Numbered from the stretch's first letter, positions 1 through 64,000 are shown. The stretch is DNA of 64,000 bases from Candidatus Bathyarchaeota archaeon (GCA_963815095.1 CAWFFH010000003.1:256001-320000), one strand, 5' to 3'. Translations and numbers: made by a program. The notes: a model not told the origin generated them from the letters alone.

Positions 1-1
1 C

Positions 2-505
2 AAATCGACAGGGTTGATTATGGAGATGAGCAGCTTCAAGGTGCCCTCGCTTAAAGTTATACTTAAGCAAACTTGGGCAAGAACCAAATCAATCATCTAC
101 ATAGTGTTTCCCATCTATATCGTTGGCAGCGCCCTGCTTCAAGCCCTTTACGTTTACAACGTATTGACGCCTGTCAGCAATGCGCTCTCGCCATTGACAG
201 TTTGGTGGCTTGGCTTACCTGCGGCTGCAGGAGTCCTCCTCATATTAGGTACTGTTCGCAAAGAATTCGTGCTACTTGGCGCTGTAGCAATTTTTGGCAC
301 AACCAACTTGGCTCTATACTTCTCTCCTGTACAGTTTGTAATTATGGCTTTAGTTTCGATGCTCTATATTCCCTGCGTGTCGACAGTGGCGATTTTGGCA
401 AAAGAATTCGGTTGGAAAGCTGCAACATACATATCATTGGCAAATATAGCAGCGGCGTTGTTGATTGGTGGCTTAGCATTTAGACTACTAACGCTATTTG
501 TCTAA
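2..505 (+). CDS. feoB: Ferrous iron transporter B, C-terminal part (truncated by window edge)
   Basis: IMEM..F..P, RKE and LYIPCVST..L.KE.GWK motifs typical of the FeoB C-terminus; frame open to window start. Confidence 0.9.
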   Translation, partial: KSTGLIMEMSSFKVPSLKVILKQTWARTKSIIYIVFPIYIVGSALLQALYVYNVLTPVSNALSPLTVWWLGLPAAAGVLLILGTVRKEFVLLGAVAIFGTTNLALYFSPVQFVIMALVSMLYIPCVSTVAILAKEFGWKAATYISLANIAAALLIGGLAFRLLTLFV

Positions 506-515
506 AATTTTTTCT

Positions 516-920
516 TTAGATTAAGTACATTAATACGTAGACTATTTCTCCTGAGAGAAAGGCAAACCACCATATTGGGAAGAGAACCTTTGCAAGTTTG
601 CCGTGCCACTTGTTTGATGTTTTCAGCCGAACTTGTAAAATTCCGAGGGCGAGAACTGCAATTTCCAAGGCCATTACTATAACTGCGATTGCACCGTGGA
701 TTCCAAAATAAACTGTTAAAATTGGGGTCAAAGTTATTGTTACTGTGCGGAGCAGCATGTATCCGATGGACAGTGATAAGTCCCATACGATTGCTATTGC
801 GCCTGTGACTGGATGGATCCTTTTTTTGCCTCTTCCGCTGAGGTAAGCGTGGATGAAGAGGAAGGCTACTGGGATTAAGCCTACGGCAACTATTGTGCTT
901 TCAAGTGGAGCGGTTGTCAT
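516..920 (-). CDS. Small 4-TM membrane protein with His residues (DUF420-like)
   Basis: Four hydrophobic helices with His in IHP, IHG and WHGKL. Confidence 0.55.
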   Translation of the reverse strand: MTTAPLESTIVAVGLIPVAFLFIHAYLSGRGKKRIHPVTGAIAIVWDLSLSIGYMLLRTVTITLTPILTVYFGIHGAIAVIVMALEIAVLALGILQVRLKTSNKWHGKLAKVLFPIWWFAFLSGEIVYVLMYLI

Positions 921-962
921 GGTTTTTGCCTTGTGCTGCTATGGGGAGTTTGCGGTTGCTAA

Positions 963-1778
963 TTAAGTTGACGACGTATTTTGTTGACTTTGGGTTGGAG
1001 TTTGATTTATTTTAGCTATCGCCACCGCGCCCGAGAGGACGCTATTGTTTAGGAACTTTATCTCCTTTCCCGAATCCAAAAGTACCGTTGTGTGAAGACC
1101 CGTTAACTCCTTAACAGCGCCTTGCTCATTGAGGTAAGATGTGATTACTCGGTCGCCTACAGTATAATGTAGCCTGCTTTCAAATGTAGATTCAGGTTTT
1201 TTCACTGCCGTTATAATAACTCCCCCTGAAGCGACGGCACTGTTCGGGATAGTAATTTGCCCCACATCAGTTCTTATCCGCATGACGAGTGCGGTCATGT
1301 CGATGAGTTTTCCAGGCACATTGTTAACCATGACGTCCTCACCAATTTTGAATTGGTAGGTGGTAAAAACTAGCGCGCCAGAGAGCAACCCACCAACGAA
1401 GGTGGAGATTACTAAGCCAACTGTTATGGAGATTATGCCTGCGCTAGTCAGAAGGGTCGAAAGTGAGACACTAAAGTAGCCCAAGATTATGAAAGTCATT
1501 ATGAGGATAGCTACTCCCATAGAGAGAAACTGTAGTATCGTCGCTACTTGGAGTCCTATTCGCGGCGTTAAGAGCGTTTTTATCCGACGTAAAAAAAATA
1601 TGGCTGCTATTGTAAAGATGAAGACTAAGGATATTTCTACTAATCGTTGAAAGAAATTAGGCAGATTAGTGGGTCCAGCTACAAAAAGCTCAAACAGTAA
1701 GATGGTGATTGCTGCTAAGACTACGATGAAGATTAGGAATGCTATCAGTTTTTTAAGAGAACCCAAGACGCCTGCCAA
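963..1778 (-). CDS. Small-conductance mechanosensitive channel (MscS) family protein
   Basis: TM helices, then FKIGEDV..G.......IRTD.G.ITIPNS; a second MscS-like beta domain follows (VGDRV...FLNNS). Confidence 0.8.
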   Translation of the reverse strand: MAGVLGSLKKLIAFLIFIVVLAAITILLFELFVAGPTNLPNFFQRLVEISLVFIFTIAAIFFLRRIKTLLTPRIGLQVATILQFLSMGVAILIMTFIILGYFSVSLSTLLTSAGIISITVGLVISTFVGGLLSGALVFTTYQFKIGEDVMVNNVPGKLIDMTALVMRIRTDVGQITIPNSAVASGGVIITAVKKPESTFESRLHYTVGDRVITSYLNEQGAVKELTGLHTTVLLDSGKEIKFLNNSVLSGAVAIAKINQTPTQSQQNTSST

Positions 1779-2001
1779 AGCGGATTATCTTCCTTAGTCT
1801 CAATATTAGGTAAGGGTGTTTCTAAGGTTTTCCTCAAGCAGGAACTATTATATTGAATGTTAGTTTAGACTTTGTTATGAGTTACAAAGCTCCGCATTGT
1901 CCTTGCCCAAAGAAAACTTGCCCTCGCCATGGCAACTGCCAAGAATGTGTAAATCATCATAAAGAAAAAAATGAGATGCCCTATTGTGCAAGGTAATTTG
2001 A

Positions 2002-2244
2002 TTGGCTAAATGGTTAGATGGCGAAGCGCAGAAGAAGCGGGAAAAAATCCAAGCGCACTTTTGGAAAATAGTTGGGTCAGTTGAACACATTAACATACCA
2101 AAGTTAGAAGATGCTGTCAAAAAAGAATTCAACACAACCGACGATAGGTTTGTTCAAATGCAAATTAGGCTTATGCAAACGGAATCGAGGGTTAGAGTGC
2201 AAAGCAAGGTTAAAGTGTGGATTAAACAGCCAAATTCTCCTTGA
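2002..2244 (+). CDS. Hypothetical small basic protein
   Basis: 80-aa ORF with AAGGT upstream. Confidence 0.6.
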   Translation: MAKWLDGEAQKKREKIQAHFWKIVGSVEHINIPKLEDAVKKEFNTTDDRFVQMQIRLMQTESRVRVQSKVKVWIKQPNSP

Positions 2245-2341
2245 TTATGGGTGATTTGCGGCAGATATCACAACATTTTAGTGCAAATTACAAAACACTT
2301 AAATTAGCAGATGTTCGCTCTCTTCCATAAGGTAATATGGA

Positions 2342-2923
2342 ATGCAGGCTATCGGAATACTCTTGATACTAATCAGCATAGGAACTATTCTTGGACCCGT
2401 CGGCGCCGTTGTAGTTATTTACCGTAATGATTTAACCCAACTTGTCATTACTCCCCAAATCAGAGACATAATGAACGGCGACAGCAGCATCATTCCAATT
2501 AACCACAACTCAAACGACAACAGCAACTCAGGAGTAGGCGGATTAATGAGCCCCGTGCTTATCAGCACACGAATCAACATAGAAACTTACACCCTCACTG
2601 CTATCTTTAACGTAACTAATACCCTCAATTATGATTTGACACTGAACAGTTTTAGCACCGATGTAGAAATCACTGGGGACCACATTCAGGCTGGCTCTAT
2701 AGGCCTCAGCAACCCAGTTATGGTAGATGCCGGTGAAACTTCACAATTGACCCTTTCAGGCTCTTGGACTCAAGCTGTTCAAGACTATATAACAAATAAT
2801 TATTCAAGCACCTCATCCGTAGAAGTCTACATACTCAATGCCGAAGTAAATGTAAATGGCATAACAATTCAATCCAGCGGAACAATTGATGTTGGCAACA
2901 TCCCCTTTAGCATTGTAGGTTGA
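2342..2923 (+). CDS. Membrane-anchored hypothetical protein (LEA-2/WHy-like beta domain)
   Basis: N-terminal TM helix, NVTNTLNYDLTL pattern. Confidence 0.6.
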   Translation: MQAIGILLILISIGTILGPVGAVVVIYRNDLTQLVITPQIRDIMNGDSSIIPINHNSNDNSNSGVGGLMSPVLISTRINIETYTLTAIFNVTNTLNYDLTLNSFSTDVEITGDHIQAGSIGLSNPVMVDAGETSQLTLSGSWTQAVQDYITNNYSSTSSVEVYILNAEVNVNGITIQSSGTIDVGNIPFSIVG

Positions 2924-2927
2924 TGTT

Positions 2928-3521
2928 ATGCAAAATAGAATTAACATCATCGGTTTGGTTGCTGGAATATCCACTCTTCTATTAATCGCTATCTCAATAT
3001 TTGTTCCTTGGTGGCAATTCAGTGTAGGAAAGCCCTTTATTGCCTCAGTTAACGTGTCCCCGGTTAACTGGAACATTGCACTCTTAGGCAACTCGATTAC
3101 GATTCCGCTTGTTTTTGCATTGAATTTAGCTAGTGCATTAACCCTATTGTCTGGAGGCATAATTATGATGATCTACTCTCTGAAACCCAACAAATCATAT
3201 TCAAAAAAGCTACTTGGGTTCGCATACAAAAAACCCCTGTACGCAGTGATAATATTTGTAGTTACATTAATAGCGATGAGCTTCATAGTTCAAGGTTTTT
3301 CAGGGTTTGCTTTTCCATTAATGGGTTCAAGTGTAATGTCGCTTCCGGGAAATTTAGTGCCTAATGGAACAAATGTCAGCGTTTACGTTTCAGCAGCTTT
3401 CGGTTGGCCGTTCTATTTTGCTATTGTTGTCGCTGGATTATGCATTGTCGCGAGGGTTTACCACAGAAAAGTCGAAACTGCAAACACGGAACTGCCACTC
3501 CCACCTCCTCCTAAACAATAA
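2928..3521 (+). CDS. Hypothetical 4-TM membrane protein with Pro-rich tail
   Basis: Hydrophobic helices; 4 bp after previous ORF. Confidence 0.7.
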   Translation: MQNRINIIGLVAGISTLLLIAISIFVPWWQFSVGKPFIASVNVSPVNWNIALLGNSITIPLVFALNLASALTLLSGGIIMMIYSLKPNKSYSKKLLGFAYKKPLYAVIIFVVTLIAMSFIVQGFSGFAFPLMGSSVMSLPGNLVPNGTNVSVYVSAAFGWPFYFAIVVAGLCIVARVYHRKVETANTELPLPPPPKQ

Positions 3522-3679
3522 ATTGAATTTTAGAAAAGGTGTTGAAAGCATCAGTATTACCTATTTCTTGATTCAAATTAACAATTTATTGCTGGAAATT
3601 CCTTCTATATCCTAATTTGTTCATTGACTGTTTTGAAAAAGTATTAGTTAAAGCACTTCATTGCTCTATTTTGATTAAA

Positions 3680-4202
3680 ATGAGCAGCCCAAATTTTCTG
3701 TTTGAAGTCAACGATTTGGTTATGAAAAAGAAAATCCTCTCTGTTCGAGAGCACTATGACTTTGAGGACGTGAACGGCGCAAAATTAGGTGAGGCTGACG
3801 GCGCCATTATTCAGGTTCCACCCAAATTTGTAGTTGTCGACAATCATGGTCAAAAGTTGATGCATCTTGAAGGAAAAATGCTCTCATTCCGAAGTCAATT
3901 CACTTTTTACGACAATCAGAGTGCTGAACTTGGAACCATAAGAAAGAAGATTGTCGAGTTGGTTGGAGAAGAATATTGGGTAGAAAAGAACGGGTTTGAA
4001 TTCATGCGCATTTATGGAGACTTCACTGAACATGATTACCAGATGGAAGTTAACGGCGCTCCAGTTGCTTCTATTCACAAGAAATGGGTTTCATTGCGCG
4101 ACCAAATAGGAATCTCTATTAACGGGAGCGGTGGACCATCGTGTAGTCGTTGGAGCGGTAGTTGTCATCGAGTACATAGAGGTCACGGGAAGGCAAAGAT
4201 AA
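3680..4202 (+). pseudogene. LURP-one/scramblase (Tubby C-like) protein with frameshift near 4125
   Basis: KKKILSVREHY, IYGDFTEHDY and SIHKKWVSLRD motifs; the expected terminal helix VDHRVVVGAVVVIEYIE* is in another frame after AACGGGAGCG. Confidence 0.75.
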
Positions 4203-4248
4203 TTCATAACAGCAGCAATTACAAACAAAAATATGAGACAGTTAAAAA

Positions 4249-4488
4249 TTATTTGATTATTTCACCGATAGCTAACTTTTCGCCCACTTGGACAATTTTA
4301 ACTTTAACGCGGTCCCGGGGCTTAGCTTTTGGAACCTGAATAAGATAGCCTCGAATATTAGACACACCATCTCCATTTGGACTCAAACCGTTAATGTTTA
4401 CGTCTAATTCGTCTCCTAACTCGACGGGACATTTCTTCTCAACATGTTTAATTTTAAATTTCCCGCCTCGAACTCTTCTATGAACCAA
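4249..4488 (-). CDS. Single TRAM-domain protein
   Basis: CPVELGDELDV.I.GL...GDGV..I.GY.I.VP.AK..DRVKVKI. Confidence 0.9.
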   Translation of the reverse strand: MVHRRVRGGKFKIKHVEKKCPVELGDELDVNINGLSPNGDGVSNIRGYLIQVPKAKPRDRVKVKIVQVGEKLAIGEIIK

Positions 4489-4697
4489 TGTAAAACCTCG
4501 CGTTATTTTATGTTTAAATGGAGATATAGGGCTTAAGTCTTCCGTAAATTCTTACAGTTTTCCACAAAGGTTTGAGTTTGTTTTTCAAAAAGAATATACC
4601 CAGGAAAATAATTATTTGTGGTAGTGAGCGGTTTCTTGAGAGCAAAATTTCTTGAACCTAACTCTATGGATCAAAAATCTTTGGTGCTGAAAATTCA

Positions 4698-5893
4698 ATG
4701 GTGTTCGATACCTACCGCAGATTACCCAAAGAGGCCAAATACCTAATTTACTCAGCCATCCTGCCCTTCATTGCATACTGCATGTTCTACACCGACCTCT
4801 CCTTCTTCCTCACTTCAGTCCAAGGTTTACCATCCCTATAATGGGGTTGATAGTAACCGTTATGGGTGTGGCAACTTTTGCCGCGAGCATTCCATTGGGG
4901 ATAGTTGCGGACAAATATGGCCGCAAAAGGCTCCATATAGCCGGCAACATAATTGCAAGCGCCATAATTACTGTTTTTGCTCTTACAACCAACATCGCTT
5001 TTTTGTTGATTGCTGCCGTTGTAGAGGGGATAGTTGAGGCGGCGTTTGCGGCTTCGGCGAATGCGTTACTTGCAGAGAAAGCTGAAGAAAAGCGGAGAAC
5101 CGATGCATATTCGCTGTTTGGGTTTGCACAAAGCGCTGCGTTTGGGGTGGGTAGCTTATTGATTCCTCTGGTGATGATTTTTGAGACTGTTGGCTTCAAC
5201 AACAAAGAGGGGCACGTTTTGCTTTACGTTGTTTTGGCGGTTCTTAGTTTGTCCTCAACGCTGTTTATGCTTCGGATAAGTGAACCGCAAAGGGAGAAGA
5301 GGCATGGCGTTAATTGGAAAAAGATGCTTCCTCACAAATCGAAAGACCCCTTGGTAAGGTACGTTATTTCGAGTGGGTTGATTGCTTTTGGTGCGGGGTT
5401 GGTGGTTCCGTTGATGGCGGCTTGGTTTGGGTTGAAATTTGGCATCAGCGACGCAGTGAGCGGACCCATATTGGGTTTATCAAGTATAGTGACAGGTGTA
5501 GCCACGTTGGCTGGGCCTTCGCTTGCCAAGAGACTAGGTTTAGTTAAAGCTATCACTGTCACACAGGGTTTCTCAACGTTGTTTATGTTTTTGGTTCCTT
5601 TGTCGTCTGGCTACGTTTCAGCTGGTTTCGCGTATGCAACTCGAAGCTTTTTGATAAACATGGCAACTCCGCTTGAGCAGTCGGTGATTATGGGTATAGT
5701 TGTTGAGGATGAACGAGGCGCTGCATCAGGCGTGAATTCAGCAGTCTGGAGTTTACCGAATGCTTTGAGCAGTTTCGTTGGCGCGTATTTGATGGCTTTG
5801 GGGTTTTTGGCAGCTCCCTTCTTTCTTTCAGGTATATTCTCTATCGTTTCTATTGCATTGTTCTGGTATTTCTTCCGAAAAATAATAGGTTAA
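4698..5893 (+). pseudogene. MFS transporter with frameshift near 4835-4841
   Basis: First helix (MVFDTYRRLPKEAKYLIYS...) stops at TAA 4839-4841, overlapping ATG 4841 in another frame; GIVADKYGRKR motif A follows. Confidence 0.8.
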
Positions 5894-6204
5894 AACGCAA
5901 AAAAAGGGGCAACTCCTATATGTCAGGTGGAAGTTTGAATAGCACAGATCGATATGAACCCAGAAAATTATAAATCGATAAGAAACAAGCCAAAACGCAC
6001 CGAGGTCATCAGCAAAGCCAAAAAACGAATGCTTGCAAAAGTTAAATTGTCTTCAACTTCTACCCCAAAGCTGCGATCTATCTACAATACAAAAACTGAA
6101 TGGGCAACAAAACTTCTTCCTAAAGTAAAAGAATAGATTAAGCGGGCAAACAAACAGGAAATCTTTTTTAATAATCATTCTTTTCAAAGATACAGTGAAT
6201 TTAC

Positions 6205-6438
6205 ATGACTGAATCAATCAAAAAAAGAGTACAAGAAGCTCTTGACGAAATAAGACCTCAAATCCAACTTGACGGCGGAGACGTCGAACTAGTTGCAGTT
6301 GAAGGATCAACCGTGAAAGTCCGCTTAGTTGGACACTGCGCAGGTTGCCCAATGTCAGCTATGACACTTAAAAATGGTGTCGAAGCAGTCATCAAGGAAC
6401 GCGTTCCAGAGATTCAGAAGGTTGAAGCGGTTCAATAA
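6205..6438 (+). CDS. NifU/NfuA C-terminal-domain Fe-S carrier protein
   Basis: IRPQIQLDGGDVELV...GHCAGCPMS..TLK.GVE. Confidence 0.92.
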   Translation: MTESIKKRVQEALDEIRPQIQLDGGDVELVAVEGSTVKVRLVGHCAGCPMSAMTLKNGVEAVIKERVPEIQKVEAVQ

Positions 6439-6746
6439 GTCAGATCGCTTAATCTACAATTAAATTTTCTTGATTAGTCCAACTAAAAATTTTTTTCTTT
6501 TTGGATTTAGAATTCAAATGGCTTACTTGTTTGAACTGACTAAGTTTAACTTACGTTATCTCAAATAACAAATTTTGGATTTTGGAAAAATCGGTATCTG
6601 TACCTGTAACTTTTCGTTACCTCAGTTTCTTTTTTTTGCGGCAAAATGGTATTGTAAGCACAATGTACTCTGAAAATTGGTTGCAGAAATTAACAGCAGT
6701 CTAATAAGCACAATCCAACCAATCAGTTGGCTAAGGAGATCGACAT

Positions 6747-8171
6747 TTGAAAGTCCTGTTCATTGAGCCGCCTAAAGACATATGGTTTGTCATGGGCGAA
6801 TATTTGCCGCCTCCTTACGGCATAATTCAACTCGCTGCCTATTTGGAAAAAGAAAACAAAAATGTCCAACTAGAAATTCTTGATTGCAACGCGGAGAAAG
6901 TCGATTGGAAACAGATGAAGGAGCGCATTGTTGCTTCAAACCCTGATATGGTGGCTTGTGCTTCTCTTGCTACATGCAATACCTATGCCGTCGCAAAAAC
7001 TCTTCAAATAGCTAAACACATGGCACCAAAAGCTGTCACAGTTACAGGAGGGCAGCACTTCACCGCAACAGCCCAAGATAGCCTACAACTTTATCCAGAA
7101 ATCGATTTCATCATTCGCAACGAGGGAGAACAAACTTTAAGTGAATTGATAAAAGCCCGCCAACAGGGAAGGGATTTCCAAAAAATTGATGGCATCTCAT
7201 TTAGGAGCGGCGAAAAGGTCATACATAACCCATCTAGACCTTTGATAAGTAACTTAGAGGATTTGCCTTTTCCAGGCTACCATCTTGTTAGAGACAACAT
7301 GCCAAAATACCATTTCTCTGTCATGTCGGGCAAAAGGGCACCGTACGCACTTATTGAGGGCGCACGTGGCTGCAATCACCAATGCACTTTTTGTACACAA
7401 TGGCGTCATTGGCAAGCCTGCTGGCGACTCAAACCAGCGAAGCGCATTGCAGAAGAAATGGCATATTGTAGCCGGGAGTTTGGAAGCGAGATGATTTGGC
7501 TAACCGACGATAACTTTGGGTCTGGGCAGCGCCCAAGGGAAATTGCTGAGGAAATCATATCTAAACAGCTACCTGATGATGTGTCGTGGTTTGTTCAGGC
7601 AAGGTGCGATGACATTATTCGCAATAAAGATGTTCTGCCCAGATTGGCTAAGTCAGGGTTAAGCTGGGTGCTGCTTGGTGTCGAGAATTCGAGTCTTGCT
7701 ACATTGGACTATTTTAAGAAAGGCATAACGCCCAATGAAGCAAAGACGGCGGTGCGGCAACTGCAAGACAATGGCATAATGGCTCACGCCATGGTCATCA
7801 TTGGCAATAGAAAAGAAACTCACCAATCCATCCTTCAGCTCCGAGAGTTCGCCAACGATTTAGACCCCGATTTCCTTATGTTCGGCATATTAACACCGTT
7901 TCCTGGAACAGAAGTCTACTCCGAAGCAGAACGCAACGGGTGGATAGAAGATCGTAACTGGAACCACTACGACATGATTCATGCCATCATGCCAACTGAA
8001 ACGCTATCTACCCATCAAATACAAGAGGAACTTTATGGCTGCTACCGCGACTTCTATGGATCCTGGAATAGACGATTCCATGGACTTTTCTCAAGCAATC
8101 CCATGAAGCGACGCACCTTCAGGCACATGGTAACATGGGGAGTGCTTGGCAAAATTAAATCGATGTTCTAG
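6747..8171 (+). CDS. Cobalamin-binding-domain radical SAM protein (BchE/class B-like)
   Basis: PPYGIIQLAAYL, GGQHFT, RGCNHQCTFC, DDNF, LGVEN, TPFPGT. Confidence 0.9.
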   Translation: MKVLFIEPPKDIWFVMGEYLPPPYGIIQLAAYLEKENKNVQLEILDCNAEKVDWKQMKERIVASNPDMVACASLATCNTYAVAKTLQIAKHMAPKAVTVTGGQHFTATAQDSLQLYPEIDFIIRNEGEQTLSELIKARQQGRDFQKIDGISFRSGEKVIHNPSRPLISNLEDLPFPGYHLVRDNMPKYHFSVMSGKRAPYALIEGARGCNHQCTFCTQWRHWQACWRLKPAKRIAEEMAYCSREFGSEMIWLTDDNFGSGQRPREIAEEIISKQLPDDVSWFVQARCDDIIRNKDVLPRLAKSGLSWVLLGVENSSLATLDYFKKGITPNEAKTAVRQLQDNGIMAHAMVIIGNRKETHQSILQLREFANDLDPDFLMFGILTPFPGTEVYSEAERNGWIEDRNWNHYDMIHAIMPTETLSTHQIQEELYGCYRDFYGSWNRRFHGLFSSNPMKRRTFRHMVTWGVLGKIKSMF

Positions 8172-8180
8172 GCGAAAACA

Positions 8181-8873
8181 ATGTCGAACCATGAAATCTC
8201 CAAGTTTTTTCTGCTGTTCTTGGTGGCTGTTGCAGTTTTCGGGTTGGCGCTGGTCCCGCTTCTTTTGCTTCAGCCAAACCTGCAAGGCGACCAGTCATCC
8301 CTCCGGCGCCCTCTCATAAGCGTTGTATACTCAGTTATCTGCATTGGAGGCGTAGTTGCAGTGTTTTATCCTGGCAAATGCCGCTTGATGTTCCAAAAAC
8401 CTACAGTCTCTTACAATCCTAACGAAAAGTCTGCTTCACCTATACAGATTAAAGGGCACCATCCAGAGTGTGAAAACTTCTCAGCTAATCGTTTCACAAT
8501 AAGAGGTTCGGTTTTTTGCGCTGCTTGCAGTGGCTTATTGATAGGGGCAATTGCCGCAATAGCGGGAATAGCTATGTTTTCTTTAGGCTCTTTTGACTTG
8601 GGAAATGGAAGCCTATGGTTTCTAGTTGCTGGGGAAGTTTTGATGATTATTGGATTAGCTCAAATAAAAATTAGTGGTTTGTTCAAGCTGGCGGTTAATG
8701 CTTTGTTTGTGATTGGGTCGTTTTTAACTTTGGTTGAGGCGGATTTGGTTGGGCAGAGTTTCTTGGTTGATAGCTATGTGCTTGGATTAATTGTTTTTAT
8801 GTTGTGGTTTAGGATTTTGCTCTCAGAATGGAATAATAAACAAACTTGTGAGGCTTGTGAACGTTGCGTTTAG
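8181..8873 (+). CDS. Membrane protein with Cys/His motifs
   Basis: Several TM helices; GHHPEC, CAAC and terminal CEACERC; directly after the rSAM gene. Confidence 0.7.
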   Translation: MSNHEISKFFLLFLVAVAVFGLALVPLLLLQPNLQGDQSSLRRPLISVVYSVICIGGVVAVFYPGKCRLMFQKPTVSYNPNEKSASPIQIKGHHPECENFSANRFTIRGSVFCAACSGLLIGAIAAIAGIAMFSLGSFDLGNGSLWFLVAGEVLMIIGLAQIKISGLFKLAVNALFVIGSFLTLVEADLVGQSFLVDSYVLGLIVFMLWFRILLSEWNNKQTCEACERCV

Positions 8874-9220
8874 GCTGGGGGGTTTGGAGGGGCGCTATAT
8901 CGTCTGCGTCTTCCGAAAAGCGCTCCTAACACGATGAGCACGCCGAAGATGATTATTATGAATGGCCACAAATCTATCCATATGCCATAAGTGGCTTGTA
9001 AGAACAAGGCTAACCCCGCAAGGACTATAATGATACCTATAATGACGCCTACAATCATGCCACCGTTTGGCAAGCCGAAGCATTCGTTTTCCATTCTGCG
9101 GTAGTGCTCTCGGTCGCTTCCAGGGTAACGTTGACCTACAGTGTAGAGGGGTGCACCGCAGTTTGTGCAGTTGTTGTTGGTATCTGGGTTTTGGGTACCA
9201 CATTTGCTACAATAAACCAT
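8870..9220 (-). CDS. Zinc-ribbon domain membrane protein
   Basis: MVYCSKCG..N......CTNCGAPL plus two TM helices. Confidence 0.8.
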   Translation of the reverse strand: MVYCSKCGTQNPDTNNNCTNCGAPLYTVGQRYPGSDREHYRRMENECFGLPNGGMIVGVIIGIIIVLAGLALFLQATYGIWIDLWPFIIIIFGVLIVLGALFGRRRRYSAPPNPPA

Positions 9221-9420
9221 TAGAATCCTCAAACAACAGTTAACCTGATTTGGTTTTAAGATTTTCGATAATAAAAACTCGGTTATCTACTTCCCAGATT
9301 TGAGACCTAATAAGTCAACTTTGATCTTCCAGAAACCCAGTGAATAGCTGGTTCCAGGGCTTGAGGTTAATGCAAAAAAGTATCTTGAACGATATTGAGA
9401 TGTAAGACCTATCTTAGCCA

Positions 9421-10659
9421 TCAGGGTATCCAGAAGATACGCTTTCTCTTTCTTATTGTAATTGAACTTAACGAAATTAACCCAATAAGAGCCAGCAAAA
9501 TTAGCATAAATGGAAACTCTGGTATTGTTGGTGAAGGGTTTGGGGTTGAGCTAATAGTTGGCGAAGCTGTAGGGTTTTGTGCTGGATTATTTGTTGGTTG
9601 AGTTGTCGGTTGGATTGAAGGATTTTGTGTTGGAGCATTTGTTGGTGATGTTGTTGGGTTAGATGTTGGTGCTGAAGTTGGAACTGTGGAAGGAGTAGGA
9701 TGTGTTGATGGTGGTGGGATTGCAGTTGGAGTTGGGGATGGACTTGGAGAGGATATAGGAGTGGTGGTTTGACTTGCAGAATTTAGGGAAAAGATTATTG
9801 TGCCATTAATGTAAGTGCCGTAAGTGACTATGTTGTTGCTTGCTAGTATGTCAAGCGTCTGTTGAGTAGGATGCCCATATTGGTTGTTAATACCAGCACT
9901 AATAACAGCATATGCCGGAATAATAGCATTAAGGAATGCTTGAGAAGTGCTTGTGCTACTCCCATGATGACCCACCTTTAACACTTGACTATGAAGGCTA
10001 AAACCAGAAGACAACATACTTTGTTCACTATCAAATTGTGCATCTCCAGACAACATTACGCTAGTATTACCAACTTGAAGTTTCATAACAATGCTGTTAT
10101 CATTGATCTCGTTATCGGTACTGCCAAATTGCGTTGGATTAGTTGGGCTAATAACAGTGAAATTAATTGTTGGTGAGATAGAATAAATTTGATTTCTATG
10201 ACCTTGCGTTAAATTATGTGTCAAAGCTAAATTTTTCCATGTGTTAAAAGTTGCAGCTGAAGTGTAATTATAACCATTGTAGACTATATCCTGAATAGGT
10301 ATACTTGATTGCAATACTGAGACTAAACCACCTATATGGTCTGCATGAGGATGAGTTGCAATAAGTAGATCTATTTTTTTGACATTATAGGTGCTCAAAT
10401 AACCTAGCATAGTAGTGCCAGCACTTGTCGGTCCGCCATCTATCAGAATGTTCTTTGTTAAAGTTTTCACTATTATGGAATCACCTTGCCCAATATCAAG
10501 AAAATAAACAGTTACATTTTCTGGACAAGAAGTGTAAAGAGAGAGGGAGGATGTTGAAGATGCATAAGTTTGTGTTTGTAAGTCAACTTGAAAGATTGCT
10601 ATTACTAATAATGCAATTATAATGACTACAGATATTCTCTTCAAATTTAATTTCCTCAA
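9421..10659 (-). CDS. Secreted ComEC/Rec2-type metallo-beta-lactamase-fold hydrolase with P/T linker and PEF-CTERM anchor
   Basis: FLDIGQGDS, THPHADHIGG, NDNSIV, GDA, KVGHHGS, NQYGHP; IPEFP-TM-basic tail. Confidence 0.88.
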   Translation of the reverse strand: MRKLNLKRISVVIIIALLVIAIFQVDLQTQTYASSTSSLSLYTSCPENVTVYFLDIGQGDSIIVKTLTKNILIDGGPTSAGTTMLGYLSTYNVKKIDLLIATHPHADHIGGLVSVLQSSIPIQDIVYNGYNYTSAATFNTWKNLALTHNLTQGHRNQIYSISPTINFTVISPTNPTQFGSTDNEINDNSIVMKLQVGNTSVMLSGDAQFDSEQSMLSSGFSLHSQVLKVGHHGSSTSTSQAFLNAIIPAYAVISAGINNQYGHPTQQTLDILASNNIVTYGTYINGTIIFSLNSASQTTTPISSPSPSPTPTAIPPPSTHPTPSTVPTSAPTSNPTTSPTNAPTQNPSIQPTTQPTNNPAQNPTASPTISSTPNPSPTIPEFPFMLILLALIGLISLSSITIRKRKRIFWIP

Positions 10660-10890
10660 AGATACCTAACAATTCAACTTCATTTTGATTATGTGATGTT
10701 AGCACTTAAAAGTCTAAGCATAGCACATAACTAGTACACTTAAATTGAGACTGTTTTTGTTATCCCAAGATTCTCAAGTATGTTTACTAGACATTATTTA
10801 TGGCAAGATATGAAATCACTTGGGCTTATGGTAATAGAGATAGAAAAATAGATTGGAGAAGACTTTGCTGTCTACCAGTTTATTGTCATG

Positions 10891-11595
10891 TTAACTAGCT
10901 ATCCTAAAGTAAGTTGTCGCCACTTCATCTGCAAAGTTACTGTACTGATTTGCTTCTGTCTTAACAGCAATTGATAACTCATGCATTCCTTCTGATAATC
11001 CATTAATTGTAATATTACCATTAAATGGTTGCCAATGATTGGAATCTTGATCATCTAAACTATAGTATGCCCATACAACCTTAGAATTAATGTGATAAAT
11101 TAAGTCAACCGCATTTGTGTTGTAGGTTTGGTTCTGTGGAGAAATCATGATAAGTTCTGGTTCAATAAAGCTAGTATCTACGGTTATTGTTGAGTTGACT
11201 GGCGTGCGTATCTTTCCATCTGCTAGGCGGGCATTAATCATTAGTGTATAATTGTCATTTGGTATGTTTGTATAGGTTTTAGAAAGTACATATTCTGATG
11301 CGAGAGGGGAATGGAGCATTATTGAACTGTCAATAATCTTATGGTTGCTATCAGTTATTGTGTAGGTACAGTATAGGACTATAGTTCCTGCGCTTGGAGT
11401 GTATCCCATTGAGAGTGTAAATGTTGGTTTGTTAACGATGTGGGGTGCAAATATGTAGGTTCCTGAGTGGTCAGATATTACATCTTCTCCATATAGACCA
11501 CCAGATGGATAAAAATCAATAATAGACAAGGCTAAGCCAACTATTAGTATGATTGTGACAACTGCAACAATTATTGCGTAAATCTTCTTTCTCAT
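10891..11595 (-). CDS. Secreted/membrane-anchored protein with Ig-like domains
   Basis: N-terminal TM; ISPQNQTY..YSLD...GN.TI.GLSEG.H module shared with neighbours. Confidence 0.7.
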   Translation of the reverse strand: MRKKIYAIIVAVVTIILIVGLALSIIDFYPSGGLYGEDVISDHSGTYIFAPHIVNKPTFTLSMGYTPSAGTIVLYCTYTITDSNHKIIDSSIMLHSPLASEYVLSKTYTNIPNDNYTLMINARLADGKIRTPVNSTITVDTSFIEPELIMISPQNQTYNTNAVDLIYHINSKVVWAYYSLDDQDSNHWQPFNGNITINGLSEGMHELSIAVKTEANQYSNFADEVATTYFRIAS

Positions 11596-11830
11596 GAAAC
11601 CAAGTGTTTGAAATGTATGAATGTGGGTTAATGAAACTTCTTATTCAGTAATCTATAGTCTGCATTGTTAGAGAAACCTATGGTTACTTGCTTTAGTCTA
11701 AGTTTCTGGTTTTCTGCATGGACAATACATGCTATGGTTAGATTGTTTATGTTTTAGTCTTCCATCTTCAACCATTACAAGATGCCCACAGTTTTTGCAT
11801 CTAAGTTTGCTTTCTTGGTTTCCCATAGAT

Positions 11831-12415
11831 TTAGCTCCCTACCAGATTCTTTCTCCTTGAAAATACTACTGCACCCAATGCTATTACCACTAAACATGAT
11901 ACTGTTAGTGTTGTTGGAAACTCTGGAAGAGTAGGAATTGGAGTTGGAGCTATAGTTGGTGAAGAAGTAGGGCTGGGCAATGTTTGAATTTGAACTATGT
12001 TGGAGAAAGCTCCACCCAAATAATCTCCTGCGAGGATATAGAAATAATATTTTGTGGATGAAGATAAATTAGTTACAATGGTCGTGGTTTGTTGGCTGTC
12101 TGATGTCGTCCAAATGTCTTCGTAATCAGAACGGGCGAATGGGTAATGAGAATCCAAAGTTTTGTTTGACATACGCAAAATATAGTTACCAAAATAGGGA
12201 TGTTTAGGAAAGGGCACAAAACCCGCTGGTGGCTGATCACTTGTCCAAGACAACGTAACTGTTGTATCCGTAACTTCTGTAACATTAAGTGTTAAAGCGG
12301 GATTATGATTAGGTGTTGGTTCAGGAAGTGCTTTAACATTTTGTGGCAAGGCCACCATTGAAGCGATGAATAATAGAAGAAACATTAAAGCCAAACTCTT
12401 GCTAATGTAGCCCAT
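11831..12415 (-). CDS. Fibronectin type III domain surface protein with PEF-CTERM anchor
   Basis: Signal peptide; VTDTTVTLSW...NLSSSTKYYF; LPEFP-TM-RRK. Confidence 0.8.
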   Translation of the reverse strand: MGYISKSLALMFLLLFIASMVALPQNVKALPEPTPNHNPALTLNVTEVTDTTVTLSWTSDQPPAGFVPFPKHPYFGNYILRMSNKTLDSHYPFARSDYEDIWTTSDSQQTTTIVTNLSSSTKYYFYILAGDYLGGAFSNIVQIQTLPSPTSSPTIAPTPIPTLPEFPTTLTVSCLVVIALGAVVFSRRKNLVGS

Positions 12416-12450
12416 ACTTACATCTGGAACTGATTTTCATTATAAGGCTT

Positions 12451-12472
12451 CTCGTAAAAGACTCTTAACTGA
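12451..12472. promoter_or_regulatory. Palindromic motif copy CTCGTAAA-AGACTC-TTAACTGA
   Basis: Matches TTAGTCAA-N6-TTGACTAA family; 5 bp from TATA of the FN3 gene; overlaps stop of 12465..12824. Confidence 0.6.
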
Positions 12473-12824
12473 GGTTAGTCAAATTTCTATTCAAATTCAA
12501 GGTAGATTTAAGGCGTATTATTATTTTCGTAATGACCGGTTCCTCCACAAGAGCTATTAAAATTAAGCTAACAAAAAAAACAACAGTCGAACCAATAACT
12601 AACAGAATATAGGACAATTGTGTTCCATAAAATCCCAGGACTATATGGGAGAAAATCATAAAACTATTATGAGGTATGTTAATTCTTAAGTCAGCCTGTC
12701 CATAAAATAACTCTAAAAAATAGCTATCATCATGAGCATAATCATTAACTAAAAAATACGCCATTGGAACTATTGAAACTAGTGCAACAGAACACCGAAG
12801 AGCTAATTTGAATATTTTCTTCAT
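12465..12824 (-). CDS. Hypothetical membrane protein
   Basis: 119-aa ORF with two hydrophobic segments. Confidence 0.55.
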   Translation of the reverse strand: MKKIFKLALRCSVALVSIVPMAYFLVNDYAHDDSYFLELFYGQADLRINIPHNSFMIFSHIVLGFYGTQLSYILLVIGSTVVFFVSLILIALVEEPVITKIIIRLKSTLNLNRNLTNLS

Positions 12825-12930
12825 CCTTAGCCCTTAATAATATACTAACAGTAGATTGAAAAAGATTATCTTACGCTAAAACATCAGTTCTTAGTGTACT
12901 TGCTAGAATTAAAGAAAAAATTAAGCATAT

Positions 12931-13122
12931 TTAGAGCATATTTGCGGCTGTTCCATAAATGAATGCAATCATCAAAATTATTCCCGCAATAACGCTTAGC
13001 TTAAACAGAATAGAGTAAATTTTTTCTGTTTTTCTTAACTTCCATAAGACAGCTAACCATGCAATTACAAAAACCAATACAAAAAGGATTGAGATTGGAA
13101 AAGGAATCAGTTCAAATGCCAT
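12931..13122 (-). CDS. Small 2-TM membrane protein
   Basis: 63-aa ORF, two helices around a basic loop. Confidence 0.6.
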   Translation of the reverse strand: MAFELIPFPISILFVLVFVIAWLAVLWKLRKTEKIYSILFKLSVIAGIILMIAFIYGTAANML

Positions 13123-13168
13123 AAATTAGGTATTTACCTTTTATCTATTTAAGTTAAATTAGATTTAG

Positions 13169-13246
13169 TGGTGGGGCTCCCCGGATTTGAACCGGAGTCT
13201 ATAGAGCCCAAGTCTACAAGCCTAGACCAAGCTAGCCGAGAGCCCC
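13169..13246 (-). tRNA. tRNA-Pro(UGG), intron-less, CCA encoded
   Basis: Reverse complement folds: acceptor GGGGCTC/GAGCCCC, anticodon arm GTAGA-CTTGGGC-TCTAT, T-loop TTCAAAT, 3' ACCA. Confidence 0.95.
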
Positions 13247-13399
13247 ACTGTGGTGCAGAGAACATAATTTCAGCTGAACCATAAAAACCTTAGCCACCCG
13301 TGCTTAAGATTTAGGGTTTAGGGGTTACAAATTTGTAGGGATTTTTCTTGGAAATTAATTCAGCGTATCATATTTAGATCTGCGAAATAGCGGTTAAGT

Positions 13400-15184
13400 T
13401 TAAACTCCTGCCCAGAACAGAGTCTTCTTACGCATAAACGCTACGAATTCCTTGAGAAGTTCCTGCTCTGCACTAGTCAAGTCATCTAGGTGTGTTGTTA
13501 ACAGTTTTTTCGCGTCCGCTTCAGGCACCTTCACATACAAAACATCTTTCTCAAACACATGTCGTCCTGCAATTGGCTTATCCATTGAAATCGCCACCTG
13601 CATTCCGACCTTAGCTTCGCCGATTGGTTTGCCTTGGTCTTGAATCTGATCCACTTCACCTAAGTCTGAGCTGTCCTCTGCGCGCATAAGCGAAACTTTG
13701 GGTTTTATTCTGCCACCTAAAACTTCTACGCCAAGAACTACGGGTTTGGCGCGGCGGAAGATGCAGTTTGGCAGCACTGTGAGTTTGCCGGGTTTAACAA
13801 GTGCTTCAAAGTCTGCTTCGCTTTTGGCTTCGCGCTTATTTTTTGCCCATTCCATGTAGTTGTCGATTAGGTTATAGATGATGGGGTCTTTGAAGATTTT
13901 AACTCCGTTTGCTTCAGCTTCAATTTCAGCGTCGGGCAAAACTTTAACGCCGAACGCTAGGATTGCGCCTACTAAGGGTTGACGCGTCTTCACCACAGAG
14001 GCTTCGATGACGTCGCGTTTGCTGATGTCGCCAATGTCGGCGATGCGGACTTGAACGTTGTTGGCTTTTAAAATTTCAGCCATAGCTTCAAGGGAGCCTA
14101 AAGTGTCAGCTTTCACGATGACGCCGTCGATTTCTTTTGTTATCCTGATTCGACCAATTTCTTCAGTAATTAGGTTACAATACTTGTTAACGTCTTCACC
14201 TTCAGGAACAGCAAACAATGGTGCACCCGCCAAGGCGCCATCCAAATCGGGCGCAACAATTTTCACACCTGCACTTGCGTAAACACACTCGACGCTGGTG
14301 AATTTGTCACGTGGGTCACGCATCTCATCTAACGGCTTTGGAACCAAAATCGTTCGTACGCGAGCCGAAATTGGCCCGTTTTTTCCGCCGACAACTATCA
14401 AATCATCCTTATGGAGGGTACCGTCATAAACAATCGCGTTTAGCGTTAATCCCAACCCGGGTTCCTCTTTAACTTCTAAAATGGAACCTTTGGCGGCGCC
14501 ATCTGTGGTCTGCAGTCGCTTCTTTAGGAACTGCTGAGTTAAGCCCACAAGAACCATGACTAATTCGGATAAGCCTTCGCCGGTTTTGGCGCTGGTCGGT
14601 ACAAGGGCAATGTTGATGGTGAAGTCGCGGATGTGATCGAATCGGTCGGTTTTGAAACCCAACCGGCTAAAATCGCCCATGACAGCGTATAGGCGGTTGT
14701 CTAATGCTTCGCGGACAAAGCTTGACTGTTCTGCGTATGATTTCAAGAAAGGTGTGCCTTCTTGGGGTTTCCATCCGGGAATTCGGTCAATTTTGTTAAC
14801 TGCAACAATGAATGGAGTTTTACGTGCTTTAAGAATCTCAATGCACTCAAAGGTTTGTGCTTCAAAACCCCGCAAGGCATCAACGACTAGAATAGCTATG
14901 TCGGCAACGCTTCCGCCTCTGCGTCGAAGATTCGTAAACGCTTCATGCCCAGGAGTATCTACAATTAGCAACCCTGGAATTTCGATGCCTGTTTTGAAGG
15001 TGCCCATGTAAGGTCCAATGAGTTGTTTTAAGGTTTCCACAGGGAAAAAGCTGGCGCCTATGTGCTGAGTCATGCCCCCAGCTTCACGTAACTGAACATT
15101 GGTTTTTCGCAATTCATCAAGTAATGAGGTTTTGCCTGCATCTACGTGTCCTAGAACACAAACTATTGGTTGACGTGTGGGCAT
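13400..15184 (-). CDS. infB: Translation initiation factor aIF5B/IF-2
   Basis: RQPIVCVLGHVDAGKT, EAGGMTQHIGA, DTPGHEAF, NKID, KADTLGSLEA. Confidence 0.98.
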   Translation of the reverse strand: MPTRQPIVCVLGHVDAGKTSLLDELRKTNVQLREAGGMTQHIGASFFPVETLKQLIGPYMGTFKTGIEIPGLLIVDTPGHEAFTNLRRRGGSVADIAILVVDALRGFEAQTFECIEILKARKTPFIVAVNKIDRIPGWKPQEGTPFLKSYAEQSSFVREALDNRLYAVMGDFSRLGFKTDRFDHIRDFTINIALVPTSAKTGEGLSELVMVLVGLTQQFLKKRLQTTDGAAKGSILEVKEEPGLGLTLNAIVYDGTLHKDDLIVVGGKNGPISARVRTILVPKPLDEMRDPRDKFTSVECVYASAGVKIVAPDLDGALAGAPLFAVPEGEDVNKYCNLITEEIGRIRITKEIDGVIVKADTLGSLEAMAEILKANNVQVRIADIGDISKRDVIEASVVKTRQPLVGAILAFGVKVLPDAEIEAEANGVKIFKDPIIYNLIDNYMEWAKNKREAKSEADFEALVKPGKLTVLPNCIFRRAKPVVLGVEVLGGRIKPKVSLMRAEDSSDLGEVDQIQDQGKPIGEAKVGMQVAISMDKPIAGRHVFEKDVLYVKVPEADAKKLLTTHLDDLTSAEQELLKEFVAFMRKKTLFWAGV

Positions 15185-15395
15185 CTTGTTTTTTCTCCTT
15201 CAATAATTTTGATGATTGGTGAATTATTATAACTGTTAATTGATAAATAATCATTTAACAAGGTATTTGTTTAAGGTTTGGTTTAATAAAAGTCGTTTAG
15301 ATGGGGCTTTAATTGAAACATAAATCCTTTAAAAAACCAATGCACTAAAATGAGAATAAAACCTGTTCACTTTTCTTAATGGGGCTTCATCCTCT

Positions 15396-16835
15396 TCATT
15401 TGTGTTTTTTACGGTAAAAAAGTATCCCAGCAATTACTAAGACAATAAAAGTTATAGAAGCAGCAGCAATAGCAACAACGGGAAAAGACTCTGGTTCTGG
15501 TTTAGCTACAGTGAAACTGGTAGTTTGCGATGAACCTATGTTTCCGAATGTGTCTTGGGCGTAAACTGTTATGTTATGTAAACCGTTTGAAATGTCAGTT
15601 AGGCTTGTGTTGCCAGAAAAGGTTACGTTTTGTTGTCCATCAAGACTATAGCTTGTCCAGTTAACTGCTTTATTACTATTGAAAACTAAAGGTACACTTG
15701 ATTCGTTGTAGTTTTGGTTTATTGGTGATGTGACGTTGATTTTTGGTGGAGTATTTTCTGTTGGCGGTACATAAGATGGGTCAGGAGTGCCATACCCAAA
15801 GGGAGTATACATTTCAACTGCAGTAGACCTAACATAGGTTGTGTCAAACCAAGTCGAACGTTCTGAAATTGTTCCACCAATAGAATACAACCTATCATCT
15901 AACACAGCAACGGCACCAACTGCACTCCCATTTAAAATCGCCATATTGCTCCAAGTGTCCAGCTTAGGGTCATACACTGCACCTTGAGAACCGACAAAAT
16001 AAATTCTTTTAGGAGCTAAAACTCCAGTAGTGGCTGCCCCAACTGGGTAAGTTCCTAAGGAAACGTACAGTTGTTTGCCTTGACTCCACGTATTGTTTTC
16101 AGTTTCATATACCATCATAACAGTGATTCGACCTGTTGGTCCTGAATAGCCACCTGCAGAACTCATAACGTAAATTTTGTTATCAACTGCAACTGCAGCG
16201 TAATAGGGAAACACAGAATATGAAACACCCCAAAAAGACAGCTCCGAGGGCATAGGTGACTTAGATGACCAAACATCAGATATAGGGTCATAAACCCAGT
16301 TGGAAGTTCCGCTGAAAACGTAGATTTTGCCGTTTACCACATTAGCAGTAGGTGAACCAGAAGCTGCTGGCATTGGTGTTTTGGTTTCCCAAGTGTCTGT
16401 TAAAGTATTATACACTTCATTTACGTTTGTGACGTTGGAGTCATAGCCAATTTGACCATTTGCTATTCCACCTATGCAGTAAATCTTGTCCCGAAAAACT
16501 GCAGTAGCAAAATTACATCTTGGATTTGGCATTGGTGATTTAGTAACCCAAGAATTAGTGTTTGGGTTATATTCTTCATTTGTACCTACAACGCCACCTG
16601 TGTCTTTTGAGCCTGTAGAAGATTGGACGGTGAGGTCGGTACCTCCTATAGCGTAGATTTTGCCATTCACTGATGCAACACCAAGAAAATCTCTTGCTTG
16701 ATGCATTGGTGCCTTCTCCACCCAAGTATTCTCAGAGGCAGTGACTCCAGAAACAGGCATAGCTAAAATTATGGATGACGCTGTTAGGAAGACCAGAACA
16801 AGTGCTAAAGCTAAAGGTTTACTCATTACCACCAC
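15396..16835 (-). CDS. Secreted Kelch-repeat protein with Ig-like domain and C-terminal anchor
   Basis: Repeats GKIYAIGG...YNP.T.SW..K.PMP; shared Ig module; PEPESFP-TM-RKKHK. Confidence 0.88.
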   Translation of the reverse strand: MVVMSKPLALALVLVFLTASSIILAMPVSGVTASENTWVEKAPMHQARDFLGVASVNGKIYAIGGTDLTVQSSTGSKDTGGVVGTNEEYNPNTNSWVTKSPMPNPRCNFATAVFRDKIYCIGGIANGQIGYDSNVTNVNEVYNTLTDTWETKTPMPAASGSPTANVVNGKIYVFSGTSNWVYDPISDVWSSKSPMPSELSFWGVSYSVFPYYAAVAVDNKIYVMSSAGGYSGPTGRITVMMVYETENNTWSQGKQLYVSLGTYPVGAATTGVLAPKRIYFVGSQGAVYDPKLDTWSNMAILNGSAVGAVAVLDDRLYSIGGTISERSTWFDTTYVRSTAVEMYTPFGYGTPDPSYVPPTENTPPKINVTSPINQNYNESSVPLVFNSNKAVNWTSYSLDGQQNVTFSGNTSLTDISNGLHNITVYAQDTFGNIGSSQTTSFTVAKPEPESFPVVAIAAASITFIVLVIAGILFYRKKHK

Positions 16836-16858
16836 TTCATTGTTGAAAGGGTTTGTAA

Positions 16859-16927
16859 TAAAAGACTTCTTGTCAAGGAATCTGGACTAAACCGGTTTTT
16901 CTAAGTCAAGAATTATGAACTAACTGT
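16859..16927. repeat. ~69-bp promoter repeat with two palindromes (16869-16890, 16902-16923); near-identical copy at 22912-22980
   Basis: CTTGTCAA-GGAATC-TGGACTAA and TAAGTCAA-GAATTA-TGAACTAA, 33 bp apart. Confidence 0.9.
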
Positions 16928-17023
16928 TCTTGCGTTAGTCTTTTGCTTCCTTTAGTCTTTTGAGAAAGTTCCTCAGGTTGACAAGACTAAGAGATGCAAA
17001 AACTATACACCTTAACTGTTGTT

Positions 17024-17404
17024 TTACTCCATTTCCTTTATGGAAATTGCGACTCCACATTTTTTCAGAAGATCCGTGTCTGCGGTGACTAACTTGAGGT
17101 TTCCTTTTTCCGCTAAATAAGCGTACGAGGCATCGTAGAAAGTTAGATGTCGATTTACTGCTAACTCTAAAACGTTGGCCAACGAGTCAATCTCCAGTTT
17201 TTTTAAAGGCGCAAGGGCTTCTGAAAAAATGGCAGCTATCCTTGCTGGGTCTTTGAGTTTCTTTTTCTGGTTCTCCTTCCACAGGACGTTTCCTATCTCG
17301 TATTCTGTTAGGGTGCTTACTGCGCATTCTTCAGGGTTGTATGGGTTGCCAGAAATTAACAGGGGATAGAGTGCTGAGGTGTCTATGAGGTATTTACATT
17401 TCAT
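17024..17404 (-). CDS. vapC: VapC-family PIN-domain toxin
   Basis: YLIDTSAL, TEYEIGNVLWK, LTFYDASYAYLA, LVTAD. Confidence 0.92.
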   Translation of the reverse strand: MKCKYLIDTSALYPLLISGNPYNPEECAVSTLTEYEIGNVLWKENQKKKLKDPARIAAIFSEALAPLKKLEIDSLANVLELAVNRHLTFYDASYAYLAEKGNLKLVTADTDLLKKCGVAISIKEME

Positions 17405-17624
17405 GTCTTGTCGCTTTGACGTCAGATACCCACTCCTCAGCTTTAACGTCCATTAGGCTATCGAGTTCTTTAGCTATTTTCTTTGCTTTAGCTTTCTTAT
17501 CAGCCACCAAGTCTTCGAGAAGCTGCTCTATCTCCACTTTTAAGTCGACTCCTAGCTTCTCAGCTTCATCTTTGAGGCTTTTTTTGACCCTTACAGATAG
17601 AACCTCAGTCAACGTATACACCAA
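17394..17624 (-). CDS. VapB-type antitoxin (RHH-like)
   Basis: VLSVRVKKSLKDEAEKLGVD; overlaps vapC start. Confidence 0.85.
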   Translation of the reverse strand: MVYTLTEVLSVRVKKSLKDEAEKLGVDLKVEIEQLLEDLVADKKAKAKKIAKELDSLMDVKAEEWVSDVKATRHEM

Positions 17625-17640
17625 CTAAATAATGTATACA
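17614..17640. promoter_or_regulatory. Probable TA autoregulatory operator (two GTATAC palindromes)
   Basis: GTATAC at 17614 and 17634, between antitoxin start and TATA box. Confidence 0.55.
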
Positions 17641-17745
17641 AACAACCTATAAAACTTTACGAAAAAACCCCAAAACAGCTCATACTAGTTGTTTTCTTAA
17701 ATTGACTTCCATTTTTGCACTAATGCCATATTGTTTTGACTTTAC

Positions 17746-18612
17746 TTAAAAACTTTTTAAAATAACAATTGAATGGTTAAACTGTTTTCTTTTTGTGTTT
17801 TTCAGGTAGACCAACAAACCAGCAACCACCAAAGCAACTACTGCAACAGAAACAGCGGCAACGGCGATTGTTGAAAGAGGCATCGGTTGCTGAACGGTGA
17901 AGGTTTTTTCAGCCATCGCAGATTGATTAAACACGTCTTTCGCATAAGCCGTCAAAGTATGCGTGCCTTCAGATAAGCCAAATAAAGTTACATTGTACAC
18001 GTACGAATCCAAAAACGATGCTGATTCGTTTTGAGGCAAAGTCACGTTTGCTCCTCTGTCAAGGCTGTAGGAAACGGCTGAATCAAACTCGTTAGTGGTT
18101 ATGTTAAACATTGCTTGGTTTGCTTTGTATACGTCTAAACCTGAGATTGACATTTGGGGTTGAATCTCTCGATGAATAAAGAAATCGACTGATAATGAAG
18201 GATAAAGGTGATAAAAAACAGTAATCCATGTGCTTGGGCAATAATACAGGTCTAAATCAACTCTTATTGTATGTTTACCTTGGGTTAAATTCGTCAAAAT
18301 CAAATTTAAATTTGCATCAAGTACTTCATTTCGTCTACTGCTGATGTTTTGCTGGTTTTGATTACGGAGGTCTCCATCTAAATAGACATTATAAGATATT
18401 GTCTCGACCCAAACATAGTCGGCTTTCTTCGTGACGGAAAAGTGCAGATTTATACTAGTTCCGTTAATTATTTCTCCTTCATCTGGGTTTTCAATAGCTA
18501 CGCTAAAACCTTCTGCTTGAGCATTTGCGCAGTCAATAAACGACACGGGAAAAACTAAAAGCAACACGACTAAGATTGCGGCGTGTTTTTTCAGTTTGAA
18601 CCCTGACCTCAT
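17746..18612 (-). CDS. Secreted Ig-like domain protein with C-terminal TM anchor
   Basis: Signal peptide, NLTQGKHTI and YSLD...GLSEGTHTL modules, AGLLVYLK tail. Confidence 0.75.
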   Translation of the reverse strand: MRSGFKLKKHAAILVVLLLVFPVSFIDCANAQAEGFSVAIENPDEGEIINGTSINLHFSVTKKADYVWVETISYNVYLDGDLRNQNQQNISSRRNEVLDANLNLILTNLTQGKHTIRVDLDLYYCPSTWITVFYHLYPSLSVDFFIHREIQPQMSISGLDVYKANQAMFNITTNEFDSAVSYSLDRGANVTLPQNESASFLDSYVYNVTLFGLSEGTHTLTAYAKDVFNQSAMAEKTFTVQQPMPLSTIAVAAVSVAVVALVVAGLLVYLKNTKRKQFNHSIVILKSF

Positions 18613-18726
18613 TGGCGCACCTTAGAATCTTTAACTGTTGATAAGATATTTAGTTCTATTCAAGGAACAGAATGTTCCAATAATGGAACAGACACAAGTT
18701 TCTTGATGTACTGACTCTCGAATAAA

Positions 18727-20523
18727 CTATTTTTGCCTGCGTTTTTTGTCGTAAACCAACAAACCAGCAGTCGCCAATAACACAACTACGAGAGCCATAA
18801 CGATAACAATCAATGTTGGAAAACTTTCTGACTCCGTTTCCTTACTCTGTATAGTCCCTGAAAGTTCCTGAGGGACCTCAGTTGAAGGCAACTCAATAGC
18901 ACTGAACTCATTTGGAGATAATATTGGATAGTAGTCTATGTTACGGTCAGTTATTTTGTATGCTCCTTGCGCGGTTGAGTTGTTGTCGCTCCAGAAATTG
19001 CCAACCGAACCATTGTCCCAAGCATTATAGCTGGCGGCATACTGAGGAAACACAGTGGAGTTTTCGTTGTAGCCTTCATCGCCCTTCCAAACAAATCTTC
19101 CTTTAATCGAGACTTGGACGCTGCCGTTGTTGTTGTCTATGAAATTGTTGAGGTAGAAGCTGCTATTTTTTATGTCATTGTATATTATTATGGCAAAATT
19201 GGTGTTTTGAGCGAGGTTGTTCTCTTTTGTGGTGCACCAAGAAAGGTCACCCATTCCCATCTCTATACCTGCCTTATTTTTTGATATGTCGTTTCCAGTT
19301 ATCGTAACGTTAATGCCATTTCGGAAGCATAATCCGCCCTCTCTGTTTTGCGTAATATTGTTTTTGCAAACAATTGAGTTTGACATGTCCCAGAAGTAAA
19401 CCCCATGTTGTCCATTACCCTCAAGGTAATTCCCAGTAATGTTGCATCCTGTTCCTGCTTGTATTCCACAACCACTATTTGCGATTATTAGGTTATTTGA
19501 AATAATAGCGTTTTTCGAACCGCTGATGCTGTAACCGGTGCTGTCTATTCCACCTCCGTTAGCCCTGATTAAGTTGTTTGCGATGGTCGTGTTTTCTGAA
19601 TCATATTGTTCGATCGCGTCGTTACTGTTATTGGTTAATTTATTGCCGATTATCAAGTTGTTGGAGGAGTTGCGAAGGGATACGCCGATTTCGTTATCTG
19701 TTAATGTGTTTCCGTAAACTTTGCAATTGCTCGAGTTAAAAAGGGAAATTGCCGTATATGCATATTTAATGTCCAAATTAGGAACTATTATGTTACTGCA
19801 GCCTTCAAGATGAACCATACTTGCGTCGGCTGGCACAGTTATGTTTTGTTGGTTAATTAGGTAGTAGATTGGTTTACCGTTGATTGTATTCGACACATCT
19901 ACGTCACTTTTTTCGTAGGTCAAGTCTTCAAAATTAATTGTGTTGTTTTTCATTTGGTTATTTCTGAAGAGATTTTCTGAACCGAAAAAAGTTATGCCTA
20001 TCTCGTTATTCATTACTTGGTTTCCTATGATTCTGCATTCTATGCCCCCGACGATTGATATTCCATTGGTGGTGTTTGAAATTTTACAATTATTTATAGT
20101 GCAGTTGGTCGATCGGTTGGGGTTTGGGTCATACCACAAAAAAGCTTCTGGATCCCTATAATGACCGAGCAGAATACCAGTCTCAAAATTTTCTACATTA
20201 ATGTTTTTTATGGTAACGTTGTTTTTGTCGTAAAGAGCAATACCTGTGGAATTTCCTTTTCCTTTTAATGTGAAGCCTGCTCCGTCAAGCACAATGCCAT
20301 TACGCTCGATGGTAATGTCTCCTTCTATGTTTCCCTTGAGCGTGTAGGTGGTTCCGTCTCGGGTGATGTTTGGAGCGTTGCATTCTCCGTCTGAGTAGAT
20401 TTTGTAATTCTGAAGTGTGTTTGCAAATGTTGGAGAAGCATTAATTTGGGATAGGCTGCTTTGAAACCAAATCGGTGAAGTAAACAATGCCAACGCAAAG
20501 ATTGCCAGTAGTAACTTCTTCAC
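18727..20523 (-). CDS. Secreted right-handed beta-helix (NosD/CASH) protein with C-terminal anchor
   Basis: Many Asn-rich N.I..N..GI repeats, N.WDNG..GNFWSD, ESFP-TM-KKRRQK. Confidence 0.88.
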   Translation of the reverse strand: MKKLLLAIFALALFTSPIWFQSSLSQINASPTFANTLQNYKIYSDGECNAPNITRDGTTYTLKGNIEGDITIERNGIVLDGAGFTLKGKGNSTGIALYDKNNVTIKNINVENFETGILLGHYRDPEAFLWYDPNPNRSTNCTINNCKISNTTNGISIVGGIECRIIGNQVMNNEIGITFFGSENLFRNNQMKNNTINFEDLTYEKSDVDVSNTINGKPIYYLINQQNITVPADASMVHLEGCSNIIVPNLDIKYAYTAISLFNSSNCKVYGNTLTDNEIGVSLRNSSNNLIIGNKLTNNSNDAIEQYDSENTTIANNLIRANGGGIDSTGYSISGSKNAIISNNLIIANSGCGIQAGTGCNITGNYLEGNGQHGVYFWDMSNSIVCKNNITQNREGGLCFRNGINVTITGNDISKNKAGIEMGMGDLSWCTTKENNLAQNTNFAIIIYNDIKNSSFYLNNFIDNNNGSVQVSIKGRFVWKGDEGYNENSTVFPQYAASYNAWDNGSVGNFWSDNNSTAQGAYKITDRNIDYYPILSPNEFSAIELPSTEVPQELSGTIQSKETESESFPTLIVIVMALVVVLLATAGLLVYDKKRRQK

Positions 20524-20570
20524 CGCTTTGTCCTCAAGTAAACCTCACCAAGTAAATCCTTTAAAGTGTT

Positions 20571-20629
20571 TTCGTCAAGATTTCTTGACTAACCCAGAAA
20601 ATTACTTAGTCAAACTTTCTTGACTAAGT
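20571..20629. repeat. Two palindromes: TTCGTCAA-GATTTC-TTGACTAA and perfect ACTTAGTCAA-ACTTTC-TTGACTAAGT
   Basis: Read directly; second copy encodes the LVKKV* end of the upstream gene. Confidence 0.9.
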
Positions 20630-21413
20630 TGAATTTATGTTTTTTGTGGCAAACTAACAAACCAGCAGCCACCAAGGCAACTGCTACAGTAAAAACAGCG
20701 ACAACAGGCACAACAGTAAAAGACTCTGGTTTAGCAATAGCTACGGTGAAGCTGATTGTTTCAGACGCGCCCATATTCCCATAGGTATCGTTAGCATAGA
20801 CAGTAACGTTGTGCAACCCATTTGGCAAACCATTGAGGGTGAAATTGCCGCTGATGGTGCTGTTTTTTTGGCCGTCGAGGCTGTAGCCTGTCCAATTAAC
20901 TTTATCGACTGTGAACATCAAGGGTACGTTTGTTTCTGTGTATGTCTGATTTATGGGTGATAGCGCCTGGATCTTGGGCGTGGTTGTTTCCACTATGAAG
21001 TGGACTGTTTCACTATCCCAGCAACTGGGTCCGGTTACCCAGTGGGCTTCCACATAGACAGATAATGTGTGTGGTCCGTCGGAGAGCTCTGGGAGCATCA
21101 CAGATCCAATCACTCGGTTCTTGCTCCATATCATCGAAGGAGAGACCACAAGTGACACATTGATGTTGGGTGTTCCGTCCAGACTGTAGGTAGCTGATAA
21201 ATGAATTGGTGAGAAGAGCTTGGTTGAAAAACTGATGTTAAGCGTGACTATTCTTGAACTGTATGTGGTGTTGACTGGAAACAATATGTAAGGTCCTGTT
21301 GCAAGGCGGGTTCCACTGTCATCAAATATGTCCGCTTTGATGGGGAGAGTCAAGGCTGAAGCTAACAAGAAAAGCGCCACGACGAATGCTAAGGCTAATG
21401 TTATTCCCTTCAT
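20610..21413 (-). CDS. Secreted Ig-like domain protein with C-terminal anchor (start probably MKGITL, 21413)
   Basis: Signal peptide; two YSLDG...G.H..VY modules; KPESF-TM-KKHK. Confidence 0.78.
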   Translation of the reverse strand: MKGITLALAFVVALFLLASALTLPIKADIFDDSGTRLATGPYILFPVNTTYSSRIVTLNISFSTKLFSPIHLSATYSLDGTPNINVSLVVSPSMIWSKNRVIGSVMLPELSDGPHTLSVYVEAHWVTGPSCWDSETVHFIVETTTPKIQALSPINQTYTETNVPLMFTVDKVNWTGYSLDGQKNSTISGNFTLNGLPNGLHNVTVYANDTYGNMGASETISFTVAIAKPESFTVVPVVAVFTVAVALVAAGLLVCHKKHKFNLVKKV

Positions 21414-21583
21414 AGTTTCCAGATGAAGTGAGCTCTTAGATGCATTTAGCTCTCCCCAGAGAACAGCCTGTTCCGCTAAGAGAACGCTTCGTTCCTCTAA
21501 AAGAGTAATATACATCTTACTGCAGCGATATTAATTGTGAAAAGACATGAATAAAATAGCTCTTGTGCTAACAATGGTAGTAA

Positions 21584-22877
21584 TTATCTGTTTGATTTCT
21601 GCTGCCATAGTTGCTTACAATCAGTTATTTTGTCAGTCTCAGTACTTTCGAGGGGATAAACCAACAAACCAACAACCACCAATGCAACCACTGCCACAGA
21701 AACAGCTAATACAGTTACAGTTGGAAAAACTTTTACGTTAAAGTGCAGTGTGTTTGGAGCACTGAAAATTCCATATTGATCCTTTGCGTAAATAGTCACA
21801 TTATGTTCTCCACTGGGCAAGTTATCCAAAGCAAGTGATACATTTGAGTCTGTTAGTTACATTGGCTTGATTATCTAAAGAGTAAAGAATTTGTGAAACA
21901 GGTTTATTCACAGAAAAATCCAGCACAACCTTAGCGGTATCATAGGTTTTGTTTTGGATCGTTGTAAAAGAAATTGTTGGAAGGATACTATCTATCGTAA
22001 AATTAACTGATGCAGAGCTGCCAATGTCATAAACATAAGAGGTGTTTTCAGATACAAAATTTCCCGCTCCAGCAGCAAAAACGGTTATTGTATGATTTCC
22101 CTCAGACATTCCAGTTAAAGAATCATTGAAGAAATTAGTTGAAGAGGTATTGTTTAAGTGGTATTCGGAGTTATTATTTTTTTCCCAAGCGACTTGGTAC
22201 CAGACGTCAGTAAGGACCGATGCATCTTTTGATGTGGTGGCTTTGAATGATAAAGAAACATTGTTGGCGGTAAAGATTGTGCTGTTTGGAGAGTATATTA
22301 TAATTTTGGGCGGTATAGCGCCTTCTGGTGCAGATACAGACCCGCCCCAAGCATATTGGTCATCGTTTACGTAGAATATTATCCTTGACGAATTACCTAT
22401 AACCGTATTGTGTGTGTAATCGTCAGTCCAATAATCGTATTGTCCTTCCGCGCTAACAGACATTGTATGTAATCCTTGAGAAAGCCCATTCAGCGGTAAT
22501 ATGTAGTTTAAAGTTGCTGGAATTGGATGTTCGGATAATCCGGTGTAGTTGTCGTTTGCAGGAATTGTAACAGGTGGTTGTCCATCTATGCTGTATCGAA
22601 TATAGTTTACTTTACCTTGGCAATCATAGTTGTAGAGAATTGCTCCTGAAGTAAACCATGATGCGGGTTTGGTTACTGTTAACTTTAGCTCAAAGTCTGG
22701 ACCGTAAACGTGGTTTTTTAGTGGATTTAAGACTGTGATTGAGAGTGGAGTAAAATCTGGGCCTGAATTCATAACTGGCCCCATTTGAGCAAAAGCACTG
22801 TCCAAAATTGATAACTGCGCTATCATCAATAACAGGAGCACTGAAAAGAACGTTATCACTACAGCTTTTCTATTCAT
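21584..22877 (-). pseudogene. Secreted multi-Ig-domain protein split by frameshift near 21855
   Basis: Third Ig module YSLDNQANVT continues as DNLPSGEHNVTIYAKD in another frame; basic tail also disrupted. Confidence 0.75.
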
Positions 22878-22911
22878 ACATACCTAACTTTACTTTTGAA
22901 TTGCCTGACCT

Positions 22912-22980
22912 TAAAAGACTTCTTGTCAAGGAACCTGAACTAAACCCGTTTTTCTAAGTCAAGAATTCTGGACTAACAGT
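22912..22980. repeat. Second copy of the ~69-bp promoter repeat, palindromes at 22922-22943 and 22955-22976
   Basis: CTTGTCAA-GGAACC-TGAACTAA and TAAGTCAA-GAATTC-TGGACTAA; about six mismatches to 16859-16927. Confidence 0.9.
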
Positions 22981-23085
22981 CATTTGGAAAATACTCATTT
23001 ACCAAAGGCCTTCATTTTCATCATAACTGAATATTAAAAAACTTATAACGGGCTTTTTACCTAATCTCAATTGGAAGTTATTGAT

Positions 23086-23253
23086 ATGGATGGTCCTCAA
23101 TTGCCAGTTACTCCCAGGCTGTGTGATAATGTTGCTTCTCCATGTTCAAGATGTGACAATGCAGGAGAAGAGGGACCAAAAGACCCTATACTTTGCGAAA
23201 AATGTGAAAAATTCAAAACTTGGGAAGAAAAAGAGTGCTCTCCAATAGATTAG
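23086..23253 (+). CDS. Small Cys-rich (zinc-finger-like) protein
   Basis: CSRC...CEKC plus two more Cys; TTATAA upstream. Confidence 0.55.
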   Translation: MDGPQLPVTPRLCDNVASPCSRCDNAGEEGPKDPILCEKCEKFKTWEEKECSPID

Positions 23254-23294
23254 TTCTATTGAGACACAACAAGCATTCCAATTTTTGTTTAGGG

Positions 23295-23741
23295 TTATTC
23301 GGGATTAGCTATGCTTGGGTGGATTTCAAACGAGTAAGTTATAGGCACAGTTCCTTTCAACATTCCGCCCACCGAACAATACGTCTCCATAGATAAGTCA
23401 ATGGCTCTTTTGACTGCCTCTGAACTCACATTTTCGCCTCTAATTATATATTTCAAATGAATTTTTGTAAAGATATTTGGGGGAGGATCATCCCTTCTTT
23501 CCGCTATGGCTTCAACTGAGTAACCTGTTACTTTTTGTCGTTTCTTTTTAAGAACTATTAAAACGTCATAACTGCTGCATGCCGCTAAGCTTGCAAGCAC
23601 ATTTTCCATGGGGGTTAAAGCAGTTTCTTCACCGCCAAATTCTTGTGATGCATCAAACCTAACAGAAAGTCCTTTTTCGTTTTTTGCGATCAAACGGTAA
23701 TTGCGTTCCCAATCAAGAAATATTTTCTTTGTAGAAGTCAT
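23295..23741 (-). CDS. OsmC/YhfA family protein
   Basis: TPME.VLASLAACS..DV...L.KKRQ, AIDLSMETYCSV. Confidence 0.9.
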   Translation of the reverse strand: MTSTKKIFLDWERNYRLIAKNEKGLSVRFDASQEFGGEETALTPMENVLASLAACSSYDVLIVLKKKRQKVTGYSVEAIAERRDDPPPNIFTKIHLKYIIRGENVSSEAVKRAIDLSMETYCSVGGMLKGTVPITYSFEIHPSIANPE

Positions 23742-23892
23742 AGTTTCTGTTAGGTGAAATTTGACTAAAAACCTTTGCCTTTCAGGCACTGGGTCTTTTG
23801 AATAGGTAGAATTTTCAGTAATAGAGAGTGCTTTCTTTGTACATTTAGAAAGTGTAAAAGAAGATTGAAGTAGCAGCTCGAATTTATGAGAT

Positions 23893-24333
23893 TTAGATTT
23901 TGTTTCGTTTTTGGTCTATTACTTTTTTCGCTAAAGCCACTGCATCTTCTCTTGTTTTGCCATATAATGCACCGATTTTGTCGGCATCCTCTTTGTCTAC
24001 AGCAGCCCCGCCTATCATAACTACAACTTTGTTCTTTAGCCCTTCAGCTTCTAAGGCAGAAATCAGTTTTAGAAGATTCTCTTTAGCACCAGAAATGCTA
24101 ACAGTAACAACAATTATGTCAGCGTTTGTCTCTTTGATCTTTGAAACAAATTCTGCAACAGAAACACCTTTTCCGACATCTACTGTCTTAAACTGAGCCG
24201 TTTTTAGTGATTTTCTAACCATCTCTTTAGCAGTATCTATCATGTCGGGATGGAGAGTACCTATAACAATTGTTCCGATGGGATTGGCTGGTTCGGCTGG
24301 CTCTTTTTCTCTCATAGCTTTTAACCAAGACAT
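23893..24333 (-). CDS. Stand-alone B12-binding-domain protein lacking the DxHxxG His
   Basis: IVIGTL..D..D..K.MV, VDVGKGV, VMIGGAAV; DMIDTA in place of DxHDIG. Confidence 0.75.
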   Translation of the reverse strand: MSWLKAMREKEPAEPANPIGTIVIGTLHPDMIDTAKEMVRKSLKTAQFKTVDVGKGVSVAEFVSKIKETNADIIVVTVSISGAKENLLKLISALEAEGLKNKVVVMIGGAAVDKEDADKIGALYGKTREDAVALAKKVIDQKRNKI

Positions 24334-24559
24334 AAAAAAATCAAATCCACCATATTCTCTTGCTACTATTCTTAAGATATTGTGTTAAAACTATATAATT
24401 AATCATTTGCAAACGTACAAAGAGGCTATTCAAATAGTTACATAGCTACTGAAATGACACCTATGAAATACGCATTTTGTTTGTGTTGCGCTCTGTTTGC
24501 GCGGTTTTGCTTCAAGCAACGTTTTTATTTTCGCAGCAGTTTTTTAGTTTGGTGATTGT

Positions 24560-24877
24560 TTGCCTTATTGCGTCAAGTGTGGAGCTCCATTAAAGGAAGG
24601 CGACAAGTTTTGCACTGTTTGCGGCACTGCAGTTCCTAAGTTTTCACGTGAAGAGTATACTGTTTCTGGAAAAAATCTTGTTGACCGTGTTGGAGAGTTG
24701 TTGCATGAAGGAAATGTGACACGTATAATCGTTAAGGATGAAGCAGGAAAAACTTTGTTAGAAATTCCAGCAACGGTGGGTGTAGTTGGAGTCGTTGTTG
24801 CGCCTTGGTTGGCAGCTTTGGGTGTCGTTGCTGCTTTAGTTACAAATTGTAAAATTGTGGTTGAAAGAAGAGAATAA
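24560..24877 (+). CDS. Zinc-ribbon plus DUF4342-like domain protein
   Basis: YCVKCG..CTVCG; LLHEGNVTRIIVK...LLEIP...AALVTNCKI.VER. Confidence 0.85.
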   Translation: MPYCVKCGAPLKEGDKFCTVCGTAVPKFSREEYTVSGKNLVDRVGELLHEGNVTRIIVKDEAGKTLLEIPATVGVVGVVVAPWLAALGVVAALVTNCKIVVERRE

Positions 24878-24883
24878 GGTTGC

Positions 24884-25084
24884 TTATTCTGGCGGTTTAA
24901 CCAGAAGCAGGAAAATGCCCAAAAGCATTAAAATGACACTCAATGTGCCGAAAAGCAAGCCAAACGGACCCAAACCGGCGCTTGTGGCCGTAAAGTAAAG
25001 CATTATTGCACCAATTGCTATTAGGAGTAATCCGAAGAGTCTTTCGATTAAGGATACCCAGAATGTGTCGCCTTCTTCACTCAT
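24884..25084 (-). CDS. Small 2-TM membrane protein
   Basis: 66-aa hydrophobic hairpin. Confidence 0.65.
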   Translation of the reverse strand: MSEEGDTFWVSLIERLFGLLLIAIGAIMLYFTATSAGLGPFGLLFGTLSVILMLLGIFLLLVKPPE

Positions 25085-25248
25085 GACATTTTTTCTTCCT
25101 TGCGTAATTTCTTATGTGTTTCTTTCATATAAACAAGAGGAGTTATTTTAAATTTTGCTGGAAAAATAACGGCTCCTCTAACAAGGATATTCTGTTTTAC
25201 TCGTACAAACAATCAAAGCATTATTTCGCAAAATAGAAATTAAGGAAA

Positions 25249-26691
25249 TCAAATAGACTCAATTAATTTCTGAGATTTTATTTTCTTAACCTCAGTAAGG
25301 ATTCTATTCAAAATTTCCTCATCCCCTAAAACTCCACTTGGAGCGTTGACAACTATCTTAAGCGGAAGAGGTACACGATCCATACGATAAGCAGTTCCGT
25401 CCATTTCAATACCCGCAACCGCAGCTGAAAAAACCACATCAGCCATTAATGACGAGGCATTCAGGTGAGGATCAATAACGATAAGTGGATTCTTAACAAG
25501 ATGCTCTACAGCAACCTTTGGAAAACCAGCCACAGGATCTGAAGCAACAGCTAAAAAAGCATCAGACTCATGACGCGTAAGGATCTCAACTACAGAGGTT
25601 TCTCCCGGATTATATCTTGGGTAACCAAGAGAAAAATCAACACCAAAAGGAAAACCAGTTTGCCAAGTTAAAACCATATTTGCGCCAGTGACATTAAAAT
25701 GTCCTCTCATGGGCATCATTGCAAATTTTGTGCGAGAATTAAGATCCCGAACCAATTCAATAGCAGCCTCTATATTTCGAGATTTGCCTTCACTCTGAGC
25801 TAACCCCATGCCAAAGAAAAGCACCCCAAAGTTGCAGTTTACCAAAACCTCAGCAACTTCACTGAGATATTTAATCGGAATCCCAGCCACGGTATCAACA
25901 TCAATTTCTTGATCATTAACCTGCATTCGCAAGGCCTGAATAAGCTCAAAGTCTTTGTTGGGTTCTATTTGAAGAAAGAAATTTGCCATTGCAGCAGTCG
26001 AGGTTTTGCGAACGTCAACAACTATAAGCTTGCGAGCTTCCTTACTCAAAGTTTGAGGCAAAGAATTAGGATCAGAGTTATCCGTTTGAAACTGAGTTGG
26101 AGACTTCGCTAAGTCTATAGCTTGATTAACTTCTACATTGTTTTGATCAGAATGTACTTTCCGTTGGCTCTCTTCAAATCTTCCTTCAGAAAAGATAGTG
26201 TATCTTTGCATGTGTCTTGGGTGGGAACTCAACGGATCACAACCCCAATAGAGGATAAGATCAGCTCGGTGTCTAACCTCTCCTAAAGTGCAAGAAGGAA
26301 TACCTTCTTCTTGCATACCTAAAACTGATGGTCCATGACAAACAGTTGAAGTATTATCAAAAACACCGCCAACTAGCTCCGCCAATTCTATACCAATCCG
26401 CTGAGCCTCACAACTTGTACTACTCCAACCGTACAGTATGGGATAGTTCGCGTTAGCAAGAATTTCAGCAGACTTATGAATGGCTTCATCAAACGGAACT
26501 TCAACTAACACGCCGTTTTTCCTTATTAGGGGCTTTTGAATCCTGTGTGCATTGTTATAATTTAGGAATTTAGCGTTGCTAAGAACGCATCCATTTTTGT
26601 TTTTTATTATTTTTCCGTTTTCAACGGTTAATTCGATATCGTCGCACAAGCAACCGCAAAAGGGACAAGCTACAGAACTAATTATTTTCAG
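25249..26691 (-). CDS. fwdB: Formylmethanofuran dehydrogenase subunit B (Cys form), apparent CTG start
   Basis: CPFCGCLCDD, DNTSTVCHGPS, CTLGEVRHRAD, HPRH..RY, MPMRGHFNVTG, YNPGETS, GTAYRMD. Confidence 0.9.
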   Translation of the reverse strand: MKIISSVACPFCGCLCDDIELTVENGKIIKNKNGCVLSNAKFLNYNNAHRIQKPLIRKNGVLVEVPFDEAIHKSAEILANANYPILYGWSSTSCEAQRIGIELAELVGGVFDNTSTVCHGPSVLGMQEEGIPSCTLGEVRHRADLILYWGCDPLSSHPRHMQRYTIFSEGRFEESQRKVHSDQNNVEVNQAIDLAKSPTQFQTDNSDPNSLPQTLSKEARKLIVVDVRKTSTAAMANFFLQIEPNKDFELIQALRMQVNDQEIDVDTVAGIPIKYLSEVAEVLVNCNFGVLFFGMGLAQSEGKSRNIEAAIELVRDLNSRTKFAMMPMRGHFNVTGANMVLTWQTGFPFGVDFSLGYPRYNPGETSVVEILTRHESDAFLAVASDPVAGFPKVAVEHLVKNPLIVIDPHLNASSLMADVVFSAAVAGIEMDGTAYRMDRVPLPLKIVVNAPSGVLGDEEILNRILTEVKKIKSQKLIESI

Positions 26692-26822
26692 TTTAAGCGA
26701 CCACGCCTATTCAATTTACTGCACTCAATCCAATAGTAAATACGTTTGTTGAATAAATAACTAAGTACTACCACGGCAATTTCCAATATAATTTTTAATT
26801 AGTTTACAAAAACCTGCGATAA

Positions 26823-28202
26823 TTAGTCTAAACAAACATGTACTTTGGTTTTTCGACGCTTAAAAACCAATGCAACAAAGAGCAGTGAAAGAAGCAAAGG
26901 CACAACTACAAACCATGATAACTCCCTAACGGTGGGAGTTGGCGATGAGGTTGGCGTTTGTGATGGGAGTTCTGATGGAATTAGGATTATTTGAGGCTGA
27001 GGAGGAAGGTTTTGAGTCCATTGTGGCAAGTAAATTGGAACGTCGTCGATATTGACTTGATTTGTTAATGGAAAATTATCTTGTCCGAAGATAATGCTTG
27101 TATAGTTGATAGTCCCGTGCTCATATACTGTCTCGTTGAGCAAATAGGGAGTATCCCATATGCCATCCCCGTTCAAATCAATATCTTTGTATTCTTCCCA
27201 GAAATTGCCGCGTGTTCCGTTATCCCAATAATTCGTTTCAGGTCCATTTGGGAAGTATTGCCTGAAGTTAGGGTCGCTGTACTGGTCGTAAATGTAGTCA
27301 TGTCTCCAAGATGGGTTTCCCATGAAGTTGTTGAGAAAGAACTCATTTCTTGACGACATACCTAAACTAATGCTATGGGTTAGTGAGTCATTAATGGTGT
27401 TTGCTTGAACTATATTGTCTAAAGAGTACCAGAACCTAAATCCCATTTGGTAGCCTGAAATTCGGTTTTTATAAAAATAGTTGTTATTGCTCCAAGTCAT
27501 GTCTATGCCACTGTAGCCAAGTGAGCTGCTCAAAATGCTGTTAGCTAGAATTACAGTGTCTGTTGTATTAGCTAAGCCAATAGTCTGTTGGACATTATTG
27601 TTTTCTACAAGGTTAAATGATCCGTATAAATAGATGTTTTCTAACGTATTACCTCTGGCTTGGTTATGGTTTCCGTTGAGTTGAACCAGTCCACGCACTG
27701 AACTATCAATTATTTGGGTATACGAACCGTTAACTTGAAGCCCAGTTGAGTAGCCAGAAATTACATTGCAACCAACAACCTGCAGCTGATCGCCCCTTAC
27801 AGAAAGATCTCCGCCTGGGTCATGCATAATTATTGTTAAGTTTTGGAATTTGCATCCGTCAGCTAAGACGGTTATGCCATCTGAATAGTCATAAAGTCCA
27901 GTTGTGAAAATCCAAGTCACATTGAAGGCTGGAAATAAAGTAATTATAACGCCTTGTGTACTTTCCCCGATAATAGTTAACGTTTTATCAATTATTATTG
28001 TCTGGTTAATTGGTCCGTTGTAGTTACCATTTCTAAAATAAATTGTGTCACCGCTAGTTGAATTTCCTATAGCTGAGGTAATGGTTGAATAATCATCTGG
28101 AACAATAATTGTTTTAGTTTGGGCTTTGACCGTGATGGATTGGGGCAAAAATAATGGAGGAAGAAACAGCAGAATAAGTAGCAATACTAAACTTCTTTTC
28201 AT
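26823..28202 (-). CDS. Secreted NosD/CASH beta-helix protein with degenerate PEF-CTERM
   Basis: IIVPDDYSTI..AI, NYWDNG.RGNFW..Y...D.NGDGI.DTPY; PTVRELS-TM-KRRK. Confidence 0.85.
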   Translation of the reverse strand: MKRSLVLLLILLFLPPLFLPQSITVKAQTKTIIVPDDYSTITSAIGNSTSGDTIYFRNGNYNGPINQTIIIDKTLTIIGESTQGVIITLFPAFNVTWIFTTGLYDYSDGITVLADGCKFQNLTIIMHDPGGDLSVRGDQLQVVGCNVISGYSTGLQVNGSYTQIIDSSVRGLVQLNGNHNQARGNTLENIYLYGSFNLVENNNVQQTIGLANTTDTVILANSILSSSLGYSGIDMTWSNNNYFYKNRISGYQMGFRFWYSLDNIVQANTINDSLTHSISLGMSSRNEFFLNNFMGNPSWRHDYIYDQYSDPNFRQYFPNGPETNYWDNGTRGNFWEEYKDIDLNGDGIWDTPYLLNETVYEHGTINYTSIIFGQDNFPLTNQVNIDDVPIYLPQWTQNLPPQPQIILIPSELPSQTPTSSPTPTVRELSWFVVVPLLLSLLFVALVFKRRKTKVHVCLD

Positions 28203-28245
28203 TTTGACCTGATTCAAAAGTAAATGTGTTTTCCATAAAAGCTTT

Positions 28246-28291
28246 TTTGTATAGGTTTCTTGACTAAGCTAAATCAAAGGTTATTGACTGG
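28246..28291. repeat. Two palindromes TTTGTATA-GGTTTC-TTGACTAA and TAAATCAA-AGGTTA-TTGACTGG (24 bp apart)
   Basis: Read directly; proximal copy 5 bp from TATA. Confidence 0.8.
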
Positions 28292-28389
28292 AAAATCAGA
28301 TTCCTCTCCAATACTTGGCTGTCTTTTCTTGATTAGCTCCAAAAATCCCCGATAATAATTACTAAAGAAGAAAAAGATAGCCCTCAGGG

Positions 28390-29226
28390 CTAAACATAAT
28401 ATTTTGAAACTCCCGCTGGCTTCTTTGGTTTAGCCATTCTCTTAACAAGCCATTTCATTTTGATGCGTTGGCTTCTTGCGTTGTTTAGGCAGAACTTCAT
28501 GCAATTGCCGCACCCTAGACATCTTTTCTCCGATGAATCGCTCATGAGGGTTTGTGCATCTATAGCTCCCATAGGACAAGCTTTGACACATGCTTGGCAC
28601 TTTGTACACTTTCTTAAGTCAGCAGAGGAGCAACCAAGTAAACCTAACACTCTTTGCTCGCCAGTAAATCTAAGTCTGAAGGGTACTTTAGCCGATATTA
28701 TAGCATCTATTGAGCTGATAGATGAGCTATCCAGTCCTTTTTTGAGCACAGAGATTCCAAGTTCTCTCGCAACTACCATGTCATCTTCGTTAGGGCGCCC
28801 AAGAGTCCCTTTAGGGTCTAAACCGTGGAATCTTTTAAACCAGTGTTGTCCTATGAATTCGCCGGCACCAATTACGTTTAATCCTTTTTGAGAGAGCAAC
28901 TCAACAAGCTGCTTAAGTGCCACTCCCGCATCCACATTGCCGTAAACAGATACAGCTATGGCAGATGTCTTCTTTGGAACTCCATCTAATGCCAGAGCGA
29001 TTCTTTCACTGGCTAAGACAGGCATTCTTGAAGCGTAAACTGGAACACCGACTACCCAAATATCTACTGTGCCAAGGTTTTGGGTATTTTGGTCTATGGA
29101 TTTTGTTAAGTCCATTCGAATTGGTGATATTGTGCTTATTGCTTTGGCAATTTCTTCGCAGATTTTGCGAGTGGTTCCTGTAGGTGAAAAGTACATTAGT
29201 CCCACGGTTGGGTTTTGGTTGTTCAT
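28390..29226 (-). CDS. Flavodoxin-like plus 2[4Fe-4S] ferredoxin fusion (EFR1-like)
   Basis: YFSPTGTT, GVPVY, VYGN, GRPNEDD, CTKCQACVKACP, CLGCGNCMKFC. Confidence 0.88.
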   Translation of the reverse strand: MNNQNPTVGLMYFSPTGTTRKICEEIAKAISTISPIRMDLTKSIDQNTQNLGTVDIWVVGVPVYASRMPVLASERIALALDGVPKKTSAIAVSVYGNVDAGVALKQLVELLSQKGLNVIGAGEFIGQHWFKRFHGLDPKGTLGRPNEDDMVVARELGISVLKKGLDSSSISSIDAIISAKVPFRLRFTGEQRVLGLLGCSSADLRKCTKCQACVKACPMGAIDAQTLMSDSSEKRCLGCGNCMKFCLNNARSQRIKMKWLVKRMAKPKKPAGVSKYYV

Positions 29227-29227
29227 T

Positions 29228-29488
29228 TTAGTTGCCTCCGTTTTGGGTGTTGACTTTGATTTCTTTGGCTTGGAGGTCAAGTCTTAGAGTTCCTTTGGTT
29301 CCTGTGACTTCGAGGACTATTCCTTCGGTGAAGGTTGCTTTGATTAGGTTGCCGATTGTTCCTTCGATTAGTGTGTTTTCTTTTTGTCCTTCTGTCATTG
29401 ACATGTGTTTGATTTGGTGTTTAGAGCTTAGTTCAATTGAGAAGAACCGCTCATTTTCTTCCTGAGTTTGCATCCGAATTTCCTCCAA
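29228..29488 (-). CDS. Hypothetical protein
   Basis: In operon between flanking genes; LIEGTIG.L...F.EG.VLEV.G.KG.LR.DL. Confidence 0.7.
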   Translation of the reverse strand: MEEIRMQTQEENERFFSIELSSKHQIKHMSMTEGQKENTLIEGTIGNLIKATFTEGIVLEVTGTKGTLRLDLQAKEIKVNTQNGGN

Positions 29489-29507
29489 GCATCATTCTTG
29501 TATTGTG

Positions 29508-29774
29508 CTAAAGCCCTGCAATTTTTTTGCTAAGTGAGCGCATACCAAAGTAGTGTATTATTACTCCAACGCTCATTCCGCACGTTGGAAACAGGAACCA
29601 TGGAAATTGGGGCACGGTCAGCGTGTTAATCACAACTAACAGACCACTAACCGCCACGGTTACTCCAACGTGAACTTTGAAGCCTTTTCTTGCTTCTTTT
29701 GATTCTTGTTCAAGGGAACTTGTTTCGATTTTTGTTTGGGTTATTTTTTGGGTGTTCATTTTATTTTTTCTCAA
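29508..29774 (-). CDS. 2TM-domain protein
   Basis: GFKVH...V..LL..IN......PWF.FP...M.VG..IH. Confidence 0.75.
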   Translation of the reverse strand: MRKNKMNTQKITQTKIETSSLEQESKEARKGFKVHVGVTVAVSGLLVVINTLTVPQFPWFLFPTCGMSVGVIIHYFGMRSLSKKIAGL

Positions 29775-29819
29775 ACAACCCTATGGTTGAAAATACCCAT
29801 TAGTTTTATTTGACAACTC

Positions 29820-29835
29820 TGTGTAAGATTACACA
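29820..29835. promoter_or_regulatory. Perfect inverted repeat TGTGTAA-GA-TTACACA in a divergent promoter
   Basis: Between the leftward operon and the ArsR-like regulator; probable operator. Confidence 0.6.
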
Positions 29836-29854
29836 AGTGTGTTGAATTGAGTCG

Positions 29855-30610
29855 GTGGTCGCTTTGGTTGAAGAAAAACGCTTAGATACGCTATTTTACG
29901 AGTTGGCAAGCGAGGATAGAATTGCAATCTTAAGAGAACTTTGTTTGTCTCAGCTAAAAATGCAGGACATAGCGCGTAAACTTGACTTGACTGCGACTGA
30001 AGCTTCTCGTCAATTGCAAAGAATGGGCCAAGCTAAACTATTAGAAAGAGGACCCGAAGGAACTTACTCAACCACTCAACTAGGTAAGCTTTTGTTGATA
30101 CTTTCAGTTTCGATGGAACTAGTCTACAAGAATGATGATTATTTTTTAGCCCACGACATAACAAAGATTCCTTTGCCATTTGTTAATAGGATAGGGGAAT
30201 TATCGCAAGCTATCTTAATCGCAGATCTTAACCTAAATTTGACTCGATGGGAAACACTAATCAAAACTGCGAAAGACTACGTTTGGTTAATGACTCCACA
30301 AGCTATGGGACATCTTAGCCGAGTAATGGCTGATAAACTTCTTGAAGGTGTCAAGCTAAGGTCAATCTTTTGCGAAAACATTCGAGAATCAAAAGCTTCT
30401 CTTCCCTCAGGAAAGAACGTTGAAAGAAAACTCTTGTCGGCCGTTCCAGTTATAATGATTATTTCAGAGAAAGAAGCATCTGTTTCCTTCCCACGACTTG
30501 ATGGAAGCGTAGACTATCCATCATTCTTTGGCACGGACCCAACATTTCTCAAATGGGCAAAAGATATGTATATTTACTATTGGGAACAAGCAAAAATCTG
30601 GTATTCTTAA
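29855..30610 (+). CDS. ArsR-like wHTH transcriptional regulator with archaeal C-terminal domain
   Basis: LFYELASEDR..IL..L, EASRQLQR, F..HD...IP..F..RIGEL, FLKWA.D.Y.YYW. Confidence 0.85.
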   Translation: MVALVEEKRLDTLFYELASEDRIAILRELCLSQLKMQDIARKLDLTATEASRQLQRMGQAKLLERGPEGTYSTTQLGKLLLILSVSMELVYKNDDYFLAHDITKIPLPFVNRIGELSQAILIADLNLNLTRWETLIKTAKDYVWLMTPQAMGHLSRVMADKLLEGVKLRSIFCENIRESKASLPSGKNVERKLLSAVPVIMIISEKEASVSFPRLDGSVDYPSFFGTDPTFLKWAKDMYIYYWEQAKIWYS

Positions 30611-30710
30611 TTAGCGCTGAAAATCCCAATAATTATTCACCTAGAAGTATTTAGTTTCCCTCTATCATTTTGGATAACTTAGAAAAAAGTTGTCCGAACC
30701 GTAATTTTCT

Positions 30711-31426
30711 CTATATCCATCCTCTGCGTTTGAAAATCAATGCAAGAGTTGAAGCTACAGCAGCCATTATTGCAATCATAATATAGAAGCCATAGGGATT
30801 TGTGACTTCAGGAATTTGCCCTGGCCTGAAGTTTGTTCCATATATTCCAGCAATCAAAGTTAAATGAAGAAAAATGGCTGAAATTATTGTTAAAACTCTG
30901 ATTATGTTGTTTGTGTTTATTGTTTGAACGTTAACAAGGATGTCACGGATGTTGCTCATTTCTTCTCGGTGAGAATCAACGACATCTACTAACTGGATTG
31001 TTCGGTCCTGGTTACCAAATCCATGAAAATATACAACATAATATCAGTTGAATGGACAAAGGACAGAGAAAAATAACGTGCGCACCAATTTTTTGTAGAC
31101 GGAACATGTCAAAATCGGATAAGCCTTTATGAACAGTGATTAGCCATTTTGAGCAAACAAGCATCGCAATTCGCTCCATTTTGGCATCAGAAATAAAGCC
31201 GTCTCCATGCGGAAAATAAAGAAGACAAAACATGCAGCCTTCATGTTCATCTATTCTTGAAAGTTCCCCTTCTTCACGCAGTTCTTGAAGGTCATGTTCG
31301 TCTAAGTTAAAATAATTTTTTAGCTCATTCATTTCGTCATCGGTTGGATCTTAGGCATCAAACCATAGAACTTGTTCTTTGCTTATTTCTTCAGGGAGAA
31401 CCAAGTTTTCTGATTGCCATCGTCAT
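30711..31426 (-). pseudogene. corA: Decayed CorA-family Mg/Co transporter
   Basis: LTIIS.IF..LT.IAGIYGTNF tail; N-terminal WFDA*DPTDDEM with in-frame stop; frameshifts and internal loss. Confidence 0.8.
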
Positions 31427-31643
31427 TCTTCATGTTGCTTGAGCAAAGTAATTGTTAGCAGATGCTATCCCAATTACTAAACAAGAATTCTCCTTTGTAA
31501 ACCTAACCATTATCTTCGTAAAAAAGGTCTGTTTCTTGCCCAAGAACCATCCAACGGCAATCAAATTGACTATGAAAGCATTTTTATTAGAATGTAGAAG
31601 GATATTTGGGTAACCTGATTTCACAACAAGGCGACTGCTAACA

Positions 31644-32507
31644 TTGGAAGAGATTATTGTAACCCAAAACTTAACAAAAAAATACAAAAATGTTTGTGCA
31701 ATAGAAAATTTGAATCTCAGTGTAAAATATGGTGAAATTTTTGGTTTTCTAGGTCCCAACGGTGCAGGCAAGACTACAACCATCCGCACTCTTACAACAT
31801 TAACCAAACCTTCTTCTGGTTCTATTTGGATTTCGGACTTTGATGTAGAAAAAGAACCTGCCAAAGTCAAAAAATTAATTGGCGTAGTACAGCAGCACCT
31901 AACTTTTGATTTAGATTTGAACTTGAGAGAAAATTTGGAGCTACATGCACGATTGCATCATATTCCTATAAGAGAAGGCAAACAACGTATTGCTGAACTG
32001 CTTGAATTTGTTGGATTAACCAAACAAAGTGAAAAGATGGTTGAAGAATTGTCGGGGGGCATGAAAAAAGCCGCGATGATTGCTCGCGCTTTAATACATA
32101 AGCCAAAGGTGCTTTTTCTTGATGAACCCACTGTGGGTTTGGATGTTCAAGTACGACGCAAAATGTGGGATTTGATTCGCAGTTTAAGCCAAAGTGGAAC
32201 CACAATTTTTTTGACTACTCATTACATAGAGGAGGCAGAAGCATTATGTCACAGGGTTGGCATCGTCCACCAAGGGCGTTTGATTGCATTGGGAAAACCC
32301 TCTGATCTTCGACAAACAGTTGGTATGGTAACAGTTGAAGTTATAGTTGAAGGATCCTCTACCAGTTATGAACATTTTCCTGACCGTGAAGCTGCAACAA
32401 AATATGTCGAACGCGTTTCTTCTGATGCCAAAACTGTCATAATTCGTGATTCAAGCCTTGAAGATGTGTTTGTTGCCCTAACCGGAAAGAAAGTAGGTGA
32501 AAACTAA
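31644..32507 (+). CDS. ABC-2 exporter ATP-binding subunit (DrrA/NodI-like)
   Basis: GPNGAGKTT, LSGGM, LFLDEPT, TTHY. Confidence 0.95.
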   Translation: MEEIIVTQNLTKKYKNVCAIENLNLSVKYGEIFGFLGPNGAGKTTTIRTLTTLTKPSSGSIWISDFDVEKEPAKVKKLIGVVQQHLTFDLDLNLRENLELHARLHHIPIREGKQRIAELLEFVGLTKQSEKMVEELSGGMKKAAMIARALIHKPKVLFLDEPTVGLDVQVRRKMWDLIRSLSQSGTTIFLTTHYIEEAEALCHRVGIVHQGRLIALGKPSDLRQTVGMVTVEVIVEGSSTSYEHFPDREAATKYVERVSSDAKTVIIRDSSLEDVFVALTGKKVGEN

Positions 32508-33257
32508 ATGTTGCAGACTCTCCAAGACATCTATGCTGTTGTTTGGGTTGATTTGCGTTTTCTAAGTCGGAACTTGGGCAAAACAATGGCTCTAACTCTG
32601 GTTGCACCAATTTTGTATCTTTTGGCTTTTGGTTATGGTTTGGGAAGAGGGGCCAGCATTGAAGGCTTTAGTTATCTTGAATTTGTTATTCCTGGAATTT
32701 TAGCGCTTACAGCTATGACTACGGCATTTAACACTTCTGGCTTGAAGTTGCATGTGGATCGCTTATTCTACAAGTGCTTCGATGAGACTTTGATGTCACC
32801 TGTAAGTGCGTTCTCAATAATCATAGGCAAAACCCTAATTGGGGTATTACGTGGATTGCTGAGTTCAGCTGCTTTGCTTTTGGCATGTCTTGCATTTTCA
32901 CCCTTGCCCGCAGTTAGTCTACTATTTCCAATAAGTCTTGTTGTGACCTGTTTTGTGTTCTCATTTTTAGGCGTCATAGTTGCCTTGCTAGCAAAAACTC
33001 ATCAAGATATGACGCTGTTTATGAGTTTAGTTATTTTGCCCATGTCTTTTCTAAGCGGCACCTTCTTTTCACTAAACCAAGTTCCTGAGGCCTTAAACAT
33101 AATTCTCTCCCTATCGCCACTCACACATGCATGTCTATGTCTGCGAGCATCCGCGCTTGGACAACCTTTTCCTTGGGTTTCGTTGCTCATTCTGTCAATT
33201 TTTGGAGTTGCATTCTTTATGCTTTGCTTTGTCGCTCTTAAAAGAACCAATAAATGA
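32508..33257 (+). CDS. ABC-2 exporter permease
   Basis: YLEFVIPGIL, LPMSFLSGTFF, SPLTH. Confidence 0.93.
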   Translation: MLQTLQDIYAVVWVDLRFLSRNLGKTMALTLVAPILYLLAFGYGLGRGASIEGFSYLEFVIPGILALTAMTTAFNTSGLKLHVDRLFYKCFDETLMSPVSAFSIIIGKTLIGVLRGLLSSAALLLACLAFSPLPAVSLLFPISLVVTCFVFSFLGVIVALLAKTHQDMTLFMSLVILPMSFLSGTFFSLNQVPEALNIILSLSPLTHACLCLRASALGQPFPWVSLLILSIFGVAFFMLCFVALKRTNK

Positions 33258-33541
33258 AAAATCAAACTTCGACAAATTTAGCGTGGAAAAAATCCGTCTG
33301 TTTTGACCATGTGGCAAGGGAATAAAGTTTATAATAAGAATACTAGTCAACCACCCAACTTACAACTTATATGGCCTTTTTTCGCGCCTTTAGCTTCAAG
33401 CGAATAGAACTTGAAATTTTCACCATAATTATCAAAAGAGATCCTAATATAATTCTTAATTAGGCTAGAAAATTTTGGGATTATTATTACGCAAGTTGAG
33501 AAAGAAGTATTGACACAGCTGGTTAGTTCTAAGTCACACAA

Positions 33542-34444
33542 TTATTGAATGTTGGGTTCAATTTGTAAAGTTGTATGCTCTATTGAGAATTTATCCGCCA
33601 GTAACCTGTTTATTCTATCGATAATTTCCTTAAGATTCTCATTGGATAAATCTGCCTTCATATGAGCCGTTAACGAATACATTCCCGAAGTTATTTCCCA
33701 AATATGCATGTCATTTATTGAGACTATTTCAGGTATACTTTCCTTGATTGATGCTGACACTATCTCGATATTGATACCTTTTGGGGCTGTCTCCATTAGA
33801 ACATTAATTGAGTCTCTCAACAGTCCATACGCCCAAACAAAGATTAGAATTGAAATTCCAATACCTAATAAGGGGTCAATAAAATACCAACCAGTATAAG
33901 TAACAATGATTGCACCGATTATGATTACAACAGAAGATGCGGTGTCGGCAAACATGTGAAGGAACGCTCCTCGGACATTAAGGTCGTTTCTCATACTGTT
34001 TCTAAGAATCAATATACTTAGTCCATTTGCAGCTAAGCCTGCTAAAGCAACCAAGAACATTTCAAAGCCTAAAACTGGTTGTGGATTTAGTAAACGAACT
34101 ATCCCTTCGTAGAAAATATAGGCTGTGACTGCAAATAGGAATATGCTGTTAAACAGTGCAGCTAAGATTTCTGCTCTGTAATATCCATATGTGCGGTGAT
34201 GGCAGGGCTCTTTGCAAGCTATTATGATTGCCGTAAAACTAATCGCCAAAGCAAACAAATGAGTAAACATGTGACTAGCATCGCTTGCCAACGCCAAGCT
34301 ACCTGTTAACATGCTTCCAATGACTTCGATGACCATTACAGATGCGGTTATGAGCATCGACAAAATAAGGCGGTTTTTTGTTGCCCCTTTATACTCATGT
34401 ATATCCGACAGTTTGTCGAGTTGGGGTCGATGTTCATGTTTCAT
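33542..34444 (-). CDS. Cation diffusion facilitator (CzcD-like)
   Basis: SLALASDASHM, TYGYYRAEILAA, NVRGAFLHM.AD, DMHIW, HTTLQIE. Confidence 0.93.
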   Translation of the reverse strand: MKHEHRPQLDKLSDIHEYKGATKNRLILSMLITASVMVIEVIGSMLTGSLALASDASHMFTHLFALAISFTAIIIACKEPCHHRTYGYYRAEILAALFNSIFLFAVTAYIFYEGIVRLLNPQPVLGFEMFLVALAGLAANGLSILILRNSMRNDLNVRGAFLHMFADTASSVVIIIGAIIVTYTGWYFIDPLLGIGISILIFVWAYGLLRDSINVLMETAPKGINIEIVSASIKESIPEIVSINDMHIWEITSGMYSLTAHMKADLSNENLKEIIDRINRLLADKFSIEHTTLQIEPNIQ

Positions 34445-34784
34445 TCAATAACCTTTTTACAAACAGAACTGTTCACCTTTTAACCATAACGCTCACTGAA
34501 TTTCTTTTGTATGTTTATGAAAGAGCAAATTTAGATCGCTGCGACACTTATTGAGCAAACTTCAGTGGCTCCATCTTGACCGTGTTCGTTAACATGCTTA
34601 GCAAAAAAATGCAAGTTAGTATCGAAAATCCTGATAATTATCTGCTATTCTATCAATATTATTTTGAATTATTCTGTAATTTTAGGGGTTGCACGTTGGG
34701 GTTACAAAACCTTTGGATTTTCTGAGAATTAGATATTTTGTGTTTATAACAAAAAAAGAGAAAGGGAGTTTTGGTTGTGTTTTT

Positions 34785-37673
34785 TTAGTGCTTTCTAAGC
34801 ATCAATAATGTTGCAATGGCTATTGCGATAATTATTGCGACGGCTGCGATGACTATGTAGGTCATTAGGTCGGTTGTGGTTGCTAGGTTTCCTTGCGGTG
34901 CAGTTGTAGGTGCTGCTGTTGGGGCTGTTGTCACGGTCATTGCTGTTTCGGATGCTGATCCATAGTAGCTGTTGGTGCTTGCGAACGATACTGTAATTGT
35001 GTAGTCGCCTGGAACGTTTGGAGGCGTCCAAGTGTAGTGGTAGAGGCCTTGTGCGTCGGTTGTGGCTATGCCGATTTGGATCAAGTTGCCGTTCGGGTCA
35101 ACTGCTGTGAGTGACACGGTTACCCCAGTGAAGTCGGTTGGGCATGGTTTTTGCATGTAGATGTATTCCATCCATGCGCTTTCGCTTGCGTCGGATGCTA
35201 CTGGTACACCGTATGGAAAGTTAGCGGCTTGCTGGTTCTGCTTTGTGCCTGAAGAAATGTCCAAAACTGTGCCTTGCAATACTACTTTCTGCCCTACATT
35301 AATGGCGATTTGGGGTGCTGAGACAGTGGTAGCGCTGGGTCCTTGGCCGAAAGCATAGATTTGGTTGTCATACATGTTGTAATTAACATATTCGCCGTCT
35401 GCTACAGCGCCATGTGGGTATCCTGCGCCTCCATTATTTTCACCTTGGAATAGTGTAGTCCAGATCTGTTGGCCTGTTGTGGCGTTAAGAACCCATATTC
35501 TTTCGCCTTTGTAGTATGGTGATTGCGCTCCGTTGCCGTGTTGTTGACTGTAAACATAGACTTTTCCGTCTGCAATTGCAGAAATCATTGTGGGTAGAAG
35601 ACCCCAAGGAGAGTTAATTCCGTCATCTGTGCTGTTGCCTACGCCGCCATTACCGAATTGCCATAATAGGTTTCCTGTAGTCGTGCTGTAAGCCCAGATT
35701 TCTCCGCCGTAACCTTGAACGTAGATGTTTCCGTAAGCGCCAACAGCGCATTGTCCGATGCCGAGTCCGCTGCCGAAGTATTGGTATCCGTTTGTTATCG
35801 AATTTGTTGTTGGTCCCCAAAGCAAGGTGCCTGTATCTAAACTGTAGCCGAGCCATTGGAAAGTTTCTCCAATCTGCATTGTGAAAACACGTGTTGTGCC
35901 ATCTACAGGTCCGATTCTCTGCGTAAAGCTTCCAAGATCGTTGTTGCCACTCATCAAGTTTGGCGCAGTGTAGTCAGTCGCCCATAGTATCTGTCCAACA
36001 TTGCCGCGGCTTGCGTTGAGGTTAATTGCCCACATCGAGAACGGGTTTGGAGTGTACTGAGGTCCAACTGAAAGGGTTAATCCGCTACTTGTTCCCAGCA
36101 TAATATCACCTGGGAAAACTGCCAGAATTGTTGGTCCCCCCAAGGAAACTCCTGTCGTGGCGGTGGAATTGATAACAAGCCCATTTAAGTTGCCGTTTAT
36201 GGTCACGTTCCAGCTGTATGGATTGTAGTAAAATGCTGAAGTAGATGGAGTAGCAACGCTTCCGTCGATTGATCTGCCTACGGGTCTGTATGGACCTGAT
36301 GGGGCTGCATTGTTAAAGACTACTGCTGTTGAGTTCCAGAGAGCTAGCCATCCAGTTTTGGTGGCTGTGTTGTAGTTAAGGACATATCTTAGAAGTTCGC
36401 CGCTTGGGCCATAGGCGGGCATTACAGTCTGTTCTTGTAGCAGTCCGCCGCCTGGACCGTACTGGTTCCAGTTTTGGGGAACATTTGTAATGTTGAAAAC
36501 CCAGTTTCCAGTGAAGCCATCATAAGCTATCCATGTAACATTTGACATCGTAACGCCAGGAGCAATTGTGACTGCTTGGGGTAGGGTCCAGGCTTGCCAG
36601 AGGTATCCGCTTGGGATAATGCCGGATTGGTTAGGATCGACTTCATTGAATAGTTGTCCCCATGTTGGGCAATATGTTGGGTCTGTTTTTGTCCAGATGG
36701 TTTGTCCAGTGCGCAGATCAACGCAGACATAAGCTCCACCATAAGCTACCCCATTAACTATAGTGTATTGACGGGAGGTGCTAGTGCCAGAGCCTCCTAA
36801 ATCACTTAGGGGCATTTTGTAGTAGAGATATCCACCCATTATTATTGGTTCGCCGAATACTGGCTCGTATGAACTACCTGAATAGAATGTTGCTCCAGGA
36901 ACTGCTGTGTTGCTTCCTCCAACGACTCCACCAAACTCCAGGGGTTTTGTCCACATTATGTGGCCGCTGTTAGGCGCTGTGCCGTCCGGTTGCCAAAGAT
37001 TATAACCACTCTGTTGGAAAGACCCAAATTGCGATGAATAATAACCCGAACCTAGCCAATTTGATGCGATACTGTACCAGTTTGTGTTCTGGCCTTCTAT
37101 AGGACGAGTCCAGTACTCAGTTGGAAGTGGATAGTTGATGGTTTGCAATGGTTGTTGTTGTACTGTGAATGTTTCAATTGCTTGATCAGACAAGTAAACG
37201 TCGCCGGCAAGAGCGTTGATTGAAGTGTTAGTTGCAGCTGTAAGTGGAACAGTGGAAGTTACTTGGGATAGGGTTGGGTATGTCATTCCTTGGAAGACAA
37301 ATGTTGCAGTGTAATTACCTTCCTGCGTAGGAGTGTATGTAGTGAATTGTTCTCCTCCAGTGTTATCGACAACGGCAAAGGTTTGGGTGGTGTTTGTCCC
37401 GTCGGGCGCCGTGATGGTCAGTACGTAGTTTTCTTTTCTGATGTTGTTAGTGATTACTGAGTTAGGTAGTGGCTGAGCGGTCCATATTAGAATGTTCAAT
37501 GTTTGGCCCACTCCAATTGGGTTGGGCGCGATTGCGATGTAACAGTGATCTTGGATAGTCCATGGTGGTGAATGTGCTTTAGTTATAGGTACTATTGTGG
37601 TTGAAGCTGCTATTGATAGGATGAATAATAAAACAATTGTCATTGCTGCTATTTTGTTTTTTAGTTCTTTCAT
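34785..37673 (-). CDS. Large secreted PQQ-like beta-propeller repeat protein with Ig domains and C-terminal TM anchor
   Basis: Signal peptide; CVDLRTG..IW, YS..TG.LLW, ADGKVY, LNATTG..IW repeats; TM plus RKH. Confidence 0.85.
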   Translation of the reverse strand: MKELKNKIAAMTIVLLFILSIAASTTIVPITKAHSPPWTIQDHCYIAIAPNPIGVGQTLNILIWTAQPLPNSVITNNIRKENYVLTITAPDGTNTTQTFAVVDNTGGEQFTTYTPTQEGNYTATFVFQGMTYPTLSQVTSTVPLTAATNTSINALAGDVYLSDQAIETFTVQQQPLQTINYPLPTEYWTRPIEGQNTNWYSIASNWLGSGYYSSQFGSFQQSGYNLWQPDGTAPNSGHIMWTKPLEFGGVVGGSNTAVPGATFYSGSSYEPVFGEPIIMGGYLYYKMPLSDLGGSGTSTSRQYTIVNGVAYGGAYVCVDLRTGQTIWTKTDPTYCPTWGQLFNEVDPNQSGIIPSGYLWQAWTLPQAVTIAPGVTMSNVTWIAYDGFTGNWVFNITNVPQNWNQYGPGGGLLQEQTVMPAYGPSGELLRYVLNYNTATKTGWLALWNSTAVVFNNAAPSGPYRPVGRSIDGSVATPSTSAFYYNPYSWNVTINGNLNGLVINSTATTGVSLGGPTILAVFPGDIMLGTSSGLTLSVGPQYTPNPFSMWAINLNASRGNVGQILWATDYTAPNLMSGNNDLGSFTQRIGPVDGTTRVFTMQIGETFQWLGYSLDTGTLLWGPTTNSITNGYQYFGSGLGIGQCAVGAYGNIYVQGYGGEIWAYSTTTGNLLWQFGNGGVGNSTDDGINSPWGLLPTMISAIADGKVYVYSQQHGNGAQSPYYKGERIWVLNATTGQQIWTTLFQGENNGGAGYPHGAVADGEYVNYNMYDNQIYAFGQGPSATTVSAPQIAINVGQKVVLQGTVLDISSGTKQNQQAANFPYGVPVASDASESAWMEYIYMQKPCPTDFTGVTVSLTAVDPNGNLIQIGIATTDAQGLYHYTWTPPNVPGDYTITVSFASTNSYYGSASETAMTVTTAPTAAPTTAPQGNLATTTDLMTYIVIAAVAIIIAIAIATLLMLRKH

Positions 37674-37895
37674 TTTTTTCTTCCTAAAAATTTTATTGAA
37701 CGAAAAGCCTAAGGCTTCTAGTTCAAGCATTTTTATTTATTTTTATAGCTTATAAGATGTAGTTGGTGGCTAAGCACAATCACATAACTAATAGGAACCG
37801 CCCGATAGAATGCATAAACCTGTGAAACCGCGTCAATAGTCATATAATAGATGAAGTTACTTTTGAGTTTCTAATGGGACCCAAATAGGTTTGCA

Positions 37896-38189
37896 TTAGC
37901 CCCCACCGACAGGCGGAAGAACCGCTAAAACAGCCCCATCATTAAGCTCAGTTTCTAATCCATTGAGTGTTGAGATGCTTGTGCCGTTTATGAGGAACTG
38001 GAGAAAACCCTTCGGCTGCCCTGTTTCGCCGTTGTAAACATATTCTATGAAGGGTTTACCGTATTTGCTGGAAAGCGTTTTAAGAACCAAATCAACCGAA
38101 ACCCTCTCTCCATAATTAAACGTTAGGGTTTCTTCGCGGTTACCAACAATTTCTCGTAGAGTAGTAAAAAAGCGGACAACAACTTTCAC
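37896..38189 (-). CDS. Ubiquitin-like SAMP/MoaD protein
   Basis: VRFF..LRE..G, NG, GL.TEL.DG..LA.LPPVGGG C-terminus. Confidence 0.93.
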   Translation of the reverse strand: MKVVVRFFTTLREIVGNREETLTFNYGERVSVDLVLKTLSSKYGKPFIEYVYNGETGQPKGFLQFLINGTSISTLNGLETELNDGAVLAVLPPVGGG

Positions 38190-38307
38190 AGCTTCGCACC
38201 GAGGTAGTATAACAAAAGTGTGGAAATTAACCCTTACGTCCCTTTCGATAAGTTACAGGAGAATAATTTAACAACTAAGAAGACAATAAACAGGTTGAGG
38301 TTTTACA

Positions 38308-39078
38308 ATGAAGTTGAGTTTGTCTAATGGGATTTTTTGCAAGCTGCGTTTAGATGAAAACTTTAATGCCGTTAAACAGCTCGGGTTCGAAGACATTGAG
38401 TTTAACATGAAATCCATCAAAAAGGAACACGACACCGATGTTTATCGTGAACAAAAAGCATTAGCTAAATCAGGGTTGAATTGTTTAACGCTTCACTCGG
38501 CGGTTCTGCATGTAAAAGACCCTATTGAGGTTCATCAGGCCGTTTATTATGGAAAAATCTCCCTCGAATGCGCCCGTGCGCTACATACCTCCCTTGTAAC
38601 TGTTCATTCGAATGTTTCAAAAAAGCTGCCCAGAGACGTCAGGGAGAAGTGTCTGAGAGAGGTTTTTGGAGAAATCAAACCCTTCGCCAAACAGTTGGGT
38701 ATAAAATTGTCTTTAGAAAACCTGTCGTATACTTCCACAGGATTTGGCAAAAACGTGGAACAGCTTAACGAAATCCTCAGTGTCATAGACCCAGAAAGTG
38801 AGATGGGGATAACTTTTGATTTGTGCCATGCCCTTGAAACCAAAGAAGTAGATAATTTGCTTGAGGCTTATGGCAGACGCGTCTGCAACGTTCACATGGC
38901 CAACAAATCCCATAAACCCTTCACAGAAGAAACCCCAGAGTTAATAGAGTTCCTAACTAAGCTGAATTCATACGATTACAAAGGACCAATAACATTGGAA
39001 CTTGAACACAAAACACCTAAAGAAGAAATTGCAAAATCCAAAGCCTTTTTTGAAAAGATTCTAAAGAAATTTAAATAA
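38308..39078 (+). CDS. Sugar phosphate isomerase/epimerase-type TIM-barrel protein
   Basis: LGF..IE, LSLENL, ITFDLCHA, NVH, Y.G.ITLE. Confidence 0.85.
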   Translation: MKLSLSNGIFCKLRLDENFNAVKQLGFEDIEFNMKSIKKEHDTDVYREQKALAKSGLNCLTLHSAVLHVKDPIEVHQAVYYGKISLECARALHTSLVTVHSNVSKKLPRDVREKCLREVFGEIKPFAKQLGIKLSLENLSYTSTGFGKNVEQLNEILSVIDPESEMGITFDLCHALETKEVDNLLEAYGRRVCNVHMANKSHKPFTEETPELIEFLTKLNSYDYKGPITLELEHKTPKEEIAKSKAFFEKILKKFK

Positions 39079-39172
39079 ACTTTCTGCTTTAGCACCATTT
39101 GTTTTACTATTCCTAGTGATGAATTTACGAAAGAATTTTGGGCACATTTTTAAATCACTAATCAAATAATGG

Positions 39173-41539
39173 TTGGTGTTATTTCGTAGTGGAGAGCCAA
39201 AAAACCAAATGGTTTCTAAAGACGCGGATTTCGGCGCCGTTGATAAGCAAAACGTACGTCCAACCCCAAATGTAACGATGTCGAAAGAGACAGTTTACTT
39301 GAGAAATGCCGTCGTAATCTTTGCTGGCGGAGTAAGTTTAGCGGTGCTGTACCTTTTAAGTCGCCAAAACTACCTGTTCTTTCACAGCATTGTAGAAATC
39401 TTTAGCATTGTTATAGCTTTTGCCATTTTTGCAATATCTTGGAACAGTAGACGCTTAATCGATAATAATTTTTTTGTTTTCATCGGCATCGCTTTCCTCT
39501 TTGTAGCTGGATTAGACGTGTTTCATACTTTAGCCTATAAGGGAATGGGGGTTTTTCCAAGTTTTGTGGGTCCTAATTTGGCAACTCAACTTTGGATTGC
39601 AACAAGATATGTGCTCGGTTTCTCATTCTTAATTCCCATAGTATTCATCCAACGTAAAATTAAACCAATTTTAATTGTTGCGGGTTATGCTGTAGTCTCT
39701 GCTTTGATTATTGCTTCAATTTTTAGTTGGCAAAATTTCCCAGTGGCTTACAATAACAGTACTCTTAGTTTAACAGTTTTTAAAGTAGGCAGCGAATATG
39801 CTATCTCAATAGTAATTCTTGCTGCTATAGCTGTTTTGATTATTAAACGTAGAGAATTCAGTTCAAATGTCTTCAAGCTTCTGTTAACTGCCATGGCTCT
39901 GGCAATTTCCACTGAAATGGCCTTCACCCTCTACACCGATGTTTATGGCATTGCAAACATGGTGGGACACCTACTTAACGTTGTCTCCTTCTACCTAATT
40001 TACAGGGCATTAATCGAAACAGGTCTCACCAAACCCTACGAGCTACTTTTCCGCAACCTAAAACAAAGCGAAACAACATTGGCAAACCGAGCAAATGAAC
40101 TAACAAAAGTCAACATACAATTGGAGAAAGAGATTGCTGAACGACAAATCACCGAAGAGGCACTGCGAGAAAGCGAAGACCGTCTCAAATTAAAATTGGA
40201 TTCTGTTCTTTCTCCAGATGTTGAATTAGATCAATCAGACATAACCAACATAATAGACGTAACTAGAGTTCAAGCAACTATGGACCGCCTTTACTCAGTA
40301 ACAGGGATGGGTTTCGCGTTAATTGACCTCAAAGGAAAAGTGCTCGTTGGCACAGGTTGGCAAGACATATGCACCAAATTCCATCGCGTAAACCCCACGA
40401 CCTGCAAGAACTGCGTGGAAAGCGATGTACAACTTACAAGCGGACTTGAAAACGGCGAAATCCGTCTTTATAAATGCAAAAACTACATGTGGGATGTAGC
40501 GACTCCTCTATTCATTGGCGAAAACCATGTAGCTAACGTATTCTTTGGTCAATTCTTCTTTGATAACGAAAAAATCGACCGAACCCTGTTTGCTTCGCAA
40601 GCTGAAAAATATGGGTTTGACAAGCAAGAATATCTTGGAGCTTTTGATCGGATTCCAAGGTTTAGCCGAGAAAAAATTCAAGACCTTATGATTTTCTATT
40701 CTAGATTATCAGAGCTGATTTCGAAAATGAGCTACTCTAACCTTAAACTCGCAAAGACTCTCTGCAACCAAAAAGAGCTTCAGGGAAAACTGGAAGAAAA
40801 AGCTATTGAAGTTGAAGAATACGCTTCCCAGATGGAAGAGTTAGCGGATGAGAGGGCAAAAAAACTCAAGGATGCTGAGCGGATGGCGGCGATAGGACAT
40901 ACTGCAGGTATGGTTGGGCATGATATTCGCAATCCCTTGCAGGCGATAACTAGTGAACTGTACCTTGAAAAACTTGAGATTGACTCTCTTGCTGACGGTG
41001 AAGTCAAAGAAAACCTTCTGGAAAGCATCCGTGGTATTGAAGAAAACTTGGTTTACATTAACAAGATTGTAGCTGACTTGCAGGATTATGCTAGACCGCT
41101 AAACCCCAAGAAAGAGGATGTTGATGCTGAAAAAGCCATCAAGGATGCTTCTTCTATGGTGATTATACCTGGCAATGTGGAATTATCAATAAATGTTGAA
41201 AATCAGCTTCCGCACCTCTTAACTGACTCTACAATGTTTAAGCGAATGCTAGTAAACCTGATTCAAAACGCAGTTCAAGCCATGCCTTATGGCGGAAACC
41301 TAACTATAGTCGCCTACAGCAAAAAACAAAATGTTACAATTGACATAAAAGACACGGGCGAAGGCATACCTCAAGAAGTCCGCGATAAATTGTACTCACC
41401 ATTAGTTACTACGAAATCCAAGGGACAAGGCTTCGGATTAGCAGTAGTTAAACGCATGGCAGAAGCCATAAACTGCACCATAACCTTCGATAGCGAACAG
41501 GGAAAAGGCACAAAATTCACCTTACAATTTCAAACCTAA
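39173..41539 (+). CDS. Sensor histidine kinase with MASE3 and PocR domains
   Basis: FHSIVEIFS...FHTLAYKGMG (MASE3); GWQDICTKFHR...C.ESD...YKC (PocR); HDIRNPL, NA.QAM, DTG.GI, G.G.GL. Confidence 0.9.
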   Translation: MVLFRSGEPKNQMVSKDADFGAVDKQNVRPTPNVTMSKETVYLRNAVVIFAGGVSLAVLYLLSRQNYLFFHSIVEIFSIVIAFAIFAISWNSRRLIDNNFFVFIGIAFLFVAGLDVFHTLAYKGMGVFPSFVGPNLATQLWIATRYVLGFSFLIPIVFIQRKIKPILIVAGYAVVSALIIASIFSWQNFPVAYNNSTLSLTVFKVGSEYAISIVILAAIAVLIIKRREFSSNVFKLLLTAMALAISTEMAFTLYTDVYGIANMVGHLLNVVSFYLIYRALIETGLTKPYELLFRNLKQSETTLANRANELTKVNIQLEKEIAERQITEEALRESEDRLKLKLDSVLSPDVELDQSDITNIIDVTRVQATMDRLYSVTGMGFALIDLKGKVLVGTGWQDICTKFHRVNPTTCKNCVESDVQLTSGLENGEIRLYKCKNYMWDVATPLFIGENHVANVFFGQFFFDNEKIDRTLFASQAEKYGFDKQEYLGAFDRIPRFSREKIQDLMIFYSRLSELISKMSYSNLKLAKTLCNQKELQGKLEEKAIEVEEYASQMEELADERAKKLKDAERMAAIGHTAGMVGHDIRNPLQAITSELYLEKLEIDSLADGEVKENLLESIRGIEENLVYINKIVADLQDYARPLNPKKEDVDAEKAIKDASSMVIIPGNVELSINVENQLPHLLTDSTMFKRMLVNLIQNAVQAMPYGGNLTIVAYSKKQNVTIDIKDTGEGIPQEVRDKLYSPLVTTKSKGQGFGLAVVKRMAEAINCTITFDSEQGKGTKFTLQFQT

Positions 41540-41540
41540 A

Positions 41541-42410
41541 CTATTTTTTGAAACTTAACGACGCATATCCTACTACACTTGAGTGGTCGCCTGTGATATC
41601 GCCACTGTTGTGGTAGCTCAAAAGCTGAGCTTTAGCCATCACGCCTTGAGCATAAGTGATTAAAGAGGTAATCGGTGCGTAACCGCATGCCGTTATGTTT
41701 TGGGTTTCAACGGTTTGGTAGAAACGTTTGGCATCCATATCGGTGACTGCCTTGAGGGCGGCTTGATCTTTTGTGGCTGCCGCTTTGGCGGGTTCATAAT
41801 GGGTCATGTCAGAAGAAGCAATTACCACGGTATTTGTCTCGTTTAATGCTTCCACTAGGGCACGCCCAACTTCGAGGGCTGATTCGTAATCCTGCATCAA
41901 ATAGCAGATGGGTACAATTTTGAATGTGTTACCATAGAGGAATTGTAGAAATGGCAGTTCCACCTCGATTGAGTGCTCGTAACGGTGTGCGACTTCATCG
42001 ACATCTACGATTTTAGTTTCACGCAATATCGAATCAGCCAACCCAGAATCTACTTCCACATCTCCAAGTGGTGTACGCCAGATGCCTTCACGCATTAAAG
42101 CTAAAGCGCTGCCGTAGCCAGTATGGTTGGGACCTAAAAGCACAACTGTATCAGGTTTGCCATCGATAGCTAATTCATAAAAAGCATGTGCCGCTACGGG
42201 ACCAGAATAAACGTAGCCCGCGTGGGGACAAATTAAACCCACAATGTTTCGTGGGTAACTATGAAAATTAACTTTGGGAAGTTTTCTTGGACCGAGCTGG
42301 TGGAGAAAACAAGAGGTAATTTGTGCTCTAAGCGCTTCGGCGTCGCCCTCATAAAATTGAGAAGCAACTGTTGGACGCCGAATAGTGGGCAAAAATTTAG
42401 GGCTCCTCAT
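41541..42410 (-). CDS. MEMO1 family protein (AmmeMemoRadiSam protein B)
   Basis: PHAGYVYSG, GPNHTG, WRTPLG, EHSIEV.LPFLQ, ASSDMTHY, CG. Confidence 0.93.
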   Translation of the reverse strand: MRSPKFLPTIRRPTVASQFYEGDAEALRAQITSCFLHQLGPRKLPKVNFHSYPRNIVGLICPHAGYVYSGPVAAHAFYELAIDGKPDTVVLLGPNHTGYGSALALMREGIWRTPLGDVEVDSGLADSILRETKIVDVDEVAHRYEHSIEVELPFLQFLYGNTFKIVPICYLMQDYESALEVGRALVEALNETNTVVIASSDMTHYEPAKAAATKDQAALKAVTDMDAKRFYQTVETQNITACGYAPITSLITYAQGVMAKAQLLSYHNSGDITGDHSSVVGYASLSFKK

Positions 42411-43182
42411 CCTCTTCGCGTGTCACTTTGGCTTCGAAGTCTTCGATGGTTACTGGCGGGTCTTTGTCTGGGCCAAGTTCGCCGCGTTCTCTAAGTACTT
42501 GTCGTGCAAGTAGCCAGAAGACTACTGCTAATGCTCTTCTGCCTTTGTTGTTGGTTGGGATAACTAGGTCTACACCTGCAAATTCGTTGTCGGTGCTGCA
42601 TAAGGCTACGATTGGTATTCCTACTTTTGATGCTTCTTTGACTGCTTGTGCGTCTGCTCTTGGGTCACATACAAGGATGATTTCGGGGTCGATTCTGCTT
42701 GAGTATTGTGGGTTGGAGAGTTGTCCGGGGATGAATCTGCCGATTAGTGGGGTTGCGCCTGTTAGTTTGCAGAACATTTTGACTGGTTCGTGAGCATAAA
42801 GTCTTGTTGCTGCTATGGCTACGCGTGCTGGTTCGTAGCGTGAGAGGAATTTTCCTGTAACTCTAATGCGGTCGTCTGTTTTTTTAACGTCTAAAACGAA
42901 TAAGCCGTCTGGGCGTACTCGGTAGATGAATGGTTCCATGTCGAGGGTTTTCATTCGGGTGCCGATGTGGATACCCGCGGACAGTAGAGTGTCTCGTGGT
43001 AATAGAAGGGTTTCTTCTGGAGCTTGAGCTTCGGAAGTTTCTTCTTCGCCTTCTGCTTCTTCTGCGGAGTCTGTGCTAACTTCTTCAGTTGCTTCTTCTT
43101 CCATAGGAGCCTCTACTTCTTCAGGTTCCTCTGGTTGTTGGTCGTCAACTGGTAGATTTTCTTTTCCTACATCTTCAGACAT
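42397..43182 (-). CDS. rps2: 30S ribosomal protein uS2 with acidic N-terminal extension
   Basis: AGIHIGT, FIYRVRPDGL, GRFIPG, DLVIPTNNKGRRAL. Confidence 0.97.
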   Translation of the reverse strand: MSEDVGKENLPVDDQQPEEPEEVEAPMEEEATEEVSTDSAEEAEGEEETSEAQAPEETLLLPRDTLLSAGIHIGTRMKTLDMEPFIYRVRPDGLFVLDVKKTDDRIRVTGKFLSRYEPARVAIAATRLYAHEPVKMFCKLTGATPLIGRFIPGQLSNPQYSSRIDPEIILVCDPRADAQAVKEASKVGIPIVALCSTDNEFAGVDLVIPTNNKGRRALAVVFWLLARQVLRERGELGPDKDPPVTIEDFEAKVTREEDEEP

Positions 43183-43200
43183 TATGTTTCATCTTCTCTT

Positions 43201-44472
43201 TTAGCGTATTTTTAGGTCAGCCATTTTGGCTCTGTTACCCAGGAAATGTTCAATGCGGATGAGCTCGTTTAGTTTGGCTATGCGTGCGCCCTCAACTACG
43301 CCTGTTTTGATTAGGGGGCATTTGTAGGCTACAGCCAAATGAGCTATGTGCCAATCGCAAGTATCACCTGAACGGTGAGATACAACCGCGTCGTAACCGT
43401 GCCTTTGCGCCATTTCGATTGTTTCAGTTGCATCAGTTAAGGTGCCTATCTGGTTGACTTTTATGATGATGGCGTTTCCAGCGTTAATCTTAATTCCATT
43501 ATTTAACCTTTCAGTATTAGTTGTGAATAAATCGTCTCCGCAGATCAAACAATTCTTGGCTTTACGAGTTAATTCGGCGAAGCTGTCGAAGTCATCCTCA
43601 TTGAATGGGTCTTCAACGTAGGTAAGATGGTACTTCTCGATTAACTCTAACATAAACTCAAGCTGCTCAGCAGTGTCCAGTTTCTTGCCCAGATTCTCGT
43701 AAACGTATTTTTCTTCTTTCGGCTTCCAGAATGAGGAAGAAGCCACATCAAGGCCAAAGCCGCATTCAAAATCCATTTCGTTGCCGACTTCTTCACAGGC
43801 TTTTGCAATAACCTCAAAAGCGTCCACAGTGTCGATGTTAGCTATCCAGGCACCTTCATCGCTTTTTCCGCCATTAAAAGTTGTGCTTTTCTTTTTTAGT
43901 GCATCGCCGATTTTTTTGTGGATTTGGGTATTGGCAGTTTGTGCTTCCAAAAAACTATCTGCACCATGGGGTAACGCCAAATATTCTTGGATATCAGGTG
44001 CTTTTCCACGAGCATGTGCTCCGCCGCTAATGCAATTACCCAATGGATAAGGCATAGTATTTGCGGCATTTCCTCCAAGAAACTGGAATAATAAGAGACT
44101 ATGAGAATTTGCTGCCGCCTCTGCATTGGCAAGGCTAATAGCAAAAGCGGTATTTCCGCCGATGTTCTTAAAATCAGTGGTGCCATCGATTTCGTGGAGG
44201 GTATTGTCGATTTCTTCTTGGAAATCCGCATTGAGCCCTGCAAGTTCAGGAGCAATCAAATCATCAACTTTTTTTATGGCTGCTTCCACGCCGCCCTGCG
44301 GATAATAAACTACTTCAGCTTTTCCTTTGCTTTTGCCTGCTGGAGCAGCAGATCTTCCGAATCCGGAAGAAGTGATTACATCGACCTCTATGGTTTCTTC
44401 TCCACGATTGTTGAAAATTTTTCTAGCAATGAGGTCCTCAATAATGGATGACACGGGGTAGTTAAACCTCAA
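43201..44472 (-). CDS. eno: Enolase
   Basis: GGAHA, IQEY, DEG, LDVASS, VEDPF, GDDLF.TN, KVNQIGTL, SHRSGDT, IKTG. Confidence 0.96.
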   Translation of the reverse strand: MRFNYPVSSIIEDLIARKIFNNRGEETIEVDVITSSGFGRSAAPAGKSKGKAEVVYYPQGGVEAAIKKVDDLIAPELAGLNADFQEEIDNTLHEIDGTTDFKNIGGNTAFAISLANAEAAANSHSLLLFQFLGGNAANTMPYPLGNCISGGAHARGKAPDIQEYLALPHGADSFLEAQTANTQIHKKIGDALKKKSTTFNGGKSDEGAWIANIDTVDAFEVIAKACEEVGNEMDFECGFGLDVASSSFWKPKEEKYVYENLGKKLDTAEQLEFMLELIEKYHLTYVEDPFNEDDFDSFAELTRKAKNCLICGDDLFTTNTERLNNGIKINAGNAIIIKVNQIGTLTDATETIEMAQRHGYDAVVSHRSGDTCDWHIAHLAVAYKCPLIKTGVVEGARIAKLNELIRIEHFLGNRAKMADLKIR

Positions 44473-44782
44473 GTGGCTATACTTTTGTCACGCACTTATT
44501 TTAGGTTTCGGAAAGCTGAACCATACGCTTCGATGTTAGGAGAGGTCTTTAAGGTCGTCTATTGTTGGGCGTTTTGTGTTTTGTGACTCATTGAAATGGA
44601 ATTTAGATCGTTTTATTTTTTCAAAACTTTCATACAGAAAAAATTTGAGCAGTAGGTCACTAACGACGATTTCAAAGTTATTAAAATGCTAAAAAATAAA
44701 CGAGAATCATCAATTAATAAGGTTGCTTCAAAAGAACGTTTTTATCTAATAGCTCGATAGCTACTTTCAAGGTGAAAAGTTA

Positions 44783-45724
44783 ATGGGTAAAGGTTCAGGG
44801 TTTGGAAAAGTAATTTTGTTCGGCGAACATTTCGTAGTTCACGGTGTACCGGGCATTGTTTCAGCTATTGACTCCACAACTGATGCGGAAGTCAAAAAGG
44901 CATCTAAAGGAATTAATGTCAAAGACGAACGCAAAACCGCTAAAGGCTACAGTGAAGAAAAACGGCTCCAGCAAATTGAGTCCATCGATAGAATGCTAAG
45001 AGCCATGGGAGTTGATCCCAAAATCGCTTTGGACATTTGGATAGGTGGAACCCTTCCAGGCTTCAGTGGTCTTGGGGCTTCGGCTGCGAGCAGCGTTGCC
45101 ATCGCACGTGCCATCGCCCAAGAATTGAGCATGAAAATTTCGGAAGAAAAAATTAATCAGGCTGCTTACGAAGCTGAGAAAGCCTATGCTGGCAACCCTT
45201 CAGGCATAGACAACACGGCAGCCACCTACGGAGGGCTCATGTGGTTTAGGAAAAACATGGGTGGCGGACAAGACCTGGTTGAACGCTTAGCCATAGAGTC
45301 GCCAGTTGAAATTGTCATAGGCAGCACAGGCAAAGTTGCCAATACCAAAGGTATGGTTGAAGGCGTAGCAGAACGCAAAAACAAAAATCCCCAAAAATAC
45401 AATCCACTCTTCAAACGAGCCGAAGAACTTGCTTATGAAGGCAGAGCAGCATTGGAATTCTATAACCTCAAAAAAGTCGGTGAACTCATGAACGAAAACC
45501 ACCGCTTACTCCAAGAAATCGAGGTTTCAAGCAAAGAACTCGATTTACTAGTGGATGTAGCACGAAAACAAGGTGCAATAGGTGCAAAGCTTACTGGCGG
45601 TGGAGGTGGCGGATGCATGGTTGCGTTGACCCCCGGTAAAGAGCTACAAACTAAAGTTGAAACGGCCATTAAAGGCTTGGGCTTTGAAGTCTTAAGCACC
45701 AAAATAGGGGTCCAAACACACTGA
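44783..45724 (+). CDS. mvk: Mevalonate kinase
   Basis: GKVILFGEHFVVHG, P..SGLGASAA, GNPSGID, GAKLTGGGGGG. Confidence 0.93.
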   Translation: MGKGSGFGKVILFGEHFVVHGVPGIVSAIDSTTDAEVKKASKGINVKDERKTAKGYSEEKRLQQIESIDRMLRAMGVDPKIALDIWIGGTLPGFSGLGASAASSVAIARAIAQELSMKISEEKINQAAYEAEKAYAGNPSGIDNTAATYGGLMWFRKNMGGGQDLVERLAIESPVEIVIGSTGKVANTKGMVEGVAERKNKNPQKYNPLFKRAEELAYEGRAALEFYNLKKVGELMNENHRLLQEIEVSSKELDLLVDVARKQGAIGAKLTGGGGGGCMVALTPGKELQTKVETAIKGLGFEVLSTKIGVQTH

Positions 45725-45907
45725 TTGAAAGAGGGCTTATTTAGCTCTCTAAACTTTCATCGAACTTTTGAAAAATTTCTTTGCCAACTAACATGATACA
45801 AAATTCATTCAAATTATTTTGCCACAATGAATTATTTATCCTGAAAAAATAAGCCTATTTGAGGTCGCTTAACTTACAAGTACAACTTTTTTACTAATAT
45901 TCATCGC

Positions 45908-47224
45908 TTATTCGACAATTAATACTTTCTTTTCTAAAAGCCGCCTTATAGTAGGCAATACCTCTTTGGCTGACACCTCAATTAAAAGTTCATCAAACTC
46001 GTCAGGTTCTTGAATTTGTGACGCCCCAGAAATTCTTGAGTTTAGAGCCTTTGCTATGGTGGTTTCTCCATCCAAAAGTTTTATCAACTCGGTGATGTCT
46101 GAGGGAATCTCCATTTCGAAGCCGTCATGAAAGTTTACAGTAACGACATCGTTAGGCAAACTGTATTTTTGAAGGGAAACTTTGCTGGACAGCTTGGGCT
46201 TTAACTGTAGCAGTTCTTTATCTTGAGGTTCCGAAATTGAAAGCCCTAACTCTTCACATTTTGCTTCAGCAAATCCAATGCAACCACCTTGACACCGCTC
46301 CTTTCTTCCATGTTCACAAGAATCACATTCTTTTAAGGGATAATACTTGAATTGGTACAACCTACTCATCTGTTGATAGTAATCAAAGATTTCTCCCAGA
46401 GAGCCAAAGTCGTCGAGTTTTTTGTTGAAAAGCTTGGATGTTCCAAAGCACCTCCAAACTGAGAGATCAGGACCAATATCGATTGCTGGATTGCAGACAA
46501 AGTTTCGTTGAGGCGAAACAACTTGTTTGACCAATAGTTCAGATAATTCTTGGGGTGTAAACATACATATTGGTACGGCGTTGTCCATTCCAACCGATGC
46601 ACCCAATTCTTCTGCCCTATGAGTGAAATCCATAATGTATCCGGCAGTTTGTTTGTAGTCCTCAATGGGAAGGTATGTGTTTGTTTTTCCTTCAAACTTA
46701 ACGGGCATCGAAAAACTTAACCGAATATTCTTAAAACCAAACTTTGCAACGAGGTCAAAAATATAGTTGTAATCGGGTTTTTTTTCGAATAAGTTAAAAC
46801 TTATTGTTATATTTCCACGTTTGCTAAGAAACGCAAGGTTCTCCTCAAGTTTTTTTTGTTCGGCGCTGTTGTACATTTTAGGGTGGTCAATGTTTAGTAG
46901 AAATCCAAGGGAAGTCGGCGATATTTTATCAAAGAAAGCGTTTAACTCGGGGTTCCATAAAGCGTTTGTCAAGAGGTTAACTCTAAGGCCATTTTTTAGT
47001 ACAAGCTTCACTATCTCCGTGAATTTAGAATGAATTGTAGGTTCGCCGCCAGCTAATTGAATAGCGTCGCAGTGAGTTTTAGAAAGAAAAGCAAGAACCT
47101 TTTCCACGTTTTCGAGACTAATTTCTGTCACGGCTTCTCTACTTTGATAAGAATGGAGTTTTTCTTTAGCGAAACAATAGTTACATGCGCGGTTACAACG
47201 CATCGTTATTAAAAGATTAACCAA
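45908..47224 (-). CDS. Radical SAM/SPASM protein with C-terminal PqqD/RRE-like domain
   Basis: CNRACNYC, GGEPT, TN; C.....IGPD..V..C and CDSC......CQGGC; C-terminal LIKLLDGETTI...IRRLLEKKVL. Confidence 0.88.
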   Translation of the reverse strand: MVNLLITMRCNRACNYCFAKEKLHSYQSREAVTEISLENVEKVLAFLSKTHCDAIQLAGGEPTIHSKFTEIVKLVLKNGLRVNLLTNALWNPELNAFFDKISPTSLGFLLNIDHPKMYNSAEQKKLEENLAFLSKRGNITISFNLFEKKPDYNYIFDLVAKFGFKNIRLSFSMPVKFEGKTNTYLPIEDYKQTAGYIMDFTHRAEELGASVGMDNAVPICMFTPQELSELLVKQVVSPQRNFVCNPAIDIGPDLSVWRCFGTSKLFNKKLDDFGSLGEIFDYYQQMSRLYQFKYYPLKECDSCEHGRKERCQGGCIGFAEAKCEELGLSISEPQDKELLQLKPKLSSKVSLQKYSLPNDVVTVNFHDGFEMEIPSDITELIKLLDGETTIAKALNSRISGASQIQEPDEFDELLIEVSAKEVLPTIRRLLEKKVLIVE

Positions 47225-47271
47225 AGGGATACCTTTTAAAATCTAGATAGAAAAAAATAAGGCAATTTGCC

Positions 47272-47628
47272 TTATCTTTGTTTTTCTTTTAGAATTGCGC
47301 CCACTGTTTGGTTCAGGTCGGGAGCAGAATACAGAATCCAATTTATCTTCGTCAGGTAGCTGTATTTCAATACGTTTCTGATTTCACCTAGCGTCCATTG
47401 ATTCAAAACGGGATCAATAGGATAGAATATTGGTCCAGGTGGAAGCCTTACGTCGTTTAAGGAATCAATGAATGAGGCAGCTTTCTTTATTTTTTCAAGA
47501 TGCTCTGGCTTTAATTTTACGTTGTATTCTTTTGCTACAGCTTCGGGGTTTTCTAGGAATTTAATTCTAAAAGCTCTGTCTTTGGTTGCACAGAGAAGCA
47601 TATATCTTAGGTTTTTATCTTCGCTCAA
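47272..47628 (-). CDS. Putative RiPP precursor with NHLP/Nif11-like leader
   Basis: A..DRAFR.KFLENPEAVAKEYNV.L..EHL leader pattern; 47 bp upstream of the rSAM gene, same strand. Confidence 0.7.
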   Translation of the reverse strand: MSEDKNLRYMLLCATKDRAFRIKFLENPEAVAKEYNVKLKPEHLEKIKKAASFIDSLNDVRLPPGPIFYPIDPVLNQWTLGEIRNVLKYSYLTKINWILYSAPDLNQTVGAILKEKQR

Positions 47629-48357
47629 AAAAATCTACCTATCAAACTTATGGTAAACATTGAATATATAGGTTTAGTAACACTCCAGACTTAACAGTAC
47701 CTAGCAAGCGTTTGCTATCCTTTAGCCAATACCAGAGTTGAACTCCAATTTTGCATCATCCAGCCCAGTTTATTCCTTTCGACATCTCACTTCGTTCAGC
47801 AAATTTTCTTCGTGAGCTATTGAACCTGTAATTTAGGCTTTTTGATTCTTGTTTCTTAGTTTTAGCTTTAATATTCTGCTCTTGAAAGCTGATAACTCAC
47901 TTAAGTTCTGAAGTAATACCATGAAAAAATAAAGAACCGGTAACTAAAGAAAAATTTACGAAGCATTTCATCGGTCACTAACAGAAGAAGCTTATATAAA
48001 TTACTGGTAAAGCACTTGTATTTGTCAGACAACGAAGAGTTTGGCTACATAGCACCGTAACGATTTTACAGCCAAATGAAACCATGATCCTTCCAGGCTC
48101 TATTTTTCATATTTAGCCTATTTCTTATTCCATTTTTAATTAATAAGCTCAAATTATCGTAAGAAATTTTGCTTACTGCCAAAAATTTAGTTTTAAATTC
48201 CACATAAACTGATTAGACTAGACTTAGAATGGAATGCGCGATTACATTTTAAACGAATTATGATTTGTAGCTGCAATTATGTAGTCACATACCTTGAAAT
48301 ATCGAACAATTAGTAACAATCAATTGCTGCTTAGGTAGCGAATAAAAGGATGATAAA

Positions 48358-48957
48358 ATGAGAAAATTAACTGTATTAACTTTTGTTACACTCGACGGAA
48401 TCATGCAGGCTCCAGGAGGGCCAAAAGAGGATACCAGTGGAGATTTCAAGTACGGTGGATGGTCGGTTGGTTATTGGGATGATTTCTTAGGCAAAGTCAT
48501 GGAAACGCAAATGGCAAAACCGTTTGATCTTCTTCTTGGCCGCAAAACTTACGAAATTTTCGCGGATTACTGGCCAAAGTCAAAGGAACCTGAAGCCGAA
48601 AAACTCAATGCAGCTAAAAAATATGTTGTCTCTACGACCCTTGGCGACCTCTCTTGGAATAATTCTACTTTAATTACAGGTGACGCTGTCGATGAAATTA
48701 GGAAACTCAAGGGCCAAGAAGGACCTGAGATACAGGTTCATGGTAGCTCCAACCTTATCCAAACACTCCTAAAGAATGATTTTGTTGATGAGTTCCGCTT
48801 GAAGATATTCCCCATCACGATTGGCACAGGTAAACGTCTTTTCGGAGATGGCACAATACCAGCTTCATTTAAAACCCAAGAAAGTCAAATTTCAACCACC
48901 GGCGTAATAGTAGCCACATATGTGCGTGATGGAGACATAAAAACGGGGTCCTTTTAG
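48358..48957 (+). CDS. Dihydrofolate reductase/RibD C-terminal family protein
   Basis: TLDG.MQAPGG, LLLGRKTY, VHGS..L, VDEF.L...P...G.GKRLF. Confidence 0.92.
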   Translation: MRKLTVLTFVTLDGIMQAPGGPKEDTSGDFKYGGWSVGYWDDFLGKVMETQMAKPFDLLLGRKTYEIFADYWPKSKEPEAEKLNAAKKYVVSTTLGDLSWNNSTLITGDAVDEIRKLKGQEGPEIQVHGSSNLIQTLLKNDFVDEFRLKIFPITIGTGKRLFGDGTIPASFKTQESQISTTGVIVATYVRDGDIKTGSF

Positions 48958-49028
48958 CGGCTCCAAAAGTGGAATTTTCCTAAAGGAGTTTATCGAACAA
49001 AATACATGAAAAAAATGGTGTAAAAAAG

Positions 49029-49817
49029 ATGAACAAAGTTATCTCAAAAGATGGAACAGAAATTGCATATGACAAACAAGGTCAAGGACCAGCGATCATA
49101 CTCGTCGATGGCGCCCTCAGTTTTCGATCATTCGGACCTATGCCCGAATTAGCTAAATTACTCTCGACAAATTTTACTGTAGTTGACTACGATCGACGGG
49201 GTCGAGGCGAAAGCAGCGACACTAAACCCTTTGCGGTTGAACGTGAAATCGAGGATATCGAAGCATTAATAGAAAATGTTGGGGGGTCGACCTTTTTGTA
49301 TGGCATTTCATCCGGCGCATGTCTGGCAATTGAAGCTGCAATCAAACTCGGCGATAAAGTCAAGAAGTTAGCTCTCTATGAACCTCCATACAAGTCCCGA
49401 GAAAACTCAATCGAAGAATGGGTTCAATACAACCAACGGCTTACGGAGTTCTTGGCGGAGAATCGTAGAGGAGACGCAGTTGTGCTCTTTATGAGCTTTG
49501 TCGGCACGCCTGCCGATCAGGTTGAGGGCATGCGCAAAGCACCAATGTGGTCACTGCTTGAGTCTGTAGCACCTACATTGTTGTATGATGCTGCCGCGAT
49601 GGGTGCAAACCGAAAGGTACCCATTGAACGGGTATTACACATAACCGCTTCAACACTTGTCATGCATGGAGGTGCAGGTTTTCCTTTCATGAAACAGACA
49701 GCACTAACCCTTAGCAAAGCTATTCCAAACGCAAAGTTCCGCACAATCGAAGGTCAAACGCATGCAGTAGCATCTGAAGTCATTACCCCCTTGTTAGTGG
49801 AGTTTTTCAAAAGTTGA
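49029..49817 (+). CDS. Alpha/beta hydrolase
   Basis: SKDGT.IAY, YDRRGRG.S, GISSG nucleophile elbow, GQTH. Confidence 0.92.
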   Translation: MNKVISKDGTEIAYDKQGQGPAIILVDGALSFRSFGPMPELAKLLSTNFTVVDYDRRGRGESSDTKPFAVEREIEDIEALIENVGGSTFLYGISSGACLAIEAAIKLGDKVKKLALYEPPYKSRENSIEEWVQYNQRLTEFLAENRRGDAVVLFMSFVGTPADQVEGMRKAPMWSLLESVAPTLLYDAAAMGANRKVPIERVLHITASTLVMHGGAGFPFMKQTALTLSKAIPNAKFRTIEGQTHAVASEVITPLLVEFFKS

Positions 49818-49966
49818 ACGATAACAATGTTTTGAACCTTGTGTAACTGGGACCCAACGACTACAAACCATTGTATAGTTCAAGGATTGTTATGGTGTTT
49901 GTTAGTTGCATTTCTAAAACAAAATACTATTTACTTTTGAGCCATCCAATATATTTTGCAGATTTT

Positions 49967-50477
49967 ATGAGAGAAATCGAATTTAGAGCAACAGTTCAGT
50001 TAAAACTTCAGAATCCATATGTGCTTGTAAGTAAGCAAAACGCTGAAAGTTTGAAAAATGGCTGGAAGAAACCCATGCCCGTAATTGCTCAAATTAATGG
50101 TATACAGAAAACGTGGAGAATTAATATGATGCCGAAGGGAGACGGCGACTTTTTCCTCTACCTTAATGGAAAAATTCGGAAATCGTCAGGCACAAAAGTC
50201 GGCGATGAAGTTTCGGTGCATTTGAGTTTTGATGATTCATATCAAGGCGGACCAACTCATCCAATGCCCCAATGGTTTAGCGTTCCGCTTTCTAAAAAAC
50301 GGGAAAGCACAAACAGCTTGGAACGATCTCTCTCCAAGCCGCAAAAAAGAGATTCTTCGGTACTTCTCCTGGCTAAAGTCAAACGAAGCACGAGAGCGAA
50401 ATGTCACGCAGGCACTTTTAGTTCTGTCTGGAGACGAAGGTAGATTCATGGGGCGGACGTGGAATAATGGCAAATAA
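49967..50477 (+). pseudogene. DUF1905 plus YdeI/OmdA-like protein frameshifted at an A-run near 50295
   Basis: C-terminal AWNDLSPSRKKEILRY...K....R.RN is in a different frame from the N-terminal domain. Confidence 0.75.
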
Positions 50478-50521
50478 AAAAATAAAGTCGCTATAAGCGG
50501 AGTTTAGCAGATCGCATTTTT

Positions 50522-50926
50522 TTACCAAAAGCCACCTTTAGATGAAACTGTAGCAACAGCTTCCAATGACCCAACGCCTATTGTTCCGAAAGTGAAATTG
50601 TAGTTTCCGCTTGGAAGCGAAATCCAGCCACTATTGTAGCTTTGTTGTTCGCCTTGATCTGCCGAGTGTTCCCAGATTACTTGATCACCGTTTAAGATTT
50701 GTACTCGATAGAGGGCAGCACCGGTTTGTATGGTTACTTGAATCTGGGCTTTGTCGTCTAGGAATGGTTGTTCAAAGGCTATTGTTTTTTTGTCAGCGCC
50801 TACCGTAAATGAAACTTGTGTATTTGCAGTGGTTCTGGGGTAAGTTGTTCCTGCATAGATGGCGAAGACTGCAACCACTATTATGACCATTGAAAATATA
50901 GCGATTATTGATCTTGATTTTCCCAC
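50522..50926 (-). CDS. Membrane-anchored hypothetical beta-sandwich protein
   Basis: N-terminal TM then beta-rich domain. Confidence 0.65.
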   Translation of the reverse strand: MGKSRSIIAIFSMVIIVVAVFAIYAGTTYPRTTANTQVSFTVGADKKTIAFEQPFLDDKAQIQVTIQTGAALYRVQILNGDQVIWEHSADQGEQQSYNSGWISLPSGNYNFTFGTIGVGSLEAVATVSSKGGFW

Positions 50927-51332
50927 TCAAAAAATCTCCATTTTCGTTAATGCAGTCAAATGTTTTCTTCTAAATCACTTCTTATTACATTTACAATTAG
51001 TTAGCCTGATATAACCGATTGTTACTGTAGTGCACCAATCACATATTCTAATGAATTGAGAGTTCTTCTATTTAGTTTGGTGTTTTAATGCCAGTTCCTA
51101 AACCTAAATCGAATGAGTCTGAAAGAGATTATATTTCTAGATGCGAAAAGTTCATGCACGAAGAAAATAATGGCAAACCTGAAGGCGAAAAACGCTCAAA
51201 CGCACAAATTTCAGCCATTTGCTATTCCACTTGGAGAAAAGAAACATAGAACTAAGTCGGCAGATAAGCTAAGTTTTCAAATTAAGGCACCCTTAAATAT
51301 TGGCGCTCGGTAGAACACTAGAGGCTTTTGCT

Positions 51333-51737
51333 ATGGTTTTTGAGGTAACAGTGTCAAATTTACTTTTTACAATAATAAGTTTGATAATTCTTTGGATCGT
51401 GGTTTCTATTCCTGTTTGGTTGGCAGGTAAAGCAATTACAGGTGGAAAAGCAACTTTTGGAGACGCTCTTCTGGCCACTCTAGCTGGGCCCATAGTGTAT
51501 TTTATAGTTACTTTTGTAGTGGACTTCTTCTTGAGTGCAGTAATTGGAACAAGCGCATTTGTTTTTGGATATATACTTGCACTTATAGCATGGGTTTGGG
51601 TTTTCAAAGCTAGTTTCCAAACGGGTTGGATTCGAGCCATATTGATTGCGATCTTGGCATGGGTTATCTTCATAGTCCTAAGCGTTATTGTTGGAGCCCT
51701 ATTCGGAGTGTCTTATCCCTCACCATTCTTCCCATAA
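51333..51737 (+). CDS. Hypothetical 4-TM membrane protein
   Basis: Hydrophobic; K..FQTGW.RA..IAILA. Confidence 0.7.
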   Translation: MVFEVTVSNLLFTIISLIILWIVVSIPVWLAGKAITGGKATFGDALLATLAGPIVYFIVTFVVDFFLSAVIGTSAFVFGYILALIAWVWVFKASFQTGWIRAILIAILAWVIFIVLSVIVGALFGVSYPSPFFP

Positions 51738-51750
51738 CTTTCAAAAATAG

Positions 51751-52047
51751 GTGTTTAGATTGCCGTTTGATGAAAAAGAGATGGATGAAATTTCGGAATT
51801 AAAATCTAAGAAATTTTTGAGTAAAATGGAAAATGGAAAGTTTTATTCAATTGAAGAATTAGCCGAGTTAATTATGAATAAACCACTAACTGAACCACAT
51901 GGAAATAGTCTCCCAGAGATATTGGGGAACACCGTTAAGAACATTTTAGATGTCGCTTATGTCCACTCGGTTATAGAATCGCAGTATGCAGTTGGTAATT
52001 TAAGATTTGGGGAAAAAGACCAAAAACCATATTATTCCAAAGCCTAA
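51751..52047 (+). CDS. Hypothetical protein
   Basis: 98-aa ORF following previous gene. Confidence 0.55.
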   Translation: MFRLPFDEKEMDEISELKSKKFLSKMENGKFYSIEELAELIMNKPLTEPHGNSLPEILGNTVKNILDVAYVHSVIESQYAVGNLRFGEKDQKPYYSKA

Positions 52048-52254
52048 CCAAATCGTTAACTCTAATCCCAACGCCCTTAGATACTCAAAAGAGATGGCCG
52101 TAAAGGCCAAAGAGTATGCTAAAAAATTTCTTGGGTGTGAAGGATTTAAAAGATTCTAAAAAAATTATTATCTTTTCGTTTTAAAGAAGTTCGTTAGACT
52201 TCGTTTGAGACGAATTCCTTCATTTATGGAACCCAGATTTTGGGAAGATATTAG

Positions 52255-52518
52255 TTAATTTATATTTGATTTGCTTGCGGCAATCAAAATTTTCTCTGTC
52301 AAGAATTCCGAAATATTTTCTAGATTATATCCCGCTTGTCTGTGTTCTGACATGTGGTTGCTTATGGCTATGTTCATGGCTTTCAAATCAGGCACTACCA
52401 AGATTTCGCAGCCGCATACGCATCTTACTATAGGCATACGGTTTTTATGAACAATGACTTTTCTCTCTCGATGTTGGTCTGAATAGAAGTTTATTGCGTG
52501 AATACTGTTTTTTGTCAT
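52255..52518 (-). CDS. Hypothetical protein with CxC...HxxxH zinc motif
   Basis: IVRCVCGCEILVVPDLKAM..AI.NH..EH; start uncertain. Confidence 0.6.
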   Translation of the reverse strand: MTKNSIHAINFYSDQHRERKVIVHKNRMPIVRCVCGCEILVVPDLKAMNIAISNHMSEHRQAGYNLENISEFLTEKILIAASKSNIN

Positions 52519-52679
52519 TCCAAACTCACCTGGTTTAACCGGAGCAACATTACTCTGTAGCATTGCATCTCATATAAGAAGTAGTGATAGGCACGATACT
52601 ATCACAAAAAATAAGGTTAAGCTAGTTTGACGCATACCTTAAATTGAACGCTGAGTAAATTGGATACGGAGCTTTTTTT

Positions 52680-52985
52680 ATGGAACAACAAAAAATTAAT
52701 GGAACAAACTGTTACAATTGTCTCTTTATTTCTAAAAAAGAAGAAAATGTCGACCAAAGCGAACTAAACAATCAAGGCGGAATTGATCCCAAAACACAAG
52801 AAGAAATGCAAAGAGCCCAGAAAGCTGACCTTATAACCTTGCCAGGCGGTCCGAAAACTGACGCATTAAATAAAAAATTTTGCTATAATGACCAGATAAA
52901 AATGTTTGTAACCGTGCGCATGTGCTGTGGATATTGGGATAACGCAGGTGTTAAGAGGCCTTGGAAGAAGCAGGAAAAACAATAA
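52680..52985 (+). CDS. Cys-containing hypothetical protein
   Basis: NCYNC...FC...RMCC.YW. Confidence 0.65.
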   Translation: MEQQKINGTNCYNCLFISKKEENVDQSELNNQGGIDPKTQEEMQRAQKADLITLPGGPKTDALNKKFCYNDQIKMFVTVRMCCGYWDNAGVKRPWKKQEKQ

Positions 52986-53069
52986 TCGGTCGGACGTTCG
53001 AGGCTAATTTTGGTGAGAAAGTTTACACTTTGTTCTATGAAAGTAGGAGTAGGCTAAATCTTAACTGAA

Positions 53070-53267
53070 GTGAAGGGCCCTAACGTTGGGAGAGTTCAAA
53101 ACTTGTCTGTTACTACTGTTGAGTTAAGACCTAATCTTTTCATGGTTAACTGGCAAGAAGACAACAAGCTAACCGTCACCGACGTGGAAGGTGTTGTCTA
53201 CGCTAATATGACCACTCCGAACGATAATTTCGTCTCATTGAAAGGCGATTTGAGAGAAAAAAAGTGA
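53070..53267 (+). pseudogene. Fragment of a MoaF/phenolic-acid-decarboxylase-like beta-barrel protein
   Basis: LRPNLFMVNWQE...TVT.V pattern; N-terminus missing. Confidence 0.45.
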
Positions 53268-53341
53268 AAGGCTCACAGTTAATGCCTAATTTGCACAACG
53301 AAAATGAAGTCCGAATTTACAAACCCAGGGGATGACACTGT

Positions 53342-53590
53342 ACGGACAAAGAAAAAGGACGAGAATTCACTATTCAAGAGCTAAGTATGTTCAATGGAAA
53401 AGACGGCAAGCCCGCATATGCTGCTTACAAAGGTAAAGTCTATGATGTAACCCATTCTTCCCAATGGACAGGAGGGGACCACTTAGGTCATGCGGCGGGC
53501 GAAGATTTAACGGAGGTGATGGACATTGCCCCTCACGCCGACGATGTAATGGAAAGAATGAAAGTTGTCGGTGTTTTGGTTAAGCCCTAA
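53342..53590 (+). CDS. Cytochrome b5-like heme/steroid-binding protein (apparent ACG start)
   Basis: REFTIQELS.FNGKDG.PAY.AY.GKVYDVT....W..G.H..H.AG.DLT......PH. Confidence 0.85.
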   Translation, partial: TDKEKGREFTIQELSMFNGKDGKPAYAAYKGKVYDVTHSSQWTGGDHLGHAAGEDLTEVMDIAPHADDVMERMKVVGVLVKP

Positions 53591-53642
53591 ATGTCTCTAT
53601 TTCTTATCCGGCTCATCTTATCAGCCCGGGTAGCTTTAGCAT

Positions 53643-55937
53643 TCAAGTTTTGTTTTTCTTGAGGGGCAAACGAATGAAGAAAGTTGTTCCTTTGCCTTCT
53701 TGGCTCTCAAAAGAAACGCTACCGCCTAATGCTTCAGTCATACGTTTAATCACTGCTAAGCCGAAGCCTTGACCTTTCGCCTTAGTTGTAAACATTGGAG
53801 TAAACAATTTACCTTTAACAGTTTCAGGAATACCAACGCCTGTATCCTTGACCGTTAAGACCGTGTTGTTTGCTTCTCTGAAGGCATGTATGGTTAGTTT
53901 TCCGCCTTTTGGCATAGCTTGAACAGCATTATTCACTAAATTGTACATGATGCGGTTTATGAAAGTGGAGTCAGCGACAACTTTTCTTGCATCAGTTTCC
54001 ACTTTTACGGTTACTTTGACGTTCTCTGGCAAACCATTCTTTTTCAATAAGTTATCAATTACGCCTTTTAGATCAGTTTCTTCTGCATTTGGCTTTAGAG
54101 GTCTGGCAAAGTCTTGGAGGTCAGCCACAATCTTATTTATGTAGTCAACGTTCTTTTCAATTTCCGATAAGCTTTCTTTGACGCTATTTTTCTCTTCACT
54201 TTCAGGAAGGGCAATTAAATCTGCTTTAGCCAAGAAGATATCTCCAGTTATTGCCTGAAGTGGATTTCGAATATCATGTCCAACCATGCCTGCAGTGGCG
54301 CCTATGGTTGCTAAGCGTTCTGAATCTTTCAATTGCTCTGCCCTTTTATTTGCGAGCTCCTCCATTTGATTAGCGTATTCTTCAAGACGGACAGCAGACT
54401 TCTCCAGCTTAACTTGTAATTGTATCCGGTCGGTAATGTCAACGTTTGATTCCATTATTTCAAATATTTGTCCGTTCGAACCAAGCTTTCCCAACCAATA
54501 ACTCTGAACAATCAACTTGCTTCCATCTTTGCAACTATGAATAATTTCTCCAGACCATTTTCCTTGTTTTCTGAGCTTGTCTTGAATATCTTTAAGCGAT
54601 TTGGGGAATTCTGTTTTCAATAATAAGTTGATATCTTTTCCGATGACTTCTTCTTTTGTCCAACCGTACAGTTTCTCTGCGCCTCTACTCCAGAAAGTAA
54701 TAATGCCATCAAGCTTCCTTACAATTATAGCATCGGGACTAAGATCAATAAGTTCAGCTTGTGTTGCAATAGCTTTCTCTGCCTTCTTGCGTTCAGTTAT
54801 GTTTGTGGCTAAGATGGCAACGTGGTTTGCCGTATCTGCTCTCCAAGCATAAACTTGATAGTAACGATCATGCAGCTGAACATAGTTTTCATAATGAACA
54901 TATTCTCCAGTTTTCGCCACCTTATCATATAATTGATACCAGTAGTCCTCAACCGCTCCAAACGATTCCCGGGTAGTTTTACCTATAATTTGCTCTCTGC
55001 GCCTATCCACCAACTTTGCATAAGCATCGTTTATTTCAAGATAGCGAATGTCAACAGCTAAATTGTTCTTATCGCGAACAATCTCAACAAGACAAAACCC
55101 TTCAGGAATAGAATTGAAAAGCAAACTATAACGTTGCTCACTTTCCCGCATTGCTTCTTCAGCTTTCCTGCGTTCAGCTATTTCTCGCTCCAAGTCATCT
55201 TTGGAGGCAGTTACAGTTTTCAAGTTAGCCGTCATCTGATTAAAGGAACGAGATAATTCATCTATCTCATCATCACTATTAGATCCAACAGAATAGTCAA
55301 GATTGCCTGAACCAACTATTTTTGTTCCATCTTGTAGCCTATTTATAGATCGAAATGTACGCCTAAATACAATGAAATAAATCATCACAAAATACGCTCC
55401 AAACGCTCCTAAAAGGGCAAAAATAAGAATAGTGTTTGTTTGTTTCAGTTGATCAGCTTGACTTGCAAAAGAACTTGATAAAACGGAAGCGTCAAAAGCA
55501 AGTGCTTGATTTTGAACATTCAAACGGGCTGAAGCGGTCTGAAACGCTGGGAAAGCTGATGCGCTCTCATTCGTAGGTACACTCTGAAGAATCATTACTG
55601 AACTATTGAATACTGTTCCTAACCGTTGCAAATCCTCTTTTACAGTTTGGATTTGAGTTATCTGTCCGGGATTGCTTGAAGCTAAATTTGAAATTTCCGC
55701 TTGAAGCGAGGAAAATTGGGATTGCCAAGAGTTTAACTGAGCAGTTTGTTGATAAAGAAAATAATCATTTGCGATATAGGCAAGGCTGCTAGCGCCTGCA
55801 TTAATATTATTAGATGCTTGTTCTTTGCTATTGATCTGGGCTACCTGCTGATTGGTGAAAAAAACCGACATAGAAATGACAAGTAAGACTATACCGAAAA
55901 TAATAATGCTGAGAATCAACTGGCTTTTTAACTTCAA
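53643..55937 (-). CDS. Sensor histidine kinase (TM-HAMP-PAS-PAS-HisKA-HATPase)
   Basis: G.G.LD......DEI..L..SFN.M HAMP; two PAS-like domains; HDIRNPL; G.G.GL. Confidence 0.92.
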   Translation of the reverse strand: MKLKSQLILSIIIFGIVLLVISMSVFFTNQQVAQINSKEQASNNINAGASSLAYIANDYFLYQQTAQLNSWQSQFSSLQAEISNLASSNPGQITQIQTVKEDLQRLGTVFNSSVMILQSVPTNESASAFPAFQTASARLNVQNQALAFDASVLSSSFASQADQLKQTNTILIFALLGAFGAYFVMIYFIVFRRTFRSINRLQDGTKIVGSGNLDYSVGSNSDDEIDELSRSFNQMTANLKTVTASKDDLEREIAERRKAEEAMRESEQRYSLLFNSIPEGFCLVEIVRDKNNLAVDIRYLEINDAYAKLVDRRREQIIGKTTRESFGAVEDYWYQLYDKVAKTGEYVHYENYVQLHDRYYQVYAWRADTANHVAILATNITERKKAEKAIATQAELIDLSPDAIIVRKLDGIITFWSRGAEKLYGWTKEEVIGKDINLLLKTEFPKSLKDIQDKLRKQGKWSGEIIHSCKDGSKLIVQSYWLGKLGSNGQIFEIMESNVDITDRIQLQVKLEKSAVRLEEYANQMEELANKRAEQLKDSERLATIGATAGMVGHDIRNPLQAITGDIFLAKADLIALPESEEKNSVKESLSEIEKNVDYINKIVADLQDFARPLKPNAEETDLKGVIDNLLKKNGLPENVKVTVKVETDARKVVADSTFINRIMYNLVNNAVQAMPKGGKLTIHAFREANNTVLTVKDTGVGIPETVKGKLFTPMFTTKAKGQGFGLAVIKRMTEALGGSVSFESQEGKGTTFFIRLPLKKNKT

Positions 55938-55947
55938 TTTTTTTGCC

Positions 55948-56979
55948 TCAGCTTATAATGTTTACTGCGTCAGGCTTAACTGACTCAAGCCCAGCTTTAT
56001 AGATAAAATTGGAAAAATCTGGAATAGCTGTTGCATTAGTTAAATTGTTTTGTATTAGCCACCGAGATTCATCTTGCATTGCCCCAATTAGAGATTGGTC
56101 AAGCGACAGGGAAAATTGGTGATTGGACCATTTAGCTGACATCGCCGCCGTTGTGATGTTTAGTCTTTTTTGAGCAATTGCTTGGGCCGTTGCGACATGA
56201 TTAACTGAATAATCTTCCGCTTTGCTTAGTGAACTTAGGAATCTACTAACCAAATCGGTATGTTGTTTAATCCACGAATTCCTTGCAGAAACAACTATGT
56301 CTAACAATTGATCGCTCTGCACTGACCAAACTACTGTATCATTTGGTAGCTGGTCTTCAATTTGATTAACGGTTGATCCTGAGACTATCACAGCATCCAC
56401 TGTTCCGTTTACTAATGCAGTCACATATTGAGTTGTTGGAATATTAACTTGGGTTACACTTTGAGGTGCTATATTGTTAAGTTCCAAGAATCTTGAAAGA
56501 TAGAATTGGGGTGCAATTTGGAATGTAAGTCCAATTTTTTTACCGACTAAATCAGGGATCGTTTCAATACCCTTATCCTTTCGACAGACGATTGAAACCG
56601 ATTGTGTCTTATCGATTGTTGTGATGATGTTTAGAGTTCCTTGTTGTAAGACATTGGTGGTTGCAAAGGCGTATTCTGAAGAAATTACTAAGTCAATTTT
56701 ATTGTTTATGGCTGCGTTTAGCGCACTTGTCGCAGATGAGTAGTCTGTTACTGTCAAGTTGATGCCATTTTGAGAAAAGAACCCTTCATCTTGAGCGATA
56801 TAAACAAGTTCTGCGTAAGGTTCATTGCTGCCTGCCAAAAATGTTCCAAAAGAAAGGTTTTCTGTTTTGCCTGAGTAAGTATTCTGCGAATTCAGATAAA
56901 CAAATGAACTTAAAACAATAGCTATGACCAAGATGACGACGGCTACTATGATGAGGCTTCGTTTTTTGGGGATCGTCAT
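55948..56979 (-). CDS. NMT1/SsuA/NrtA-type substrate-binding protein
   Basis: YIAQDEGFF..NG, DL.GKKIG, AL.NG.VDA; directly upstream of the kinase. Confidence 0.85.
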   Translation of the reverse strand: MTIPKKRSLIIVAVVILVIAIVLSSFVYLNSQNTYSGKTENLSFGTFLAGSNEPYAELVYIAQDEGFFSQNGINLTVTDYSSATSALNAAINNKIDLVISSEYAFATTNVLQQGTLNIITTIDKTQSVSIVCRKDKGIETIPDLVGKKIGLTFQIAPQFYLSRFLELNNIAPQSVTQVNIPTTQYVTALVNGTVDAVIVSGSTVNQIEDQLPNDTVVWSVQSDQLLDIVVSARNSWIKQHTDLVSRFLSSLSKAEDYSVNHVATAQAIAQKRLNITTAAMSAKWSNHQFSLSLDQSLIGAMQDESRWLIQNNLTNATAIPDFSNFIYKAGLESVKPDAVNIIS

Positions 56980-57356
56980 GCAATTGAACCTCAGAAGGGT
57001 TAGTTTACTACCAATGGCTCGTTGACTGTAATATAATTATTGGAAAAAGCCTCAAAACTTGTCTATTTTATTATTCGATGAGGTTAAGAGATTCAAAATT
57101 GACAAAACAACTTTTTTGTTTTGGTGCAAGATTCTGCTGCTTTTGGGTTTAAGGACGGCAGCTTCAACTCAGGTAAAAATTAACAAAATATCGTTATCCA
57201 ATAGATTTTAGGTTCAGAACTTTCAGAGGTAGGTTCCGTCAGCCTATGCTTGATATTTTTTACTGGTAAAAAGGTGCTGCCTACGATTTTTTGACAACAC
57301 AAATAGGCATTGGAACCTACTAAGCAATAGGGCTTTTTTAGCTCAAATGTTTTTGA

Positions 57357-58619
57357 TTAAATATTTATGGTTTCATTTTTTTCTGGAATACTAACTTGGG
57401 TTAATTCGGAAACCTTATTGGAAAGCGCTTCCGCCTCTTTTAAATCGCCGTGGACAAGAACTGTCTGTTTAGGCTTCAGATACCGAATTAATTGCACAAG
57501 TTCTAGTTGGTCGGCATGCCCTGAGAGCTCTATTTGGACAATTTTAGCTTGCACCGGAAATCTTTCCCCATCAATCTTTATGTAATGCTTATCTTTTGCT
57601 AGTCTTAAGGGACTATCGGGCGGCAGATAACCTGAAGTCACAATAATCGTGTTTTCCTCAATTTCAGCCCACGCATTAAGTAAATTCAGACTTGCTCCTG
57701 CTTGACCAAACCCTGGTGTGCAAATAACTATGGCTGGCTCTTTGATCTGGGTTGTCCGCTCAACTTCTTGCACATGCTTGTACTCAAATGGCTTTGCTCG
57801 ATTCTGTGTCTGTTGCTTGAATAATGGCGGGTAGCCGTTGAAGATTTTCGTTATTTTATTTGCGAGCTTTGAAATCATGTAAACGTTGCATTTGGGGAGC
57901 ACTCCATTTTCAATGGCTTGGTCTATTCGTTTAGCCATCTCTTGGCTTCGGTGGAACGCGAAAGTTGGAATCAAAACGTTGCCCCTGTGCTTTATTGTAT
58001 AGCTAATCTCTGAGAACAGTTGGTCTATGAGTTCGCTTCGCTTTGGTCTTATTCTTCCTCCGTACGTTGACTCTGAAATAAGGACATCTGGCTGCTGGGG
58101 AAGCAATTGGGAGTTGCAGCCAACAAGGATTTCAGTGTCATGCAAGCAAAAATCGCCTGTGTACAGAAGAGATTTTCCTTCGGCACAAATGCCCGTCATG
58201 GCGGCGCCGGCAACGTGCCCCGCAGAATAAAGTTCAATATTCATATCTGGTAAAGCCAAAGTATCCGTGGGTACCCATGACCCTTTCATTTTATCAACTG
58301 TTTGGTTATCGTAGCCCAAGGGCGTTCCTTCATATTCGTTAACTTTAATCATGTCTTTTAGCAACTCAACCGTTACATCGCGAGTAATTTTTAAGCCCAC
58401 TATAACTTGCTTATTTCTAGATTTCGATAGACGCAGAAGGCTTCCCGAATGATCCAGGTGAGCGTGGCTGACTATTATTGCGTCGAAATTCTTGGGGTAT
58501 TCGTCAGTTGTGCCTTCAAGTTTTATACCGTAATCTAATGCAACCTTGGAGCGATCTGTTGCAACTTCAATACAGGAGCCCCCGACTTCTCTTGCCGCGC
58601 CCAAGACTTTAATTTTCGA
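57357..58619 (-). CDS. MBL/beta-CASP ribonuclease (aCPSF2-like); start codon unclear
   Basis: LGAAREVGGSC, SHAHLDHSG, AGHVAG, YTGD, ESTYG, SGHAD, VHGD. Confidence 0.88.
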   Translation of the reverse strand, partial: SKIKVLGAAREVGGSCIEVATDRSKVALDYGIKLEGTTDEYPKNFDAIIVSHAHLDHSGSLLRLSKSRNKQVIVGLKITRDVTVELLKDMIKVNEYEGTPLGYDNQTVDKMKGSWVPTDTLALPDMNIELYSAGHVAGAAMTGICAEGKSLLYTGDFCLHDTEILVGCNSQLLPQQPDVLISESTYGGRIRPKRSELIDQLFSEISYTIKHRGNVLIPTFAFHRSQEMAKRIDQAIENGVLPKCNVYMISKLANKITKIFNGYPPLFKQQTQNRAKPFEYKHVQEVERTTQIKEPAIVICTPGFGQAGASLNLLNAWAEIEENTIIVTSGYLPPDSPLRLAKDKHYIKIDGERFPVQAKIVQIELSGHADQLELVQLIRYLKPKQTVLVHGDLKEAEALSNKVSELTQVSIPEKNETINI

Positions 58620-58781
58620 CCCTTTATCCCCCTTTAGATTAAGAAGTTGTTAAATGAATTTAGCGCGATCAAATATTAAACTAACCCGGCTAAAAAAACG
58701 CTTTTTTCAGGCGTTTCTTCCATTCTTATAATGGGTTGTTTGACAAACGTTGCACACTAATTACAGTCGTAATTTGATTTT

Positions 58782-58981
58782 TTAGCTTCGTGGAACGACT
58801 ACCAAGAAGAGTTCGGGCGCCATGTCTGTTTTTGTGTATATTGCTAATGCTATGCTCCAGAAGCCGTCGTAGTGTGTACCTTGAGGATATGAGAAGCCGA
58901 TGTTGCCGTCTCTTCGCAGGTAATAGCGTCCACTTCGAGTTCAGTTTCCTCTTGAACTGTCCATCTTTTGCGAGGGGTCAC
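58782..58981 (-). pseudogene. Probable relic of a viral terminase large-subunit C-terminus
   Basis: RYYLRRDGNIGFSYPQGTHYDGFWSIALAIY resembles the terminase G.HDD...ALA motif; frameshifted and truncated. Confidence 0.5.
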
Positions 58982-59157
58982 CGATGATACTCAATTGTTT
59001 GCTCACTCACTTTAGCTTATAAATTATTAGATAAAGACCGAAAGCACAAGAACTGTACAACAAAAAAACCATCGACAAATAACAAAAAGGTCCACCTTGT
59101 GACCCCAATAGGCTACTTAGACGAACTATTCATTAAAGAAATTCTGGAAAAAAATAA

Positions 59158-59307
59158 TTATGAAATCGTCCTTTTAGATTTGGATCTTATGTTCCGCGAT
59201 TCATTATCTTCGTCAATTATTGCTTCGGGATTCTTAGCTTTTCTTTTTAAATAAGCCTCATATTGCTTTGCTGTAAAATCTTTCCTAAACTTATCGTCTT
59301 TGCCCAA
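59158..59307 (-). CDS. 49-aa charged microprotein (not in ORF track)
   Basis: TTG start with AGGTGA RBS; MGKDDKFRKDFTAKQYEAYLKRKAKNPEAIIDEDNESRNIRSKSKRTIS. Confidence 0.55.
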   Translation of the reverse strand: MGKDDKFRKDFTAKQYEAYLKRKAKNPEAIIDEDNESRNIRSKSKRTIS

Positions 59308-59329
59308 ATTTTTTTCACCTACTTTTGGA

Positions 59330-60172
59330 TTAGTGCTTTTCTACTAACAGGGGGATATCATCAGTTTTTTTATGCTTAAGCTTAAGTAGGATTGCAACAG
59401 AGAGCAACGAAATAAACAAGGGCAAAATTGCTAACCATGAAAACTCTGGAACGGAAGGAGTTGGCGTTAGATTTGGTGTGGGCGAGGTTGAAGCAGAAGT
59501 TTCAGGTATAGTAATTGTTTGTGTGTGGCTCCAGTCACTTGACTCACCGGTAAACATTGGTACTTCTCCTCCAAGTAGTGGATGGTCTGGACCGCCCATA
59601 GAAACCCATTCATTATGGTAATATCCAAAAATAGCTTGCACTCTAAAATCCACTTCACCACCAGGCGATACATAACCCATTTGTGGGGATACAGTGTCAG
59701 CGTATCCACCACGAGCGTATCCGCCGTTATCATATGCCCCATAAACAAAATTTCGTACTGAATATTCAGAATTTGAAGCAGGATATGTTTCACCGTAAGA
59801 AGTCGGATAGTAAGTCCAGTTTCCTCCGTAATGAGGTTTTACACTGATATTATAGAACAAACCAATGTTTCTGCCACTTGCATCTTCATACGACGTGAAA
59901 GGTTGGTTATCTATTCGGACTTCTATAGTTTTGTTGATTACGTGGTATCCAGGTTGAGTTTGGGTAGTTGTTTTGCCAGTATAAGGGTCAGTGGTTGAAG
60001 TTGTTTTTGCAGGAACATCATAAGAATGGTCGGCGATCTGTAGAGTGAATTCTGGAACTGATGGTTTTGGTATTGATTGAGCATTTACAGGTTTAACTGT
60101 CAATAAAGTTAGACATGACATAGCGGCAATTAGAGTCAGAAATATTGCGAAAGTCTTGCCAATTTTACCCAT
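59330..60172 (-). CDS. Secreted protein with PEF-CTERM anchor
   Basis: Signal peptide ending NAQS; PKPSVPEFT; VDFRVQA..G; SDWS.TQTITI; VPEFS-TM-KLKHKK. Confidence 0.85.
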   Translation of the reverse strand: MGKIGKTFAIFLTLIAAMSCLTLLTVKPVNAQSIPKPSVPEFTLQIADHSYDVPAKTTSTTDPYTGKTTTQTQPGYHVINKTIEVRIDNQPFTSYEDASGRNIGLFYNISVKPHYGGNWTYYPTSYGETYPASNSEYSVRNFVYGAYDNGGYARGGYADTVSPQMGYVSPGGEVDFRVQAIFGYYHNEWVSMGGPDHPLLGGEVPMFTGESSDWSHTQTITIPETSASTSPTPNLTPTPSVPEFSWLAILPLFISLLSVAILLKLKHKKTDDIPLLVEKH

Positions 60173-60208
60173 GCTTAGTAATATGTACAAAAAGGCGATA
60201 AAAGGCTA

Positions 60209-60254
60209 TTCGTAAACGTTTCTTGACTAAATCCAGTTAAGGTTTCTTGACTAA
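60209..60254. repeat. Two palindromes TTCGTAAA-CGTTTC-TTGACTAA and CCAGTTAA-GGTTTC-TTGACTAA (24 bp apart)
   Basis: Read directly; proximal copy 5 bp from TATA. Confidence 0.85.
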
Positions 60255-60763
60255 CCAATTTCAAAATGTTTCAAAAGAGAATTATGGAGAGTTTGTCCAT
60301 ACTGGCGTTACATTCCAATTAGAAACTAAATTAGGTGTGTAATAATTCGCTTTATGAAGCGGGTTTAACCTTCTTTTCAGGATCTTCGATCCGCGCAAAC
60401 TTTATGCTTAATTCTTCCAATTCAAAACTAAACTCTGATTGATTATTACGTTGTTCTGCCAAATCACACACAACTCCAGACAATCGCATTTGCTACCAAT
60501 TGGAATAAAAGCTGTTTCAACAGAAAACTGTGTAAAAACAGAGCTTGAAAATTTTTAAATCTCAACCATAAAGTTGCTATTTCTACTTTGAATGGTAAAC
60601 AAATCATCTTTCACATAAGAGATGACTCAAAAACTACCTAATTAAGTGGGGTCAGGCTATTTTTAGTTAAATATTGGTAAATATTACATTCAAAATTGTA
60701 TGTTTCAGGTCTTCAATGTAAGACAAATTAAGAACAAAGTGATATATAATTTAGGTAAATATT

Positions 60764-60916
60764 ATGGGTAAACAACACAGACCAGAAGGATCGACAAGCT
60801 CCGCCCAAAGCAAGGGCAGTATGGCAAGAAAAGCAAATGCAGCCAATAGTGCGAGGCAGAAACAAGCCAACGATAATCGTTCAAAACAGAAACAAGCCGA
60901 CAATTCAAAGAAGTAA
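60764..60916 (+). CDS. 50-aa basic hydrophilic microprotein (not in ORF track)
   Basis: ATG preceded by ATATATAA and AGGT; MGKQHRPEGSTSSAQSKGSMARKANAANSARQKQANDNRSKQKQADNSKK. Confidence 0.55.
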   Translation: MGKQHRPEGSTSSAQSKGSMARKANAANSARQKQANDNRSKQKQADNSKK

Positions 60917-61205
60917 AACAATATTTTATACTTCTAAATTAAATTTTAATGAGTAGTCTGTGTATAGTTTTAATGAGACGGTTATGCGTTTTCTGCTAAG
61001 ACTGCTCTTAATTTACATATGCAAAAAGACCATAGGCAATTGATGAAATCCTTAAAAAAAACTCTAACTTGAGAACATAATACGTGATATCTGAATTGCG
61101 GAAAAAAACTAAGTCCACAATTTAATTGACTAGAGCCTTTTTGTAAATTAATGGCAAGTTTTCAATTCTGAGATGGGTTCAAAGAAAAAGAGGTTTATTG
61201 GCTAT

Positions 61206-61517
61206 TTACCGTAATCCCATACATGGTCCATAGCCGTATCCATATCCATAGCCGCCTTGATAAGGAGTAGGGGCAGGAGTTGAGCCATCTAAAGGCGCTT
61301 GAGGCGCTACATACTGGTTGACGTAACCTTGGTTTGTTCCATAGCCAAAGCATCGTCCTATCCAACCAAAGAAACCTCCATTGTTAGGTGCTGCAGTGTT
61401 GGGGGTACCGCCAACTGGCGTTTGGCTAGCTGCAATTTGCGCAGAAGCTAAACCGACTATCACCAAAGTTAAAGCCACTACTGCGACCAATCCAATTACG
61501 ATTTTTGTTTTACTCAT
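61206..61517 (-). CDS. Small secreted Gly/Tyr-rich protein
   Basis: Signal peptide, GWIGRCFG, GYGYGYGYGPCM; GGTGA RBS. Confidence 0.75.
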   Translation of the reverse strand: MSKTKIVIGLVAVVALTLVIVGLASAQIAASQTPVGGTPNTAAPNNGGFFGWIGRCFGYGTNQGYVNQYVAPQAPLDGSTPAPTPYQGGYGYGYGYGPCMGLR

Positions 61518-61647
61518 TTGTTTATCACCATATTACAATATGTGCATGGAGGCTTATGGTAGTTGGCTGAAACAGATATGAAACAGATTAAGAAACAGTC
61601 TTAAGCACCCAGGAAAGGGTTTTCTGGAAAATATTGCGTTGAAACAA

Positions 61648-62601
61648 CTATGCGTTTTCAGGTTTTTGTTTTAAGTGTCTCACGGCTATTACAGCGTAGA
61701 TTAAAACAATTTCAGGGACAGTTAAGCAAACAGCAAGAATAGATCCAAATGACATTACTTGCGATATTGAAGGTACTTCAAAATACACTTTCACTTGATG
61801 TGTGCTAAAATGTGTTGTGTACCATACGAAAAAGTTATTGGAGTTTTGTGTGTAACCTTGGTTTGCAGCTTTCTGGCCATCTATCAAAATAACCGGGTTT
61901 GTTCCATAGGGGATTGCAGTCTTTGGAATAGTTATGTTGCTAAAGCCTATGGTGTCTTTTTCGCCTGTCACGATGAAAGACATTATTGTTGAGCTGCCAG
62001 ACTCGTTTGCCGCGATCGTAAAGTTGGATATCTGGAAGCTTGTTACATTTCCGCTAATAGCAAGGTAAACTGTCTCGTCAAGATCTGTTTTAGCTAACAT
62101 TATCGTTGCCAAGGGAGTTGAAGAAGGTGATGGCGCTATTGTTGGAGTTGGAGAAGCTTTTGGCATATTTGTTGGTGTTGGTGTCGAAATTGGTGTTGGG
62201 GTGTAGGTTTGAGTTGGGGTTTCTGTTGGTGTTAGTGTTGAAGTAGGGGTTGGGGTGGGTATTGGAGAAGGAGTTGGTGTTGGAGGTGAGTTTGAAGTCT
62301 GTGTTGTTGAAGGGGATGGCAATGATGTGGGAGAAGGGGTTGGGGTTAGCTTCGGAGTGGGCTCTGAAGTTGGAGTAGGTGAAGATGTTGGTGTTGGTTT
62401 TGATGTTGGCGTAGGAGTTGGTGTTGGTGTTAATGTCGGTTTTGGCGTAGCAGTCGGTGTTGGTCTGGGAGTAGGAGCCGGCGTCGGTGTCGTGGTGGGA
62501 TTAGGAGTTGGAAGGGGTTTTTTCGCAGTGACTTGCATGCTCACTTGTGCACAGATTAAAAAAATTAGTAATGCAAGCATCAGAATTTGTAATTTCTTCA
62601 T
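61648..62601 (-). CDS. Secreted protein with long Pro/Thr repeat stalk, beta domain and TM anchor
   Basis: About 130 aa of PT repeats; FSNITIPK...IDG......YTQ.....VWYTTHFSTH. Confidence 0.85.
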   Translation of the reverse strand: MKKLQILMLALLIFLICAQVSMQVTAKKPLPTPNPTTTPTPAPTPRPTPTATPKPTLTPTPTPTPTSKPTPTSSPTPTSEPTPKLTPTPSPTSLPSPSTTQTSNSPPTPTPSPIPTPTPTSTLTPTETPTQTYTPTPISTPTPTNMPKASPTPTIAPSPSSTPLATIMLAKTDLDETVYLAISGNVTSFQISNFTIAANESGSSTIMSFIVTGEKDTIGFSNITIPKTAIPYGTNPVILIDGQKAANQGYTQNSNNFFVWYTTHFSTHQVKVYFEVPSISQVMSFGSILAVCLTVPEIVLIYAVIAVRHLKQKPENA

Positions 62602-63124
62602 TTTCTTTTTTCACTTAATGTTTCTTATTTTACTTATTTTATTTGAATCGATAAAAGTTGAAGCGCTAAGTCAGAACTACTTAGTACAATACTTTAGAAT
62701 TACGAACAAGAATTAATTCATTTCTTTTCCAGAAAACACTGGTCAATTGGTACCTATCATCATATAATAACTGCGAAGTAATTGAACTTTTAGAATTTAA
62801 AGCTTCAATATCATTCCTGCATACAAAAATTTTTGAAATGCGAGCAGGGCCAAGCTCACTTCAAGCACACATGAGTTTGCGATATTTGCTTTCAATGCTC
62901 ATGCTCCAGCAAAGCAGTCGCTCTAACTCCTGCCTTTTTTGTATCATTTGGATGCAAATGTCTTTTCTTAGGTCCAAAATCATCGATTTCATTATTTCAT
63001 CAACTGTAGTTAGCCCTTGTAAGTTGTTGTAGTTGCTTGGCTACAGCATGGTCTTATATCTTTAATCATCACTCTCAATATATCAGTTAGTTTAGTTTTT
63101 GAAGCGATTTATGGAGCAAAAATT

Positions 63125-63481
63125 ATGATCAAAAAAATCTTTCATGGCGCTATTCTAGAAAGCATCCTGCTAAACCTCATAAACGACACTTCCGACCGCG
63201 GTCTATACGGCTACGCTATCTTAACAACAGTTCATAAGAAATTCGGAATACGCTTGGGCGCCTCAACAATATACCCTGAACTTAAGCGTTTAGAGAAACA
63301 TGGACTCTTAGGTTCAAACTGGGAGTTCGTTCTGGGAAAAGCTCGCAAGCAATATCGAATTACAAAGAAAGGTCAGAGTCTGCTGAGGGCATATTTCGTG
63401 GAGCTAAAAGCTGTTATTCCAGTTTTAGTTTCCAGCAAAACGGAAGACGGTTTAGCTGCATTAAATGCTACGATTGTTTAA
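63125..63481 (+). CDS. PadR-family transcriptional regulator
   Basis: YGY.I, G.STIYP.LKRLE..GL, RK.Y.IT.KG. Confidence 0.9.
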   Translation: MIKKIFHGAILESILLNLINDTSDRGLYGYAILTTVHKKFGIRLGASTIYPELKRLEKHGLLGSNWEFVLGKARKQYRITKKGQSLLRAYFVELKAVIPVLVSSKTEDGLAALNATIV

Positions 63482-63646
63482 TTTCTAAATTTGGAGATAC
63501 GCAGAAACATATTGCATAGAAAAGGTTATTCGTTTCCGGGCTAAGACTCGCCCTTATCGCATTATTTGTGCGGCTATTTCTTTTTACCTTATTTGCGCAA
63601 GTTTTGTCCATTATTTGTGCGTTCTAAGAAAAAAAAGGAATAAGCG

Positions 63647-64000
63647 TTATTTTGCATACGCCTCCACGAGATCGCGTGCTGTTATAATACCGACAAACTT
63701 GTCGTTTTTAATGATAGGCAATCGTCTAATGTGTTTTACAGCCATTGTCGCAGCTGCTCTATGAACACTTGTGCCAGAAGGAACAACGATTAAAGGCCAT
63801 GAACATACTGGTCCTACCTCTGTATACAAATCTCTGCCTGTAGCTAGGAAATCCGTAAGTAAGTCGCGTTCCGTGAAAATCCCAAATGGTTCTCCCTTAC
63901 AGGTAATTATTACGCTACCAATGCGTTGTTTACCCATAATACGAGCAATGCTGATTACGGGCGTTGTTTCCTCTTCAAATACAACATCTTGGGTCATGAA
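63647..64000 (-). CDS. CBS-domain protein (truncated by window edge)
   Basis: IGSVII...GIFTERDL; HIRRLPI...VGIITARDL. Confidence 0.9.
   Translation of the reverse strand, partial: FMTQDVVFEEETTPVISIARIMGKQRIGSVIITCKGEPFGIFTERDLLTDFLATGRDLYTEVGPVCSWPLIVVPSGTSVHRAAATMAVKHIRRLPIIKNDKFVGIITARDLVEAYAK

What the first reader, a model, noticed from the sequence alone, without database searches (positions are those of the whole stretch)
12451..60254. Undescribed 22-bp palindrome (TTAGTCAA-N6-TTGACTAA) marking surface-protein genes: regulon or dif/Xer-like cassette system
Seen: copies start at 12451, 16869, 16902, 20571, 20606, 22922, 22955, 28246, 28270, 60209 and 60233, with degenerate or half copies near 11640, 11693, 18656 and 26823. 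All six loci lie upstream of secreted, C-terminally anchored protein genes (FN3, Kelch, two NosD, Ig, PEF-CTERM); I saw none at housekeeping genes. At all six the proximal copy begins exactly 5 bp from the edge of the TATA box. Five loci are paired (24, 33 or 35 bp apart). The 6-bp spacer is asymmetric and always in the same orientation relative to the gene (GGTTTC, GATTTC, ACTTTC, CGTTTC, GAATTC, GGAATC). The best copy has perfect 10-bp arms. Known: ~11-6-11 geometry is that of Xer/dif tyrosine-recombinase sites, and archaeal activators bind next to BRE/TATA. Inference: either a dedicated dimeric regulator of a large surface-protein repertoire, or recombination sites bounding promoter-carrying gene cassettes. 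No recombinase is encoded in this window.
Basis: partly seen in the sequence, partly recalled or inferred. Interest (0 to 1): 0.88.

Follow-up and report, generated by a model that had tools for sequence, protein, structure and literature searches.

The report
Promoter operator of archaeal surface-protein regulon
A 22-base palindrome sitting just upstream of the TATA box marks about forty promoters of secreted, membrane-anchored proteins in this soil archaeon and its relatives, so it is most likely the docking site of a transcription factor and not a recombination site.

Summary
The palindrome is real and far above chance: 8 matches in the window against 0.71 expected. Genome-wide, 44 loci carry a strong copy. 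Consensus in gene orientation is TTAGTCAAG-AAAY-CTTKACRAA.

The promoter-proximal copy ends 5-6 nt before a TATA-like box. A second copy lies 24-25, 32-35 or 43-45 bp upstream. Downstream genes are strongly enriched for signal-peptide proteins: 26 of 37 against 260 of 2376 genome-wide.

The motif recurs in 18 of 18 genomes of the genus and in 36 of 151 genomes of the family. It sits at the same kind of genes in another genus.

Arms vary without compensation. None of 10 indel or divergence breakpoints against a 93%-identical relative falls in a site. This fits a transcription-factor operator, probably an activator site abutting BRE/TATA, and not a dif/Xer or cassette site.

The regulator is not identified. 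A Cys4, three-winged-helix protein family is a lead. One paralog carries paired sites in its own promoter in 7 of 7 close relatives, but the single-copy homologue in other genera has none (0 of 20).

Four "degenerate" copies and the "always oriented" spacer are not supported.

The parts
12451..12472 (-). single promoter-proximal operator copy (TCAGTTAAGAGTCTTTTACGAG) of the fn3-like gene
   Evidence: 20.4 bits. Followed by AAGCC and then TTATAATG. A right-arm remnant, TTTGACTAA, lies just upstream.
12438..12445 (-). TATA-like box of gene 11831-12415
   Evidence: Octamer TTATAATG starting 5 nt after the site. The ATG lies 35 nt after the site end.
11831..12415 (-). 194-aa secreted protein with weak fn3 similarity and a C-terminal LPEF...TM...RRK anchor
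16869..16890 (-). proximal operator copy of the Kelch gene
   Evidence: 28.3 bits. Followed by AAGTC and TTTTATTA.
16902..16923 (-). distal operator copy, 33 bp from the proximal one
   Evidence: 20.0 bits. The 69-nt module is 91% identical to the one at 22912-22980.
16856..16863 (-). TATA-like box of the Kelch gene
15396..16835 (-). 479-aa secreted Kelch beta-propeller protein with a C-terminal TM anchor
   Evidence: Pfam Kelch_1 2.1e-30. N- and C-terminal hydrophobic segments.
20571..20592 (-). proximal operator copy of the NosD/beta-helix gene
   Evidence: 33.4 bits. Followed by AACAC and TTTAAAGG.
20606..20627 (-). distal operator copy, 35 bp away; the best palindrome in the window
   Evidence: 0 mismatches and 30.9 bits. 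It overlaps the 3' end of ORF 20610-21515.
20558..20565 (-). TATA-like box of the NosD gene
18727..20523 (-). 598-aa secreted right-handed beta-helix (NosD-like) protein with a C-terminal anchor
   Evidence: Pfam Beta_helix 2.9e-30, NosD 3.3e-25
22922..22943 (-). proximal operator copy of the 351-aa gene
   Evidence: 23.4 bits. Followed by AAGTC and TTTTAAGG.
22955..22976 (-). distal operator copy, 33 bp away
   Evidence: 27.3 bits
22909..22916 (-). TATA-like box
21822..22877 (-). 351-aa secreted protein with no Pfam or NCBIfam hit. It is followed on the same strand by ORFs 21584-21826 and 20610-21515, a possible operon.
28246..28267 (-). proximal operator copy of the second NosD-like gene
   Evidence: 29.5 bits. 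Followed by AAAGC and TTTTATGG.
28270..28291 (-). weak distal copy, 24 bp away
   Evidence: Only 5.8 bits. Counted as a site by position alone.
28233..28240 (-). TATA-like box
26823..28217 (-). 464-aa secreted NosD-like protein with a C-terminal anchor
60209..60230 (-). proximal operator copy
   Evidence: 31.3 bits. Followed by TAGCC and TTTTATCG.
60233..60254 (-). distal operator copy, 24 bp away
   Evidence: 28.9 bits
60196..60203 (-). TATA-like box
59330..60190 (-). 286-aa secreted protein with a VPEFSWLAILPL...KLKHKK C-terminal sorting-signal-like anchor
   Evidence: no Pfam or NCBIfam hit

Best explanation
The 22-mer is the operator of a sequence-specific transcription factor. In gene orientation it reads TTAGTCAAG-AAAY-CTTKACRAA: 9-bp arms and a 4-bp R-W-W-Y spacer. 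It defines a regulon of about 40 promoters that drive secreted, mostly C-terminally anchored surface proteins (Kelch and PQQ beta-propellers, NosD-type beta-helices, and many families without a name).

Each promoter is a fixed module. An optional distal copy comes first, then a proximal copy whose last 2 nt plus a 5-nt linker (consensus AANNC) fill the positions where the TFB-recognition element lies. A TATA box follows (mostly TTTTAT), and the start codon lies about 30-45 nt after the TATA start. The distal copy sits 24-25, 32-35 or 43-45 bp upstream, in steps of about one helical turn.

Shown here: the over-representation of the motif, its register to the TATA box, the class of genes downstream, its conservation across genomes, and sequence rather than structure conservation.

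Inferred from the positional rule for archaeal regulators: the factor binds the strong distal-facing half-site and a weaker half-site next to BRE. Two bound units cooperate on one face of the helix. They activate transcription by helping TFB/TBP onto the promoter.

The factor itself is not identified. The best lead is a Bathyarchaeia-specific family of about 315-330 aa. In an AlphaFold2 model and weak profile matches it has four invariant N-terminal cysteines, three winged-helix domains and a long C-terminal helix. In this genus a fast-evolving paralog of it belongs to the regulon.
For: Over-representation:
- 8 window matches against 0.71 expected.
- 73 genome matches to the symmetric arms (up to 4 mismatches) against 15-20 in five Markov-simulated genomes.
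- 60 of those 73 are intergenic, although 84% of the genome lies in ORFs of my crude ORF map.

Geometry:
- A second arm is found only at offset +13 from the first: 77 cases, against 7-14 at neighbouring offsets.
- TATA-like hexamers peak at +27/+28 from the arm start: 24 and 12 cases, against 1-13 at other offsets.
- In 24 regulon promoters, position -1 before the TATA is C in 96% and position -4 is A in 100%.
- In 835 ordinary genes of this genome, TATA-like hexamers peak 30-48 nt upstream of ATG. Regulon genes fall in the same range.
- Distal-copy spacings are 24 (10 cases), 32-35 (8) and 45 (1) in this genome. In genome G092 they are 25 (2), 33-35 (9) and 43 (8). None lies between these classes.

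Gene class:
- Of 37 downstream ORFs of 100 aa or more, 26 look secreted, against 260 of 2376 genome-wide (odds ratio 21, p=9e-18).
- 19 of the 37 have both an N-terminal signal and a C-terminal anchor, against 99 of 2376.
- Pfam finds Kelch in 4, NosD/beta-helix in 5 and PQQ propellers in 2.

Conservation:
- A stringent pattern hits 18 of 18 genomes of the genus and 0 of 12 genomes of other families of the order. The reversed-pattern control gives 1 hit.
- It hits 36 of 151 genomes and 15 of 70 genera of the family, with 5 control hits.
- In G092, another genus, 17 of 20 site groups precede proteins with an N-terminal signal, with the same 5-nt linker and TATA.

Protein-binding type of conservation:
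- 181 of 183 arm deviations destroy complementarity.
- The arm next to the TATA is the more degenerate: 2.18 against 0.57 mismatches, p=1e-4.

Positional rule: archaeal activators typically bind immediately upstream of BRE (passages read in PMC5512572, and PMC4158304).

Regulator lead:
- Gene G000:C3:649366-650349 has the best site pair in the genome in its own promoter, 30.4 and 27.1 bits.
- The pair is kept in 7 of 7 orthologous promoters while the flanks diverge.
- In G005 and G017 the only pattern hit in the genome lies upstream of this gene's homologue.
- The AlphaFold2 model has mean pLDDT 80.5. Its residues 60-149 match the ArsR-family regulator CzrA at Z 12.6, rmsd 2.0 over 84 residues.
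Against: No binding, footprint or expression data exist. No RNA run is on record for this organism.

Activation rather than repression rests only on position. The A-rich stretch before the TATA resembles the genome's ordinary promoters. The 'weak BRE needs an activator' argument therefore cannot be made, and a repressor that blocks TFB remains possible.

The regulator lead is weak:
- In 20 motif-bearing genomes of other genera, the single family member has no site within 500 nt upstream (0 of 20).
- Neither the protein nor the profile finds a homologue in 5 motif-bearing genomes, including G004 (21 sites, 92% complete) and G079 (19 sites, 95% complete).
- The co-occurrence of the motif with close homologues is confounded by relatedness.

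Eight of the 37 downstream ORFs of 100 aa or more are not secreted-type (citrate synthase, a Rad51/KaiC-like protein, a glyoxalase and others). Most of these sites lack the TATA register.

Gene calls come from my own crude ORF map, not from a gene finder.
Confidence: 0.8

Rival explanations
1. The same operator is used for repression. The factor bound at the proximal copy sits against BRE and keeps TFB off, so the surface-protein genes stay silent until a signal releases it.
For: The proximal copy ends 5 nt before the TATA, so its last bases overlap the BRE positions. The BRE-like A-rich stretch and the TATA are close to the genome's general promoter profile and could be strong on their own. 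Many archaeal regulators repress by steric hindrance at the promoter (passage in PMC5512572).
Against: The sites lie wholly upstream of the TATA. A second copy lies 24-45 bp further upstream, in helical-turn steps. That is the layout reported for activators: TGM boxes upstream of BRE/TATA activate and those downstream repress (PMC4158304). No copy was seen over the TATA or the start site.
Confidence: 0.13
2. The copies are dif/Xer-like or integron-like recombination sites that bound mobile, promoter-carrying gene cassettes.
For: The arm-spacer-arm geometry is superficially like 11-6-11 sites. The region is dynamic: against a relative with 91-96% identity, segments holding surface-protein genes are gained or lost, for example window 10721-13156 and 1.2-kb and 4-kb inserts in the relative. 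The genome encodes tyrosine recombinases, with 3 hits over the Pfam cut-off.
Against: None of 10 breakpoints lies in a site and only one lies within 60 bp of one. The 2.4-kb indel carries its site in the middle and abuts a tRNA-Pro gene instead. There are 60 or more copies, all in register with a TATA box. Arm changes are uncompensated and the proximal arm is degenerate. No recombinase gene lies in the window, and the four in the genome lie 10 kb or more from any regulon locus by coordinates. No junction at a site was seen in metagenome contigs, though coverage was too thin to count.
Confidence: 0.02
3. There is no dedicated factor. The shared sequence is only the remnant of promoters copied along with duplicated paralogous genes.
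For: Some promoters are clearly copies: the 69-nt module at 16859-16927 is 91% identical to 22912-22980. Several downstream genes are paralogs (Kelch and NosD families).
Against: The similarity stops exactly at the outer edges of the sites and at the TATA, while the genes downstream are unrelated (Kelch against a protein with no family). The motif precedes at least 5 unrelated domain families and 18 proteins without a family. It is kept across 15 genera, and in orthologous promoters whose flanks have diverged.
Confidence: 0.03
4. The palindrome acts as a nucleic-acid structure: an RNA hairpin or terminator for the upstream gene, or a DNA cruciform.
For: Perfect copies could form a 9-bp stem. 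Some copies lie directly after, or overlap, the stop of the preceding gene (20606-20627 and ORF 20610-21515).
Against: Only 2 of 183 deviating arm pairs are compensatory, and no site among 65 keeps all 9 pairs. Most copies follow no gene on the same strand. Position is tied to the downstream TATA and not to an upstream stop codon. No Rfam family matches apart from a tRNA.
Confidence: 0.01

Closest known systems
Archaeal activator sites immediately upstream of BRE/TATA: EarA boxes of the fla promoter, the TFB-RF1 site of pf1089, the Sulfolobus ara-box
   Same: A sequence element abuts BRE at a fixed distance and is thought to help TFB/TBP recruitment. EarA likewise controls a cell-surface structure. 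Sources: passages of PMC5512572, and the search listing with the start of the abstract for PMC5937170 and PMC10665913.
   Different: Those elements serve one or a few promoters, and EarA boxes are 6-bp repeats. Here a 22-bp palindrome serves about 40 promoters, usually with a phased second copy. The known cases depend on a weak BRE, which is not evident here. Neither the factor nor activation is shown.
TrmBL1/Tgr with the Thermococcales glycolytic motif (TATCAC-N5-GTGATA)
   Same: A palindromic operator found at many promoters defines a regulon, and its position relative to BRE/TATA decides the outcome (upstream means activation). Source: passages of PMC4158304.
   Different: The sequence, arm length (9-4-9) and gene class differ (surface proteins, not sugar metabolism). 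All strong copies here lie upstream of the TATA. The candidate factor is not a TrmB-architecture protein: TrmB Pfam hits appear only in the precomputed domain lists of homologues.
Ptr2 upstream activating sites of Methanocaldococcus jannaschii
   Same: Two adjacent palindromic sites upstream of the TATA act through TBP recruitment. Ptr2 is named as such an activator in PMC4158304; the two-site detail is recalled, not read here.
   Different: Ptr2 is an Lrp-family protein serving a few promoters. No Lrp link was found here.
Xer/dif recombination sites
   Same: Imperfect palindrome with a short central spacer.
   Different: A dif site is one per replicon and is cut in the spacer. Here there are 60 or more copies in promoters, with no breakpoint in any of them.
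Invertible promoters of Bacteroides surface molecules
   Same: Inverted repeats are associated with promoters of a large surface repertoire. Source: search listing and start of the abstract of PMC7641763.
   Different: There the repeats flank the promoter, which flips. Here both palindromes lie upstream of the TATA, so an inversion between them would not move the promoter.

Membership tests
Archaeal transcription-factor operator / upstream activating site adjoining BRE-TATA | Fixed position immediately upstream of BRE/TATA | tested here: met
   TATA-like hexamers peak at +27/+28 from the arm start. In 24 promoters a 5-nt linker is followed by TTTTAT-type boxes. The general TATA position in this genome was checked on 835 genes.
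Archaeal transcription-factor operator / upstream activating site adjoining BRE-TATA | Over-represented, and enriched upstream of a coherent set of genes | tested here: met
   over-representation; 26 of 37 against 260 of 2376 secreted-type, p=9e-18
Archaeal transcription-factor operator / upstream activating site adjoining BRE-TATA | Conserved between species more than its flanks, at the same class of genes | tested here: met
   18 of 18 genomes of the genus; 15 of 70 genera; G092; 7 aligned orthologous promoters
Archaeal transcription-factor operator / upstream activating site adjoining BRE-TATA | A cognate factor binds it and changes transcription | not testable with these tools
   No binding or expression data. 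The candidate family has evidence for it and against it.
Xer/dif site | One site per replicon, near the replication terminus | tested here: not met
   73 symmetric-arm matches and 44 strong loci spread over 6 contigs
Xer/dif site | Strand exchange in the central spacer, seen as rearrangement breakpoints | tested here: not met
   0 of 10 breakpoints lie in a site in the comparison with G031
Xer/dif site | Bound and cut by a XerA-type tyrosine recombinase | not testable with these tools
   Tyrosine recombinase genes exist in the genome. None is in the window.
Integron-like gene cassette array | Recombination sites at cassette boundaries, next to an integrase | tested here: not met
   Sites lie only on the promoter side and in register with the TATA. 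Indel ends are not at sites. No integrase is in the window.
Invertible (phase-variable) promoter | Inverted repeats flank the promoter segment | tested here: not met
   Both copies lie upstream of the TATA at all paired loci
PEF-CTERM / archaeosortase substrates (the downstream proteins) | C-terminal PEF motif, TM helix and basic cluster recognised by the family model | tested here: inconclusive
   PEF occurs in the last 50 aa of 7 of 43 regulon proteins, against 28 of 2376 ORFs. No NCBIfam model was hit at E up to 0.01 in the 10 proteins scanned. The family name is recalled.
PEF-CTERM / archaeosortase substrates (the downstream proteins) | An archaeosortase gene in the genome | tested here: met
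   G000:C3:696680-697477 matches Pfam Exosortase_EpsH at 51.1 bits and TIGR04178 at 57.7 bits against a cut-off of 23. The subtype models (artC, thaumarchaeosortase) score below their cut-offs.
ArsR/SmtB-type winged-helix regulator (the candidate factor) | Winged-helix fold and sequence signature | tested here: inconclusive
   Sequence hits are below the cut-offs: NCBIfam HTH_metalloreg 30.8 bits against 55, Pfam HxlR 19.6 against 20.8. HTH_45 scores 31.0 against a cut-off of 25.5, but no single stretch passed. Model residues 60-149 match CzrA at Z 12.6, rmsd 2.0 over 84 residues. There is no whole-chain match (best Foldseek E 0.02).

The most novel reading that the evidence does not exclude
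The palindrome is the operator of a Bathyarchaeia-specific regulator family: an N-terminal Cys4 module, three winged helices and a long C-terminal helix. In this genus a fast-evolving paralog has been placed under the operator itself. This would give a positive-feedback switch that turns a block of about 40 surface-protein promoters on or off.

A second part of this reading concerns gene turnover. Every member shares the same promoter and signal-peptide end, and many share a conserved anchor-coding end. New surface genes could therefore be swapped in by homologous recombination, which would explain the rapid turnover of this repertoire between near-identical genomes.
Probability: 0.25. Interest if true: 0.65.

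Novelty: new member of a known kind. Interest (0 to 1): 0.5.

Why it matters
Bathyarchaeia are abundant and uncultured, and I found nothing in print on how they regulate genes. Searches listed no paper containing the word Bathyarchaeia among those shown. One search found no paper with both Bathyarchaeia and archaeosortase.

The motif gives a sharply defined cis-element that can be read from sequence alone. It ties together about 40 otherwise unannotated secreted proteins as one co-regulated surface programme. It has a strict promoter grammar: register to BRE/TATA, and a second site in steps of one helical turn. Candidate factors could be synthesised and tested by gel shift or DAP-seq without a culture.

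It also gives a practical marker for finding the surface repertoire in related genomes, which carry up to 76 copies per genome at 2 mismatches.

Tried and rejected
Tools not available:
- Complex prediction, intended to test homodimerisation of the candidate factor, was not available.

RNA and read evidence:
- No RNA holder is listed for window 15300-23100.
- Laying four soil-metagenome contig sets on that stretch gave only 150-460-nt pieces and no joint at a site. This is too thin to count either way.

Other regulator candidates:
- DUF7347 winged-helix plus TM proteins lie next to regulon genes in this genome. They have only weak single sites, and no homologue lies in the 83 kb around G092 sites or in the other related loci scanned. 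Dropped as weaker than the Cys4 family.
- I listed 167 non-secreted neighbours of regulon loci and looked through them by eye. This showed scattered Lrp-, PadR- and HxlR-like genes but no recurrent family (not scanned against Pfam).
- Looking for an autoregulated factor in G092 found secreted proteins, a radical-SAM gene and short or absent ORFs, but no DNA-binding protein.

Internal repeats: hhalign between the three predicted winged-helix segments gave no significant match (E 0.012-0.17).

Spacer orientation: my relaxed half-site plus TATA filter let in mostly noise (86 hits), so its proximal-spacer count is not used.

Literature: no search listed a paper on this motif or on regulons in Bathyarchaeia. 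PEF-CTERM occurs in 3 papers, none on Bathyarchaeia. The 8-mer half-site alone is not over-represented: 147 copies against about 141 by my hand estimate from base composition (count).


Full report
**Observation**

The window lies at G000:C3:256001-320000 of a 2.69-Mb, 9-contig genome. Its nearest named relatives are records titled 'Candidatus Bathyarchaeota archaeon'.

The pattern TTAGTCAA-N6-TTGACTAA with up to 3 mismatches occurs 8 times in the window. 100 dinucleotide shuffles give a mean of 0.71 and a maximum of 3.

All listed genes are on the minus strand. Read in gene orientation, the copies are TTAGTCAAGAAAYCTTGACNAA, then 5 nt, then a TATA-like octamer.

The copy at 28270 scores 5.8 bits. 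The four 'degenerate' copies (11640, 11693, 18656, 26823) score 1.9 bits or less. Pair spacings of 24, 33 and 35 bp are as stated.

**It is a genome-wide promoter element**

- The 8-mer half-site alone is not over-represented (147 copies). The two-arm arrangement is: 73 matches to TTAGTCAAG-N4-CTTGACTAA with up to 4 arm mismatches, against 15-20 in five first-order Markov simulations of the genome.
- 60 of those 73 are intergenic, although ORFs cover 84% of the sequence in my own greedy ORF map. That map is not a gene finder.
- Starting from single arms (814 occurrences with up to 1 mismatch), a second arm appears only at offset +13 (77 cases, against 7-14 at offsets 10-17). TATA-like hexamers peak at +27 and +28 (24 and 12 cases, against 1-13 elsewhere).
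- A matrix scan gives 92 places in 63 loci at 14 bits or more, and 44 loci whose best site reaches 19 bits. Six of those 44 are in the window.
- In 835 ordinary ATG-start genes, TATA-like hexamers are enriched 30-48 nt upstream of the start codon. Regulon genes start mostly 18-58 nt after the site end. The TATA assignment therefore agrees with the genome's own promoter geometry.
- In 24 regulon promoters with a strict TATA hexamer, the preceding bases read ACRARAANNC, with C at -1 in 96% and A at -4 in 100%. The general promoter profile is only mildly A-rich there.

**Architecture**

The arms are really 9 bp with a 4-bp spacer that is itself symmetric in type (R-W-W-Y; counts).

The arm next to the TATA is the degenerate one: 2.18 against 0.57 mismatches, Wilcoxon p=1e-4. 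This is expected if its last bases must also serve as part of BRE.

It does not hold for TATA-adjacent copies (15 against 11, p=0.56).

Distal copies sit at start-to-start distances of 24 (10 cases), 32-35 (8) and 45 (1) in this genome. In genome G092 they sit at 25 (2), 33-35 (9) and 43 (8). None of these 38 spacings lies between the three classes, although distances of 20-49 and up to 60 were open. Steps of about one helical turn suggest that the two bound units must face the same way. This last point is my inference.

**Genes served**

Of the 44 loci, 43 have an ORF of 50 aa or more starting 15-400 nt downstream. The other locus runs off a contig.

Of the 37 ORFs of 100 aa or more:
- 26 have an N-terminal hydrophobic segment and no internal one, against 260 of 2376 ORFs genome-wide (odds ratio 21, p=9e-18).
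- 19 also have a C-terminal hydrophobic anchor, against 99 of 2376.

Pfam finds Kelch propellers in 4, NosD/right-handed beta-helix in 5, PQQ-type propellers in 2, one weak fn3 and one membrane ferredoxin. It finds nothing in 18.

Seven proteins end in a PEF motif followed by a TM helix and basic residues. The curated C-terminal models were not hit. The genome does encode an exosortase/archaeosortase-family protein.

Eight downstream ORFs are not secreted-type: citrate synthase, a Rad51/KaiC-like protein, a glyoxalase, a DUF7347 protein, the candidate regulator and three others. Most of their sites score 19-21 bits and lack the TATA register.

**Conservation**

- The pattern TTAGTCAAGAAANNTTGAC with up to 1 mismatch hits this genome 30 times. 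It hits 18 of 18 other genomes of the genus and 0 of 12 genomes from other families of the order. The reversed-pattern control gives one hit in all.
- Across the family it hits 36 of 151 genomes in 15 of 70 sampled genera, with 5 control hits. One 1.5-Mb genome has up to 60 hits, or 76 at 2 mismatches.
- In that genome (G092, another genus), 18 fetched regions gave 20 site groups with a downstream ORF. Seventeen have an N-terminal signal and 11 of those also have an anchor. The linker (AACGC) and TATA register are the same. Further loci there add more secreted proteins and one radical-SAM gene with a triple site.

**Operator or structure or recombination site**

Among the 65 sites, 183 arm positions depart from the consensus pair. 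181 of them lose complementarity and 2 are compensatory. What is kept is sequence, as for a protein-binding site, and not a hairpin.

A relative with 91-96% nucleotide identity (G031) is collinear with window 6727-36000 except for five indel or divergent segments and one local rearrangement. None of the ten segment ends lies in a site, and one lies within 60 bp of a site.

The 2.4-kb segment present only here (10721-13156) carries the fn3-like gene and its site in the middle. It ends 13 bp from a tRNA-Pro gene. Two divergence boundaries coincide instead with the conserved anchor-coding repeat.

The genome has tyrosine recombinase genes, but none lies in the window. The cassette model is therefore not supported. 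The turnover of these genes looks like ordinary indels, perhaps helped by homologous ends.

**Mechanism**

Archaeal activators typically bind immediately upstream of BRE and help recruit TBP or TFB, while repressors overlap the promoter or lie downstream. The same palindrome activates when upstream of BRE/TATA and represses when downstream (passages in PMC5512572, and PMC4158304).

All strong copies here end 5-6 nt before the TATA, and second copies lie further upstream. I therefore favour an activator. This step is inferred, not shown. A repressor that blocks TFB is the main rival, because the BRE-like stretch does not look weak.

**Who binds**

The only cytoplasmic DNA-binding-type protein behind a top-scoring pair is G000:C3:649366-650349 (328 aa). 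Its sites score 30.4 and 27.1 bits and lie 24 bp apart.

What the protein looks like:
- The family has 975 members at E up to 1e-5. Where a source names them, they are called only 'predicted transcriptional regulator', 'HxlR family' or 'winged helix-turn-helix domain-containing protein'.
- An alignment of 35 homologues has invariant C28, C31, C39 and C43.
- Weak profile matches fall in three separate winged-helix regions.
- The AlphaFold2 model (mean pLDDT 80.5, pTM 0.66) shows an N-terminal helical part, three helix-turn-helix-plus-hairpin modules and a helix spanning 282-323.
- Residues 60-149 superpose on ArsR-family repressors (CzrA Z 12.6, rmsd 2.0 over 84 residues). No whole-chain match exists.

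Evidence for the lead:
- The site pair and the TATA are kept at the same place in 7 of 7 orthologous promoters while the flanks diverge.
- A second clade of the genus has a single strong site 180-210 nt upstream.
- In G005 and G017 that is the only stringent hit in the whole genome.

Evidence against:
- The tree shows these motif-bearing genes are fast-evolving offshoots of a conserved paralog that never carries the site.
- In 20 motif-bearing genomes of other genera, the single family member has no site within 500 nt (0 of 20).
- Five motif-bearing genomes have no detectable member at all. The two paralogs are linked on one contig in several genomes, so one missing contig could explain some of these absences.
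- The association between motif-rich genomes and close homologues is confounded by relatedness.

I therefore rate the family as a lead, at roughly one in three, and the factor as unidentified.

**Comparison and novelty**

This works like known archaeal upstream activating sites and palindromic regulon operators (EarA, TFB-RF1, the ara-box, TrmBL1/TGM, Ptr2).

It is a new member of that kind rather than a new kind. It has a new sequence and a new and unusually large target set of surface proteins, and it lies in an uncultured lineage. The phased two-site grammar is a notable detail.

My searches found nothing in print on it. I saw only listings and abstract starts for those searches, and passages of the two papers cited for the positional rule.

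Noticed in passing
window 10721-13156 and 13169-13246: A 2.4-kb segment holds two or three small secreted-protein genes, including the fn3-like gene with its operator. It is absent from a 93%-identical relative. It ends 13 bp from the 3' end of a tRNA-Pro(TGG) gene, a typical integration spot, but no integrase lies in it.
   Followed up: partly
window 15406-15470, 17798-17862, 18743-18807, 20641-20705, 21648-21712: A 65-nt direct-repeat family (63-80% identity) encodes the C-terminal TM anchors of neighbouring surface proteins. Two boundaries of divergence against the close relative fall in these repeats, hinting at exchange by homologous recombination.
   Followed up: partly
window 17024-17621: A PIN-domain gene with a small upstream ORF, a likely toxin-antitoxin pair, sits between two surface-protein genes.
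   Followed up: no
window 30711-31329: CorA-like Mg transporter similarity is split over two short ORFs of 81 and 105 aa. This is probably a broken gene. Near here the alignment to the relative breaks at 31007/31008, where the relative carries about 250 extra bases.
   Followed up: no
window 31509-34571: The order of two blocks is swapped relative to the close relative G031: 31509-33268 (ABC transporter genes) and 33428-34571 (cation-efflux gene).
   Followed up: no
G000:C3:575335-575356; C3:1183685-1183730; C3:1464164-1464219: Three strong sites or site pairs have a TATA-like box in register but no normal gene behind them. The first has no ORF of 50 aa or more until 173 nt downstream. The second precedes a 59-aa Cys/His-rich ORF. 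The third precedes a 55-aa two-TM ORF ending in KKSKN.
   Followed up: no
G092 loci L130-L134, L143 (e.g. G092:C32:210-243, C10:51-84, C83:4179-4212): A different layout was seen at six loci: two copies overlapping at a 15-bp offset (the scan called both copies at L130 and L131; at the others the pair is seen in the pattern hits). They are followed by the usual linker and TATA. The loci at the ends of contigs C10 and C83 share identical downstream sequence, as if this were the start of a repeated element or multi-copy gene.
   Followed up: partly
G092 locus L137 (G092:C6:20033-20117): A triple site precedes a 351-aa radical-SAM-type protein (CxxxCxxC near the N-terminus). This is the only clearly cytoplasmic enzyme behind a strong site in that genome, and it may be a maturase for the surface proteins.
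   Followed up: no
L041 and L073-L078, about 20-70 nt downstream of the TATA of the candidate regulator gene: The roughly 70-nt leader of the regulator paralog keeps a T-run followed by a G/C-rich inverted repeat (GGGTGG...CCATCC-like) in several species. This may be a second regulatory layer.
   Followed up: no
G000:C3:29119 and C9:54428; C4:10531 and C6:89350: Identical site-plus-flank sequences occur on two contigs each, which points to recent duplications or a repeat that breaks the assembly. The C4 copy of the second pair encodes a truncated 177-aa version of the 330-aa C6 protein.
   Followed up: no
G000:C5:161231-161911, C6:95774-96271, C6:96647-97351, C3:1065536-1066300: Four of six paralogs of a DUF7347 winged-helix protein lie next to regulon genes, two with weak single sites. 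Three of these four also show C-terminal TM segments by eye; the C6:95774 copy is shorter (164 aa) and its C-terminus was not examined. The HTH-plus-membrane architecture recalls the membrane-bound archaellum regulators of Sulfolobus (recalled, not checked).
   Followed up: partly
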